From Marsupella aquatica (lineage: Eukaryota; Plantae; Marchantiophyta): a DNA stretch of 64,000 nt. The position numbers were made by a program, and so were the translations under genes. Positions 1-64,000 of the stretch are shown piece by piece. Position 1 is the stretch's first letter; each line of letters opens with the position of its first letter. The stretch is from assembly GCA_973895155.1 (NCBI GenBank), contig OZ316892.1, positions 16,482,357 to 16,546,356 of the forward strand, read 5' to 3'. Under the pieces are notes generated by a model. It ran no database searches. It worked only from the letters and a program-made list of their open reading frames with translations, and had not been told where the DNA came from.

Positions 1-1
1 C

Positions 2-409
2 TGCAGAGGTAGCCACCGGCTCATCCTTAACAAAAGCGGAAACCGGAACTTTGTACTGCGATGGAGGAGTGGGTGCAACATCACCATCTTCACTGTCAGA
101 TATGTCAACAACAACAGGAATGTTCCCAACTACTGGTTTTGGAGCGACACGTCTGACATTAAGCGTGTAACTAAGCCCGGCATTCATATGCCAAAAGCGT
201 ACTCCCTCATCTACATCGAATGCCGCAGCCCGTTGAAGTTCTCCACTCGTCGATTCGTGCGGAACAATGGACTCAATATCATTCATCCTCAAATCAAATC
301 TCCCACAGAGGTAGGTTTCACTAACTTGCTTGTAAGCATCAGAAACTTGCACGGGGATCTTGATGACGTCTCCAGTACAAGCACGTGTAATTACAATTGA
401 GCGAGACAT
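2..409 (-). CDS. 5' part of an unknown gene running off the left edge; divergent from the ParB-MTase gene; possibly the N-terminus of the element's transposase
   Basis: ATG at 409-407 (minus). I read 136 codons with no stop down to base 2 (MSRSIVITRACTGDVIKIPVQVSDAYKQ...VVVDISDSEDGD...). It is absent from the ORF track, presumably because it has no stop within the window. The product is inferred only. Confidence 0.55.
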   Translation of the reverse strand, partial: MSRSIVITRACTGDVIKIPVQVSDAYKQVSETYLCGRFDLRMNDIESIVPHESTSGELQRAAAFDVDEGVRFWHMNAGLSYTLNVRRVAPKPVVGNIPVVVDISDSEDGDVAPTPPSQYKVPVSAFVKDEPVATSA

Positions 410-640
410 TGTGAGAAAATAAAGGAATCAACAAAGTGAATTCCTCCCAAATGGAATGCTTATACTAATGCGTGAAGACGACTGACCGTTATAAAAGTCG
501 TTTGAATACGACATAGAATTGTTTCCGTTGAAATCATAAATGTAGTGTTTGTCCTTTTTGCCCCGGTAAGTGCGGGTGTCAGGGATATTTATTGTGTCAA
601 AATGAACACATATAGGCCAAGATAATTCACATGATTTCAG

Positions 641-1024
641 CAGCGCCTGGCGCTACCAAAAATTCCAGGATTTACAAGGTTAGAATTCAGTCACACACCA
701 GACTAGCGCCAGGCGCTAGCATTATAGTGGACCCCAATAAGTCTACTTTTTTGTATCTAAACATGCAATATCGTCCAAATTTAAGCACCATTCATGGATA
801 TATGTACTAGCGTCGGGCGCTAGTATTGGTACACCATATGTAAGGACCAAATGTGAACGAAATTAAACTTCCTACGTCCGAAAGTACTTCATTTTCAAAA
901 ACTTTCACATAAACTGGGACCAAAAACATAATCGTGAATAGACCATGGAATGGGTAGCGCCTGGCGCTATCCATTGAACACATTAAACTTTATGACCAAT
1001 CTTTTTACTAGCACCGGGCGCTAG
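641..1024. repeat. Cluster of five palindromes (T)AGCGC-NNN-GCGCT(A) in the divergent intergenic region
   Basis: 641 CAGCGCctgGCGCTA; 703 CTAGCGCcagGCGCTAG; 805 TACTAGCGTcggGCGCTAGTA; 955 TAGCGCctgGCGCTA; 1008 CTAGCACcggGCGCTAG. Confidence 0.9.
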
Positions 1025-1255
1025 CAATGCATTACCAAGTTTTAGTAGTCTGGTCAACGGTAATATTTAATGGTAACTACGGTTAGCGTGATCTTCACGA
1101 AAATAGTTTAGCGGATTTCACATTAATATCTGTCACAGTTCTTAGATTGTCGCTTTGTTTTAACGATAAGTAATACCCAATTTCATCGTAACGTCTCTTA
1201 AATAGATTACATGGAGGGAGATAGCACTGATCAATGAGGTATAACACTCCATCAA

Positions 1256-2080
1256 TTGTTAATTTGGTACAGAGATTCAGTACTCGATCGTGAGAATTGT
1301 AGTGTACGACCGTTCGTACAACACTCATCGCGGGAGATGATGGATGCAGTCCCCTCCTCGTTGAGGGGGTATAGTGTTGTTGGGGATTGTGATCGTGGCT
1401 ATTGCGAGTCTTCTGAGTCTTCATTTTCAGGTTCGGTGTATACATGTCGAGTGACGAGGTCAAGCGCATCGCTTGTTCCCATCTCAAGTAATTCGCTTCC
1501 GAAGCCGACGCAAAAAAAGATGGAGAATGTTGACACATTTGCAATCGGAGATGTCTCGTTCTCGGAGACCGACCTTATTTTGAAACATGTCATGTTCTTT
1601 GGGAAGGATTTCCAAGGGTTTAACAAGGAGCCTCCTAGGATTCCGCTGTGTCAGTTGGTGCATATGGAGGTCATCCGCACCTTGCAGAAAGATAGCTCCT
1701 CCATTGACAAGTTGAAAGACTCTTTTCGTAGTATGGGATACAATTCATCGATAGGAATGAGGTTTTATGTTCAGCCGACGGACGCTGAGGGTGTGACGCT
1801 CACTTGCACACAAGAAATTTATGATACTTGGGATCCAATATGGATATCCGAAAACAAAAAGTTCGAGGAAGAATGTGCGGCAGACCCCGATTTTCTCGTT
1901 CTAAAGGATAAGATGTTCTCAATTTTTGACGGGAACCATTGGTTGTACTCCTGGACGCTTGTCACTAAGGAGAATCCAAAAAACCCAAAATACCACCCGC
2001 GAGTGCTCTGTATTGTCTTCAACGGGGACAAGGGTTCATTGATTGAAATTGAAGCGGCGATGCACACCGTGAACCAATAA
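1256..2080 (+). pseudogene. Exon encoding a ParB/Sulfiredoxin-like N-terminal domain
   Basis: SSIDKLKDSFRSMGY...FSIFDGNHWLYSW matches the ParB/Srx pattern (L..Si...G ... hhDGNHRh.A). The W codon TGG (1940-1942) is one C>T change from CGG (Arg). The apparent splice donor at ~2077 has decayed (ATAAGT for GTAAGT). Confidence 0.7.
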
Positions 2081-2170
2081 GTTTGTCTTTATAGCATATC
2101 TTGGAGAGGAATTGTTTTACGAGCGCCCGACGCTGCTTAAATGTTTTTCTAATTGCTTTCTTTTCCTTCA

Positions 2171-3501
2171 GGCTTGGACAAGCCGTGGTCGAACCTTCAT
2201 GGATCCTTGACGCAGATCAAATCAAGAGGATTTTGATTCATGACCTAGAGTACTATAGTAAGCTCATTGACCCTGCGAATTATAAGAAGTTTGAGCAGAT
2301 CAGGCTGAAGATGCGAAAAGGATCCTGGTACACAAAGAAGATGCCTCAAGAGGCTCTTGTCTATATTCTATGTGAGAATAAGATTAAATCATATTCTAAG
2401 CAGTTCAAGCTTGACATGGAGTCCGTTGTAGCCCTAGGTACCCCTTGGTCGGCCAAGGAGGTTTCCACAAGGCATGCCGTAATGATGAAGGAGGCCACCA
2501 AGGAGTGGGCAGTGAAAACATCAAAAATCACTCCTTTGTTGAGTCCAGAATTTGAGGGCTTTCTGTCTACGTTTGCATAAATGTATGCTGTGACGGAGAG
2601 AAATAAGAGAGAGAAGAAACCTAATACCGTCTTGTGTACGATGGACCAAGCCAGGCTTTTTACTGCTGTTTCCGCACTCGACCCCAAGCTCAGGAATACT
2701 TTGCTTGTCGCCCATTGCAATCCAGAGCTCCGAAGACAATTCTTCCATCCAAACAGCGTCAATGATGATCCTGTAAAACAGTGGTGTCATACCTGGATTA
2801 CATGGAACAATGTAGAGAGGATTGCAGCGGGGATGTTACAGTGTGCTTTGAGAGAGGTCCAACAAATCATTCCCGAGAATCGCTTGCAAGCCTGGGCATG
2901 TGAATCTTTTGAAGCTCTCATTGATACAGTTACTAATGATTTCAAGAGATACGGAGACTCGATGAAGAGTAAGTTTTTTAATACAATGTGGCCTTTAAAG
3001 TATCCGGACAAAGAGGACTACTCTTTGAAGAACCACAAGCGAGCAAAAAGGTACCTCTACCGATTTTACATCCACATGGAAGTAACTAGACCTGATTACT
3101 TCTCGGCATATCCCGCTGCTTTTCAGAAGTGGGCAGTAATATCAGAAGGTGACAATTATCTGATTTGTACTCTATGTACCCCACGGAGGGAATTTTCCCA
3201 GCAAGACCTTTAAGTGAATGGGAGAGAATCCACTGTCCATGGTACCCAGACACGGACAGATGGGACTTGCCCTTTGATCACCGAGAAAAGGATGCTTTCC
3301 AAAGCTCTCTAAGTCCCAGATACCAGTCAATATTGTTTCTGACCAAAGCAGGGACTAGCGAACGATGTAGATAAGTCCACAACAGAATTGCAAATGAACT
3401 ATGAGACCACAGTTGTTCACGTTGACCGAAGCCAGAAGCCACGCGCAAAAGGGAAAGATGATACTGCTCTCCCAAGTGAATCAACAAGGTCCGAGAAAAG
3501 C
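2171..3501 (+). pseudogene. Middle exon of the ParB-MTase gene (probably helical, unknown domain)
   Basis: Acceptor TTTTCCTTCAG at 2171. ORFs 2101-2580 and 2581-3213 are in one frame, separated by a single TAA, and a frameshift follows near 3190. Donor GTAAGT at 3502. Confidence 0.6.
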
Positions 3502-4063
3502 GTAAGTATAATTTGTAGTTCTTTGGTTAGCGCCCGGCGCTGCTATGCCATTCAATATATGTTAGATTGCATTTGTCTCATTTGTTCCAGAAATATATAT
3601 ATTGGCTTCCATCTCTTTGAGAAAGTTTGGCCAGCGCCGTGCGTTAGTATACTTTGCATTTTCCATACGCTCAAAATATAACATCGGCTTCCATTTGAGT
3701 AGGGAGAAAGTCATACGCCATCGGCAGCGGCAATACAAAGATAGATGCCACCCCAGAGGCATCTTAAGCCAATACAGGGCCTCCATCTGACCCACTTACA
3801 CCCATCGAGAAAGGGAAGTCAATTGCTCTAGTAGATACGGTTAGTACTAGAAAGAAGCAAAAAAGTGCAATTGAAGGTGGATCCTCCTCCGCTCAAGAAA
3901 GTGCGACTGCAATGGGTGTTCAACGTGAAGTTGGTGACTTCAAAAACACTCTTTCAAGGCATTGCATGGTTGAGTCTAGCATCTCAGAATTCTATGACAC
4001 AACGTCAACAAAGAGGAGAAGCCTGAATGGGTAAATGGTGTAGAGAAATGGGCAAAGGACCTC

Positions 4064-4900
4064 ATGAAGTCGGGATATCGAGACAAGGGCATTGTCCATG
4101 GGGGGAAGGAAAGATCCTTTGGAGTACACGTAGGATTCATTTACCTTCCTACGGGTCTGAAACCATCGCTGCTAGACAGAAAAGTCCCGAAATGGAATAC
4201 CCCCGACCACACACTGGCAACATCATTCTTTCGTGGAATGGACCCATTATCAAATGACGGAATGCTAGCAGTTTTGCATAATGGGGAGTACGATCCTATG
4301 TCTCAGGTTATATCCGCATGTCAGGAATCGAAGAAGTTTCATTGCATCTCCACACACAATGTTGTTATGTCAGTTCCTATGTACACGCCGAAGACTGACC
4401 GACAGGTAAATTCCAAGTCGTGATCTCTGTTTTTTACACTCAAGAATGTGTATGAATGCATGGAATGACATATCATTCTTGGTTTATCACGCAAATATTC
4501 ACGCTCAGGCTAGACGTCTTCTGCCAAGTATCTCATAAAGGGAAAGTACCCAAGGACTCAAGGTTTAGACCTCTATCTGTTATAGAAGATCCCTCCATCA
4601 CTAATTTAATTGGGCTTCCCACTCTCAATATAGATCCAACACCTGAGATGGAATTTGCAGGGAATGCCCATTTGTCGGTAGGATTCATGCAGTCTGTGAT
4701 AGAGCTCATCACTCGGCCTTGGGATATTTTCATAGATTGGACAGTTGGTTTGGGTAGCTCTTTTGTAGCTGGAGACTATTCTGGGAGGTTTGTAATTGGA
4801 CTGGAGAATCGGAAGGATTTTGTTGAAACTGGTTCCAAGGTGTTCTTAAATCTACTCTCTTCTAAGGAAGTAGAAACCTTGCCTCCCCCAATTCAACCAC
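4064..4900 (+). pseudogene. Beta-class (N6_N4_Mtase-like) DNA amino-methyltransferase domain with divergent catalytic motifs
   Basis: Motif order is IV then X-I. VGFIYLPTG (4142-4153 is the DPPY-equivalent position) ...W... LSNDGMLAVLH, an intron at ~4406-4493, then FMQSVIELITRPWDIFIDWTVGLGSSFVAGDYSGRFVIGLE. The last block parallels the consensus LlerlI...t.pGD.VLDpF.GsGtt..aa...gR.fIGiE. Confidence 0.72.
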
Positions 4901-5144
4901 CGGAAAAAAAAGGGACAAGCTCCGGTCTGTACTTAATTTTGACTCCGATGATGAGTCAAGTGGGGGGACAGCAGATGAAGTGGACGGGGAGACAACTCAA
5001 GGGGGGGTAAGGAGCAATCTGCTGGAGAGAGTGATAGCGATGACTCTTCCGAGTAATGTTCTGAAACTCGTAAGCTTCTTTCTCTTTTCCAGCTCCTTCA
5101 TGCATTTTGTGCTATTGATTGTACCTTTCAATCAGTTGACTTAC

Positions 5145-5443
5145 TGTTAGGAATTGACTCTAGTTCCCGACATAGTTAGCTTGGCCTTACTAGGGTTAGT
5201 TTTAACCCTAGATTACATTAGGATAAGATCCGCTTAGTTTAGGCCCACTCATCTTGGCCCCCTTGGGGGTATAGGCTGGAGGGAGAGCACTCTCTCCCTC
5301 ATTCTTCACATGTACTCTCATTTGCTATGGAGCCTTCAGGAGCTTCTCCACTCGGGGTGTCTTGTCGGTGTAGCGTCTGATTGAGTGAGTCTCTCTCTCA
5401 TGTTTCCGCATTGCTGTCTAGTCCGGAGCTGACGGTTCTTACA
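5145..5443 (+). repeat. 5' LTR of the copia element
   Basis: TGTTAG...CTTACA, 299 bp. By eye it differs from the 3' LTR by 4 substitutions and 1 indel. Confidence 0.95.
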
Positions 5444-5445
5444 AG

Positions 5446-5457
5446 TGGTATCAGAGC
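5446..5457 (+). promoter_or_regulatory. Primer binding site (tRNA-iMet)
   Basis: TGGTATCAGAGC lies 2 nt after the 5' LTR. Confidence 0.95.
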
Positions 5458-7141
5458 CTCGTGTTTGTGGTTCGGTGGCCTGGGCAGTGGTGAGAGCGTT
5501 CGTTGTGTTGGATTGTGGTGGAAGATTGAATCATTGTCGACGGTTGCGTGATCGTTTCACTGGTCGTTTCGCGTTGAAGGTTTCGTGCTTGAATACGTGA
5601 CGGTTTCCTGATTGAAACTTCAGCTTGGAGTGTCGGATGTGTCTCTGTTCTTTGAAGTACTGTCAAAAGGACAGTCTAGCGATCTCGTATGGCACTACGT
5701 TTTGGTGAAGGTGTCACTGCTTTTCATCATTGGTGTCCCGAGTAATCTTGTAGATTGAGGTTGCTGTTTAGAGCTTGATGCTCTAGGTTATGGCTTGTAT
5801 ATGTTTCGACTTAATCTTGTGTGGGGCCAAAAAGTCTTGTTTTCTTTGTAAAAAGATCGTGCGTTGAGGGACCGGTGTTGCAATTTTTTTTCTTTTCATA
5901 TATTTTTGTTTGTGCCGCATCGCAACAGAATACGGCGGTGCTGACGGGTTTCTTTGCGTATGTGCAGAGAGAGGGGCGAAAGGGAGATTTTATTGCCCGG
6001 GCACGTTGCCCTATGCGCGCGAGTGAGCCAGGAGGGCTCGAAATACAAAGGACTGAAGGAGGAGCGGAGGAGAAAGTCGAGCCCCTGGCCCGAGGCCCTA
6101 TGAGGTACTAGAGCAGGGCCTTATGTTTGTGCAGGTACAGTCGTACCTGTAAGTACAGTTTTAAAGTGAGGGGAGGGGGAGTTCAAAGCTCCCTTCTCTT
6201 GGGAGCTTTAAGGGGGCCATTGCCCTATGCAGAAGCAATAGGAGGGGAAAGGGGAAGCGAGCATACTCCTTTCCTTAGGGAGCACTTATTAACAGGGGCA
6301 TGAGGCCCTATGCTTGTACTTTAAGTGAGGAGGGGGAGCATACGAGGCTCCTTTCACTTTGGAGCCTTTAATTAAGGCTTGCGTCAGGTGGGTGGCCAAG
6401 GACACAAAAGGTACTACTGTACCTACACAGTACAGATTTGGGAGGGGGTACGAGGGGGTATTATATATCCCTGTACTCTACCAGGTACAGCGTACACAAT
6501 AGGTGAACAAGGAGATGGGCCGGTGCGCGACCCTATGTGCGAGAGGATTTTTTTTTGAAAAGAAATTGAAGGCCGGGAGGACGATTGTAGTCTTTTCGTT
6601 CTTAATTTTTTTTGTAAAAGCCAAAGGGTTTTTACTTGTTTTCTTTTCTTTTCCTTCCGTGTTTGGATCTTTTCTTTTCCAATCGGATAGGTGTCGGCTC
6701 CACATTCTTTCTGCTGTACATTTCGACTGTACTTTGATTCCCTGGAAAAGATACTTTTCCAGAGAGCTGATTTTTGACTGAAATTTTCAATTTCGGCGGT
6801 CGTCGAGGCAGAATTTTTTTGCGACACTTTGCAAGGGGATACTCAAGGGAGTTGAGCACGGGCTAGTGAAATTGATTTGTGCGTTGCTATTGCGAAATTT
6901 TTTCGGGACCTAAGATACCTGACGGGGGTCAAAATAGCCATTTTGACCCCCCTCTAGTCCGGGTTGAATAAGTTTTTGCTGAAGAAGTTTTTTGCCGAAT
7001 TATTTTCAGATCTTGGCAGTGTACCTTGCAGGCTACGTGGCGGTGCATTCCATTTCCACTTTTGCCAACTTTCAATTTTTGGTGAATTTTTTGGTGGAGG
7101 TATTTCGGTTGTGTATTTCCTGTGTGTTTGTGGCAGCATCA

Positions 7142-10100
7142 ATGACTTCAAGAAAGCTTGCGACGCCAAAGTTTGAGGTGGAGAAGTTTGACGGGAAGGT
7201 TAGCTTTAGCCTCTGGACTCAGAAGGTGACCAATGTGTTGATCCAGCAGGGTCTTGAGAAGACCCTCACTAGAGTGAAACCCTCGAATCTAACAGATGAG
7301 GAGTGGGAGGACATGTCGGTGCAGGCGTGTAGCACAATTGAGTTGTTCTTGGCAAACAACATTCTCAAGAACGTGTTGGGGATGGATCAGAATGCCAAGA
7401 AGATCTGGGATATGCTTACTCAGCTATACCAGAGTACTTCGTTGACTACTCGCATTTATCACTTGGAGCGGCTATTCAGGATGAAGTTGAAGGATGGTGG
7501 CAACATGCGTGATCACCTCAGTCTCTTCGGTGAGATTGTGCACAAGGTGACCACGGCGGGAGACAAGTTGACCGATGAGTATCTTGCGATGCATTTGTTG
7601 ATGTTGCTTCCTCAGACCTATTCAACATTGGTGACGGTCATCACACATGACAAGTCTACGTTGAAGTTGGATGAGGTGAAGGCTACCATTCTTGCAGAAT
7701 GGGGCAAGCGACAACTTTTTGGCCGTGACAATGAGTCTGCTGCCTTAATGGTTAGAGGCAGATCGATGGAGCGTACTACGGATCAGTCTAGATCTAAATC
7801 ACATAGTAGATCTAAATCTAAGTCCCGTAGTAAGAAAGTTCAGTGTTGGCATTGCCATGAGAAGGGCCACACCAAGTGGAATTGTCCTTCTCTATCGAAG
7901 CAAAAGCGTCCTGCTTCCAATGGTGCGTCCTCATCGTCAGCTGGTATTGTGATTGCTGATAATGAGGATGCTGCTGAAGTGCTATGTATTGGTGCTGTGA
8001 ATTCTGTGTATGACAATAAATGGATGTTGGATTTGGGTTCCTCTTATCATGTGTGTCCAACGCAATCGTATTTTTCCACTTACCAACCTTGTACCGGTAC
8101 GGTGGAAATCGGAAATGGTGTCCGATGTGCGATTGTTGGCATGGGGACTATCAAATTCCGGATGTTTGATGGTGTTATGCGAGCATTGACGGGAGTCAAG
8201 CACATACCAGACATCTCTAAGAACTTGATTTCTCTTGGTGCTTTGGAAGCTGGTGGATCTCATTTCACTGCACGTGATGGTGCGCTCTTTGTCGTCAAAG
8301 ATGATGTATCTTTGATTAAGGCGCTACGGCAAAATAATTTGTACATCTTGGAAGGAGATGTCATTGCTCCTAGAGTGGAGCATGTGGATTCTGTGGTGGA
8401 ACGTTTGGATGCCAGGACAACATCTGCGGCAGAATCATCTTTGGCTGCTTCAATTGAAGCACCCTCAACATCTGGTCACACACAAGCCATAGATTTATGG
8501 CATGCACGGTTGGGGCACTTGAGTGGTAAAGGATTGGCAGCCTTGGCAAACAGAGCTTTGTTGCAAGGCGCTCAATCTGGTAAACTCTCTTTCTGTGAAG
8601 ATTGCATCTTCGGCAAGCAGAGGAGAGTGAGTTTCAGTTCTAGTTCATACCATTCTCATGAGATTCTAGAGTATGTACATTCAGATGTTTGGGGTCCAGC
8701 GCCGGAGCCGTCGTTGGGTGGAGCTAGATATTTTGTGACGTTTGTAGATGATTACTCTTGAATGTGTTGGCTGTACTACATGAAGGAGAAGTCTCAAGTC
8801 TTTGAGATGTTCAAGGAGTGGAAAGCCATGGTAGAGCTACAAACTGGGAAGGAGTTGAAGTGTGTTTGGTCCGATAACGGTGGCGAGTATAAGTCCAATG
8901 AGTTTGACCAATTTGGTCGGGACCTTGACCTCAAGCGTCATTACACTATACCGGAGACCCCGCAGCAGAATGGAGTTGCAGAACGGTTGAATCGGACATT
9001 ACTGGAGAAAGCACGCAGCATGCTATGTAACCCAACAACTTTTGGGCTGAATCTGTCAACCAAGCTGCATACGTCTATAATCTGTCACCGCATAGTAGTA
9101 AGTTGATGCAGACTCCATTTGAGTTGTGGTATAAGAGACCTGCTGATTACTCTAGACTGCGAGTTTTTGGTTGTGCTGCCTATGTTCACATTGAGCAGAC
9201 ACACAAGTCTAAGTTGGATCCCAAGTCTAAGAAATGTATTTTTTTAGGCTTTAGTCCTGGGCAGAAGGGCTATAAATTGTGGGATCCTGTCGATTGCAAG
9301 GTAGTTGTGAGCAGAAATGTTGTTTTTGACGAAGAATGGTTGTCAAGACCCCGGGATATTCAGGAGGAACAGGTGGAGGAACCCACTACGGTGGAGCTTG
9401 GTGGTGATGAGGAAGCTGCTGGTCCCTCTGGTAGAGGAGCAATTCCTCAACCAAGGCGCTCCACCAGGGCCAATTTTGGCCACCCCCCTGATAGATTTGG
9501 TTTTGCAGATCCTCATGTTCACGTTGTTGAACATGACGATGATCCCGGTGTTGTTTTGCTTACTGAAGATGGAGACCCCTCTAGCTATGAAGAAGCTATG
9601 GCCTCTCCAGAGAAGGATAAGTGGTTGGAGGCGATGTTGAAGGAGATGAATTCTTTGAAGAAGAATTCAACTTGGCGCTTAACTGACATGCCTCGTGGGA
9701 AAACACTGGTTCCGTGTAGATGGTTGTACAAGAAGAAGCAGGATGGCACTTACAAGGCTCGCCTTGTGGCCAAAGGGTACACCCAGAAGGAGGGCTTGGA
9801 CTACACGGAGATTTTCTCACCAGTTGTCAAACTCGCTACTATTCGTGTTTTACTTGCGATTGTGGCATTCTATGATCTTGAGTTAGATCAGATGGATGTA
9901 ATTACTGCTTTCCTGCATGGATTGCTTGATGTGGAGATTTATATGACTCAGCCTCCAGGTTTTATTGATGAGAAGACCAGACACTTGGTGTGTAAGCTCT
10001 TGCGCTCGTTATACGGATTGAAGCAGAGTCCCAGACAGTGGAATAAGCATTTTGATTCCTTCATGTTATCTCAGGGTTCACACGAAGTGAACATGATTGT

Positions 10101-11147
10101 TGTATTTACATGAAGGAGGTGGAGAATTACTCACGCTTTGGTTACATTGTGTTGGCATTGTACGTGGATGACATGTTGATCCTGGCTGAGAATAAGTCTG
10201 ATGTTGCCCATCTGAAAGCAATGTTGAGTAAGGAGTTTTCAATGAAGGACTTGGGTCATGCCAAGAAGATACTAGGGATGGAGATTCATCGTGACAGGGA
10301 GCAAAGGCAATTATGGTTGTCTTAGAGGCAGTATTTGGAGAAGGTACTTGCCAAGTATGGAATGGAGAATGCAAAACCAGTTGGTACTCCATTGGCCTCC
10401 CACTTTAAACTCTCAAAGAATGATTGCCCTTCTAGTGAGAGTGATAGACTGGCGATGAAACATGTTCCCTATGATAGTGTTGTGGGTAGTTTGATGTATG
10501 CAATGACATGCACTAGACCTGACATTGCCCACGCTGTTAGCATTTTGAGCAGATTTATGGCAAATCCTGGTAAGCTTCACTAGGAAGCAGTGAAGTGGGT
10601 TTTGCAGTATCTGAAAGGTACCTTAGATTGTGGGATCTTATTTGACAGTAAAGCAAACTCTACATTAGAGTTGGAAGGTTTTGTAGATTCAGATTATGCT
10701 GGTAACTTGGATAACAGAAAGTCTACTACAGGCTATGTGTTTATGTTGGGTGGAGGTTGTATCAGCTGGAAGTCGGCAACTCAATCTTGTGTTGCGTTGT
10801 CTACTACTGAGGGTGAGTACATGGCTGCATGTGAGGCAACCAAGGAGCTAATCTGGCTACGGAGATTGGTGAGTGATCTGGGTCTTTCACCTGAAAGACC
10901 AGTGCTGCTGTGCGACAGTCAAAGTGCTTTGCATCTGGCTAAGAACCCTGTGTTCCATGCCAGGACAAAGTACATTGATATTCGTTATCACTTCATCCGT
11001 GAGGTGATTGAGATGAAGCAGATGTTTCTAGAGAAGGTGGCTTCAGAGGAGAATGCGGCAGACATGCTTACCAAAGTTTTACCTACCAGTAGCTTTAGTC
11101 ATTGTGTGGATATTATTAATGTTAAGGCCAAACCAATGACTATGTAA
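7142..11147 (+). pseudogene. Copia gag-pol polyprotein with stops and frameshifts
   Basis: Zinc knuckle CWHCHEKGHTKWNC; protease WMLDLGSSYH; integrase LWHARLGH, HSDVWGP, SDNGGEY, QQNGVAER; RT YKARLVAKGY, LYGLKQS, LYVDDML; RNase H DSDYAG, CDSQSA, ADMLTK. Breaks at ~8761, ~9040, ~10075, ~10325 and ~10583. Confidence 0.96.
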
Positions 11148-11214
11148 ATATGTTACTTAGTTACATATTGTATATCACCTGACTCATTGTGTGAACTTGA
11201 GTCAAGGTGGAGAT

Positions 11215-11514
11215 TGTTAAGAATTGACTCTAGTTCCCGACATAGTTAGCTTGGCCTTACTAGGGTTAGTTTTAACCCTAGATTACATTAGGATAAGATC
11301 CGCTTAGTTTAGGCCCACTCATCTTGGCCCCCTTGGGGGGTATAGGCTGGAGGGAGAGCACTCTCTCCCTCATTCTTCACATGTACTCTCATTTGCCATG
11401 GAGCCTTCAGGAGTTTCTCCACTCGGGGTGTCTTGTCGGTGTAGCGTCTGATTGAGTGAGTCTCTCTCTCATGTTTCCGCATTGCTGTCTAGTCCGGAAC
11501 TGACGGTTCTTACA
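11215..11514 (+). repeat. 3' LTR of the copia element
   Basis: TGTTAA...CTTACA, 300 bp, preceded by the PPT AAGGTGGAGA (11204-11213). Confidence 0.95.
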
Positions 11515-11535
11515 CTTACTTGGTTATCTACCCAG

Positions 11536-11842
11536 GTCCAAATGGAATACCAGAAAGCGCTTCCAACTCAGAAGAAAAGATGCAGGTTTTGAAATGGATA
11601 CACCGGAGAAACCATTTGTTTTGCCATCTTATGCTGAGAACGCTGTGAGAAAGGAGGATAGTCAAAGGACTCTGTGCTGGGAAAACAAAGGTCTCCGCCT
11701 TCGAAGAGGAGTTGACAAAAAGTTTGTTAGAAACCCGTATGTAGACGACATTTCTAACAGCAAGTATGTCGATGATGAAGCAGTCTCTACCGACAGATCA
11801 CAAAGCTCTGAATCAAAATCTCAATCAGAAACCGATAATTGA
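11536..11842 (+). pseudogene. Probable last exon of the ParB-MTase gene (acidic, Ser-rich tail)
   Basis: Donor GTAAGC at 5070 and acceptor CCCAG at 11535 bracket the copia insertion. ORF 11594-11842 ends ...SKYVDDEAVSTDRSQSSESKSQSETDN*. Confidence 0.5.
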
Positions 11843-12285
11843 TGGATATTTTTTTCCATCTTTTACTAGCGTCGGGCGCTGTTATGAAAATACATGTATT
11901 TCATTCCATATGCTCATAATAAAATTCTAAAAACCACTTGTTGTCTTTAGTAGCGTCGGGCGCTGTTATCGAGATACATGTATTTCTTGTATAAAAGGTT
12001 TTAAATTGGTCTCGTCCTTTAGTAGCGCCAGGCGCTCCCCAAATGTGCACGTTTTTCCTCAAACCTTTAAATCATTATATTGTTCATGCGTTCTGTCGCC
12101 ATCCTATCGCCATTCGTATATCGTCGTTACATTATTTAGTCGGGTCTATTTCAAAATAATTGTGTCGCAATTGGACTGTTTAGGCAACGGTCCTCTGCCC
12201 GTTGAAGCTCACATGTTACGGGTCTCCACCGATCTCCGTCCTTTGGTAGTCACTATGTCACCCTTTTGTAGTCACTAGGTCGATA

Positions 12286-12420
12286 AAGGTGCGGACATTG
12301 TCAAGCTGGTTGCGGACTTTAAGGCAAGGTGCAAATGTTGTCGAGCTGGGTGCGGACCTTAAGGCAAGGTGCGGACATTGTCGAGGTGCGTGTGGACGTT
12401 GTCAAGCTGGGTGCGACCAC
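12286..12420. repeat. Short tandem repeat of (AAGGTGCGGACATTGTCAAGCTGG...) units
   Basis: 3-4 imperfect copies of a ~40-bp unit are visible. Confidence 0.7.
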
Positions 12421-14288
12421 ATGGAGAGGAAGGAACCAATGTCGTTGGACGAGATGCTTGCCTTCTTCAGTCCTTCCCGAGTTTGACCGGTGGAGAGCCA
12501 CTTTAGCTCCTTAAAATCAGTTCGTGTCAACACTGAGACCGAGACATCAACTTTTCGGAACCGTAATTCTCTTCCTTACGATGAGGCAATTAGTACTGGG
12601 GAGAGAAATATTCCATGGACTGACGACCGACAGACTCCACGCAAATATGCGGATCAGTTCTCGTTTCATCAAGTCATTCCTGCTGATGGTCACTAGCCCA
12701 TTGAACGTCGGGTGCAAGAGCGGTTCAGGCATGTCGACTTCCTTGATGCAAATTTTCCAGGTGTCGTATAGTGCTAAGTATCAAAAGTGACTCTTCTCAC
12801 CTAAAACCAGGGTTTTGATCCCTTTAAGAACAGATTTCAGAATGAATTGTATAACTTTTATCACTCTGAGTGATTTAGAGTCTTGAGCTCTATGTTGACT
12901 TCACTTCTCAATAAAAAAAATCGAATAAACAAACAACAAAGTAACTGAACTTCTGATTTATGAATTAGAGAAGAAATGAGTAAGGATTTAGAGACTACAA
13001 GCTGCTACTGCCACTCCTTCAGAAAGGATTTGGGCTCAGTATAGACATGAAATCTATCTCATAATTCATCCATCTCACTCTTCAAAACACAAAGGTTAAT
13101 GATAATGGAATTCTCAATCTGATGAAGCAGAAGCTTTCTGATTGCAAATGAATGATATGATTTAAAATGCCGTCAACATGGTTTGACATCAGCGATACAC
13201 AATTCAGTCAAACTCTAAACCATATTCCAGAATCAAAGCAACAGTACTAACTACTCTGAGAATCAGAATTTACTTCTCATTTATCATTAACTATTCTTGA
13301 ATTGGCTAGCGAATCCCGACTCTGCAAGCAAGCCTAGCAGTGAATTCAATACGAGTTTCAGAAATCTGCAACTGAATTCAATCACCACAGGAATCTCTTG
13401 AATTCAATCTTAACTTCAATCAATATAGCTTTACTTCCATACAAAACACTCACAGCATGCCTTGTTACAATGGAAGGAGGAGCAAACTATTCAGAAGACT
13501 CAATTCTGAATACAGTATTAACTCTATTTCTCTCTACTTCAAATGAGCATTCTACTCTGTCTTATAAGTGCTGGAATCCTAAAATGGAGGAGATAAGAAC
13601 AGTCGTGCCTTTCCAAGCTTAAAACTAAACAAGGGAGAAGCACAGCATAAGTACTTCAACAAGGGTGGTAGAATACTACTTTACTAGTAATCTACTTCAA
13701 AAACTAAGTGTTGAGCGGACGCTGCTAGAAGCGTCGGGAGAATCTGGACGCTGCTAGAAGCGTCTTAAGTAAAACCAACGGACGCTGCTCACACTGCTCA
13801 CAGCGTCAATACTAGGGTGGACGCTGCTCACAGCGTCGTGTGTTGAAGCTGACGCTTTCCACAGCGTCGGTCGAAATCCTCATAGAGTCTTGGTGGCGGT
13901 CGGGCGCTGCCAAAAGCGTCATGAGGAGGTTGGACGCTTCCGCAGCATCTTGAGTAAAAGAAACGGGCGCTGGTCACAGCGTCGGGCAAAGTACACTAGG
14001 AATCGTCAGGAAAGCCGGAGATGTCAAATATTTCTATAAGTGTCCAGAACAAGTAAATGTTGGCCGGAAGGTGTCTAAAGTGTAAGTAAATCTTGTGATA
14101 TGCTAAAAATAAACAAGTTTCCAGAAAAAAATTGCAGGGACACCCATACCACACCAGGCCCCGGTCAAGCTCATGCTGAGCATCGAGTTCCCTCTTCCAA
14201 TTATATTCGGCTCAGGGGTTTAGGATTCAAGAGAAACTACAAGCAGGCGAGGGCGGGAGTCGATGATGACTATCAATCACAAAGCTAA
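12421..14288 (+). pseudogene. Small element-borne ORF of unknown function, split by a solo LTR
   Basis: Removing 12762-14158 joins ...IPADGH*PIERRVQERFRHVDFLDANFPG to PGQAHAEHRVPSSNYIRLRGLGFKRNYKQARAGVDDDYQSQS. This is colinear with the uninterrupted paralog at 21238-21452 (minus). Confidence 0.65.
12762..14153. mobile_element. Solo LTR (1392 bp)
   Basis: TGTCGTAT...ATACCACA ends; 5-bp TSD CCAGG (12757-12761 and 14154-14158). The empty site is visible in the paralog near 21361-21375. Confidence 0.88.
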
Positions 14289-16024
14289 AGGTGTTCCAAT
14301 CGCAGGCGCTTAGGTAATTTTGGAGTGAATCCCTATGGCGATTAGGTTTCTAGGCAGCGAGATTTAAGCTAGCACCGAGCGCTACTAAAGCTTGATGCTT
14401 TCTATCTCCTTTTTTCAGTACTGAATGTTTTGTTAGGATTTGGTAATCTGGGTAATATGTTTTTGCCCATTTTGATACTTAGGAAATGCTTTTTGGATCG
14501 ACCCATTTTCCTCTCCATGGCCTTACACATGGAAGGGCGGGATTTGTAGTTTTAAGCTAGCGTCGGGCGCTACTTATACTCATTGCTTTCCGTCGCCCAT
14601 GTAATCTTGGTGATATGTTTTCGCCCATTTTTTAAGTAAATGAATTTTGGATCAGGTCAATCTCCAATGTCTGGTTTTCCTCTCGATGGCGTTAGACATG
14701 GATTTCGGGATTTTGAGGTTTAAGCTAGCAACGAGATCCGGATATTGTTGTTGTATGACCCTGCCTCTGTTGATTTGAATTGCCTCATTTTCAGCCGCTC
14801 ATTGTCTTCTCGATTGAGGTTACGTAGATTTTTGTTGACTTTTTCCGTCTTCTATGAAACCCTACAACCTTTCCATTCGCTTCATTGATACCAGGTGGGT
14901 GCTGGTAATCATCGCAAATTTGGGTCGGTCTACCCGATGGGATATTTACTCTAGAATGAGACGGTTTTAATGAAAATGACTCAAATGGGCTTTAATTTTG
15001 ATTGTTTGTAATCCTTTTTTTGGTCCGATGTTTTCGGTTTTTACCTCCAATTCTCCTGGTAACAGTAACTGTTTCCCGTTACTATTTCTTGGTTCCTCTC
15101 TTTTGTAAATACCCCCACACATCTAGTGCACTCACAAAGTCTTTGGGGTGGACCACGAGGACCGATAACCTTGGGCTGAGGAGGAGGGGGTATATCGTCA
15201 TCGGAGGAGTACTCACTACTGGATAGTTCAAAGGAAGAGGACATATCCACTGCCACATTACATTGCATGTAGGGCATGATTAGGAAAAATTAGGCCATAA
15301 ACCAATTTTCCAAAAAATGAACTCAAAAAACAATTAGGTAGGTTTATACATGGGTTTTATTACCCTTTTATATTTGTTAGCATGAAACCCAAATTAAGGT
15401 GACTGTCATGCAAGAAAAAACCACATTATAACCTTTAGGAAAATTGTAATACCCTATGTCCTAAGTGAGGTTAGACAATTACCTGAATGAGACTCGGGCT
15501 CAACAGTGCCTATAGGTCACGTGGCTTTTGGAACATTCGCCACATCTAGAATAGTCCGAGGAAAATACTGGAAACAAAATGTACATTTGGATAGTAATTA
15601 GGAGCCATCAAGTTGTGGAATCTTAGACATTTACCCATATATATTATGGCACAACAAAGAAGGGCAAGCATAAAAAATCTGTACTAACACTAGTAGAAAC
15701 CGGGGCAATTTAGACCAAACCTTATAGGACTAAGGCCACTAAGTCCTTTTTTGCAACTTCAAATGACTCGAAACCATTGCACCGGTTCACATGAACACTA
15801 CAAAAGACTGTGAGTGCTTTTTGGTTTAGGATAAGACTATCAAAAGTTTCCATGTACCCTAGTTTGTGAAAGGGTGAACACTCTCGCACATGATGGTTGT
15901 AGGGTTTAGTTGTCAGCTTTAATTTGATAATGGGCATATGAGGGGTTTACGTCCCGCTATATTGAACACGTACAAACTCAGTAAATATCTAAATGCCCTA
16001 ATGTCTCATAATTATACTCCATAG

Positions 16025-16275
16025 TGGGTTTAGGGGGGTTTACGTCTCAAGGGTGGGCCGGTTATATGTGAAGGGTGTGGGGGGTCACCACTAAAGGGGG
16101 TTTAGGGGGGTTTATATGTCAAGGGTGGGCCAGTTAGGTCTCAAGGGGGTGGGGGTCAGTAAAAGGGATTTATATCTCAAGGGTGTGCCGGTTATATGTC
16201 AAGGGTGTGGGGGGTCACTAAATGGGGTTTAGGGGGGTTTATATGTCAAGGGTGGGGGGGTTACATCTTCATGGG
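16025..16275. repeat. G-rich tandem/satellite-like repeat
   Basis: Recurring GGGGTTTAGGGGGG and TTTATATGTCAAGGGTG(G/T)G units. Confidence 0.75.
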
Positions 16276-17501
16276 GTGAGGGGCTTATGCTTCAGATTTA
16301 GAGTCGTTGTGGTCAACTTCACACCCAACGGTAAGGGCCTTCTTACCCTAATCAAGTTTAAGGGCGTGGGTTAACGCTTAACTTGTGGGCACAGGAGAAT
16401 CTCATTGATTACTTGGTGGCCTAAGCAAGGGGGTGGGGTCTTGGGTCGGGCGTTCGGGGTTTTCCAAAGGGTGTTGGGCTTCACCAACATCCCGTTCTAT
16501 TCAAGTTTTCCAAGCCAAGAACCGGGGTGCACGCATACCCAAGATTTTTGGGCTAGCATGATTTTCAATTCACAGCTGGCTCTACTTCACCAGCATCCCG
16601 CTTTATTGAAGTTTTCCAAGCCAAGAGAAATCAGTAACATACCCAAGATGGCCATGCAGTAACACTTTGTAGTGGTGTCTCACTGTGGGTGACACTCAAC
16701 GCCTCACTCAAATGGTAAGGCTGAGTGGCTCCCCTTAATGACTTAAGTCCCCTAATTTGGTAAAGAGGCACTAAACTTCACTTTGGGAGTGACTTTGGAG
16801 TGTTCGGGCCATTGTCATTGGACTTAGAACGTGAGGGGTCCAAGGTTGGGGGCTTTACATAGGGTTTTCCTTTTTCGTGTTGCCCACTTTTGTGACGATT
16901 GCAGACTTCCCTTCCCGTGTGTAATATGCTGGTAGGGCAAAGAAGGTTGTGGCTGCGAAAGGGCAATGTGCAGCGCAATGGCAACATTGTTGAGGGCACT
17001 CCTGAGTGCTTAGGTTTTCAGTGAGTTGCAGTCCAGGAGGAGCTGTGATCTGGGGACTGAGGCGTTGAGGGTTTAGCTGAGGGGAGGAGCTATGATCTAG
17101 GAAGGTGTTGCGGTGCTGAGGTCTATTGTAAGCTGAGGGGAGGAGCTTTGTGCCATTGCGGTTGCGGAGGTTGCTTTGCGCGATTGCTTTTTCACCAACC
17201 AAAGCTTGTGTGGTCGGACAGTGGTGGGAGTTTGGTGGGAGGAGAGCTAAGGTTCCAAGTTTAGGTGTTCACGTGAGGGAGACCTTGAGGTTGGAGGTGG
17301 TCTGCGATTGACAAGAAGGTTGACATTCCCTCCCGCTGCGGATTGGTTCTTCATTCAGATGATTCCTATTGCTGCCTCCCACCGCCATTGCCGATTGCCG
17401 CTATCATTGTTGATTGCTTGCTTGCTTGCGACTGCCTTTGATAGTTGCCACTGCCTTTGCTTGTCACTGCCTTTTGTATTGTCACATCGGAGTGGGGATT
17501 T

Positions 17502-18669
17502 TGGTAATGGTAATGGTAATGTATTATAAGCTCCGGGACCATGAAAGTCAAAGGAGCTGCCACAAAAAGTAAAGTACAATGCAATCAAAGAAAAGAGCAA
17601 CCAAAAGAGATTGCTCAGAAGAGGACAACTATGTCCTCAAAGAAACTATGGACCTAGAGATCCTTGAAAGATTTTCCAAACCTATTCTCCTTTCCCTATC
17701 CACCGCAAAGATATATCTTCCAAGTTGCTGAGGGGGCAGACCAAACAATGCATACAAATCTTTCACCAAGATTTGAGATGCCATCCTAACCCCCTCATAA
17801 AACTTGCAAGCAATGAATACATGATATTCATTCTCTATACTAGAGCTATCACATAGTTGACAAACCCTCTTTTTCCTGTCAATATCCTTCCATCTCCCTT
17901 GTTCTACTTCAAGGTGGTGTGAGCTTAGTCTATACTGAGCAATAAGTTGTCTAAGTTGTACTGAGATAGTGCTAGATAAGTATTCTTGTTCTCGATATTT
18001 CTTCATGGGGTTCACATCTCTCATGTAGTATTGCTGCCGTGGGCTAGGTTCATGCCAAAGTTTGTGCAAAGCTTTTTGCTCAAGTTTTGCTCTTAGCTTG
18101 GTTGGGTGTGTTGGCCATTCATGTTCAGGAAAATCCCAAGCATGGGCCCACTTGCACACATCTGCATACCACCCTTTAGCTGAAGATGAGCGCAAGGCAT
18201 GAAAAGGAAATCTGTTTTCTTCCAACTCTCTTACACGCATGATGTATTTGAGTGTGTGGAAGAGTGCCTCCACCTCCAAAGGAAACAAGCCTGCCTCTGC
18301 AAGTGTAAGTGTATATGGGGTTTGTGACTTGATCCCAAGCTCCATCTCAAGAAATAGCTTTTGCAGCCCCTCAATCTGTTGCCACCCAGATTTAGACACA
18401 CCTGCTCCCCAAATTGGTGCTCCATAAAGAATGACTGGTTTCACCAAAGCTCCAAAGAGATGTTTCCTTAACCTCCAAGTGTGTAGACCAGCTCTTTTGC
18501 ATTTGTTCATGAATGCATAAAAAGCTCTGTACCCATTGGCAGCCCTAGATTTTACACATGAGGCCCAACTCAAGTTTTGAGAGAACTCCACCCCAAGGTA
18601 TTTGTAGGTCCTCACAAATTCCACCAGATTCCCTTGGAAGTAGAGCTCTGGATTTTGTCGTGATTTTCT
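17502..18669 (-). mobile_element. 5'-truncated non-LTR retrotransposon (RTE-X-like, inferred)
   Basis: 9-bp TSD TGGGGATTT (17493-17501 and 18670-18678). The 3' tail is (CATTAC)3 on the minus strand. It contains ORF 17629-18624. Confidence 0.88.
17629..18624 (-). CDS. C-terminal part of LINE ORF2 (RT thumb plus CCHC finger), truncated
   Basis: YKYLGVEF, LVKPVILYGAPIWG, YRLSSHHLEVEQGRW, CQLC...ENEYHVFIAC. 331 codons with no stop. Confidence 0.88.
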   Translation of the reverse strand: MEFVRTYKYLGVEFSQNLSWASCVKSRAANGYRAFYAFMNKCKRAGLHTWRLRKHLFGALVKPVILYGAPIWGAGVSKSGWQQIEGLQKLFLEMELGIKSQTPYTLTLAEAGLFPLEVEALFHTLKYIMRVRELEENRFPFHALRSSSAKGWYADVCKWAHAWDFPEHEWPTHPTKLRAKLEQKALHKLWHEPSPRQQYYMRDVNPMKKYREQEYLSSTISVQLRQLIAQYRLSSHHLEVEQGRWKDIDRKKRVCQLCDSSSIENEYHVFIACKFYEGVRMASQILVKDLYALFGLPPQQLGRYIFAVDRERRIGLENLSRISRSIVSLRT

Positions 18670-20257
18670 TGGGGATTTCTGCTAAATTGCTCTGGCTTTC
18701 TTCTCAGAGGTAAGCTACTCCGGACTATCACTTAGCGAGTTGGTCGCGCTACTGGAAGTACTACCACTTTTACTATACCGCCAACCTCAGTGCTTTTTAT
18801 AGAATGCTTTGTTGTTCTTCTACTCGGCATGGCATCATCCTGATTGCCCGTCGCGTTGTGACCAGCAATGGAAAGCGTAGACTATCTCCCTTTGCTAGTC
18901 AAAAGGCTGCGAGGTCTGATTTATGTCTTGCTGGAGTTTTGTTCCTCTCTGTGCTTTGTTGTGTCAGCTTTGTTTGTTGTGATCTGTCTTACCCTATTGA
19001 GTACTAGTGAAGCACTCTGTGATCCGACTTCATTCCCTACAAATAAATGGACACGACACTGTCTTGCTGGAGTTTTGGTGGTCTAGCTCCGTGCTTTGTT
19101 TGCTGTGATCGGTCTTACCCTATTGACTACTAGTTTTGCACCCTGTGATTTTCTCTGTCTCTATCCTCTGCATTCAGCTTGCCGGTGGGTTTTGTTATGA
19201 TTTGATTGGGTGATTGTTTTGGAGTTGTAGCCGTGGTCAAACGCACATCTATTAAAAACAAGTTCATGGAGCTCAGGTTGCTGCTGTATATAAAGTGCAA
19301 CAGGATCTAGATCTGCTTGCAGTCCCAACAAATCATACATGCTACAATCACAGGATAGGACTTTAATAAGTCTTCATAGTTTCTCATTTTTGTAGAATCT
19401 AAGATGTTGCTGGCCCAGGAGATGAGTTTCCTTAAGAGTCAAGGACATTAGCAATGTGGGCCATGTAATACAGTTGAGAATGATGGCAAGTATAATTTGT
19501 TAATGGGTCCAATGCCATGTTTGTGAGCTATTGAGTTGGATAGGAGAAAATTACCAAAACATTGTCACAACTGCTTCCAGAACAATCATTCGTGGTTAGA
19601 CTAAGCTTGGCTGAACACCCCTTGCTTGCATGGGGCGGACACAATGCAAAATAGGTTGTCATGGAGTTGTCGAATGGATCTTCAATTTTCATGAGAAATG
19701 TCTTGGGTTTCCGTCCTATGTGTAGATTTCAGAATTAGAACGAAACTACTATTAAGAATACTGTACTTAGCGATTCTTCTTTTCCTGTGAAGACATTGCC
19801 GCAAATGTTTCCTTGAGTTCCTGTCATACCAGTGTTTCCCATGCCATTTTCAGCAACTACTGACGGAGTTGGCATCGTAAGTTTAAATGTATAGCTCTCA
19901 TTACTTCAATCCAAAATTCTATGTAAAAAGACATGCTAGCCTTTGTGCTTAATTGCTATGTAGCATCTGACTGCTTAAGTTGCACTACTTAAATACGTCA
20001 GACGGGGAGACAAGAGGGAGCGAGTTGTTGATTTGCGCCTTACATGACACCGCCCAACATTCACCTGCTACAAGGACTCATCTTGGTGCGCTTTGAGAAT
20101 CTCCGTGTTGCAAGGTGAGAGTTGTCGTGAGGTGATCATCTCCAGCGTAGTATGGGCTTGGGATTTATATATATGATTCCTGCTTCCAGCAGATAGGCAA
20201 TTTCTTCCAAGCTCTTTGGTGCAGACGTCTTTGTGGAATGCAATGCCCTGTATGCCA

Positions 20258-21452
20258 GGGGGTATTTACAAATGACAGGAACCAGGAAACAGTAACAGCA
20301 AATAGTTACTGTTACCAGGAGAAATGGAAAAAACAACATGTGATTGAGCTCCATTATTTGATCAAGAAGTTAAAAAAAACACCATCAATAAACCCCATTT
20401 TCAGTCGTTTTCAATACCACCATCCAATTGTGAAGGAAAGTAGGGGCCATTAGAACAAAGGTGTTGCCAAAAACCAAAGATTACCAGCGCCCAATGCTAG
20501 TATGCCGGCACGGAAGGGACAGAATTTAGGTATTCCTAAAATAATGAAAAAGATGGAGATTCTACATAACATCAATCAAGAAGAGAACAAGAAACTTAAC
20601 GGCCATTAGAAAAAGGCGTTGCCAAAATTTGTGAATATTAGCAACGCCCAGCGCTAGTATGCTAGCTCAAATCTAGGAACACAATGAACATAAGCAGCGC
20701 TTGGCGCTAGCTCAAATCTAGGAATCAATGAATAACCATGAAAGAACAAGAGAGCCGATCCAAAACTGCATTCCTTACTTCCAAAATTGGTCAAAACATA
20801 TAACAGGTATTACACCATCCGCAGATCATCTTCAAATCAACCCACGGCATAACATGAACATAAGCACCGCTTGGCGCTAGCTTAAATCTAGCTCTCTAAA
20901 ATGTGAATCGTCACCAACACACTAAAACTGGACCTTCTGTCACTGAAAGCACCCCTGGCCCGAGCACTAGAATCCTTGCAATTTCCAGTAGTCGTCAAAG
21001 CCCGCCGAAGCCTGCCCTGGCCCGTAGGTGCTTTTTCTTGACCTGAGCCGCACATAACAGGGCTGCTGATCCAAAATGGGCCTAAAGATGTACCCGGAAA
21101 TACATGAACTTCAAATCAACCACAGAAGAAATCCCACGGTCCAAGACAAACAAAAGCAGCGCTTGGCGCTAGCTTAAATGGCAAGCCTATGGCCACTGAA
21201 GCTTATCTCACTCAAACCACCTCCGTCGTGAACAACTTTAGCTCTGCGATTGGCAATTGTCGTCGATGCTCGCCCTGGCCCGTCTGTGGTTTTGCTTGAA
21301 ACCTACACCCCTGAGCCGCACATAAGAAGATGAGGGGCGCCAAAACTCCGCATTCTGATTCCCGGGGTCTGGAACATTTGTATCGAGGAAGTCAACACGT
21401 CCCAATCGCTCTTGTACTCGTCGCTCAATAGGCTGAATACCATCAGTAGGAA
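20258..21452 (-). mobile_element. Terminal fragment of the Mutator-like element, copy 2 (inverted)
   Basis: Begins GGGGGTATTTACAAA, the reverse complement of the 15116 end. Palindromes at ~20485, 20641, 20695, 20864 and 21158. ORF paralog at 21238-21452. Confidence 0.75.
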
Positions 21453-22483
21453 TGTGGTGCGTCCCATGGCTCCCTGAACCCAAGAAACCCCCTTGCACAA
21501 GCCGATTCCAGCAGGTTTCGTTCTTGGCGAGGCCGGTTTTGCAGCTTAGCGGCATGGGACGCTGCTAACTTTGACTAACATTTTACACACATATACTGGA
21601 CAGATCCTTCATCGGGTCATGAGATGTGAAGCCGACCTCTTCTATGCCTTCCATTGTCCTCCCCTCCTGGTCTCCCTTTAGGTATGTTTGGATTCCGCCG
21701 CCGGAATGATCCCCAACTGGCTTGGGTAAGCCGCTAAGACCTCTCTTAGCTCAACACATCCAACTCTTACTACCTTGCTTACTCCCTTTTTGGTTGATGT
21801 GGGCAATCTTCAAACAAGTTAATGCGACACACAAATAGCAAAATGACTCCTTCTGACTGAGTTATACCATGCACTTGCCATACAAACAATACTTCTCATA
21901 CACAAGATCTGCGAACTAAGTCGTGAGGCCAACTCTATTCATCTCTTAAGTATGAGGAAACATGAATATACACACGGGTCACAGCATAACTAACCGAGAG
22001 CTTCTTTAACTACTTGATCCTAGCCCGGCTGGTGCACTAAAAAATTGCTAAGGAAGAAGGCCCTGAACCCCCCCGCTGCCCAGGTACTTATCCTGGCAGT
22101 GGATCCACCCAATTTCTTGCAGCGTAAGCCAAATCTAACCTGACCGTAATCTACCTATGTACAGTGAGGCAGGAGCACAAGTGTTGCTCTTACCAGTGGA
22201 TCCGCAATCCCACTAAGCTAAGTGTCAGGGCCGCCTCCTGGTCCTGATCCTAATTCTAAACTTGGAGATCTGAGCCCGCCCTGCCCACTCACGCCTCCTC
22301 CCTCCATGTCCGCCCTCCTTAAAAGGAGCGGCCCTCCACCACCGTCATGGTAGTGGTGGTTGATCCTCAATGGACGCCCCCAACACTTCCTCCGCAGCCA
22401 CTGTCGTAGGTCCGTCCTCTGACAGATTACCTACTCCGGACCGAGTCAACTCTCCATCGGCCTGACTAGGTCCACCCTCGGCT
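21453..22483. mobile_element. Left fragment of LTR family A
   Basis: Starts TGTGGTGCGTCCCATGGCTCCC and is colinear with 59869-~60905. It is truncated at a junction with copia gag. Confidence 0.88.
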
Positions 22484-25400
22484 TTGGCTCCTCCACTCAA
22501 AACCCAATATATGAACGAGGTCAACCCACGCCTACTATGGGATAAATTAAAATCAAGATTCGACCATATGTGCGAAGTCTGGCTCCCAGAAGCCCGTCGT
22601 GATTGGTATAACCTGCGAGTGATGGACTACACATCAATAGCCAGCTACAACAGTGCATTATTTAGAATCACATCCCAATTGGAGTTGTGTGGCCATCCGG
22701 TCCCTGATGCAGATATGATCGACAAAACACTAAGCACATTCCCAGAAGCAAATATAGCCCTTGGTACACAGTACAGAAATATGAGATTTACAGTCTACTC
22801 AGACCTCATTGCACATTTACTGGTAGAAGAGAAGCAACAGACCGTTGCCCTGCAGAACGCTAGAAAACGACCTGCAGGATCAGCCCCACCACCACAAAAA
22901 CCAGAAACAAATTATAATATGAGAAACCAAAGGGGACGAGGCAGATCAAGAGGCAGAGGCGGATATCAAGACAGAAGCAGGAATCAAAATCCCAGAGGCC
23001 GAGGAAACCATTTTTCATACAACTCACGGGGTCGAGGAGCAAGCGGCCGAGACAGCAGACGAAACACCCCACCTGATAACATCAGAGAAGATAGGCTGTG
23101 TTACCGGTGTGGTAAAATAGGACACATAACGAAGAACTGTTGGGCATCAGATCAAGCAGCTAAACGACATACAGAAGCAAGGGCCCAATTAAAGCAAAAT
23201 CCAGAAGGCAACTATATGGAGATGGAGGAAGACTTAGCTAACTATCAGGACCCGGAAGAAACACCTACACAACAACCTGAAGAACAGGAGACCCATATGG
23301 TAACACCAGCATCAATACATACCTCATTAGATGACCCCAACCTTGGGATAATTGACAGCGGAACATCACATACAATTCTTAAAGACAAGAAGTACTTCCA
23401 CAGTATCACCTGGCTACACGATCAATGACCACAATTTCGGGTATAAACCAGATAGAAGAAGGTAAGGGAGCCGCAACAGTGACATTCCCACAAGGAACAG
23501 TTATTGATATTGATGCAGCAATCTTTGCCCCACGAGCTACTCGAAATTTGATAAGCTTTCGGGACGTAGTCGCTAATAAATACCAACTGCAAACGGCAAA
23601 GACAGATGAAGAGGACACACTACAAATTTTGGAGATTACCAATGATGGAACCAATATTAAAGAGACATTACCACTCATACCCCCCGGTCTCTATGCGACT
23701 CAAATTACTGTAAATTATTCTACAACTGAATCATCAGAAATAACACACCTATGGCACTACCGACTGGGACACCCAGGAGTAAATATGTACCGGAGAATTA
23801 TCAAGGACTCCAGAGGAATCCCACAAGGAGTCAACCCATCCACAATGAAACAACAATGCTTAGCCTGTTCTCAGGGGAAGCTGATTACAAGACCACCAAT
23901 ACCGAAGATGATCCATGCTATCCCGAATTTTTTGGAACACCTGAACGCAGATGTATGTGGGCCAATACACCCACCCAGTGGACCGTTTAAGTACTTCCTG
24001 GCCATAATTGACTCATCGACTAAATGGTTACAAGTATCCCTCCTTTCTAGTCGAAACTTAGTCTTTGCACGAATCTTAGCCAATATATTAAAACTTAAAG
24101 CACAGTTCCCAGAAAATCCAATCCGGAAACTGAGTGGATGGAGCAGGGGAATTTACCTCCAAAGCATTCGATGATTTCTACTGGACGGCGGGAATTGACA
24201 TAGAATACTCAGTTCCCTACGTCCATTTTCAAAATGGAATTGCCAAATCCGTTATAAAGTGTATCCAAATGATTACTCGACCACTCCTACTGAACTCCAA
24301 GTTACCCCTCTCCACATGGGGACATGCAGTCCTCCACGCCACCACATTGCTGAAGTACAGGCCCTCAGCGTTTAATACCAAAACTCCACACCACTTAGCG
24401 TTTGGATTACCCCCTGACCTGTCACATCTGCGCGTCTTTGGATGCAAAGTGATGGTCCCCATCCTTGGGCCAAAGCGCACTAAAATAGGACCTCAAAGAC
24501 AGGAAGGCATCTACGTTGGCTACGACTCCTCATCCATAATCCGTTACCTGGAACCAACCACTGCAGACCTATTTAAAGCCAAATACGCAGACTATCACTT
24601 CTATGAAGATTCATTCCCCCAGTTACTTACAAAAAAATCATTGACGAGGGATACACCTCCACAAAGCATAAATTGGAACAGTCGAAACTTACTCAACCAG
24701 GACCCGCAAACGAAGCGAGCGGATGAGGAAGTCCGCAGACTACTACACCTCCAAGAAATGTTGGACAAGATCCCCGACGCCTTTAATGATGCAGCCAACG
24801 TTACAAGATCCCATGTAGAGGCAGCAAACATACCAGCTCGAGTACAACCTGCCACAAAATCAGCAATGGAGACCACGGCAAAGAAAAAAAGAGGTAGGCC
24901 ACCAGAATCTAGAGACTCCCGACCACGCCAGAGACTCCCTCATCAGGTACTACCTGAAACCATGATGCATGCTATTACTAATGAACCAGATAGATCTAAC
25001 GTACCAGAGAATGAAGAAATGGCCATCCCATACCAATACATCGGACAAATCTATAAAAGACCCAACACTGTCGTTGATGCACAATTCGCCTATCACATAG
25101 CTCAGCAAATATCAACTGACACTCCGGACCCCCTAACCATTAAAGAAGCACAAGCAAGGTCGGATTGGCCACAGTGGCAAGAGGCCATTAACACTGAAAT
25201 GGATGCATTGATCCGTAGGCATGTCTTTGGCCCGTTAAAACAAGTCCAACCTAACAATGATTACATAGACAGCAGATTCACATTTGTCAGAAAGAGAAAT
25301 GCCAAAGGAGATGTCATTAGATACCGCGCACGCTTAGTAGCGAAAGGCTACACTCAAATCTCGGGAAGGGATTATGATATGACCTATTCACCTGTTATGG

Positions 25401-26910
25401 ATGTGACTACATTCAGGTATCTTATAGCTTTCTCTCGAAAACACCAACTCTGTAATATACTAATGGACGTTGTAACAGCGTACCTATATGGAGTACTAGA
25501 CTCCGAAATTTTCATGAAAGCCCCAAAAGAACTACTCGCAAAGTGACAGAACATGTCCAAGGGAAACATTTCCAGAACTTGAGTAAGGACATGAAGTCGG
25601 GAATACGACAGATTGTACCAGATGAGAAGCTCAAAGGCCTAGTGTTGAGCAGTGGCAACACAAATAAAGATCCACTCCAGCACCCCAGAAAAAGTGGGAC
25701 TGGACAGCAGGCGTTTGCTGTGCAAGTCCTGAAATCCATCAACGGGTTAAAACAAAGTGGACGCATCTGGTACCAGAAGTTTAAAACTGAGATGCAAACC
25801 CTTGGATTTATCAACAACGATATCGCACCGTGCATATTCATCAAACACATCGATACAGAATTCGTCATCCTTGCCCTATACGTCGATGATGTCAACTTAT
25901 TTGGTACTCCACAACTCTTACGCAAAACTATTAATACAATGAAGAGTATTTTCGAGATGAAAGAAATTGGAGAGCCGACATACTGCTTAGGACTACAATT
26001 TGAATACCTGCAAACTAGCACATTTATTAGTCAATCAACCTATACCAAGAAGATCATTCGACAATTTCATATGCACAATGCATATCCTGTGTCCACACCC
26101 ATGGAGATGCGGTCATTGGACACAGCTAAGGACATGTTCAGGCGACGACAGGAGAATGAACCAGCCCTTGACTCGGATAAGCCATACCTATCAGCCATTG
26201 GCGCCCTTCTCTACCTGGCAAACAATACAAGACCGGATATCTCCTTTGCAGTAAGCTTACTGGCACGACACAGTGCACATCCAACTATTCGGCATTGGAA
26301 CGGCGTGAAAAGGGTATTCCACTACCTTCAAGGCTCAATAGATATGGGCCTTTTCTTCCCAAACGACAACCCAGATGAACTCATCGGTTATGCAGATGCG
26401 GGGTACCTCTCTGACCCACAGGACTCGAAGTCACAGACTGGCTATGTTTTCCTGCAAGGAAGAACTGCCATATCCTGGAGGAGTATGAAACAGAGCATGA
26501 CCACAACCTCCTCGAATCACGCAGAAGTCATCTCTCTCTATGAAGCATGTCGTGAGGCGATATGGCTCCGCAGTATTATCAACTATATCCTGAAACAAAC
26601 AGGCAAAACGATATTGACCAAACCAACAATTATTTACGAAGACAATAAAGCATGCGTCGACCAAATTGTTGCAGGCTACATGAAGACAGATCGGACCAAA
26701 CATATTGATCCAAAATTCTTTTTTACGCACAAACAGAGTGGAAACCAGATCCAGGTGAAGTGGATCCGTTCACAAGACAATTGCGCCGATCTTTTTACGA
26801 AGCCCTTACCTACGGGACCCCATCGACAGCACGTTACCGCCATCGGAATGTGTCGACTCTCTACCCTGCTTTCCCCCACTGCCGACGCACCCCACCAAGC
26901 AGATGCTTGA
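22484..26910 (+). pseudogene. Ty1/copia (Bianca-lineage) gag-pol, 5'-truncated and decayed
   Basis: CYRCGKIGHITKNC, IIDSGTSH, LWHYRLGHPG, ADVCGPIHPPSGPFKYF, YRARLVAKGY, LYVDDVNL, SSNHAE, IYEDN, HIDPKFFFTH. SSNHAE and KFFFTH are typical of Bianca RNase H. Confidence 0.92.
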
Positions 26911-27307
26911 AAAACGAAACGAGGACTTCGGAATTTGGGTTTCGACCTTTCCCCCCAACACCTCCCTGTTTACCAAATACCCGACCTAAGCTATACACAT
27001 ATACCTCCAACTTTACACCATTACTTCGATTCAATTAACCGTTCGGGCATAAGACATTATACTTTTAGACATAGTGAACTACTCTTACTCTAAAGTTACC
27101 CTAAATTTTAACATACCTTAGAATTTAACAGGATAATTCATCATATAGAACATACATTTTATGGACCACAAATTCTAATGATGGTAGTACTCTTCCTTGA
27201 GAAGAAAGCAGCAAGTTTTAATGAGGCTACATCAAAAGTGGATTCCACTTTACACTAGGGTTAAAAGTGTGGTTACTTGACACCACGTCCAATTAACCAA
27301 GGGGAAG

Positions 27308-27447
27308 TGTCATAAACCATAGTTTACTTTAACCCTAGACTAGAGTAGGTTAACCTTAACCCAATATGTTAACCTCTTAGGACTATATAAGTCCTTGATA
27401 TAATGGAAGTGTGTGGAAGATTACAATCATCTACTTTGTTTACAACA
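27308..27447 (+). repeat. 3' LTR of the Bianca-like element (140 bp)
   Basis: PPT AAGGGGAAG (27299-27307), then TGTCATAA...TTACAACA. No 5' LTR is present to confirm the boundaries. Confidence 0.7.
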
Positions 27448-27845
27448 GATCATTTGAATTCCAATGGAATAGTTTACAATATGATCAATATAATTCAGAC
27501 AAAACAAGAACTCATAATTGATGACTGTAGGATGAGATAACTGAAAGCACATGCATGATACTATGAATCTCCAAGAGGACATGATTCTTGTACTCCTTGA
27601 CATCTAAAATCTACATAACATGACTCACACTACGAACAAATAATGGCATGACATTGTTATGGATCCTCTATGAACTTGCTTGGCCATAATACCAAAGAAC
27701 CTGCAGCATCTCCAAGTGTCTTTTGAGGAGGATCATCATTTGTGTTTGGAATGGGAAGGACAGCTTTAGGTTTCACTAGTAATGTGACTAACACTACTGA
27801 ATAACCTGGGGGAATCCTCTTGCCATGGAACGTTGTGGAACCAAC

Positions 27846-30750
27846 CTACACTCTGCCAAATCCTACTCGTGTTCCACTCTCATCAACAACTAACAAGCCA
27901 CTTTGTCCCTCAGCATTAGGTGCTTTCCCTACTTCCACCTTAGATCTTTCTGCCAGCACCGTTCTTGGAGGTTTGTATGAAACCTTTGACGTGGCTCTGC
28001 TCCCACCAGCATACTTGCTTCGTGTGCGCATGCTTCCTCTCTTCATAGTAGTGAAGCTACGCTCAGTAGGTTCCTCTGTTAGGACTGTCACAGCAACAGG
28101 TTCACCACCAAGGAGTGTCATACCAACTAACTCTTTGGTTGGATTTATCTCAACAAGAGGCACACCTGTCATTGAGAATGATGATACATTCTGCAAATCA
28201 TTTATCTCTGCAATGGAGTCAAAATCTACATAGCATGAATCTGGCTCAATGGTATCATTGTCATGCTTGCTGATATCCTCATTTGCCCCAACATTGATAT
28301 CATCCACTCCCTTGCCAATGTCATCCTCATCCAAACATGGTTGACTGCCCTCTGTCAAACAAGTTGCTTGTACAGACTGCAACTTTGTTGCCTCTAAATT
28401 ACAGCGAGTATTTGCCAGGTTCTCATACTTCTTCTCTGCAGCACCTGTCTTATTCTCTATGGACACAACAACCACAATATATGTTACTGAAAATAACACA
28501 TTCAACAAACTATGTCAATTCAAACTATACATTTACTAATCATATCCCACACAGTTGTAAAGGCCTTACCTTCAAGCCTACATGTCGTTGGCATGCCAGA
28601 AGAGTGCATCGACTTTGCCACCTCAAGTGGTGATGGTGGAACTCCTGCAGAATTGGAATCAATTTTATCTCTCACCGACACAACAGCTTCCATTAATATC
28701 TTGAAGTTCACATGGAACAAGTCAATCAATGAATTCAAACGTTCATTGATCTCTGGAAGACATGTTTTGACAGCCTTCAAATAACCACTTATCTCTGTAA
28801 GTGAAGATCCACCTCCCTAATGACACAAGGGTATAGGTTCAATCACTCCATATGAAATGTTGGGCAATATATGCACAATCAATGTTATATACAGTGTACA
28901 CCTGAAATTCAACGCAGGTCATTCAATTACCAATCAGAACTCATATAACTTACATGCTTGGAGGATTCAGATGCACCCTCTTGAGCCCGGGTGTTCACAA
29001 TTTTAGCCCTCAACTCTTCTTTTGAAGGGCTTTGCCCCAATTGGGCTTTCTGCACATGCATGGCAAACACAAGTTATCATTATTATTCAGGGAACGTACA
29101 CTAAAAAACAAAGTGAACAGTACATAGTGTAGCATAAATTACATACCTAGGCCATTGATTCTTACCAAACATTTTGCTGTCGGTGCAGTGCCGGTCCTTC
29201 CTATCAGATTAGGGTTCTGAACACTCAACCTGGCCTCGGTCATCTGTGAACTCTTCTTTTTCGAAGCATCTGTTACAAAATAAGCTACTAACCTTGCCCA
29301 CACTTTATCATCACAACTGGCTGGTGGAGGCATATCTGGCTTCTCCCCACCTTCCTTCCAAGCCTTATGCATTCTCCACCTCTCTTGCTTGATGATTTTA
29401 CCTGCTATACTCTCTAGGCAACCTATGTCCACGCCATCATCATTGCCCACATAATTCCATTTGGCAGCAACATTTTCACATACAGTCTTCCAATCTTTTG
29501 GATGCTATTTTTTAAAATTAATAACACTCACATCTAACCAACGCAATACTTCAGCTTTCAAATCAGCATGCCATCGGTTCTTGCGAGGACACTCAGCATC
29601 CACCCATTGTCTCTCATTCAACTTTACATTCCCTTTCTTTGTCACCTCCCCTTGTGCACTACTCTCGGTAGTACTGGGCGTTGTATTGGCCACCCCTTCA
29701 TTCACCCTACCTGGGGTTCTGAAGCCACCTGGGAAAATACAATGCCATTCATGCTTGAGAACTACATACAGCAGAATGGATGACGGCAACATTCAATGCT
29801 TCACTTCAAGAAAAATTCTTCAAACATACATACTTGTAGCTCTGCCTATAGATGCCTGTGCAGGGACTGCACTCTGGAATTGTTGCGACCCTGGACCACC
29901 TGTCCAGTCTAGTACAGGGGCCGGATGATGTCACTTTCTAGGTATGTGTGTGCAAACATATATACTGAAAACTAAGTACAAACTGTAGGAAAACAACTGA
30001 ACATTCACCGACATACCTGGCCCCCTTCCGTGCTGCATCTGCATAGGGGCATTAGTGAATATTTGAGTTGATGGTTCCACTGTCCAACCTGCACACATAC
30101 ATTTTCATTCATTATACATGTGTAGAATCCCCCCCACATGAATGGACTCCAGATATAATGAGTTCTTCCATTGCTGACAAGATCAGACATTACCTGCCCC
30201 TCTTCCAGCATTTGTAGGTACTGTATTTTGATATCCCTGCCAATTACCTTCACCACCTTCCCAACCTTGTTCATTCCACGACCCACCACCATCCTCCCAA
30301 CCTGGTTCAACCCATGTTTGTCCTTGTGGACATTGGAACTGATCATTACCAACATTTGCCCAATCAGGTTGGGCAGAATCTGCATGCAATGGTAGGTGGA
30401 CAGAATTTCATGTTGTTTGAATCCAATACATCCCAAACAATGTCAAAAATTGATATGCAGTCTGAAATTCAGGAGTGCCATGCCTTCACAAAGTACTGGC
30501 ATATAGATATACACTCACATCCCCATGGTTGAGGTGGACGTCCATACCCACAAGACTGTGGGTTTGGACCTGCTCTGCCTCTACCACGGGCATAACCGGG
30601 AGCTTGCCCCCTGCCATAGTATTGGGCACCAGCCTGGGATCTACCACTACTACCACCTCGCCAACCTTGATCAGAGGTCAGCCCCCCCTGCTGGTATGGT
30701 GCATGCACAGGCTTTGAAGGCAAAACAAAATTGGTAGGACGCTGCATCAC
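27846..30750 (-). pseudogene. CACTA/En-Spm TnpA-like (Transposase_24-like) multi-exon gene
   Basis: Core at 29139-29640: RWHADLKAEVLRWLDVS...KQERWRMHKAW...PPASCDDKVWARLVAYFVTDASKKKSSQMTEARLSVQNPNLIGRTG. It is flanked by short exon-like ORFs on the same strand. Confidence 0.62.
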
Positions 30751-32812
30751 ATCACCAACTACAATGTCAGGAACTAAGCAAGGTACATATGTGTAGTACT
30801 GAACATATGAAACCTAGCCCAGCTAGACAGAAGTCACTCAGATCCACAAAAAAGTGAAGATCCACCTCCAAGCCGGAGCTCGATCACTTCAGTAGAGCAG
30901 CTTCTGGATGGAACCAACTCTACTTAGCCCCACAGAACACAAATGTTAAGGCTCCAAGTCAGAGCTCACTTCAGCCGAGGTGGACATCGCAGCTAGACCA
31001 TTCAGTATAGGCAGTATGGAGCCTGAGACTACACTCATTGTTCAGAATTGAGGTGATGAAAGTGAGTTGGGATCAGTGGAAACAATGAGAGGGGAAAAAA
31101 TTCTGACCAAATCGCACCTCTATAATCAGAGAGCTTCTATTTCTAGGGAACTCAATCATTGACCAGAGTAATATGGCCCACATTTAATTAGACTATGACA
31201 GACTCTTCCTCTGCAGACTCAAACTCAAGGAACCCCCACGGATGCCAGCATATACACGAGCTAGAAGCAAGAAGACAAGTCGCAATCTAGCATCTTGACC
31301 AAACACATTCTTCTCGGCGATAGTAACTGCAAGCAAGGGGGAGACAGGGACAATAAGGAGAATAGGGAGGCAACTCATAATGGAGCTAGGTAGCTCATGA
31401 TCGAGCAACTCGCAATTGTAGCAACAGTAGTCTTAGCAACAGGCGATTGAGCTCCAGAAAATGACAAACCCACAGCTGAGTCCTCAACTAACAAAATGTT
31501 TGCCACTCGACCCTCCTTCCAACTGCAACCGCCAGATAGTAGGAATAAGATAGAGAGGTTGCGGCATTCTCAGTGATCCAATAGCACCTCTCTTACCACC
31601 TCCTCTCTTAGCACATCCGCTCGCACCTCCGCCCTCAGCACCTCCACTTGCACCTCCGCTCTCAGCACCTCCGCTCCTCACCTCCGCTCTCAGCACCTCC
31701 GCTCTCAGCACCTCCGCTTGCACCGCCGCCCAAACTGAAGCTACGTAGCAATCCTCAGCAGTGTGTGACAGAAGCTGTACTCCACTCCAACTCCACTCCA
31801 ACTCCTCTCCGCTCGTAGCTCCTTGGCCAGACCGGCGGCCAGAGCAGCTCCCAAATTGCAGCTCCTGCCCGCCCACAGCTCCTCCCAGTCCTAGAGCTCG
31901 TCGCCCACTACAGCTCACCTCTCCACTCCGCAAGCCGGTCGCCCTCTCAGCTTGAATGCTCTAGACCTTCAAGCTCCAAGCGCAAAACTTCCCTACGCGA
32001 AGGAACTGCCCCGATCGCAAAGCACACTCCCCACTTCGTGAGACCGCGCACAATGTGCCGACCTTCAGGCACGACGAATGTCCCCGTAATGGACAAGCAA
32101 GTTTTTCAGAAACAAAAACCTCCGAGTTCCCACGCACATTGAACTGAACTTTGCACTCTGTTGGCGTGTTTAAACCCTAAACAAAACCCGCGCACCCTAA
32201 ACTCGTGTCCAAAGGCACACTCACGCACAAAGCATACCTTAACACTTAGTGAACCAAACCCAATGAGCCTTGACCACTTTGCGTTGACATGAGCCGTTGA
32301 TACACATGTTAGTACCCTAAAGCAAATTGGACACGATACTTTGTGAGCAAAGATTAAATGAACACAACTGTAACCCCTTAGAACGCAACTGTAAATTAAC
32401 CTTTACACATGCCACTTAGGGAGGGTGGACAAAGAATGGGGGCCAGACACTACTTTAGCCCTGAATTGGAAATGATGTCACCCCAATTAATATTCTTGTC
32501 AAAGTTGCCCATGAACTCTAAGGAATCCATTGAGCAGCATAAGACTTACTATTATAGAGGCAAGTACTACCATGCACGTTTAATTAGGCTAGGATAACTA
32601 CAATGCTCTTGTCACGAAGACATTTAACTAGTTCTGCAACCCACCCACCCCCATTCCTTCTATGTGAACCTAGTGCTCCTGACTCCGCAAGTTGCAAGTC
32701 AAGGGTTGTAAATGGAACATTCCGTGATATCTAGAGTGCATGTACCCCTTCTTGCACTCTATTTCAGAATGCCATAATGAAGAGTAGCTTATTCAACTTA
32801 CATATGACTGCC

Positions 32813-32821
32813 CTACTAGTG
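32813..32821 (-). mobile_element. Possible CACTA terminus upstream of the TnpA-like gene
   Basis: CTACTAGTG reads CACTAGTAG on the minus strand. A partner end and TSD are not established. Confidence 0.4.
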
Positions 32822-33104
32822 TTACAATTGCTACTTTATCAGAAGTTGTAGGAATGACTTTCACAAATATCCCCCAAAAATCAGTTGATAAAATGTAACA
32901 ACAATGACTCCCCTAAACTTGGAGTCATGTATTTTTGAAAGTCTCCCTAAAGTCACAAAGCATAGGGTCTCAAAAGGGGACGTTTTCTTCTAGTGGGAAG
33001 AGAGTGATCAAGAAGATTTTGGAAGAAAAGAAAAAAGTGACAAGATCCTTGAGGATAGAGTTACCAAGTGTCTTCAGGCTGTCCTTTCAAAAGAAGGAGA
33101 GTTT

Positions 33105-33345
33105 TTGGGTAAGGATGTGACTAGGTACTTGAGGGCTTATTGGAAGCAAGTTGAGGTCTTCAAGATTGACCAGGCAACAGCTGTGTTAGAATTTTCTACC
33201 CTTGTTGAGCCAGAACTGAAAAACACAGTTGCAAACCTAGCTGTAGGTCTTGAGGAGGAGGATGAGTGGACTGGTTTTGTTAAGAGGATGAAACATCGTT
33301 TCTTGATGTCTGATAGTGAGAGGATGAGAGAAGCAACTTTCCTTG
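33105..33345 (+). pseudogene. Ty3/gypsy gag fragment
   Basis: GKDVTRYLRAY...FSTLVEPELK...WTGFVKRMKHRFLMSDSERMREATFLD resembles the N-terminus of non-seed-plant gypsy gag. It is mirrored at 39175-39415. Confidence 0.55.
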
Positions 33346-33349
33346 ATTG

Positions 33350-35531
33350 CCCCTATTGGAGTTGGACTTGAGGAAGCCAAGCACTTAAATATTGCGGCCT
33401 GTTTCTTTAGCCGCTTTGTTTGGTTGTCGGCTCGTCGTTGTAAGTTCTCCATCTTCCGCGTGCTTTCCTCCAACTCCTCCTGCAATTTGTCCAGGTCCTT
33501 GCGCGCCTCCTCCAGCTCCTTTTGGGCTTCCTCCAACTCTCTGTGGGCTTCCTCCAACTCCTTCTTTAAGGTAGCCCTCTCCTCAGCATCTGTTGTTGTC
33601 CTTTTTGGCCTTGTGGCCCTTTTGCCTTGGGCCTGCTGGTTCCCTCATCCATGGGGTTCACGCGGAATAAAGATGAAATATTTAAATTTAAAAAAAAAGA
33701 AAAAAAAGAGAAAAAAAGGTAGCCCTCTCCTCCTGGGTTGCTCTCAGCTCCTTGTCGAGCTCCGTTACCTCCTTTTGTTCAAGGGCTCCGCGGATATCCT
33801 CGAGCTCCCCCTTCAACGCCCTCTCCCTTCTCTGGGTTTCCGCCATGGCCCGGTTGTTGGCTGCTATGTGGGCCTCCTCTGCGTCCCTCAGCTCTTGCTT
33901 CCACTCTCCCTCTCCTTGATTGCATCGGCCAACTCTCCTTGGGTCCGAATTAGTTTATCCTTGATAATCTGATTATCAGACTGCGCGGTATCCAATTGCC
34001 CCTGCATGATGTTTAGCTCATGCCGCTTAATTTGCAGCTCATCTTGGGCTTTCTTGGCCGCCTTCAGGTCTTCTACCTTGGCTTCCCTTGCCCTAAGCCG
34101 ACGGATGACCTCGTCCTTCTTGCCTCTCTCCAAAGCCACTGCTTCTTCTAATCGGCGCTTCTCCAACATCTCCCTCTGGAAAAAGGGTCCCTGCTCCAAC
34201 TCCTCCCCAAAGATGTTGAGCGCAAGTTCCCCACACATCTCCCCGTACTCCATGGCTCTTTCTTTAGCATAGGCGGAGTGAGTAGAAGTCATCGGCATCA
34301 ACCATCGCGGTGGCCTTTATTCCCAAGCCGCCTTGCGGATTTCTTCTATTGTGGCTAGAGGGCTGCTTCATTTTTTTGCAAGCCGCCTTATGTGCTCTAG
34401 CCATTCTCCCCCTGGTAAATCTTTCTCCGTAGCCAGGGCTACCTTCTCTTCCTCCCTGAGTCGCTCCTGAAACTCTTGTGCCATCTGGTTTATGCCGTCA
34501 AAGCTCAAGGGAGCGATATCTGGTGGGGGAGACTCGAGGCTGCTATGCTGGGTGGGGTCCCCTCGAACTACTCTTGGAAGAGTGGGGATGAACCTGCCAC
34601 AGGTCCTTACTCCTGGAACATGATGGTCCGACCCGTAGCCGGAGTCATCATGTTCATACCCTTCTACTGCCTCCTCTGCAGCTTGGACTACCGGCTCCCC
34701 CGCTGCTCTCCTGGTTTTGCCGTGAACACGGCCTCACAGATCACGGGTCCTGGTTCCTCCGGCTCCCATGTTGATCTCTTCTTCTCCCTGTCGCGACCAG
34801 GAGCCGGCTGTTTTTCCTCGGCTTCGGGACTTGAGGCTCCTACATACATTCGGACTCCCGGCTCGTGTTCCGGCCTCCTTCTCTCCTTGATCCTGGTAAA
34901 GGGGTTTTCCGTGGTAAGTTGACTTAGGCCAACTTCGGGTGCAGTATTCTGTACCGGTCCCGTTGCCGTTGCCGTTGCCGTTCTCCTTTCCTTCTCCAGC
35001 AATTTCAGCAGATTCAGCATGCCTGGTTGTTGCATCGGCAAGTCCTCCTTCCTCGATCTAAACACCTGCTCGATTGTAGGACTGTCGGGCTGGGTCGGTT
35101 TCTCTGTTGCCGGCCTCGGTTCCGGAACCTCCTCTGGTGCTCTTGCCTGCAGGGGATGTACCGGGGCGAATATCTGACTTCGGGCATACTGGCACAACAG
35201 CGGCATATGATAGCCAAGCCGGGACACGCTTCCCTTGCCGATCACCTGCTGTTCCTCCTTCAAGATTTTCTTCAATTGGGTGAGGAGGTATCCGTTGTAG
35301 TCCCGGCTCGGGTCTGGCCTCTCCGCTAGGTAAACCTGTGCCTTGCAGATCTCTGGCCTTGGCAAGTTGCAATGCATGGTTACCTGCAAGAAATCAATTA
35401 TCTCTCCTATGTGCGGGTTGGTGCAGGTGTTCCAAAAGAAGCCATTAATTCTTCGTTGATGGCCCTGGGAACGATTGGAACTCCTTGTCGGGCAAGGTCT
35501 TCCGGGTATCTACTTTGGTCTTATTGCCCGT
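33350..35531 (-). mobile_element. Middle fragment of LTR family A with coiled-coil ORFs
   Basis: 33350-33480 matches 61283-61405 and 35450-35531 matches 61410-61490. The ~1.9 kb in between is missing from the solo copy. Confidence 0.75.
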
Positions 35532-38500
35532 TGTCATGAGGTTTTCTTCCTAAGGGAGAAATCCTCATGTTTAGCTTGTGCAAAAGAAGAGAAAGAAAAA
35601 GATTAAAAACATGCAACCTTTGCATAATTTTGGATGGACAAGTAAATAAAGGTGATACAAGTGTAATGTAGAACCAATAAGGAGGTAGTTGGTAGGTCCT
35701 ACATGGTTGGATTCCATGTTTCTTCCTTTTTTTACTAAAGTTAAGTTTGACCAAAATGGGCTAATAATAGAAAAGTTTTTGCATTTCTTACTATTTTTAG
35801 TAACAAAAAATTGGAGCAAATTGGCAAGATTAGTTTGGCCAATGGGATCATCAACGGGAATTTAAGATCCAAAGGCAAAGAAGATAGAGCCACTCCATAT
35901 TTTTGCTTACTAGCTTAGTAATGGGTATTTATTTATCCACTAATTATGTACAAAGCTTATTCTTAGAACTTTTGGAGAAAATAGGATTACTTAGAGTAAT
36001 TTAACCACGGTTAAGTACTTAGCTAGGAAGGTGGCCAACTTGGGTTTGAAGTTCAAAGGAGAGGATCAAAGATGACTTGTTGGCTACCTCCTATTCACTT
36101 AGATCTACTCAAGTTAAAATGCTAGTTAAACCGATAAGGTGGCAGTTTTCGGTTTGCAAGCAAATGAAGGGGAGACAATTGTTAGGTGGCATGTGCAAGA
36201 GATAGGGCTCGAGCTTTGGAGTGCAAGACAAGCTTGGGCAGGTGAAGAGGAGGGTTGTGGCGTGGCACTAATGGCCATCTCTTCTTACTAAAGTTAAAAG
36301 AGTTGTTAAACCGGTAAGGTGGTAGTTTCCGGTTTGCAAGCAAATGAAGGGGAGACAAGTGTTGGTGTTGGCATGGCTAAGGGTGAAGCTCAAGCTTGAG
36401 TATGACAACTCAAGCTAGGAGACAAGGTCAAGCCTTGCCTTGGTGGTGGGCTACTATTTGTGGAGGTTAACCAGGTGGTTGAGTTCATAGAGGTGGCAAA
36501 AGCTAGTTGGACTGCAAGTTAGGCCTTGACAAGTGTTGGGGAGGCTTGGAGGGTGGTTGGAGCTCGAGTTCAGGTTGGATTGAGATTGGTCAATGGTTTT
36601 GATGTTGTCTGGTCCCTATTTGCTCAACATTCACTTGGATTTAGTGCCCGGTTTATGGTGGAGAGGTGGCGGGCAATTGTTGGACTGCTAGTGAATTACT
36701 GCCAAGTGCTTGGTTGGTGTGAAGTGGGCTGGAGGAGGAAGTTGCAAATTCCGATGGGGAAGCAGGTCAAGGGCTTAAGGGAGAGCTTGGAGGGAAGGTG
36801 GAGATCATTCTTCATTCTCACTTTCTCAGAGTTGAGAGCTTGGAGGTGGGGAAGAGAGATATTGTCATGATTGTGAGTAAAAGAGCCATAGCTCCTCTCT
36901 TCTAGGTGTCTAATGTTTGAAGGGCCTAGTTGAGAATTGGGAGGTAGTTTCTTTGATGGAAGAGGGACCTGGGGAAGTAGATGTGAAGGAATTGGGCTTA
37001 TGTGTGCTTGGAGGTGTGTTGTCTAACCTTGAGTGTAGCTGCCTTGGTAATTGACTTGTTCATTCACCTACCGGTGTGGATTTGTCTTGCCTTGGGGGTC
37101 TGTGTAGCTTGGAAGGGGCACCTTTATTGCAATCCTTACCCAATATCTAGAACATTGAAAGTAAGGTGGAAATTATTGGCTTCACTCTTGTGCGGAAGCG
37201 CTGGCCAATTTTCCACTCAGTTTGGGAGAAGGAAACATTGAAGGATGATAAGTAAGGAGTATGGAAGGGGAAGAGCTTTCTCCATGGTTGAGGCTTTGCT
37301 TGCTTGAGAGTTGAAGTTCTTGAAGTTGTTATGATGGTGTAGGACAAGAGTAGATAGGCTATTTTGAAGCCTTGTTTTTGATAGACTTGTTGGAGGGGTT
37401 GAGATGCAATCTTATACATACTACTTGGTGTTACTTGCTAGGAGGGTCTTGATGGAGACCTACTTTTGACTTAGAAAAACCTATAGTTATTGATTATTGA
37501 GGAGAAGTTGTCCTCAATTTTGTAAATGGATGAGTTACTTTGCTTTGCCTATGGATGAGGTGGATAATTTTGTGATGCTTGGTTGATTAGAAGTCTTGTT
37601 GCTTAGAGTTGTCTTGTTGGTAACCGTCTACTATCTCAAGCAGCCATACACCCAGCGTGTTTCTCAAGACCTTTCTCACCTTTTTGTTTATCCTCAGGAC
37701 AAGTTGGCGACCATACTGGGGAAATGTCTTGAGGCTTGAGATATGAATTTTGGGTTGCAAACTCTACTAACCACGTACTAATCTTGTGCTAACTTGGTTG
37801 TTCTTGTTGGCTACTACCTTGATGATACTAACATTACTAATACTAACCCTCAAGTGAGTAGCTTGGCCAGCAAAACAGTCAGAGTGCTTTGCACCCATAT
37901 GCTAGCTTGTGCCTAAGCTTAACTTGACGATGCTAACATTGGTATACTAACGTTGGTGCTAACATGGTTGGAGTTATGAAGCTAACCTTGATATTGTGTG
38001 ATTACTAACTTGTTTGTGTGTTGGCACTAACATAGTTGCTAACTTGGTTGTTGAGATGATGTTTTGGCACTAACATTTGTGCCAACTCGAATGATGTGTT
38101 GACAATTACTTGTTATCGAAAACTTGTTTTGTTAACCAAGTGTGAAAGGTTGTTTGATTATTGTTGATTGAGAATTATTTGGGACATAATCATTTCGTAT
38201 TTTTGTGAGGTTTGGTCAGTCCAACAAAAGTGGTAGAGAGGCTATAGGGAGAGGACTCAGCCCGTGAGTTGTTAGGTCTTCCATAACCCGTATCACTTAG
38301 AGAGACTTGGCTTGTTCACAATGCCAGATGATGATGGCCTTCTTGGTACTTCTATTAATATGAGGAATGTTCAAGAGCTTTCTGAACTTTTCATGGCTAT
38401 CCAAATGGCCATGAAAAGGGACACTAGAAGAATCCGAGGTGAACTGAGACCGCAATATGTGACTCATTTTGGCTCATGTGACTTAATTGTGACTCAACGT

Positions 38501-41500
38501 GACTTGACCCATGCTGTGACCCTTGGAGTTGCAAAAGTTGAAACCAAAAAATGGAAGTCACTATTGATACTGGGCTTTGTGACTTGCTTGATACCCATTT
38601 GTGACTGATTTGTGACTTTATTGTGGAGTCTAGCCTTGTTTCTACGTGACTGCAATATGACTTTGACGAGTCACCTGGTAAGTCACACACATGACTTACC
38701 CACATTCAACAACGACTAGCGTGTGACCATTTAGTGTCACAGGAGAGACCAATGGAGACCCTAGCCCGGGTCACACAATAGAACCATTTAGGACTCTATA
38801 TACTCATGTTTATAACTAATAAGGTTCACATGCAAGTTATAACCATGACTAATGAACACAGAGGGACAGTTCATAAGGAACCAGCAGGCCCAAGGCAAAA
38901 GGGCCACAAGGCCAAAAAGGACAACAACAGATGCTGAGGAGAGGGCTACCTTAAAGAAGGAGTTGGAGGAAGCCCACAGAGAGTTGGAGGAAGCCCAAAA
39001 GGAGCTGGAGGAGGCGCGCAAGGACCTGGACAAATTGCAGGAGGAGTTGGAGGAAAGCACGCGGAAGATGGAGAACTTACAACGACGAGCCGACAACCAA
39101 ACAAAGCGGCTAAAGAAACAGGCCGCAATATTTAAGTGCTTGGCTTCCTCAAGTCCAACTCCAATAGGGGCAATCAAGGAAAGTTGCTTCTCTCATCCTC
39201 TCACTATCAGACATCAAGAAACGATGTTTCATCCTCTTAACAAAACCAGTCCACTCATCCTCCTCCTCAAGACCTACAGCTAGGTTTGCAACTGTGTTTT
39301 TCAGTTCTGGCTCAACAAGGGTAGAAAATTCTAACACAGCTGTTGCCTGGTCAATCTTGAAGACCTCAACTTGCTTCCAATAAGCCCTCAAGTACCTAGT
39401 CACATCCTTACCCAAAAACTCTCCTTCTTTTGAAAGGACAGCCTGAAGACACTTGGTAACTCTATCCTCAAGGATCTTGTCACTTTTTTCTTTTCTTCCA
39501 AAATCTTCTTGATCACTCTCTTCCCACTAGAAGAAAACGTCCCCTTTTGAGACCCTATGCTTTGTGACTTTAGGGAGACTTTCAAAAATACATGACTCCA
39601 AGTTTAGGGGAGTCATTGTTGTTACATTTTATCAACTGATTTTTGGGGGATATTTGTGAAAGTCATTCCTACAACTTCTGATAAAGTAGCAATTGTAACA
39701 CTAGTAGGGCAGTCATATGTAAGTTGAATAAGCTACTCTTCATTATGGCATTCTGAAATAGAGTGCAAGAAGGGGTACATGCACTCTAGATATCACGGAA
39801 TGTTCCATTTACAACCCTTGACTTGCAACTTGCGGAGTCAGGAGCACTAGGTTCACATAGAAGGAATGGGGGTGGGTGGGTTGCAGAACTAGTTAAATGT
39901 CTTCGTGACAAGAGCATTGTAGTTATCCTAGCCTAATTAAACGTGCATGGTAGTACTTGCCTCTATAATAGTAAGTCTTATGCTGCTCAATGGATTCCTT
40001 AGAGTTCATGGGCAACTTTGACAAGAATATTAATTGGGGTGACATCATTTCCAATTCAGGGCTAAAGTAGTGTCTGGCCCCATTCTTTGTCCACCCTCCC
40101 TAAGTGGCATGTGTAAAGGTTAATTTACAGTTGCGTTCTAAGGGGTTACAGTTGTGTTCATTTAATCTTTGCTCACAAGTATCGTGTCCAATTTGCTTTA
40201 GGGTACTAACATGTGTATCAACGGCTCATGTCAACGCAAAGTGGTCAAGGCTCATTGGGTTTGGTTCACTAAGTGTTAAGGTATGCTTTGTGCGTGAGTG
40301 TGCCTTTGGACACGAGTTTAGGGTGCGCGGGTTTTGTTTAGGGTTTAAACACGCCAACAGAGTGCAAAGTTCAGTTCAATGTGCGTGGGAACTCGGAGGT
40401 TTTTGTTTCTGAAAAACTTGCTTGTCCATTACGGGGACATTCGTCGTGCCTGAAGGTCGGCACATTGTGCGCGGTCTCACGAAGTGGGGAGTGTGCTTTG
40501 CGATTGGGGCAGTTCCTTCGCGTAGGGAAGTTTTGCGCTTGGAGCTTGAAGGTCTAGAGCATTCAAGCTGAGAGGGCGACCGGCTTGCGGAGTGGAGAGG
40601 TGAGCTGTAGTGGGCGACGAGCTCTAGGACTGGGAGGAGCTGTGGGCGGGCAGGAGCTGCAATTTGGGAGCTGCTCTGGCCGCCGGTCTGGCCAAGGAGC
40701 TACGAGCGGAGAGGAGTTGGAGTGGAGTTGGAGTGGAGTACAGCTTCTGTCACACACTGCTGAGGATTGCTACGTAGCTTCAGTTTGGGCGGCGGTGCAA
40801 GCGGAGGTGCTGAGAGCGGAGGTGCTGAGAGCGGAGGTGAGGAGCGGAGGTGCTGAGAGCGGAGGTGCAAGTGGAGGTGCTGAGGGCGGAGGTGCGAGCG
40901 GATGTGCTAAGAGAGGAGGTGGTAAGAGAGGTGCTATTGGATCACTGAGAATGCCGCAACCTCTCTATCTTATTCCTACTATCTGGCGGTTGCAGTTGGA
41001 AGGAGGGTCGAGTGGCAAACATTTTGTTAGTTGAGGACTCAGCTGTGGGTTTGTCATTTTCTGGAGCTCAATCGCCTGTTGCTAAGACTATTGTTGCTAC
41101 AATTGCGAGTTGCTCAATCATGAGCTACCTAGCTCCATTATGAGTTGCCTCCCTATTCTCCTTATTGTCCCTGTCTCCCCCTTGCTTGCAGTTACTATCG
41201 CCGAGAAGAATGTGTTTGGCCAAGATGCTAGATTGCGACTTGTCTTCTTGCTTCTAGCTCGTGTATATGCTGGCATCCGTGGGGGTTCCTTGAGTTTGAG
41301 TCTGCAGAGGAAGAGTCTGTCATAGTCTAATTAAATGTGGGCCATATTACTCTGGTCAATGATTGAGTTCCCTAGAAATAGAAGCTCTCTGATTATAGAG
41401 GTGCGATTTGGTCAGAATTTTTTCCCCTCTCATTGTTTCCACTGATCCCAACTCACTTTCATCACCTCAATTCTGAACAATGAGTGTAGTCTCAGGCTCC

Positions 41501-43395
41501 ATACTGCCTATACTGAATGGTCTAGCTGCGATGTCCACCTCGGCTGAAGTGAGCTCTGACTTGGAGCCTTAACATTTGTGTTCTGTGGGGCTAAGTAGAG
41601 TTGGTTCCATCCAGAAGCTGCTCTACTGAAGTGATCGAGCTCCGGCTTGGAGGTGGATCTTCACTTTTTTGTGGATCTGAGTGACTTCTGTCTAGCTGGG
41701 CTAGGTTTCATATGTTCAGTACTACACATATGTACCTTGCTTAGTTCCTGACATTGTAGTTGGTGATGTGATGCAGCGTCCTACCAATTTTGTTTTGCCT
41801 TCAAAGCCTGTGCATGCACCATACCAGCAGGGGGGGCTGACCTCTGATCAAGGTTGGCGAGGTGGTAGTAGTGGTAGATCCCAGGCTGGTGCCCAATACT
41901 ATGGCAGGGGGCAAGCTCCCGGTTATGCCCGTGGTAGAGGCAGAGCAGGTCCAAACCCACAGTCTTGTGGGTATGGACGTCCACCTCAACCATGGGGATG
42001 TGAGTGTATATCTATATGCCAGTACTTTGTGAAGGCATGGCACTCCTGAATTTCAGACTGCATATCAATTTTTGACATTGTTTGGGATGTATTGGATTCA
42101 AACAACATGAAATTCTGTCCACCTACCATTGCATGCAGATTCTGCCCAACCTGATTGGGCAAATGTTGGTAATGATCAGTTCCAATGTCCACAAGGACAA
42201 ACATGGGTTGAACCAGGTTGGGAGGATGGTGGTGGGTCGTGGAATGAACAAGGTTGGGAAGGTGGTGAAGGTAATTGGCAGGGATATCAAAATACAGTAC
42301 CTACAAACGCTGGAAGAGGGGCAGGTAATGTCTGATCTTGTCAGCAATGGAAGAACTCATTATATCTGGAGTCCATTCATGTGGGGGGGATTCTACACAT
42401 GTATAATGAATGAAAATGTATGTGTGCAGGTTGGACAGTGGAACCATCAACTCAAATATTCACTAATGCCCCTATGCAGATGCAACACGGAAGGGGGCCA
42501 GGTATGTCGGTGAATGTTCAGTTGTTTTCCTACAGTTTGTACTTAGTTTTCAGTATATATGTTTGCACACACATACCTAGAAAGTGACATCATCCGGCCC
42601 CTGTACTAGACTGGACAGGTGGTCCAGGGTCGCAACAATTCCAGAGTGCAGTCCCTGCACAGGCATCTACAGGCAGAGCTACAAGTATGTATGTTTGAAG
42701 AATTTTTCTTGAAGTGAAGCATTGAATGTTGCCGTCATCCATTCTGCTGTATGTAGTTCTCAAGCATGAATGGCATTGTATTTTCCCAGGTGGCTTCAGA
42801 ACCCCAGGTAGGGTGAATGAAGGGGTGGCCAATACAACGCCCAGTACTACCGAGAGTAGTGCACAAGGGGAGGTGACACTCTTGTGCGGAAGCGCTGGCC
42901 AATTTTCCACTCAGTTTGGGAGAAGGAAATATTGAAGGATGATAAATAAGGAGTATGGAAGGGGAAGAGCTTTCTCCATGGTTGAGGCTTTGCTTGCTTG
43001 AGAGTTGAAGTTCTTGAAGTTGTTATGATGGTGTAGGACAAGAGTAGATAGGCTATTTTGAAGCCTTGTTTTTGATAGACTTGTTGGAGGGGTTGAGATG
43101 CAATCTTATACATACTACTTGGTGTTACTTGCTAGGAGGGTCTTGATGGAGACCTACTTTTGACTTAGAAAAACCTATAGTTATTGATTATTGAGGAGAA
43201 GTTGTCCTCAATTTTGTAAATGGATGAGTTACTTTGCTTTGCCTATGGATGAGGTGGATAATTTTATGATGCTTGGTTGATTAGAAGTCTTGTTGCTTAG
43301 AGTTGTCTTGTTGGTAACTGTCTACTATCTCAAGCAGCCATACACCCAGCGTGTTTCTCAAGACCTTTCCCACCTTTTTGCTTATCTTTAGGACA
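35532..43395 (+). mobile_element. Rearranged LTR retrotransposon, family B (gypsy-like), nested in LTR family A
   Basis: 5' LTR at 35532-37701 (TGTCATGAGG...CCTCAGGACA). PBS TGGCGACCATACTGGGGA at 37705-37722 (tRNA-Arg-like). A partial 3' LTR at 42877-43395 repeats 37183-37701. 4-bp TSD CCGT (35528-35531 and 43396-43399). The empty site is seen at ~61485-61495. Confidence 0.82.
38877..42878 (-). repeat. Right arm of the ~4.0-kb inverted duplication
   Basis: Reverse complement of 29640-33643, with a handful of substitutions and a net 2-bp length difference. Confidence 0.95.
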
Positions 43396-44570
43396 CCGTC
43401 GGCAAGCCAAACACTTCGGCAATCACTCGGGGAGTGAGATAGAATTCTTTCCCATACACCCTTGTGGAATTGGTCTTGGGCTCCCAAGATCCCACGAATT
43501 CTAATAAGTGTGAATCCGGCACCTCCGGCTTCAGCCATGGTAACTTTACGAAGGCTTCCAAGCCGGATCAGGCCATGAAGCCCTAGTACTTCCGAGTCTG
43601 CATAGCCATAAAGCATGCATCCTCTTTGCATGCAAAGTGTAATTGCACTTTCTCGGGGAGGGTCGCCGACCAGCCTTTCCAGGTGTCATCCCTTGTTGGA
43701 ACAACATTGATGGGGTCGACCTCCTCTTTTTTGGCTTCTTCCTGCCTCTTGCTCCCTTGCTCGACTGGCTTCCTTGGTGCCGTCGACCTCGTTCTCTTCG
43801 CAGGGGTGGTCTCTTCATTGATGTTCCCTTTCCTCTTCATAGCGGCTGCCATGGATGTTTCTCCTAGCACGGTTGCCTTCGTCCACCCCTCTGTGCTACC
43901 CTTCAACTCCCAGTGTATGTCATTGCAACGGTTGATGGCCTCCCGGATGCCGACTATTCTGTTCTCACAAAACAGAAGATCGTCAAGTTTGTCGGCAGTA
44001 GGCGTCCACAAGAATTCAGCCGTAATGAGTTCTCCTCCTAAGAAGGCAAACTTCTGCAGCTCCCATAGTTGAGCGAGCTCCTGCCGTTCTTGAGCGGCTC
44101 TCTCCGATTCTTCATCCTTGTAGGTCCTAATGTACTCAGTTTCCCGTTCTAATAGGCATCCCCATAAATGAGCAGCTTGATTGACGTTGCTCATACCCTT
44201 CTTGCATTGATTGCCGGTATCTGCTTCCACCCCGAGTGCTTGCCTGAGCAGCGGACAGTAGTTGGCCTCCCGTAGTCGTCTGCTTAGTTCGCACTTGCAA
44301 ATGAGCCGCCATTCCTTGCGATCGATCCTTACCCCTCCCTGACTGGTCTTCCTTCCCGTTAGTTACCTATAGCCGCCTGCACTTAGCGCGCCCTAACCCT
44401 AATCGTGTTCCCTCCCCTGGCGTTTTTACTTCCGGCCTCGGCTCGGGTTCCATAGCCACCCTTAATTGTTTATATTTTCCATATTTTTGCTACTACACTA
44501 ATGTGTTTCCAGGGTTTACTCCTTATTTTATCATTTAAACTGGCCTAGTGATTCCTGGCTAGGCATCACA
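43396..44570. mobile_element. Right fragment of LTR family A
   Basis: Colinear with ~61488-62661 and ends ...GGCTAGGCATCACA. Confidence 0.88.
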
Positions 44571-46632
44571 GGGACTCTTTAAGGAACGCGTCATCATTTC
44601 TTGGAGCCTACAGAATTTCAAGGGAAATCGATGTATGGTGGAGATCAGGGAATTGTGTTCCAGGAAATCTTTGGATGCTCCAAGGTTGGCTTGCGTGGTG
44701 GGTGGTCCGATGGCGTCAATGGGGAAATTTCATTCGTTTGGTGAGTTTCTACATCCATAAACAAGTAAACACTCAAAATCAACATTTTAAAAGAAGTAAT
44801 CAAACAAAGTCATACTAGCGCTTGGCGCTATCATTATTCCCAGTCACTTTTGTGTCCTAGGTTCACTCCAATATTTGCCAAGTTTTGATATTAGCGCCCA
44901 ATGCTAGTTTCCATTAACCACTTGTTACTCATATTTGTCCACATTCTAGTGTGAATGGTGGTAGCGCCAGGCCTTGGCATTGATTGCATGTGCTATAGCT
45001 TATTTGGATTGGGAATATGAAAACCTTACAAAAATGATTTGGTTCAAACATTTCTTTATTGAATGCAATGACTAAGTCATATTTCCTAAATTGTGCTCCA
45101 AATGTTTGATGCAGAACAAAAGCGTAGAGGAAAGCGCTGTGATTCCTAACTGTACTACTTTAGAGGCGGCACATTCCATAATGAAGGCTTGGCAAACTAA
45201 GAAAAAGGCTGGTCTATTTGAAGCATGTCAGATGGATCAAAGTAGGGCTCTCTCACAAGTTGCGGCATATACGGCGTATAAGAGAGGTCTTAACCAAGGA
45301 ACCGGACCTACAATTTGGGAATTGGCATTCCGTTCGGCAGACCAGGTAGGTTCTTCAAAGAATTTCCAAGATGCTTCCAATATGCTTCTTTCCGGTGCGG
45401 CTGAATTTGACCTGGAAAGGAGTGGCCCTCTCAATGGGGATGTTACCACAAAGTCTATGAAGAGAAAAGGTCAAGCCTCTGGGAACAGCTCGGCACAAGA
45501 CTCCCATCGGCATGACACTATTCTTGTAACATCACCACATACTTGAGGCATGAAAAGGAAAAACTTAAACAAGACTGAATTCTCCCCGGTTGCATCGGGT
45601 CCTGTTCACCATGACATTGGCGTTGTGGACCTGTCGGAAAGTGAAATTGAAGAACGCAGTCATTGGAGTACTCTGCCCTGGAGGAGGTCGACAAGGTCGT
45701 TTGCAGCCCCACAAAGTGCACCTCCCAACCTCCAAAAGGTTGTCCATGACTCAATTGTGTTGGAGACAGATGTGCGACCAGGGGCGTGGCACCTACGAAG
45801 AGTGATGAAACATGGTGCAGGGCCTCAGTGTAATGGATCTCTTGGTGGACAATCGGATTGAGATGACTGTTGCAATTGTCTGGAAAAGGTTGGTTTCCCG
45901 TCAACGGATGGTGTAGTTGGCATTGTTGTCAAAGGATATCGCGTGTTCAGGGGAGAACCACACCCTAAGATGATTTGGTTTTGTCCCAACAGTGCATGCT
46001 ATAAGAGCCGGCCCCGTCGTAATGTGGTGAATCTTCCCCCATTTCCTCATAGCCTACCCGTTTTGAAAGGAACTAATCTTTCTGAAGCTGAGGTCCAATT
46101 CCTGACTCAGCAAGGGATTGCGATCAATCCAGAGGCCGGACGTTAGGCTGCTCCATCTCCATTTGACTTGCGAATCAATGTGAACCTTTTCCCGGAGAAA
46201 ATCGATCTCCTTGAGCCAAATATTCGCCTTCGGAGCAGGAATGGTAAAAATACAATCCCACGTTCAAATCTTTCGCAAGGGCACAACAAAAGAATTGAAT
46301 CCACAAACAAGGAGTCGATGACCCTCATTCAACATTTTGATGTTTCTGTCGGGAACTCTTGGGGCAAACAATTTCAGATCCAAACCCAAGAGAGACTTCG
46401 TACGACAAACACTTATTGGGTACAGATTTGCATTTTCCCATGTTGTTCTTGTGAGGACTTCTATCATCGCCATTCTCATGGTAGGCCCTTCATGCCTTGC
46501 AAGCATCTCTATTGGGTGTATACCAACGTCCTCAAACTAGATGTGGTGGATTCAACTTTGGCTAGTCAGCCAATTTTGACTGTAGGTGAGGTGAGGCTCA
46601 TTCTAGCTAGGCAAAATTCTCTGGACTTATAG
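44571..46632 (+). pseudogene. 3' part of a Mutator-like DDE transposase with a C-terminal SWIM zinc finger
   Basis: An exon ends at donor GTGAGT (44740) and the intron runs to CAG 45114. It continues PNCTTLEAAHSIMKAW...D..RAL.Q...Y..Y..G...GTGP, where the N.xE..H pattern is the putative catalytic Glu. SWIM finger: YWVQICIFPCCSCEDF...FMPCKHLYWV (CxC...CxH). Confidence 0.65.
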
Positions 46633-47449
46633 ACTAGAGATTTAGTAACGTTCAACGGCTCCAAATTGATTTGTCGCATTGGAACTTTTCATATCTTTTC
46701 AATGATACCAAATCAGATAATCATTTTCAGTACACATTTGTTATTACATATGGCTAGCGTCGGGCGCTAGCTTTGATCAGTTTGTCCCATTTTGAGTGAA
46801 TCTGTTTGATTATGGTCCGAATGCTTTCCAGTACTTATCTTTGCGAACGGAATTTCTGTTTCTGAACTTTCCTATATTTGAGTTCTTCTCGTGGGATATA
46901 AATCTACCCCTTCCAGTTCACACTTCATTATGAATTTACAAACACCGTTCAATCGATTTGGTCTCATCTCAAACTCTTTGTTTTTTGTCAGCACCTAGCG
47001 CTATTACATAGTACTGTTCTGATTCCGATGATATTTTTAAGATTGTTATTTTTTTGAGTGTGCCTTGCCTCAGTAGCCTGTGTATGGTGGGACCCAGTCT
47101 ATGGTTTACGCATATATGGTGGAGAAGTAATTCAGTTACAGAGACAGCATGTGAATTTTGTTGTTGCAAGGAACCCGATCAAGTCTCACCTTTCCATAAA
47201 AAATGGGCAGAAAACTTCATATATTTACTAGTACCAGTTCCTGCTTTCCTATTTCCTGTCTCGGTGGTGATGCCCTACCTAAGGGTTCTTACCCTAGCTT
47301 CCATTTTGTAACTTTTGTAACTTTTGTACTTTTTCAATAATGCCATTTTAATTGCGGCAGACTGGGTCAACATCACTTTCCTCCCTCCTTCAAAACCCAT
47401 GAATGGTCTCCCTCACCCTCACCCTAACCCAAATACACCAAAACCTATG

Positions 47450-48018
47450 AAAAATACATTTTGCAAAGCTTTTGAGAACCAATTCCGATCTCAAAGATCC
47501 ACGAAAAAGGGATCGCAACCATTCCAACAACAAAACCATCGCAGCGCTTGCAATGTTATCACAATCGCAACACTAGAGAACACTAACTCTTTGCAAGTTT
47601 GCGAGTTAAGTCACTTTGCAACCAAGCGGTCATTTGATTGTCGCAATCTTGCGATGTAGTTTGCATCGCAAGACAGAAACATTTAACATCGGAAACTGTG
47701 ATACGGGTGTTATTGTAACACTAGCAATACAATTATTTTTGCAAAATAATGAAATGCATCGTTTCTCAATATTTTCCAGGAAAATGTAGTCGCAATGTTG
47801 CAGAGATGTTGCGATGTATTTAGAATCGCAAGTTGCAAAGTAGTTGCAAAGGGCCGTTTGCGAAGGGTTTAGGATGGGAAGTAGCAAAAACGTTTTGATG
47901 CGAGGTAGTTTGCAAAGTGGGTATTTTGGATTTTGTTTCCTTTGTATGATGCAAAGGATGACATTTCGCAAAAGAGGGGCATAGTGTTGCAGTGTTTTCC
48001 TTCTCCTTACCAGTAGTG
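47450..48018 (+). mobile_element. Probable CACTA right terminus with subterminal repeats
   Basis: Dense direct and inverted T(T/C)GCAA / TTGCGA motifs end in ...CCAGTAGTG (CACTA on the minus strand). Confidence 0.5.
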
Positions 48019-48633
48019 TAATACGTCTTTTGGGCTAGTTAGCCTATCCTTTGACATGAAAGGATTGCACCCCCTAGGCTCCCACTCCCAATAAAATATA
48101 TGTACCCCCTGTGAACAGACTCCCCCTTAGTACCCCTTGTTATTATTTTTTGATCAATACTTTAGATCCTTTAGACTATTATAAAATGTTAATTTGAAGG
48201 ATTATAATTATGCTTATTTAGTTACATGTTTCTTCAAATCAAAGAAAAAATTCACATGTCACATCAAAAAAAATGCTTGCATCCCAATGTGCCACATTTT
48301 ATGAATCATACTCTTTGAGAAGGAAGAATATCTATCAATATACACATATTTTGCAATATGCATTCATGACAAGAAGAAGAACATCTTCTATATATGCCTA
48401 TTTGGCAACACTGTATCAAGTATGTGTTGACAACTGGCCCACTAATATGATGACATGTGTCACTACCTATTAGAGCCCCCCTTCCAAAAATCTAATCTTG
48501 ACCAAATATTCAATACACTAGATTACTTATGTGTCATGTTTACCATAAAAATGCGATTTGCGTAGTTATAACTGATTTCTAAAAATTACCTCAAAATGAA
48601 TAAAAATGACCTTGTTTTCACATCCGACCCGTA

Positions 48634-51600
48634 TTACCTAAGAGTGGGGGCTTCGGGATTGCACCACAATTGACTCACAAGAGTAGACTTATAGATAGTC
48701 CTTCCCTCATAACTTAGAGTAGATAGTATTGTCCGGGGTGTTTGCACATAAGTTAACTCCGCTTGAACTCTAGAAAAGACATGTCTTACTTCATGCCCTA
48801 GTGTCTCCATCTCACTAAATGGGTTAGTGTCCACCTATCTCACAATCATCAACTGTTAAAGGCTCAGCACAATCCTCACTGTCCATAGTATCCCATGAAT
48901 CAATCCGTTTCAAATCTTCTTTAGGATCATCAAACTCTATAAACTCTCTTGTTGGGGGCTCAGGTCTAGGGCCTACATTGGATCAATGCTCAATTGTGTC
49001 TTCAACATCATCACATGACACAACCTCTTTCATCATGCTTGTATCTGGCCAAGTCTCTGCCTCCATGTCCCAAGGATGAACCCACCATCGTCTCTTTGTT
49101 GTCGGCAAAGAACTCCTTGGTGAATGTTTAGCCTACACAACAAATCCTTTGCTGCCTGCAAACCTTCCTTAAGGGCATCAACAACCATCTCATTAGTCTG
49201 AACTGCAGAGTAATTAAATAAATTTGGAGCATGTTCTCCCTCATCCAGAGGATATAGAGTTGCGCAAACATGATCCTGTTTATCATGTGATTGACGTATC
49301 TTCAATCCCTCTATTCTATACTCTAAGCTAGCCAGTCAATTTAGTCCCACTGCATTGTCCAATAGAGATCCAAAGTCATAGTTTCTCTCATGGCCACCTA
49401 CCTTGCTGAAAAATATTTCACAACAATTTGATCCCAGCAAGTGAAATGGAACTTGCAGATATGGGAACTTATCTCAAAAGGCACAAATTAACAATACCAC
49501 AAAATGACAAGACATGTTGATTTCATGGAAATTAAGCCTGCATAGAAATCATGTTCTTCTTTGTGATAGATCCAACATTCCCTATCATAGAATGATCGTC
49601 GTACCTCAACCATAGCCTCCACAACCGGAAAAACCAAGATATATACTTTTGATGCCAAGACTACACGGGTTCTCAGGTCATGCTTAACAGAGAATAAAAT
49701 ATCTATATGTAATCTGCACAAACCTCCAAGTATATCATGGTCCCAAAGCTTTTGTCATGATGAACATCTCATCGCTCATACATATACTGCAGGCAAGCTT
49801 GCACTCTCCTGGAAGCTATTCATTGTGGACCAGCCCAATTTTGTCTATCTGTCCTATTCACATCATCCTAGTGCAAGCCCTGCTCATGAATTGCACAATG
49901 GTTATAAACAGATGTGACATATGACAATGATGCATGCCGATCACCAAGAACTAACATAGCAGACTCTCAGTCCAATGGGTTAATTGCCTTCTTGCCATTG
50001 TGAGGTGGGTCTTGGTCTCCAAAGCCATGTAGATCTCCATTCAGAAGAATGGACACTTAATATTGTCACCCAACCCATCCTACATTGTACCTAGGAATAG
50101 AACCATTGACAGCACTATAATCTTCCAACATCAATTTCTTGCGACAAGCATCACCATCACTAGCATGTCCCAACAAATTTCTCTACAATATGTGTCCCAC
50201 ATGTACTTCAGCTCTGCCCAATGCTCTCTCACCCAGGGAGCTTTAAACTTATTACATGTTGGCATAACACACAATGCCAATTTTGGCATTTGTGCATGGA
50301 GAGGATTGACAATGATTACTCTAGCATACATGGAGTAAAGTTACATCATCAGTTATCAGTCGTTTCCATCAGTCGACCTGATATCAGTTGCCACATCATC
50401 TCAGAGAGGCCGCCAAGATACGGCGCAGAAAAAAATGTGAATTTTAAAATAAAAAAAATCTCAAAATTTTTTGAAGAAAAAAAAATTGAAATTTTTTTCA
50501 CTATGGGTGTCCGTACTATACGGACATCACTTCTCGGCGGGGTCAGCCGAGATGGCCAGATCTCCCTACGGTATGGACATCGAATTTCGGCAAATTACTT
50601 TTTCAATTTTTTTTTTTGGTTTTGAAATTTTCAAGAAAATAAATGTTTAATTTTTTTTCCATTTTTTTGGTTCGTATGCCGATCTCGGCGAGGTCAGCTG
50701 AGATTGAGTCAATCTCAGCTGCCTAGCTGAGATGCGTGGAAGTGCAAAGTCGTCATCTCAGTTGCTCAACTGAGATTCAAAAAAAAATTGGCGAAAAAAC
50801 TGATAACTGATGATCCTTGCTACCCCGCATACATGCCTTCGTTATACTTCTCAAAAGTACTTACAATTTTATCATACCCTGTAGTACCTATCCCAATCAG
50901 TACTTCCAATCCAAAAGAACACGTGTGGTCTTCAGAGGGCCCACAAAAGCCAATTAGGGTGTCATATTTAGCTTCCCATCTATCACACAGGACAACACAT
51001 ACCTCAGCTCATGATGTGCAAAATCACCCTAAACGTTGAATAGAATAATATTGCAAGGTCTGTCTAATGGCACAAAAAGCAACACAAACCTTGGTCTCTC
51101 TTTTATCCTTGTTTCATCCTCAGCAAACATTACAGGAACATCTCCATCAATTCTTAGTGACTGCTTTGATGCACATAATACTTTGCAGACCTCTTGGAAT
51201 ATCTCTTTTCAAATGCCAGCTCTAAAGGGTGGTAGTTTTGCTCTATCACGTTTCAAGGTCTTCAAACCTGGACCACCAAGGTTAGCCAGGAAACAATGGA
51301 CCACTTGTCTTCCCCCAAACTGGAACATGGCTTGGGAAAATGCCTTGGTTCTCTTATTATAATGGTAACCCTTAGCAACTCTTTGCAAATTCTTAGCTAC
51401 ATCTGTCAGGAAATCCCACAACCCTTCTTTCCCACCAAAAGCCCCAGACCTATGTCCATTCACTATATTCCTCAAAAACAATCTCAAATCTTTCCTGTCA
51501 TGGGCTACTCCTAATAAGTCTTCTAGCTTCCTGCGCCTAATATTGAGGGCACAAATTTTTGGGCTTGTTGTGTCAACAGCCAACGTTGTCTCCTAAATTG

Positions 51601-53217
51601 GGTGTTGAGGTTACCAACAGGTTCCCTCAGCTCGGTTTTGGTGAGGTATGTCAACCTCATCCCACCCTGTGTAGTCCTGTCTCCTCTCTGTGCACAATGC
51701 TTCTGCTTCCCTGTGCACCCTGCCACTAAAATCATCTTCATGTTTTATAGAATCACATAGAGTGCAAGTGAGGTTTTGAAAACCGCCTCCATTAATTGAC
51801 ACCCTGTGACAATGCTTGTGCCTAAAGCAACCCTATATGCTGACAACCAACTGGCTAGTTGTATTGAAAACCTCAACACAAGCTATACGGTCACAGTCCC
51901 AGACATTCCCTCCCTCTTGATCATCAAGTATTCCCTTCACAACCAAAGAATCTCATGTCCATTGGACCTCTGACTCCCACATGCCCCAACAAAGCAAACT
52001 AAGACTTGGCTCAATTGAGGAATACAACCCACCTCTGCCTGAACTGCTCCCTACACCAAAGTTGCCCTCTCTAAAGAAATTCAGAATTGAATTTTGAGAT
52101 GGAAACAGATCCTGGGCATCAGGCTTCCTTGGTCTCCCCTTCTTCCTTGCCCTTAGTGCAACCTGGGTACTAGTGACAATGACTGTTCTCAAGTGCATCC
52201 ATATGATCTTGACTGACCAGGTGTTGTCTTAAATTGTGTTCCAAATTGGATTTCTTAGGGCACATGTCAGTATGAAGCTTGCCACAGACTGTACATCTGA
52301 CCTTAAATAGGAATGACCTCTCTGCAAATGTTGGATCAGTGGGAGATGGTGTGATAGAGAACACTTCTACCACCCCACCTACCTCTGCATTCAACTTTCC
52401 CACTATTTCCACACCAACCCCTATTTGCACACTATGATCAAGCAATGGTTGTTGTATAGTGTCAGTAGTCGTCACCATAGCTCTAGGTAAACCCCTTTGC
52501 TTACACCAGTTCTCCTTGTGTTTAGGGTTTGTCAGGTGCTTTGTCTTGAAATTGCTAAAGCAATTTGCAATGGACTTGAGTACATGTGAATTGGCTGCAT
52601 TCCCATAAGTCTCCCTACACTCTAAGCACTCTAGATGGCCTCGACACTCCCTCCCTCATCCCACGTTTGCACTCTCCACTTGTGGTCACTAAATCCCTTC
52701 TGGTTTACCCAGGATCGTAGCTTCAACCACTCATCATTCCAGCTCTTTGCTGCAGCCTCAGATATGAGGCAGTCCAAAGGAGCCTATGACAGGCTGTACT
52801 GTAGCATGTACTGGCACGTACCCCTTCTATTTGTCCTTGAGACAATGGATGTGTACCTACCACATTGGACACAGTGGCAGCAAATGAGTGAGAGGACCCG
52901 ATGGCAACCCTCTCTATGGGCAAGGCAGGCAAGGGTTGTGAATTCACTGACACTTGAGTAATCACAAAAATTGTTCCTTGAAGTTCAGTCACCTCAACAG
53001 TCTTCTTTGAAAAGCGTTGGACTCGACCAGGCAACCTCTCATCCCAAAAATCAATGTCAAACTCTACTGCACCAACACATTTGATACGGAAATCTACCAA
53101 AGTCTGCCCTTCTTTGAAGGACATGACACAGATTGGCGTATCAGGCTTTCCTCCCTCCCCACACTTTTCTACCAATCTGACAGAGCTCATGCAACCTAGG
53201 TTTGCCATGATGGACAT
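48634..53217 (-). pseudogene. P-element/THAP9-like DDE transposase with N-terminal zinc fingers, decayed
   Basis: Minus-strand motifs I translated, in order: CTVC...HLVSQDH (Zn finger), FAEDETRIK (~51115), LIGFCG, YARVIIVNPLH...PTCNKF, GHASDGD (~50160), QDPPHNGKKAINPL (~50000), DRQNW (~49845), GSNCCEIFFSKVGG (~49420). These parallel the P-transposase D / D / D..H..K / E motifs. Confidence 0.72.
50333..50826. mobile_element. Non-autonomous Mutator-like MITE (494 bp)
   Basis: 9-bp TSD GCATACATG (50324-50332 and 50827-50835). Perfect subterminal inverted repeat ATCATCAGTTATCAGT (50345-50360 and 50799-50814). Excision restores the frame ...NEGMYARVIIVNPLH. Confidence 0.9.
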
Positions 53218-53379
53218 GAAGACATGATGTGAAAGTAAGGGATAGGGATTAGGTACATGAACCCATCATACAACAATGGACAGAGATGGAAAAGGATCAG
53301 GAGTCTTTCAACCACTCACAGTAAGCCTATTTCAGTCAATTACTTACAATTAGTCCATTTTATTCAACAAAATAGTTCA

Positions 53380-53545
53380 GCCCATATATTGCAATCATAT
53401 ATTAAGTCCATTGCATTTGACCAAATACTTAAGTCCACATATTGCAATCAACCAGATACTTATTTGAGTCCTTTTCATTCAACCAAATACTGAAGTCAAC
53501 AACATTCAACCAAGTACTTAAGTCAACTTCATTCAACCAAATATG
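53380..53545. repeat. Degenerate tandem repeat (TTCAACCAAATACTTAAGTC-like units)
   Basis: 5-6 imperfect copies lie upstream of the P-like transposase. Confidence 0.6.
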
Positions 53546-53708
53546 TAAGTTCATATAATTTAGGTTGCGTTATGGTCTTTGACAAAAACGGATGAAGTTA
53601 TAAGATAGTGGAATGTGTCTAGTCATGGGTACTAGGGATATCAGAACCCTATGGAATGACATGGCGATTACAGTAAATCATGCGCCACTATCCAATGTCC
53701 CAGGTGTC

Positions 53709-54274
53709 TCAGCCCTTCACCCCTCTCCTCAAGTGCTTGTCTACTATTGGTCCTTCATCATGACACCATACACGAGGGCACCTGTGACACTTAATTAAGT
53801 CCCAAATGCCCTCCCAATACTCCTTACAAACCTCACAATAATGTCGTGGGCATATAAGAGCATCAGGATGTGCATCAGGGTTGTCTAGATGGCGGGTGAG
53901 TGGCATTTCCCCCAATCGTAGAAGTAGCCGAAGACAACCAACATGGTAAAATGAGTAGCAGTCATCATGAGAACACTGGACCACAAGGGGCTCGTTTGTG
54001 CTGGGTCTCAAGGTTTTGCAAGAAGTCCACAACCAAAACATCTTCCTCTGTTTTGTTGACAGATGTCACAAAGCCAAGCTGCAGCCCAATCATGACCTTT
54101 GGAAATGACAATGCGCTCACATGTAGGTCCATGGCCATCTTCCTCATGGGGGTTGTGGCCATCAACTACATAATGAAAATGAGACCACAAGGGCCATCGC
54201 AAACAAAACAATTTCTCCCTCATCGCACTCAAAATAGCAAGGGGTATCCATGCAAAGGTGCTCCCTATGGCCAA
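53709..54274 (-). pseudogene. EDM2/NSD-type tandem atypical PHD fingers, frameshifted
   Basis: Joining the frames gives C..C DEG...CDGPC..FH ...C... WLCDICQQNRGRCFGCG ... VVQCSHDDCYSFYHVGCLRLLLRLG ... ICPRHYCEVC...LIKCHRCPRVW. This is the Cys/His spacing of the EDM2 PHD cluster as I recall it. Confidence 0.7.
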
Positions 54275-57200
54275 ATCTTGGATCTAGCAACTCACGGGCA
54301 ATGTGTGCCATGCTAAACAAGATCTGCAAAATTACCTTCAAAAATTAGGAGCAAGTATGATGTACCACAAGGAGCAACAGTCCACCAGCAATCAAAGCCA
54401 GTAGCCTCCACCAGGGGCATGACTTCCCTGTGGGCTCCTTTAATCCATCTTGCAATGTGAGCAATGTAGAATGAGAAGTCAACATTCAACCAGAATGTGC
54501 ATCATCATCATGGGCACACCCTTTACGTGCCCCACCACAGATACAATCATTGATGAAATGACAAAGATTCCAATGTCTGCAAATGATCGAGAGTGCAAAC
54601 AAGCTTCCAATAACACAGAATCCTGATGCAGCACCCCATCTGCAAATTTTACCAGACGGATGTTGTGTGGGACTGGTGGGGATAAGTTTGGCCTCATGTA
54701 ATGGTTTTGAGGCATGGATGGATAGCCCCAGGTCACGACACAGTCTGCTCCAACAATCCTTGAGTGAATCATCTTCAATCGGAATTGTTCACCCTTCAGG
54801 CGCCGTCCCTCAGGCTCTGTGCTGCGTGTGGTAACCATGATATTCAGTGCACCTACATTGAGAAAATGAAAAGGCCACAACAAACAAGGGACAGGGATTG
54901 ACCTAGGCAAGGTCCTCAACACAGAATCCCCACTTCCTGCCTTCTACTAATATATCCCTGCAAAACAGAAAGGCAAGAAATTAACTATTTAAGCACAAAG
55001 GAAGCAATGGAAGTAGACACTACAGTCTCCAACAAGGGGCACATGCAAACAATAGTATGAGACAAACTGTTCTTTATTAAATAGCTCCAAGAGCAGGGAT
55101 ACATGTACAATGAGCTACATACATTTGCGCTTTGGTATAATCAAGTGTACAGTTTGCCACACTGCAGTTGCTTCATCTTGTTTAATTTTTTCTATATCTC
55201 TCTTAGTACTGTCTACCTCTGACTCTGCCTCGGTCACCATTAAGTTGAAAGGGCCTTCTTGTAGAAGAACCCCTGCCTTTAGGGATTCACACATCTATTC
55301 AAAGGACACAACTTTCAAGGCCTCATTTTGAACCAAGCCATTCACATCAGACCAGCAACAATGTGAGTGGTGTTGCTGATAAGAGCAAAGGATCGGCAAC
55401 CATGCCGTTCAATTAACTTATTCTAAAATACTGCAAAACGTGTTGTTGAAAATCCGCTTGGAACTAGCATGGCATAGACACCTCAAAAATGGGATTTGCT
55501 ATTGAAGTAGGCAAAATCTTGGGTGTAATCTAACCCATCGCACAATAAACACCACAGATTCAAACTCTCTTTGGGGCGCTGCAACAATGTGGAGCTTACT
55601 TGGATCCTCCAACAAAGTGCTTATTACTGTCCCACTTGGAAGCTCTGCTAGTGAGGTCCTTGCATAGAGAAACACATAATAGACATGAGAAAGAACAAGG
55701 GCCAACATTTGATACACTATGCCTATTGTGTTTCAGTTGTTTGCTGTAAGCTCTCTTTTGAGTGCAATCTGACATAATCTTGAGTTACTACTTGACGATC
55801 CCTAGCTAGTACAAAAACTAAAACAAATGCAGAGAAAATGAGTACCTAGGATGAAGCTCTACAGGGCTGAGCTGCTCTATGATGGGCACTGCTGCAAAGT
55901 TGTCATCGGGCTTCTTCCTATTGCCTAGTATTGTTGCTCAATCTGTCATCCGCAAAAGTAAATGGAATCATGCATATGTTCAGAAAAAAAGGACTCTTGA
56001 CCGCGGTCTATAGAGTGCAGAACTTGCGCATGAACTCCAGTACTTTACTTCAATCAACTAGACAAAATCCATTCAAGCATTCCAGTCAGGACACAAAGTG
56101 GAGAGGGAATAGTTTTCTGTCATGAAAAGATTGCAACAGAAAGCAATCGACAAAACAGTTGGTACGTAGAGGCACAAATGCAAAAGCAAACTTACAAAAG
56201 AGCAATTAACAATATTGTCTCGAGTTCAACTGCGTGTATAGCGTAGAGCAGAGTAAAAGAGGTGAAGGATGGCCAATGAAGAGCATACGAGGTGAGAGAT
56301 GGCAGCACAGTGCAAGAGCAAAAGACCTAATATTCCACCTGAGAAGTTGACATTGATTCATTACTTCAAACAAACTTCAAAATGGGTTTGTTCAATGCAG
56401 GCAAAGCTCCTTCCAATGCAAGTGGGGGATGGCAACATGGGCTTGTCACAGGCTGGCTACTACACTAATGGCTGCATTCAACAAATAAAAACTAAACCAT
56501 AGGTGGCAACAAGCACAAGGTTGTCTCCTCGACGCATCCTACATTGAAAGGAATCCTGATTCATACCTTCAACTCTCTCTGATCTGAACAAGACCTGGTC
56601 CAAGAAGCAAGCAGCTACGGGCGCAACCTGGATCAATGGAGGAAGCTAGGAAGCAATGGAGGCAAGCTGGCCAATACCCACTGCAATCTGGGCCAACTCC
56701 CACAAAAAGCACATAGTTAATCACAACAAAGGCAGCTGCCGACAATAAGAGCAACATTGCAGCCGCGATGGTGAGCACCAACCAAGCTGCAATGGGGAGC
56801 ATACAATTGAGAAGCAATAGCAATGGGAATAGCGAGTAGACCACGAGAGGCGAGTAGAGTGACCACGGTGGTGAGCAGACCGCAAGAGGTGATGGCAGTC
56901 ACTGTGGTGGCAAGTAGCAGTTGCAAAGAGATATCGCAAGGCAGTGGCAAGGAGCAATGGCAAGGCAATCAACAGACAAGATTGTAGTGTTGCAATCGGC
57001 AATGGAGCAATAAGCAATGGAGCAATCAGCGATGGAGCAAGGCAAGCAGCAGATTGCAATCGGTGATGGAGCAGAAGCTTTCATCCTCTTGCCCAAAAGC
57101 AGGAAAAGCTTGAGTGTGGCCTCGTCCTTGGGCAAGCTTGATTGACCCCTCCTGCTTGCACCAATTCATTCTCCTCCCTCCCGATTCACTCCCCTCCCTG

Positions 57201-59868
57201 TGCCCGATTCCCTATCGCCTCCAAAAGACCCCCGAAAACACCCCTGCCAAGATTCCAAACGCGACTCCTTTCAAATTTATTGTGGGCAACAATGCTTGGG
57301 GTGTAACCAAATACACTCCCCCTCCTTCTCCCCAAAAACAATTTAAATCTGGTGTAGCTTAAGGGTACATCATTGTATTTGCCTTGTCTCAAAAATTGGA
57401 ATGAGTTGGAATAGGAGAGGCCACTTCAAAACTTAGTCTCCTACCTTATTGACAATTGTACAATACTCCCTAGAGAATCCACATGTACCAATTGGGAGGG
57501 GTCAGTGACTGTGCCAATTAGAAGGTGCCACGTGTTGTGTGAAGATGTTGTACAAAAACCCCTAACTTATCTGGACGCCTTCCATGGAAGGCAGCCCAAC
57601 TAATGGAGGCCTATAGTTCTTTAAAGTGGGCCAAAAATTAAAACACACCCTATTGTTCTTCCACGAATCTTCAGAAGTCTTTTGCCTAACTCATTTAAAT
57701 TGGTCTATACTTCGTTGCACGTGATGAGTCACTTCCGTGGAAGTGACCCCCCCAAGACTAGAATGTTTGCTTTTTGGAAGCCAAATGGTCCTAAGAGGCA
57801 TTTTTTGCATGAAGTACTATTGTTGATAATGCTGTTGAGTTCTATACATTTGCTGGCTACCTATTGTGAGAGAAGTGGCGAGAGAACCAAAAATCAATTT
57901 CCTTGTTTTAGATTGGGGTATGTCAGCCAATGATTTTCTCTTCGTCTTAGGACTTTGATTGCAGAAGAAATGTTGAGTTGTTGCACTCTTTTGCACATGC
58001 ACATTAGGCAAACCAGAGTTCCCTTGTCACCGACAATTCTCAACTTGAGAGACTCATCTTTTCAACTAGCAACATTGGCCAAAGAAAATATAAGATGCGC
58101 AATTCAAAGCCAATGTTGCGCAATTTTGAGAGGCTCACAGTCTTGTGGTTGAGAGAAGGTGGAATTGGGGTTGTCTTGCTTTTGTCTAGAGAAGAGCCAG
58201 GTTTCATCCAATAGAGTAGCCTTGGGAGTAGCATTGCAAGTAGAAGTTTAGCAAGAGAGGTTATAGGTGTTGAGAGAAAATTTTATCGCAACTTACTCTA
58301 CCCTACCACTTAGCTTTGGCGTACATTGTTGACTCCAACGCCAAGCTCCTCTATGGTCCAGGCCTCCAAAATGGCCATCCGGGCAGCCATCCGGGACTAA
58401 GTATGGGAGACTAGTGGGCAATGAAGCGGTGCACTAGCAAAGGCAATGCACTAAGCTGATGATGCATAGTAAGGACTTAAACTACTATTGGGAGTTGGTT
58501 AGGTGATGGGAAGGGCCGAGCTTAAGGTGGACCATCTAGACCCCCAAATGGACTTTGAGTTCTAAGAGCTTGAGTAAGAGCTCCTATTGGGCCCAATGTC
58601 AATTTAGTTTTTTCATGCGCAACAAACGTTTGGCACATGAGTTACGACGCGGTGTAGGTGTAGCCATCTGGGACCCCCAACTAACAATGGGTTTTGAGGA
58701 TTTGGGCATGAGCATAGGTGAGTCTGATCCCAACAAGCTAAGGCACTTACAGATGTCTAACTAGAAAGTTATGGGCATAACAAGTTAGTTGTGTGTCCAT
58801 GCAATCAAGTAGGAATCCAGGCTGAGGGCCAAACATAGGGGACCAAAATTGGTCTAAGGGTCGAAAGTCCTAAAAACCATATATGAGGGGAGTGGTGTCT
58901 CTCTAGGGGCCAAGGGCGAGCCCAAGTCGTGAGCCAGGACGGTCGCGATACCAAGGAGAAATGCCAAACAGAAATAACAATAACTTCTCAATGGGAAGTT
59001 TGTTGGAAGACTTCTAGGATATATCAAAAAGCTCTTGAGGAGTACTACATCCTCTTGAGCGCATTTAGGTCTGGGGGTGCCATTGGTTCTCAAGGTTTGT
59101 GGGGGCTATCTCACCCGCTTGCCAAATCCAGCCAAAATAGCAGCCAAACCGTGGTCATTTTTCCATGGGAGCTTGCTTTGGGGAGGCAATGCACAATTGG
59201 AAGGGTGTTGAGGTCCAAGTGCATTTGGATCCTAGACTCTCAGTTGGGTTGGAACCTTGGAGATGGTTGCTAGAGTTGGGGCCAAAGTGGTCTTGGCATT
59301 TGGGACAAGCTTAGGGACAAGCTAGCTATTTGGGCCATGCTCAGCTGTCCTGGAGCCAGGGCGGTCAACCAATGATAAATTAAAAATGTGGAATCTTGGG
59401 CGACATCCAATAGAGGGACTGTTCTGGACGAACAATGGGTGTTGGCTCTAGCTTCAGCTTATGGCAAGGCCATGCGGGCCCAGGTTGTTCTATTCACTGA
59501 CCTACTTACCAATGTCTATCAAGATCCTAATGGGTTACTTGCCAATGTGTTTGGTTGCTTGTGCACACAATGAGGATCATTGAACAACGGTTGTGTTAGG
59601 GAGCAAGTGTGGCTTCTTATGGGAGTTGTCGTTGTTGGTGATAGAGGCACCAAGTTGCTTGCTCAAGGAGTTTTGTGTAGGCAATTGGGCACCAAGAGCA
59701 CGTAGGCAAGAGTGCTAGGATTGGGCGTTGGGTGGCGAGGTCCATCATGCACTCTCCAAGGCGTGAGAGAGGTCTATGCAACTTTCTCCTCAATCTTGGG
59801 AAATCTTCTTGTTCGTTTCATCCTTGTTATGCAATATTTTGAGTACATGCATGACCATGTAGAGACTT

Positions 59869-62661
59869 TGTGGTGCGTCCCATGGCTCCCTAAACCCCAT
59901 AAACCCCCCTTCACAAGCCGATTCCCGCGGGTTTCGCGCTTGGCGAGGCCGTTTCCGCGGCTTAGTGGCATGGGACGCTGCTAACCTCCTTCTACTACTA
60001 CTATTAACATTTTACACACATATACTGGACAGATCCTTCATCGGGTCATGAGATACGTAGTCGGCCTAATCTAGGCCTTCCCTTGTCTTCCCCTCCATCT
60101 TGTTAGGTATATTTGGATTCCGCCGCCGGAATGATCCCCAATAGGCTTGGTTAAGCCGCTAAGACCTCTCTCAGCTCGACACATCCAACTCTCACTCTCT
60201 TGCTTACTTTCCTTCCTCTATTAGTTGATGTGGGCACTCTTCACACAAGTTAATGCGATACACAAATAGCAAAATGACTCCTTCTGACTGAGTCATACCA
60301 TGCACTTGCCATACAAACAGTACATCTCATACACAAGCTCTACGAACTAAGCCGTGAGGCCAACTCTATTCAGCTCTTAGGCATGAGGAAACATGAATAT
60401 ACACAAGGGTCACTGTATGACTAACCGAGAGCTTCTCTTACTACTTGATCCCAGCCCGGCTGGTGCAACTAAAAACTTGCTAAAGAAGAGGCCCTGAGCT
60501 CCCCGCTGCCCAGGTACTTATCCTGGTAGTGGATCCGCCTAATTCTTTGCAGCGTAAGCTTAATCTACCTAACTGAATCTACCTATGTACAGCGAGGCAG
60601 GAGTACAAGTGTTGCTCTTACCAGTGGAACTGCAATCCCACTAAGCTAAGTGTCAGGGCCGCCTCTTGGTCCTGATCCTAATCCTAAACTTAGAGATCTG
60701 AGCCCGCCCTGCCCACTCACGCCTCCTCCCTCCACGTCCGCCCTCCTTGAAAGGAGCGGCCCTCCACCACCGTCATGGCAGTGGTGGTTGTTCCTCAGTG
60801 GACGCCCCCAACGCTTCCACCTCAGCCACTGTCGTAGGTTTGTTCTCTGACAGATTACCTGTCCTTGATTGAGTCAACTCTCCATCGGCCTGATTGGGTC
60901 CACCCCCGACAACGGCATCGGCTTCAACATCAGCCTCGGCTACGGCCTCAGCCACGGCTACGGCCTCTCCTGCACACTCAAGTGGCGGATTGGGTACCTC
61001 GGCTTCATTACCGAGTATCCTGGCCTCGGCTTTGTCATTCCCCTTCTTCTAGGGTAGTTGGATCCTCTGCCGTAACCCTGCCTGAGGTTGGTGCTGGGTT
61101 TACCTCCTTGGTCACCACGGCCTGTGGAGCCGTATTACTCCCTGACCCTGAAGGTTTCCGCTTCTTCTTCTTTTCTGGTTCGGCAGCTGGCCCCTTCCCC
61201 TTCCCACTTACTTCCGGCACTAGTGCAACTGGCGCGGCTTGTCCTTCGGCCAGTACCACTCCTAGTAACTTAGTGGCCTCAATTTGAGTTGGCCCTGATG
61301 AAGCCAAGCACTTAAATACTGCGGCTTGTTTCTTCAGCCGCTCCGTTTGGTTGTCGGCTCGTCGTTGTAAGTTCTCTAGCTTCCGCGTGCTTTCCTCCAA
61401 CTCTTCCATTCTTTGTTGATGGTCCTGGGAACGACCGAAACTCCTTGTCAGGTAAGGTCTTCCTGGTATCAACCTTGGTCTTATTACCCATCGGCAAGCC
61501 AAACACTTCAGCAATCACCCAGGGAGTGAGATAGAAATCCTTCCCATACACCCTTGTGGAATTGGTCTCGGACTCCCATGATCCCACGAATTCTAACAAG
61601 TCTGAGTCCGGCACCTCCGGCTTCAGCCATGGTAATCTTACGAAGGCTTCCAAGCCGGATCCGGCCATGAAGCCTTGGTACTTCTTGGTCTGCATAGCTG
61701 TAAAGCATGCATCCTCCTCTCGTGCAAAGTGTAATTGCACTTCCTCCGGTAGGGTCGCCGCCCAGCCTTTCCAGGTGTCATCGTTTGTTGGAATGGCATT
61801 GATGGGGTCAACCTCCTCCTCCTCGGCTTCTCTCTGCCTCCTGCTTTGCTGTTCTGCTAGCTTCTTTGGTGCCGCCGACCTCGTTCTTTTTGCCGGGTGG
61901 CCTCTTCGTTGTTGTTCCCCTTCCTCTTCATCTCAGCTCCCGTGGATGTCTTTCCTAGCACGGTTGCCTTTGTCCACCCCTCCGTGCTACCCTTCAACTC
62001 CGAGTGTATGTTGTTGCAGCGTTTGATGGCTTCTCGGATGCCGACGACTCTATCTTCGCAAAACAGCAGGTCGTCTAGCTCGTTGCCAGTAGGCGTCCAC
62101 AGGAATTCAGCCTTGATGAGTTCCCCTCCTAAGAAAGCAGCTTTCTGCAGCTCCCACAATCGGGCGAGCTCCTGCCGTTCTCGAGCTGCTCTCTCCGATT
62201 CTTCGTCCTCGTAAGTCCCAATGTACTCAGTTGCCCGTTCGAACAGGCATCCCCAAAAATGTGCCGCTTGATTGACGTTGCTCATACCCTTCTCGAGTTG
62301 ATAGTCGGTATCTGTTCCCACCCTGAGCGCTTGCCTAAGCAGTTGACAGTAGTTGGCCGCCCGTAGTCGCCTGCCTAGTGCGTGCTTGCAAATGAGCCAC
62401 TACTCCTCGCGAGCAGTCCTTGCCCCTCTCCTCCTAAGGTTCTCCCTCCCATTGGTTACCCCTAGCCGCCGGCACTTAGCGTGCCCTAACCCTAATCGTA
62501 TTCTCTCCCCTGGCGTCCTTACTTCTGGCCTCGGCTCAGGTTCCATAGTCACCCTTAATTGTTTATATTTTCCTTATTTATGTAACTATACTAAGGTGTT
62601 TCTAGGGTACACTTCCCTTTTCCCCTTAAACTAGCCCAGTGATTCCTGGCTAGGCATCACA
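59869..62661. mobile_element. Solo LTR of family A (2793 bp) containing coding sequence
   Basis: TGTGGTGC...GCATCACA ends; 5-bp TSD GACTT (59864-59868 and 62662-62666). Confidence 0.9.
61035..62321 (-). pseudogene. LTR-embedded gene with a plant-mobile-domain-like (PMD/DUF1985-like) motif and a coiled coil
   Basis: ORFs 61857-62321, 61312-61740 and 61035-61514 are conserved with 43583-44230 and 33237-33557. LLEFVGSWESETNSTRVYGKDFYLTPWVIAEVFGLPMG resembles the PMD core (W...T..F...GE..iT..Dv..llGLP..G). Confidence 0.5.
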
Positions 62662-62946
62662 GACTTCCCAAGAGACTTGAATCTAGAAGGATGGCACTAT
62701 ATTGTGATTTTCTTAATTCCTAGCGCATTTCCAGCACCCTCAACAAAAACATTCAATAGATATATAGGTCAAATCCATGCAAGCCAATTTATTGTCAAGA
62801 ACAAGAGGGAGCTAACTACCTCCCCAAAGAATCTTGGCCAAGAATGAGCTTTCCTTTTGTGCTTGCATTTTGCTTTTGTCGTATTGTCAACTTCATGTCT
62901 AAAAAATTGCTGGTGGTAATGGTATAGTTTACTTTTTGGTCGAGTG

Positions 62947-64000
62947 TGTTATAACCCGTACCTAAACCTACCTACCTAGGGTTAAACCCCTACTACAGTT
63001 AGGCTAAGCCCAACCAGCTAACTACCTAGTCACCTAAGGAGCTATATGTAATGGTGGTATGATGAATGATACATTGAGTTATTCTATACCTCACAACACA
63101 TTATCAGCACGATGTTGATTTGAATCAAACTTTTTTTTAATCATCTCTCTCCTTTTGAGATAGACTGGCAACCTTTTAGGAAAGGATTTATGGCAGGCGA
63201 AGGTGCAGCGGTGGTAAGATGAATCAAGGGGGATGGAAGGTTATAAATCGAGATTACACATGAAACAAATTGGACGATTGAGATAAGAAATTACAATTCA
63301 CCAACTACAATTTGCAATTCCATTTCCTCTTTCTCAAATTTCAACAATGGAATGAAATTGAGATTGGACACCCAAATACAATAGCAACCTTGTGCTTACC
63401 AATAAGAAATTATACCACTAGAATCTAGCAATATGTCAAAGAATTTTGTGGAGAAACTCTTATTTCAACCACTCAGCATCGATGGTGCCAACTATTTGTC
63501 TTGGACGCTCGATGCTGAAGCTCATCTAACTTCAAAGAATCTACAAGATACAGTAATAACTGACAATGGCCAAACACTTCAGCAAAAAGCGCAGGCATTG
63601 ATACTAATTTGACACCATTTGAGTGACTCTCTGAAGCGACAGTACATGAACGAATATAATCCGAGAGTCCTTTGGGACGCACTTCAATCACGCTTTGACC
63701 ACACGCGCACCATACACTTGCTTGCGGCCAGACACGATTGGATAAATCTCCGGGTCTAGGACCATAAAACAATCGCGGATTACAATTGCAAATTATTTCG
63801 GATTGTATCCCAATTGGCCATATGTGGCCACCACGTTAATGATGACGAACAGATTGAGAAAACGCTCTCTACCCTTCACTCTACAAATCTCATTCTCTCT
63901 ACCCAATATCGCAATATGCGATTCACACAATATTCCGAGTTGATTGCCCATATGCTCCTAGCTGAAAAGCACCAGCTATTGCTATTACAGAATTCCCAAA
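62947..64000 (+). mobile_element. 5' end of a second Bianca-lineage copia element (LTR 62947-63098, PBS, decayed gag running off the window)
   Basis: TGTTATAA...TCACAACA is followed by CATTATCAGCACGA (Bianca-type PBS). The gag ...GANYLSWTLDAEAHL...QYMNEYNPRVLWDALQSRFDH...QYRNMRFTQYSELIAHMLLAEK is homologous to 22484-22860 and has in-frame stops. Confidence 0.88.

Follow-up and report, generated by a model that had tools for sequence, protein, structure and literature searches.

Transposons of red and brown algae have previously been reported to carry ParB accessory genes with inverted-repeat arrays beside them. In red-algal Plavaka elements, the ParB-like gene PAG3 lies next to inverted-repeat arrays (Petroll et al., bioRxiv 10.1101/2025.02.11.637652), and in Ectocarpus the element Sola1-1_Ec32 carries an accessory gene that combines ParB with an N4C/N6A-methyltransferase (MTase) (PMC12477816). 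In 2025, two algal genome papers put forward the idea that ParB-like accessory proteins bind the transposons encoding them and modify these; in their accessible portions, they give neither a site sequence nor a test. In Arabidopsis, VANC motifs lie in introns, intergenic and terminal non-coding DNA of VANDAL elements (PMC5735166).

Here we describe a variant from a land plant, in which the site is defined and appears to switch between relatives. The window, the whole stretch of 64,000 nucleotides from the liverwort Marsupella aquatica that was analysed, contains a decayed DNA-transposon family with a ParB-MTase gene and 23 palindromic sites. As in the Plavaka system, a giant DNA transposon carries a ParB-like gene as an accessory, with inverted repeats beside it, and the PAG3 protein is proposed to bind and modify its own element. 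PAG3 is instead fused to a 2OG oxygenase with the methylase as a separate gene (PAG2), and its repeats are described as arrayed in tandem alongside the gene; here, by contrast, mostly single sites are spread over the introns and spacers of the whole element. Sola1-1_Ec32 has the same domain pair in a gene product of similar size (1104 aa; the Riccia homologs of our gene have about 1200 aa) on the strand opposite its transposase, an orientation that the window element appears to share; it comes from a brown alga and the Sola1 superfamily, the string 'palindrom' is absent from the main text of that paper, and its accessible portions describe no target site. The resemblance to VANDAL and VANC lies in element-specific short motifs in non-coding DNA that are gained by tandem duplication and differ between related families. 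VANC motifs are 9-bp, non-palindromic and in a single orientation, whereas the window sites are palindromic; demethylation was shown for VANC, whereas here it is predicted by analogy. The fold here is that of ParB, and we found nothing that links this ParB-fold protein to VANC.

Bacterial ParB, Noc and KorB, with their parS, NBS and OB sites, share with our locus the ParB/Srx fold, a GxxR-type motif and several palindromes of ~15-19 bp near the gene. Unlike them, the window gene has introns and an added MTase-like domain, with no HTH match in the following region and no ParA seen, and its site is unlike parS in sequence. A literature search, mostly outside subscription journals, returned nothing on ParB accessory genes or their sites in land-plant transposons.

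Results

We sought matches to AGCGYNNNRCGCT in the window and found 14 exact ones, where 0.03 were expected and 0 of 100 shuffles reached 14, and 23 with at most one mismatch, where 1.97 were expected. An initial annotation had listed about 22 copies of the palindrome. All 22 are real, 21 of them matching AGCGYNNNRCGCT with at most one mismatch within 0-3 nt of where they had been placed, while the degenerate one at 44962 differs from the 15-mer at 3 positions; the list was incomplete in that it missed a further site at 46989, which brings the total to 23. The arms had been described as separated by a variable 3-nt spacer. The palindromic arrangement stands, but no free 3-nt spacer separates the arms: the site consists of 7-bp arms around a 1-nt centre, with the fuller consensus R-n-YAGCGCC-N-GGCGCTR-n-Y (RNYAGCGYYNRRCGCTRNY as a pattern for genome-scale scanning). 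The position two bases outside each arm was a purine in all 46 half-sites, the flank was A/T-rich, and tolerance was position-specific and symmetric between half-sites. With the tolerated outer T/C and A/G positions set aside, 22 of the 25 deviations in 22 sites were C>T or G>A, the predominance that had been reported. Paired arm positions were complementary at 9, 8, 10, 15 and 13 sites, against shuffle means of 12.2, 8.1, 11.6, 16.3 and 14.9. Since this is no more often than in the shuffles, the sequence is kept rather than base-pairing, and the lack of compensatory covariation between the arms argues against a conserved hairpin or cruciform.

Flanks unrelated from copy to copy were found for most sites, and 11 of the 23 had flanks common to no other site; the exceptions were six sites (14370, 14558, 20642, 20695, 20865 and 21157) that share flanks as parts of degenerate tandem units of 160-290 bp, and the pair 11867/11951, which is a local duplication. 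At 22 of the 23 sites there was no flanking direct repeat of at least 3 bp. The copies in the window lack target-site duplications (TSDs) and a shared body, which argues against fragments of an independent MITE, the possibility raised at the outset. A Helitron 3' hairpin was rejected because CTAG sits inside the palindrome, and a Tc1/mariner excision footprint because the 11 bp between the TAs are constant.

Every one of the 23 sites lay in an intron or in intergenic DNA of the decayed element family, and sites flank every gene of the element. None fell in exons, which make up 6.7 kb of 11.4 kb of host DNA (binomial 1e-9, with exon and host limits drawn in the analysis itself). The single exon match, at 1788 with one mismatch, does not carry the extended consensus, and ~2 such matches would arise by chance. 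With up to three mismatches, TAGCGCCNGGCGCTA gave no match in 5145-11514, 12761-14153, 15301-20000, 21454-44570 and 47101-64000 (52,480 bp). The absence of copies from exons and nested retroelements, first noticed by eye, thus holds in the window.

The densest region was the ParB-MTase gene, with 11 of the 23 sites within or flanking it. Five (641, 704, 808, 955 and 1009; 641..1023) are intergenic between this gene and the divergent gene X, and are present in other copies of the family. One (2121..2135) lies in intron 1 (2079-2171), two (3528 and 3632; 3528..3646) in intron 2 (about 3503-3701), and three (11867, 11951 and 12023; 11867..12037) just 3' of the gene. Further along, two sites (14370 and 14558; 14370..14572) occupy degenerate tandem units between genes Y and Z, five (20485, 20642, 20695, 20865 and 21157; 20485..21171) an inverted second copy, three (44816, 44892 and 44962; 44816..44976) the intron of a transposase-like gene, and two (46755 and 46989; 46755..47003) the DNA 3' of that SWIM gene.

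The sites had been assigned to one element family. Homology supports this for 1-15300 and 20100-21453, the inverted second copy being 62-65% alike to 14154-15130; for 44571-47100, membership is presumed, solely on the common motif and on the order and orientation of the genes. Two nested insertions carry no sites: a plus-strand copia LTR retrotransposon (5145..11514; LTRs 98.3% alike, TSD CTTAC) and an LTR-derived block (21454..44570), at which host DNA was probably deleted, since the 5-mers on its two sides differ (AGGAA and GGGAC). Gene X runs off the window edge on the minus strand (5' part, 1..409) and is possibly the 5' end of the transposase. The gene Y exon (12440..14288, plus strand; about 12440-12761 and 14154-14288) is split by a solo LTR (12762-14153), and the substitutions that separate it from the second copy fall most often at third codon positions. 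The first exon of gene Z (15047..15250, minus strand) has a CxxC motif and a homolog at about 20215-20337 on the plus strand. Genes X, Y and Z gave no Pfam match and no recognised DNA-binding domain. The decayed transposase-like gene (44572..46632, plus strand, 3' part, intron about 44742-45110) ends in a SWIM finger (Atlas features score 0.92), and its W-rich and E motifs may be like those of MULE DDE transposases. It had no Pfam or homolog match, and word-index searches with the transposase piece and a 518-residue read-through, which are weak negatives, were empty. No terminal inverted repeats or element ends were found near the clusters in the window, the left end lying outside it, and no ParA or motor partner had a Pfam match among the window ORFs of this incomplete and decayed element. 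CpG observed/expected in host DNA (0.58-0.95) overlapped that of the nested LTR elements (0.57-0.71), and as a proxy for methylation showed no gradient around the sites (0.74, 0.71, 0.75 and 0.66 out to 1 kb).

The ParB-MTase gene (1340..5144, plus strand; exons about 1340-2078, 2172-3502, 3702-4405 and 4490-5010) encodes a ParB-like domain, a helical region and an N4C/N6A-MTase-like domain, and has homologs in Riccia and Adiantum. This copy is pseudogenised by stops, a frameshift and the copia insertion, beyond which its C-terminal end continues at 11515..11842 on the same strand, where it weakly resembles the final part of Riccia P0021 (E 0.03). The ParB domain had no match in Pfam, sequence searches of PDB were empty, and so was a word-index homolog search with exon 1, a weak negative. 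The structural model of the domain (pLDDT 95) was recognised by fold: the best 12 Foldseek matches were ParB, Noc and KorB (E 0.016-0.069, none at 0.001; prob 0.94-1.0), and 12 of 12 VIA matches were of ParB/Srx type (best Z 6.8, rmsd 3.1, 95 aligned). The label of a ParB-like protein given in the initial annotation is thus confirmed at the level of the ParB/Srx superfamily. The GxxR nucleotide-binding motif reads GNHR in 11 of 14 aligned sequences, GNHW in this copy and P0014, and GNYQ in P0016. The middle region is all-helical, with no match to a ParB-type HTH and no clear structural match in fold searches. On the C-terminal side, SAM-binding motif I of PF01555 (N6_N4_Mtase) was matched by the Riccia homologs with E values of 9e-6 to 5e-5, slightly short of the gathering score, and by the window piece at E 0.063 over the same profile positions, with a tblastn link of 2e-7. 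The canonical catalytic motif of N4C/N6A amino-methyltransferases is DPPY, (D/S/N)PP(Y/F). Because the homologs have DLPT (Riccia) or DVPF (Adiantum P0117), and this copy YLPT, methylation by the MTase-like domain may not occur.

Sites recur in other copies of the family. In a diverged copy (runs X2/X3), the DNA upstream of the gene aligns only as islands of 21-30 nt before continuing into the gene, and two of these islands (702-722 and 805-829) are sites. Where this copy departs from consensus, at 1013 and 3640, other copies hold the consensus base. Among the 40 variants listed, of 61 across 625-1035, 1 of 50 outer-arm positions varied against 32 of 336 in the flanks (p=0.053), and 1 of 18 CpG bases against 4 of 10 (p=0.04), so that the statistics of arms versus flanks are borderline. 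Among the indels and joints listed, no contig lacked a site, save at joints with unknown or replaced sequence between.

Five homologous ParB-MTase loci (L001-L005) were compared, each shorter than 2 kb, in which the gene is inseparable from its transposase. At L002, a 62% identical homolog, the intron in the same position as intron 1 held 15 of 15 matches to AAGCYNNNNRGCTT (0.5 expected) in a degenerate tandem repeat, and none to the window motif. Intron 1 of L003 held a third palindrome, two copies of TCTCRGC-N7-GCYGAGA. The motifs of the window, L002 and L003 have an RGC-N6/7-GCY core in common. A clear repeated palindrome was thus present at two of the five loci; L004 had one copy, at a mismatch level reached by chance, and none was found at L001 (60 bp of intron) or L005. 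The palindromes appear, from sequence comparison, to switch between relatives. The L003 motif also fills an intron that belongs to another transposase gene of the window (50398-50780); the window holds no second ParB gene, and this fits sites of a trans-acting ParB or of a transposase alike. A search of viral contigs gave 0 homologous loci, and one of genome contigs a marginal 21-residue match (L006), left out of the analysis.

Discussion

We propose that the element's own ParB-MTase has its cognate sites in the palindromes, as a form of self-targeting like that of parS and VANC systems, and assign this reading a probability of roughly 0.55. The initial annotation had suggested sites for a dimeric protein, either ParB-like or the transposase; position-specific symmetry, arms that do not covary, missing TSDs and the avoidance of exons fit that suggestion, and binding itself is a prediction.

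The foremost alternative, which we consider unlikely though deserving of attention, is that the transposase or a transposase-derived regulator binds the sites, as Spm TnpA does, in self-activation or synapsis. The SWIM transposase-like gene contains or is closely followed by five sites, the second transposase gene has its own intronic palindrome cluster with no ParB gene nearby, and a 2026 preprint reports that the AtMu1 transposase and TnpA activate sequence-specifically. Against it, the sites are scattered through the interior and concentrated around the ParB-MTase gene, no terminal inverted repeats accompany the clusters, and the L002 and L003 palindromes lie inside the ParB gene's own intron. 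The homologous loci favour the ParB protein over the transposase as the likely binder.

Clearly less probable is binding by another element protein (X, Y or Z) or by a recruited host transcription factor. These three uncharacterised genes do lie among the sites, and every gene is flanked by them, but X, Y and Z lack a recognised DNA-binding domain and a host factor would not explain differing palindromes in the same intron of close relatives. Least probable, by a little, is that the palindromes have no cognate protein and are left over, without function, from former tandem repeats, very small MITEs or DNA or RNA that forms hairpins: the six sites in tandem-like units, the L002 array and the borderline constraint statistics would suit this, but the direct repeats missing at 22 of 23 sites, the absent arm covariation, the unique flanks of 11 sites and the want of site-free contigs among the listed indels and joints, with the exception given above, do not, nor does the persistence of a CpG-rich 15-mer whose flanks have diverged past alignment.

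If the ParB-MTase is the binder, a dimer would read both half-sites, probably by means of its helical middle region. New sites would be gained by local duplication and retained wherever coding permits, and protein and site would change together between families, so that each family targets itself. More speculatively, the loaded protein might spread along the element, marking it or protecting it against silencing by the host in the way that VANC protects VANDAL. A wider reading, which we put forward tentatively and hold to be improbable as a whole, is that giant DNA transposons of land plants run a eukaryotic parS-ParB system: a CTP-gated clamp would load at family-specific palindromes, slide over the 15-20 kb element and write N4mC/N6mA or exclude silencing; the cassette would move between transposase superfamilies, and the RGC-N6/7-GCY core would record a common recognition mode whose specificity diverges per family.

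Since the 19-bp site is defined, comes with a partner protein and has a differing counterpart in a close relative, the idea lends itself to a direct test by swapping. If it is true, a bacterial chromosome-partition clamp would have been reused for sequence-specific epigenetic self-marking in land plants. Anti-silencing of the VANC kind would then have been reached a second time, independently, and the non-canonical methylation of DNA in liverworts and ferns would have a possible source.

Results

Scanning the window with the palindromic pattern proposed in the initial annotation returned 14 exact matches against 0.03 expected, and 23 against 1.97 expected when one mismatch was allowed. All 22 sites that it listed were present, and we located an additional one at 46989; an exonic one-mismatch match at 1788 was at chance level. 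The resulting set of 23 sites comprised 22 with at most three mismatches to the 15-mer, together with the site at 20485, which carries four mismatches to the 15-mer and one to the originally proposed 13-mer. Alignment gave the consensus TAGCGCC-N-GGCGCTA, whose outer positions tolerate C/T and A/G. All 46 half-sites have a purine two bases outside the arm; the bases beyond are A/T-rich. What the initial annotation took for a variable spacer of 3 nt is a single-nucleotide centre combined with C>T/G>A changes; such changes account for 22 of the 25 inner deviations, in line with its remark that they predominate. TAGCGTCGG was a frequent variant in other copies of the family as well. We conclude that the palindrome is a real feature. 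A conserved hairpin was rejected, since opposite arm positions pair no oftener than in shuffles.

The window consists of nested plant transposon DNA, in which the DNA of a decayed DNA transposon is interrupted by a copia element (5145-11514), a solo LTR (12762-14153; TG..CA ends, TSD CCAGG) and a large LTR-derived block (21454-44570). As annotated, these insertions contain no copy of this palindrome at up to three mismatches, and neither do 15301-20000 or 47101-64000 (52,480 bp scanned together). Exons, whose limits we drew from tblastn matches and splice signals, make up 6.7 of the transposon's 11.4 kb and, again as annotated, contain 0 of the 23 sites. Copy A of the transposon reads gene X (-), five sites, the ParB-MTase gene (+; 1340-5144), three sites, gene Y, two sites and gene Z (-), X, Y and Z being uncharacterised. 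The introns of the ParB-MTase gene hold three sites, with none in intron 3. The Y-Z part has an inverted homolog (20244-21453; 62-78% identity), which carries five sites, and beyond the LTR-derived block the 3' part of a SWIM-finger transposase-like gene has three intronic sites and two downstream. From gene order and orientation we infer a single family, the middle of the second copy being deleted; mismatched 5-mers around the LTR-derived block fit a deletion there.

Several other features were recorded. A C-terminal fragment of a LINE-like reverse transcriptase (17629-18681, -) lies between the two copies. Within the nested block, 29640-33643 and 38877-42878 form a 4.0-kb inverted duplication, 99.8% identical, that is either a recent event or an assembly artefact. 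Pieces of a 2.8-kb TG..CA element with long minus-strand reading frames bracket this block, and a second copy (59869-62662) has the TSD GACTT. Short degenerate tandem arrays occur at 16017-16282 (58-72 bp units), 12286-12464 (40 bp) and 53346-53550 (27-62 bp). The solo LTR contains seven copies of another palindrome, GACGCT-N6-AGCGTC (13718-13983); its half-site AGCGTC is that of the transposon, but the arms are in the opposite arrangement.

Five metagenome loci, each under 2 kb, encode the ParB domain. In locus L002 (62% identical, same intron position), AAGCYNNNNRGCTT matched 15 times against 0.5 expected, each time within intron 1, and the window motif zero times. The array in its intron 1 (422-990) consists of degenerate tandem units of about 20 bp, with GRGCTTC half-sites both head-to-head and tail-to-tail. 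Intron 1 of L003 held two exact TCTCRGC-N7-GCYGAGA, L004 a single weak copy, and L001 and L005 no repeated palindrome. An RGC-N6/7-GCY core, spotted post hoc, is common to the window, L002 and L003 motifs. The L003 motif also occurs in the window at 50398-50780, as three exact (0.00 expected) and two degenerate copies of the form ATCTCRGC-N6/7-GCYGAGAT, within an intron of a second transposase-like gene (minus strand, about 48800-53300), which, from its motif, may be P/THAP-like; the window contains no second ParB gene. A PHD-finger ORF (53709-54065) lies beside it. For the 23 sites of the transposon, binding by the element's own transposase is a possible but doubtful explanation; a 2026 preprint, in its accessible part, describes transposases acting as sequence-specific activators. 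Binding by another element protein or a host protein is improbable.

Many copies of the family were found in four public runs. In a diverged contig from two runs of one study (X2 and X3), alignment upstream of the gene is limited to islands of 21-30 nt, among them two palindrome sites, before it enters the gene. Long loose ends in 4 of 4 runs terminate at site borders 702, 805 or 825. Positional homology of the sites across copies is likely, short of proof because an aligner can put any palindrome copy there. Of the 61 variant rows for 625-1035, 40 were listed; in these, 1 of 50 outer-arm positions varied, compared with 32 of 336 in the flanks (p=0.053), and the counts for CpG bases were 1 of 18 versus 4 of 10 (p=0.04). 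These counts are modest evidence of constraint on the sites. A reading of the palindromes as neutral relics is improbable.

Flank similarity exceeded the 99.5% null in 11 of 253 site pairs, with about 1 expected, and seven of these pairs fall in one six-site group of tandem-like units. Some sites therefore spread by local duplication. The remark in the initial annotation that many copies have unrelated flanks fits the 11 sites with unique flanks, these six being exceptions. A MITE origin was rejected, 22 of 23 sites being without a flanking direct repeat.

At an E-value cut-off of 0.001, exon 1 of the ParB-MTase gene had 194 relatives. Of 20 representatives looked up, 10 were named (Riccia sorocarpa 7, Adiantum nelumboides 3); two further ones are called only 'hypothetical protein'. 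Alignments to the Riccia homologs P0153 and P0021 span the whole gene. The ParB-domain model (pLDDT 95) matched the CTPase domains of ParB, Noc and KorB in two programs; scores were moderate, yet every match belongs to one superfamily. In the ESM Atlas (query 1340-2077), neighbours were fungal DUF3723 clusters (47% of members with DUF3723) and ParB_N. DUF3723, a family known from Starship elements, may itself be ParB-like; our literature search found no paper treating it together with ParB. The middle region is helical, and fold searches gave it no structural match. The C-terminus carries N6_N4_Mtase motif I, with a non-canonical DLPT/DVPF where the canonical catalytic motif DPPY is expected. 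The window copy is a pseudogene.

Discussion

We favour, with a probability of roughly 0.55, the reading that a ParB-MTase dimer would bind the palindromic sites, and that site and protein would diverge jointly, so that each family recognises itself. More tentatively, a CTP clamp may spread along the element, and N4mC/N6mA may be deposited or silencing warded off; CpG content revealed no footprint around the sites.

In the accessible parts of their text, Petroll et al. (bioRxiv 10.1101/2025.02.11.637652) describe tandem inverted repeats next to the ParB-like gene PAG3 of Plavaka elements in red algae, and suggest that PAG3 binds its own element. The sections available of other sources report a ParB plus N4/N6-MTase gene in Ectocarpus Sola1-1 (PMC12477816), ParB-HTH-fused adenine methylases in chlorophytes and chytrids (Iyer et al., 2016), and binding of VANC to family-specific motifs in introns and intergenic DNA (PMC5735166). 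Our literature search, of incomplete coverage and with preprint supplements outside it, turned up no description of sites of this kind in land plants. Together with the ParB-MTase, the palindromes represent a variant of a recently proposed kind of system. Their value is that they open the hypothesis to testing: the site is defined, a protein is paired with it, and nature supplies a swap of specificity.

Follow-up and report, generated by a model that had tools for sequence, protein, structure and literature searches.

Organization of the Gene

The window analyzed here, a 64,000-nucleotide stretch of the Marsupella aquatica genome, holds a degraded copy of an intron-containing plant gene that occurs in many copies and in which a predicted ParB/Srx fold is joined to a bacterial-type DNA methyltransferase domain without the usual catalytic motif. 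The gene has five exons on the plus strand (1337-11842; Table 1) and is colinear with models of 1,000-1,200 amino acids from the liverwort Riccia sorocarpa. Gene models from the fern Adiantum are colinear too, but shorter than those of Riccia. In tblastn searches, the Riccia model P0153 (1207 amino acids) yields colinear segments at 1622-2074, 2176-3132, 3168-3251, and 4492-4908, and P0021 adds an extra one at 4076-4390. With a profile made from 18 Riccia models, the fifth and last exon is found at 11549-11818, beyond a copia insertion (E 4.7e-06). The initial annotation had confined the gene to 1256-4900. These limits enclose the ParB and methyltransferase motifs but not the last exon. Also overlooked were the inserted copia element, the near-palindromes, and the algal precedent in the literature (see below). 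The three motifs on which it was built, DGNHW, YLPTG, and DWTVGLG, do lie where it had placed them.

Table 1. Features of the gene and its immediate surroundings, in window coordinates.
Feature	Position	Strand	Description
Five TAGCGCCNGGCGCTA-type near-palindromes	641..1023		Upstream of gene; candidate parS-like sites
Exon 1	1337..2076	+	Low-complexity N-terminus, then ParB/Srx-fold domain (about 1607-2074); frame open; DGNHW 1928-1942
Intron 1	2077..2171	+	Phase 2; donor mutated in window copy; one degenerate palindrome at 2121
Exon 2	2172..3501	+	Conserved middle region; stop 2578-2580; frame breaks near 3140, 3301, 3343
Intron 2	3502..3702	+	Acceptor 3590 or 3702; palindrome at 3528
Exon 3	3703..4405	+	Linker, then methyltransferase N-half (4070-4405); YLPTG motif IV 4142-4156; frame break near 4004
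Intron 3	4406..4494	+	Acceptor mutated in window copy
Exon 4	4495..5069	+	Methyltransferase C-half; SAM-binding motif I DWTVGLG 4735-4755; acidic motif II residue; frame break near 4904
Intron 4	5070..11535	+	Hosts copia insertion
Copia LTR retrotransposon	5145..11514	+	In intron 4; not part of gene
Exon 5	11536..11842	+	Acidic C-terminal tail matching Riccia C-termini
Three palindromes	11867..12037		Just 3' of stop codon

The introns are real, because GTAAG immediately follows the ParB exon in all five metagenome loci, 53 of the 78 alignment rows reaching the end of the ParB domain stop within two amino acids of it, and diverged copies lack the window sequence exactly at the intron positions (2083-2169 and 4411-4491). 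In the window copy, intron 1 starts with AT and intron 3 ends with AA. Gene models and colinearity also argue for a ParB-methyltransferase fusion within one spliced gene, in agreement with the initial proposal: the Riccia segments are colinear, and both domains occur in single models from Riccia (P0153, P0021, P0155, and P0192) and from ferns (P0116, P0145, and P0196). Where the Riccia annotation separates the halves, seven pairs of consecutive locus tags have the ParB half under one tag and the methyltransferase half under the other.

The window copy itself is dead and is ordinary transposon debris. Its reading frame is interrupted by a stop and by several frame breaks, and two of its splice sites are mutated. 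Intron 4 has received a copia element whose LTRs are identical in 295 of 301 columns and which is bordered by a 5-bp target duplication. Retroelement remnants (copia gag-pol and a LINE-like frame) fill much of the window, at 6983-11147, 17629-18681, 22466-26910, and 63400-64000.

The Predicted ParB/Srx Domain

The window's own ParB domain can be modeled with high confidence (pLDDT 91.9), and the case for a predicted ParB/Srx fold lies in the unanimity of the list of structural matches. In the VIA structure comparison, run on 48,161 chains, all 11 rows at Z>=2 are ParB/Srx-superfamily proteins. The matches include KorB, PadC, sulfiredoxin, ParB, SerK, SbnI, Spo0J, Atu1540, SspE, and BrxU, which we take to form one superfamily. 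The best is KorB, with a Z of 7.2 that stays below 8 (rmsd 2.7, 92 aligned), and the top Foldseek rows (Noc, KorB, ParB, and Srx) agree, all at E >0.001. The first reading of this domain as ParB/Srx-like therefore stands. The model shares its predicted fold and a GxxR-type motif with the ParB/Sulfiredoxin superfamily (KorB, ParB, Noc, PadC, Srx, SerK, and DUF262), and differs in a helical insert of about 35 residues and in having no ParA. A DNA-binding helix-turn-helix, if present, would be expected in the middle region of the protein.

The Pfam check suggested earlier gives no ParB match in 115 rows at E<=0.05, with the sole exception of one DndB match (0.028), and leaves the methyltransferase under its cut-off. 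The ParB sequence profile meets just two weak, unrelated matches in the PDB. With the 186-aa ParB exon, HMMER matches 200 proteins at E<=0.001; a word-based protein search finds none among 363 candidates and is insensitive, as the HMMER result indicates. The pattern [DE]GNHR is found in 96 of 150 matches. In the ParB alignment, conservation is high at G138 (101/110), N139 (108/110), and H140 (101/110), as well as at R53 (83/98) and N185 (75/88). An alignment of the kind called for in the initial annotation shows that DGNHR is conserved, and the GxxR nucleotide-binding motif is a feature of the family. Since R141 is kept in 88 of 108 rows, the DGNHW of the window is probably a decayed DGNHR, and its Trp would fit CpG decay.

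The nearest ESM Atlas clusters to window positions 1520-2077 (score 0.95; 185 and 178 of 256 features) are made of Ascomycota proteins, with DUF3723 present in 31% and 47% of their members, and the next cluster is cnidarian. DUF3723 is described as a conserved gene of Starship elements (10.1101/2021.12.13.472469). The N-terminal part of these fungal proteins may thus be of the ParB/Srx type; the DUF3723 model matched 0 of the 115 rows, and our literature search found nothing linking DUF3723 to ParB.

The Methyltransferase Domain and its Motif IV

Model comparisons support a beta-class amino-methyltransferase fold for the C-terminal domain, with motif IV placed before motif I, which upholds the permuted architecture first proposed. 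The Riccia model of this domain is poor (pLDDT 47), yet Foldseek matches it to CcrM at E 2.3e-05. With the same weak model, VIA places beta-class or MT-A70-type enzymes in all of its top eight rows, and M.MboIIA is matched at Z 6.9 (rmsd 4.6, 144 aligned); N4CMT is one of many tied structural matches and is not singled out. The domain also matches phrog_3008 at E down to 4e-09. Fold, permuted motif order, and the GxG SAM loop are those of beta-class enzymes (M.CcrMI, M.BceJIV, M.MboIIA, M1.HpyAVI, and the phage DIPY type; PF01555). The differences are a motif IV that reads YLPT, DLP[TS], or DxPF, and Pfam scores of 13.7-26.2 bits, all under the 26.7 cut-off. From fold and profile likeness, a prokaryotic origin may be inferred. 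Phage tblastn returned 15 records at E 0.03-1, with matches confined to the motif I region, and an annotated ParB gene lies within 2.5 kb in none of the five phage loci examined. Pfam rows such as TRAPP and Anthrax_toxA (E 0.03-0.17) were rejected as chance.

YLPTG is assigned to the motif IV position because global hhalign against four phage enzymes places Riccia LYLDLPTG on phage VIADIPYN and continues through motif I (220 columns, probability 92.8), and because the Riccia profile matches this segment of the window (probability 94). The motif is YLPT in the window lineage, DLP[TS], DMP[TS], or DIPT in Riccia, and DIPY in the phages, while two of the three fern rows covering the site have a near-canonical DxPF (DVPF and DLPF). 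The canonical (D/N/S)-P-P-(Y/F/W) occurs in neither the window lineage nor Riccia, and in alignments A1 and A3 both SPPY and DPPY are lacking from every plant row that covers the site. This absence rests on A1 and A3, as our motif pattern was derived from the observed variants and is blind to DPPY. Among the 25 plant rows caught by that pattern, the Asp of motif IV is always kept. In motif I (FxGxG), the GxG and the following acidic Glu are retained, and the aromatic position is altered.

Variation within the window lineage was followed on a 246-bp methyltransferase stretch. Among the 40 variants listed (of 41 with a frequency >=15%, the only ones in the table), 32 are synonymous versus 24% expected, 31 fall on third positions (p 1e-08), and none affects the Tyr codon of YLPTG. 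Copy-specific decay of YLPTG was rejected, as no frequent variant of this codon occurs across the contigs, and the motif looks like the selected state of the lineage. The initial annotation had left decay and a dead fold as alternatives for the odd motifs; both apply, with DGNHW looking like decay and YLPTG like a selected state. The series from phage DIPY through fern DxPF and Riccia DLPT/S to the YLPT of the window indicates a motif IV that erodes stepwise under selection.

The main rival reading holds that methyl transfer persists in the intact protein through a remodeled active site, so that it would mark its own element (4mC/6mA) or act on another substrate. Within the domain, conservation is highest in the SAM-binding half, the Asp of motif IV persists in the plant rows just mentioned, and two of the three fern rows with motif IV keep an aromatic fourth residue like that of phage DIPY. 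Purifying selection acts on the domain in the window lineage, and own-element marking has been proposed for the algal genes. Against this, the window lineage has Tyr for Asp and Thr for the aromatic residue, Riccia rows have Thr or Ser at the fourth position, and N4CMT activity is reported to be abolished when the first and fourth residues of motif IV, the same two positions, are replaced (PMC8885841). We therefore regard an active enzyme as unlikely. As the domain is under selection after the loss of both key residues, a pseudo-enzyme is favored in the window lineage, whose protein is likely to be catalytically dead; fern enzymes may be active. Judging from these sequence patterns, DNA methyl transfer has probably been lost in the window lineage, with the SAM pocket and fold kept for binding DNA or a base.

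The initial annotation had also drawn an analogy with Marchantia MpDN4MT1 and rotifer N4CMT. These likewise bring a bacterial-type beta-class fold into a eukaryote, but they are described as active, low-copy host genes carrying (T)SPPY and no ParB domain. A comparable 4mC activity of the window gene is not supported.

Copy Number, Palindromes, and Probable Transposon Context

The family is dispersed, multi-copy, and often degenerate. The 246-bp stretch is found at 80-100% identity on 38, 60, 46, and 84 contigs in four runs from two studies, one of which may have supplied the window itself. All 26 methyltransferase matches come from Riccia, on 8 scaffolds, with many models truncated or split, and the suspicion that the gene is repeat-borne is thereby borne out. 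When 30 ParB matches were looked up, the named ones were hypothetical proteins of Riccia sorocarpa, Adiantum nelumboides, and A. capillus-veneris. A quick IQ-TREE tree (111 rows with >=110 profile columns, no outgroup), which shows diversity only, separates at least three distant ParB lineages within Riccia.

The 15-bp near-palindrome TAGCGCCNGGCGCTA has 15 matches in the window at <=2 mismatches, versus 0.02 expected from shuffling. Ten near-palindromes lie at the gene locus: five upstream, one each in introns 1 and 2, and three downstream, with none in the exons and none in copia. The intron 1 palindrome was recovered only with a looser pattern, and no palindrome was found in the five short metagenome loci. 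The same palindrome also occurs around other degenerate genes at 12.4-15.2, 20.2-21.5, and 44.5-47 kb, which may belong to related elements, so that another protein could be the palindrome binder. Whether these palindromes are the binding sites of the gene's own intact protein is a nearly balanced matter; we predict it tentatively.

That the gene is carried by a DNA transposon is likely, and the putative element extends past the left end of the window. A different view would make it a host gene family or an endogenous virus-like remnant, passively amplified and not a transposon accessory. No transposase, terminal repeat, or target duplication tied to the gene was found within the 64-kb window, and the position of intron 1 is conserved across very distant copies, as in host genes. 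However, the Riccia models are often truncated or split and are scattered over their scaffolds, several distant lineages live together in that genome, no relative was found in viral contigs (0 of 125 candidate stretches), and the published relatives by architecture are located in transposons; such an origin thus seems quite improbable. Weaker still is the view that the ParB and methyltransferase parts are two separate neighboring genes: several Riccia annotations split the halves, but single two-domain models exist and the region between the domains is conserved and colinear, which makes this highly implausible.

On the minus strand, an open frame (409-1) starts head-to-head with the gene and continues off the window. 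By likeness to the algal element Sola1-1_Ec32, it is a candidate transposase start. Neither this frame nor those at 12421-15250 and 44552-46632 matches a Pfam or NCBIfam family. The gene at 44552-46632 is degenerate and spliced. Its non-coding parts contain the palindrome described above, and a SWIM-like motif (CxC...CxH) is located toward its end; positions 45076-45543 have an ESM Atlas score of 0.78, which is uninformative. It presumably resembles Mutator- or Zisupton-type transposases. Two diverged copies of another palindrome-bearing gene (12421-15250, plus strand; 21500-20200, minus strand) are 72-86% identical in blastn pieces, and both are interrupted by an insertion. CACTA-type ends lie in opposite orientation at 15688 and 48018, each bordered by TAA; they could bound one nested 32-kb CACTA element, or be due to chance. 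An inverted duplication of about 4 kb (29640-33643 versus 38877-42878, 100% complementary) is either very recent or an assembly artefact.

Comparison with Known Systems

The closest precedent is the Ectocarpus element Sola1-1_Ec32, whose 1104-aa accessory gene combines a ParB-like domain with an N4C/N6A methyltransferase and runs in the opposite direction to the transposase gene; its authors proposed a class of accessory proteins, each binding and modifying the transposon that encodes it (PMC12477816). The window gene is likened to it by architecture: both domains are in one protein, the length is similar (1039-1207 aa in Riccia), the gene is repeat-borne, and the frame at 409 is head-to-head with it. 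The differences are the host, an alga versus a land plant, and the enzyme, predicted to be active there, whereas motif IV is eroded here.

In the red alga Bostrychia, Plavaka elements are reported to carry PAG2 (N6_N4_Mtase+SET), PAG3 (ParB-like+2OG oxygenase), and inverted-repeat arrays (10.1101/2025.02.11.637652). As in the window gene, the ParB-like domain of PAG3 is missed by Pfam, and the adjoining arrays are its proposed binding sites. ParB and methylase, however, are in separate Plavaka genes with other partner domains, whereas they are fused here, and the Plavaka repeats are arrayed, while the window palindromes are dispersed, introns included. The same source tabulates the elements carrying PAG-type genes (its Table 6) and names VANDAL as the sole demonstrated case of transposon genes that both bind their own element and modify it. 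Chlorophytes and chytrids are listed with ParB-HTH-Dam fusions, phages with ParB+DAM genes, and DIRS1 elements with inactive methyltransferase domains in PMC4738411, the accessible text of which has no land-plant clade of the window-gene type. Our literature search, mostly without subscription papers or the Bostrychia supplements, found no land-plant version of the ParB+methyltransferase gene. The kind of gene is thus known, and what is new is the host group, land plants, together with the selected loss of a catalytic motif.

A Model for the Intact Element

Taken as a whole, the feature is reasonably likely to be a dead copy of a DNA-transposon accessory gene. By prediction, the intact protein would recognize the 15-bp palindromes of the element that encodes it, through a ParB/Srx-fold nucleotide-binding domain together with a methyltransferase fold that is likely non-catalytic. 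The protein would most likely be supplied in trans by an intact element. It would then bind the palindromes, perhaps with nucleotide-gated loading, while the inactive methyltransferase fold may contribute DNA or base binding. Once bound, the protein might shield the element from silencing or organize its ends. A more doubtful suggestion is that nucleotide-gated loading on the palindromes guards the element against silencing by the host or assists in joining its ends. A bolder and rather improbable extension is that land-plant transposons carry a ParB/parS-like system, with a nucleotide-gated sliding clamp on element-wide palindromes and a pseudo-methyltransferase acting as a reader or as a shield against silencing. 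The family would then span from a probably active fern enzyme to a selected dead one, and would have its ParB-like domain in common with Starship DUF3723.

Few transposons have genes for binding and modifying their own DNA. With the present gene, the range of the ParB+methyltransferase accessory class comes to include liverworts and ferns, and a candidate binding site is supplied. The natural motif IV series (DxPF, DLPT, and YLPT) makes the self-marking function proposed for this class directly testable.
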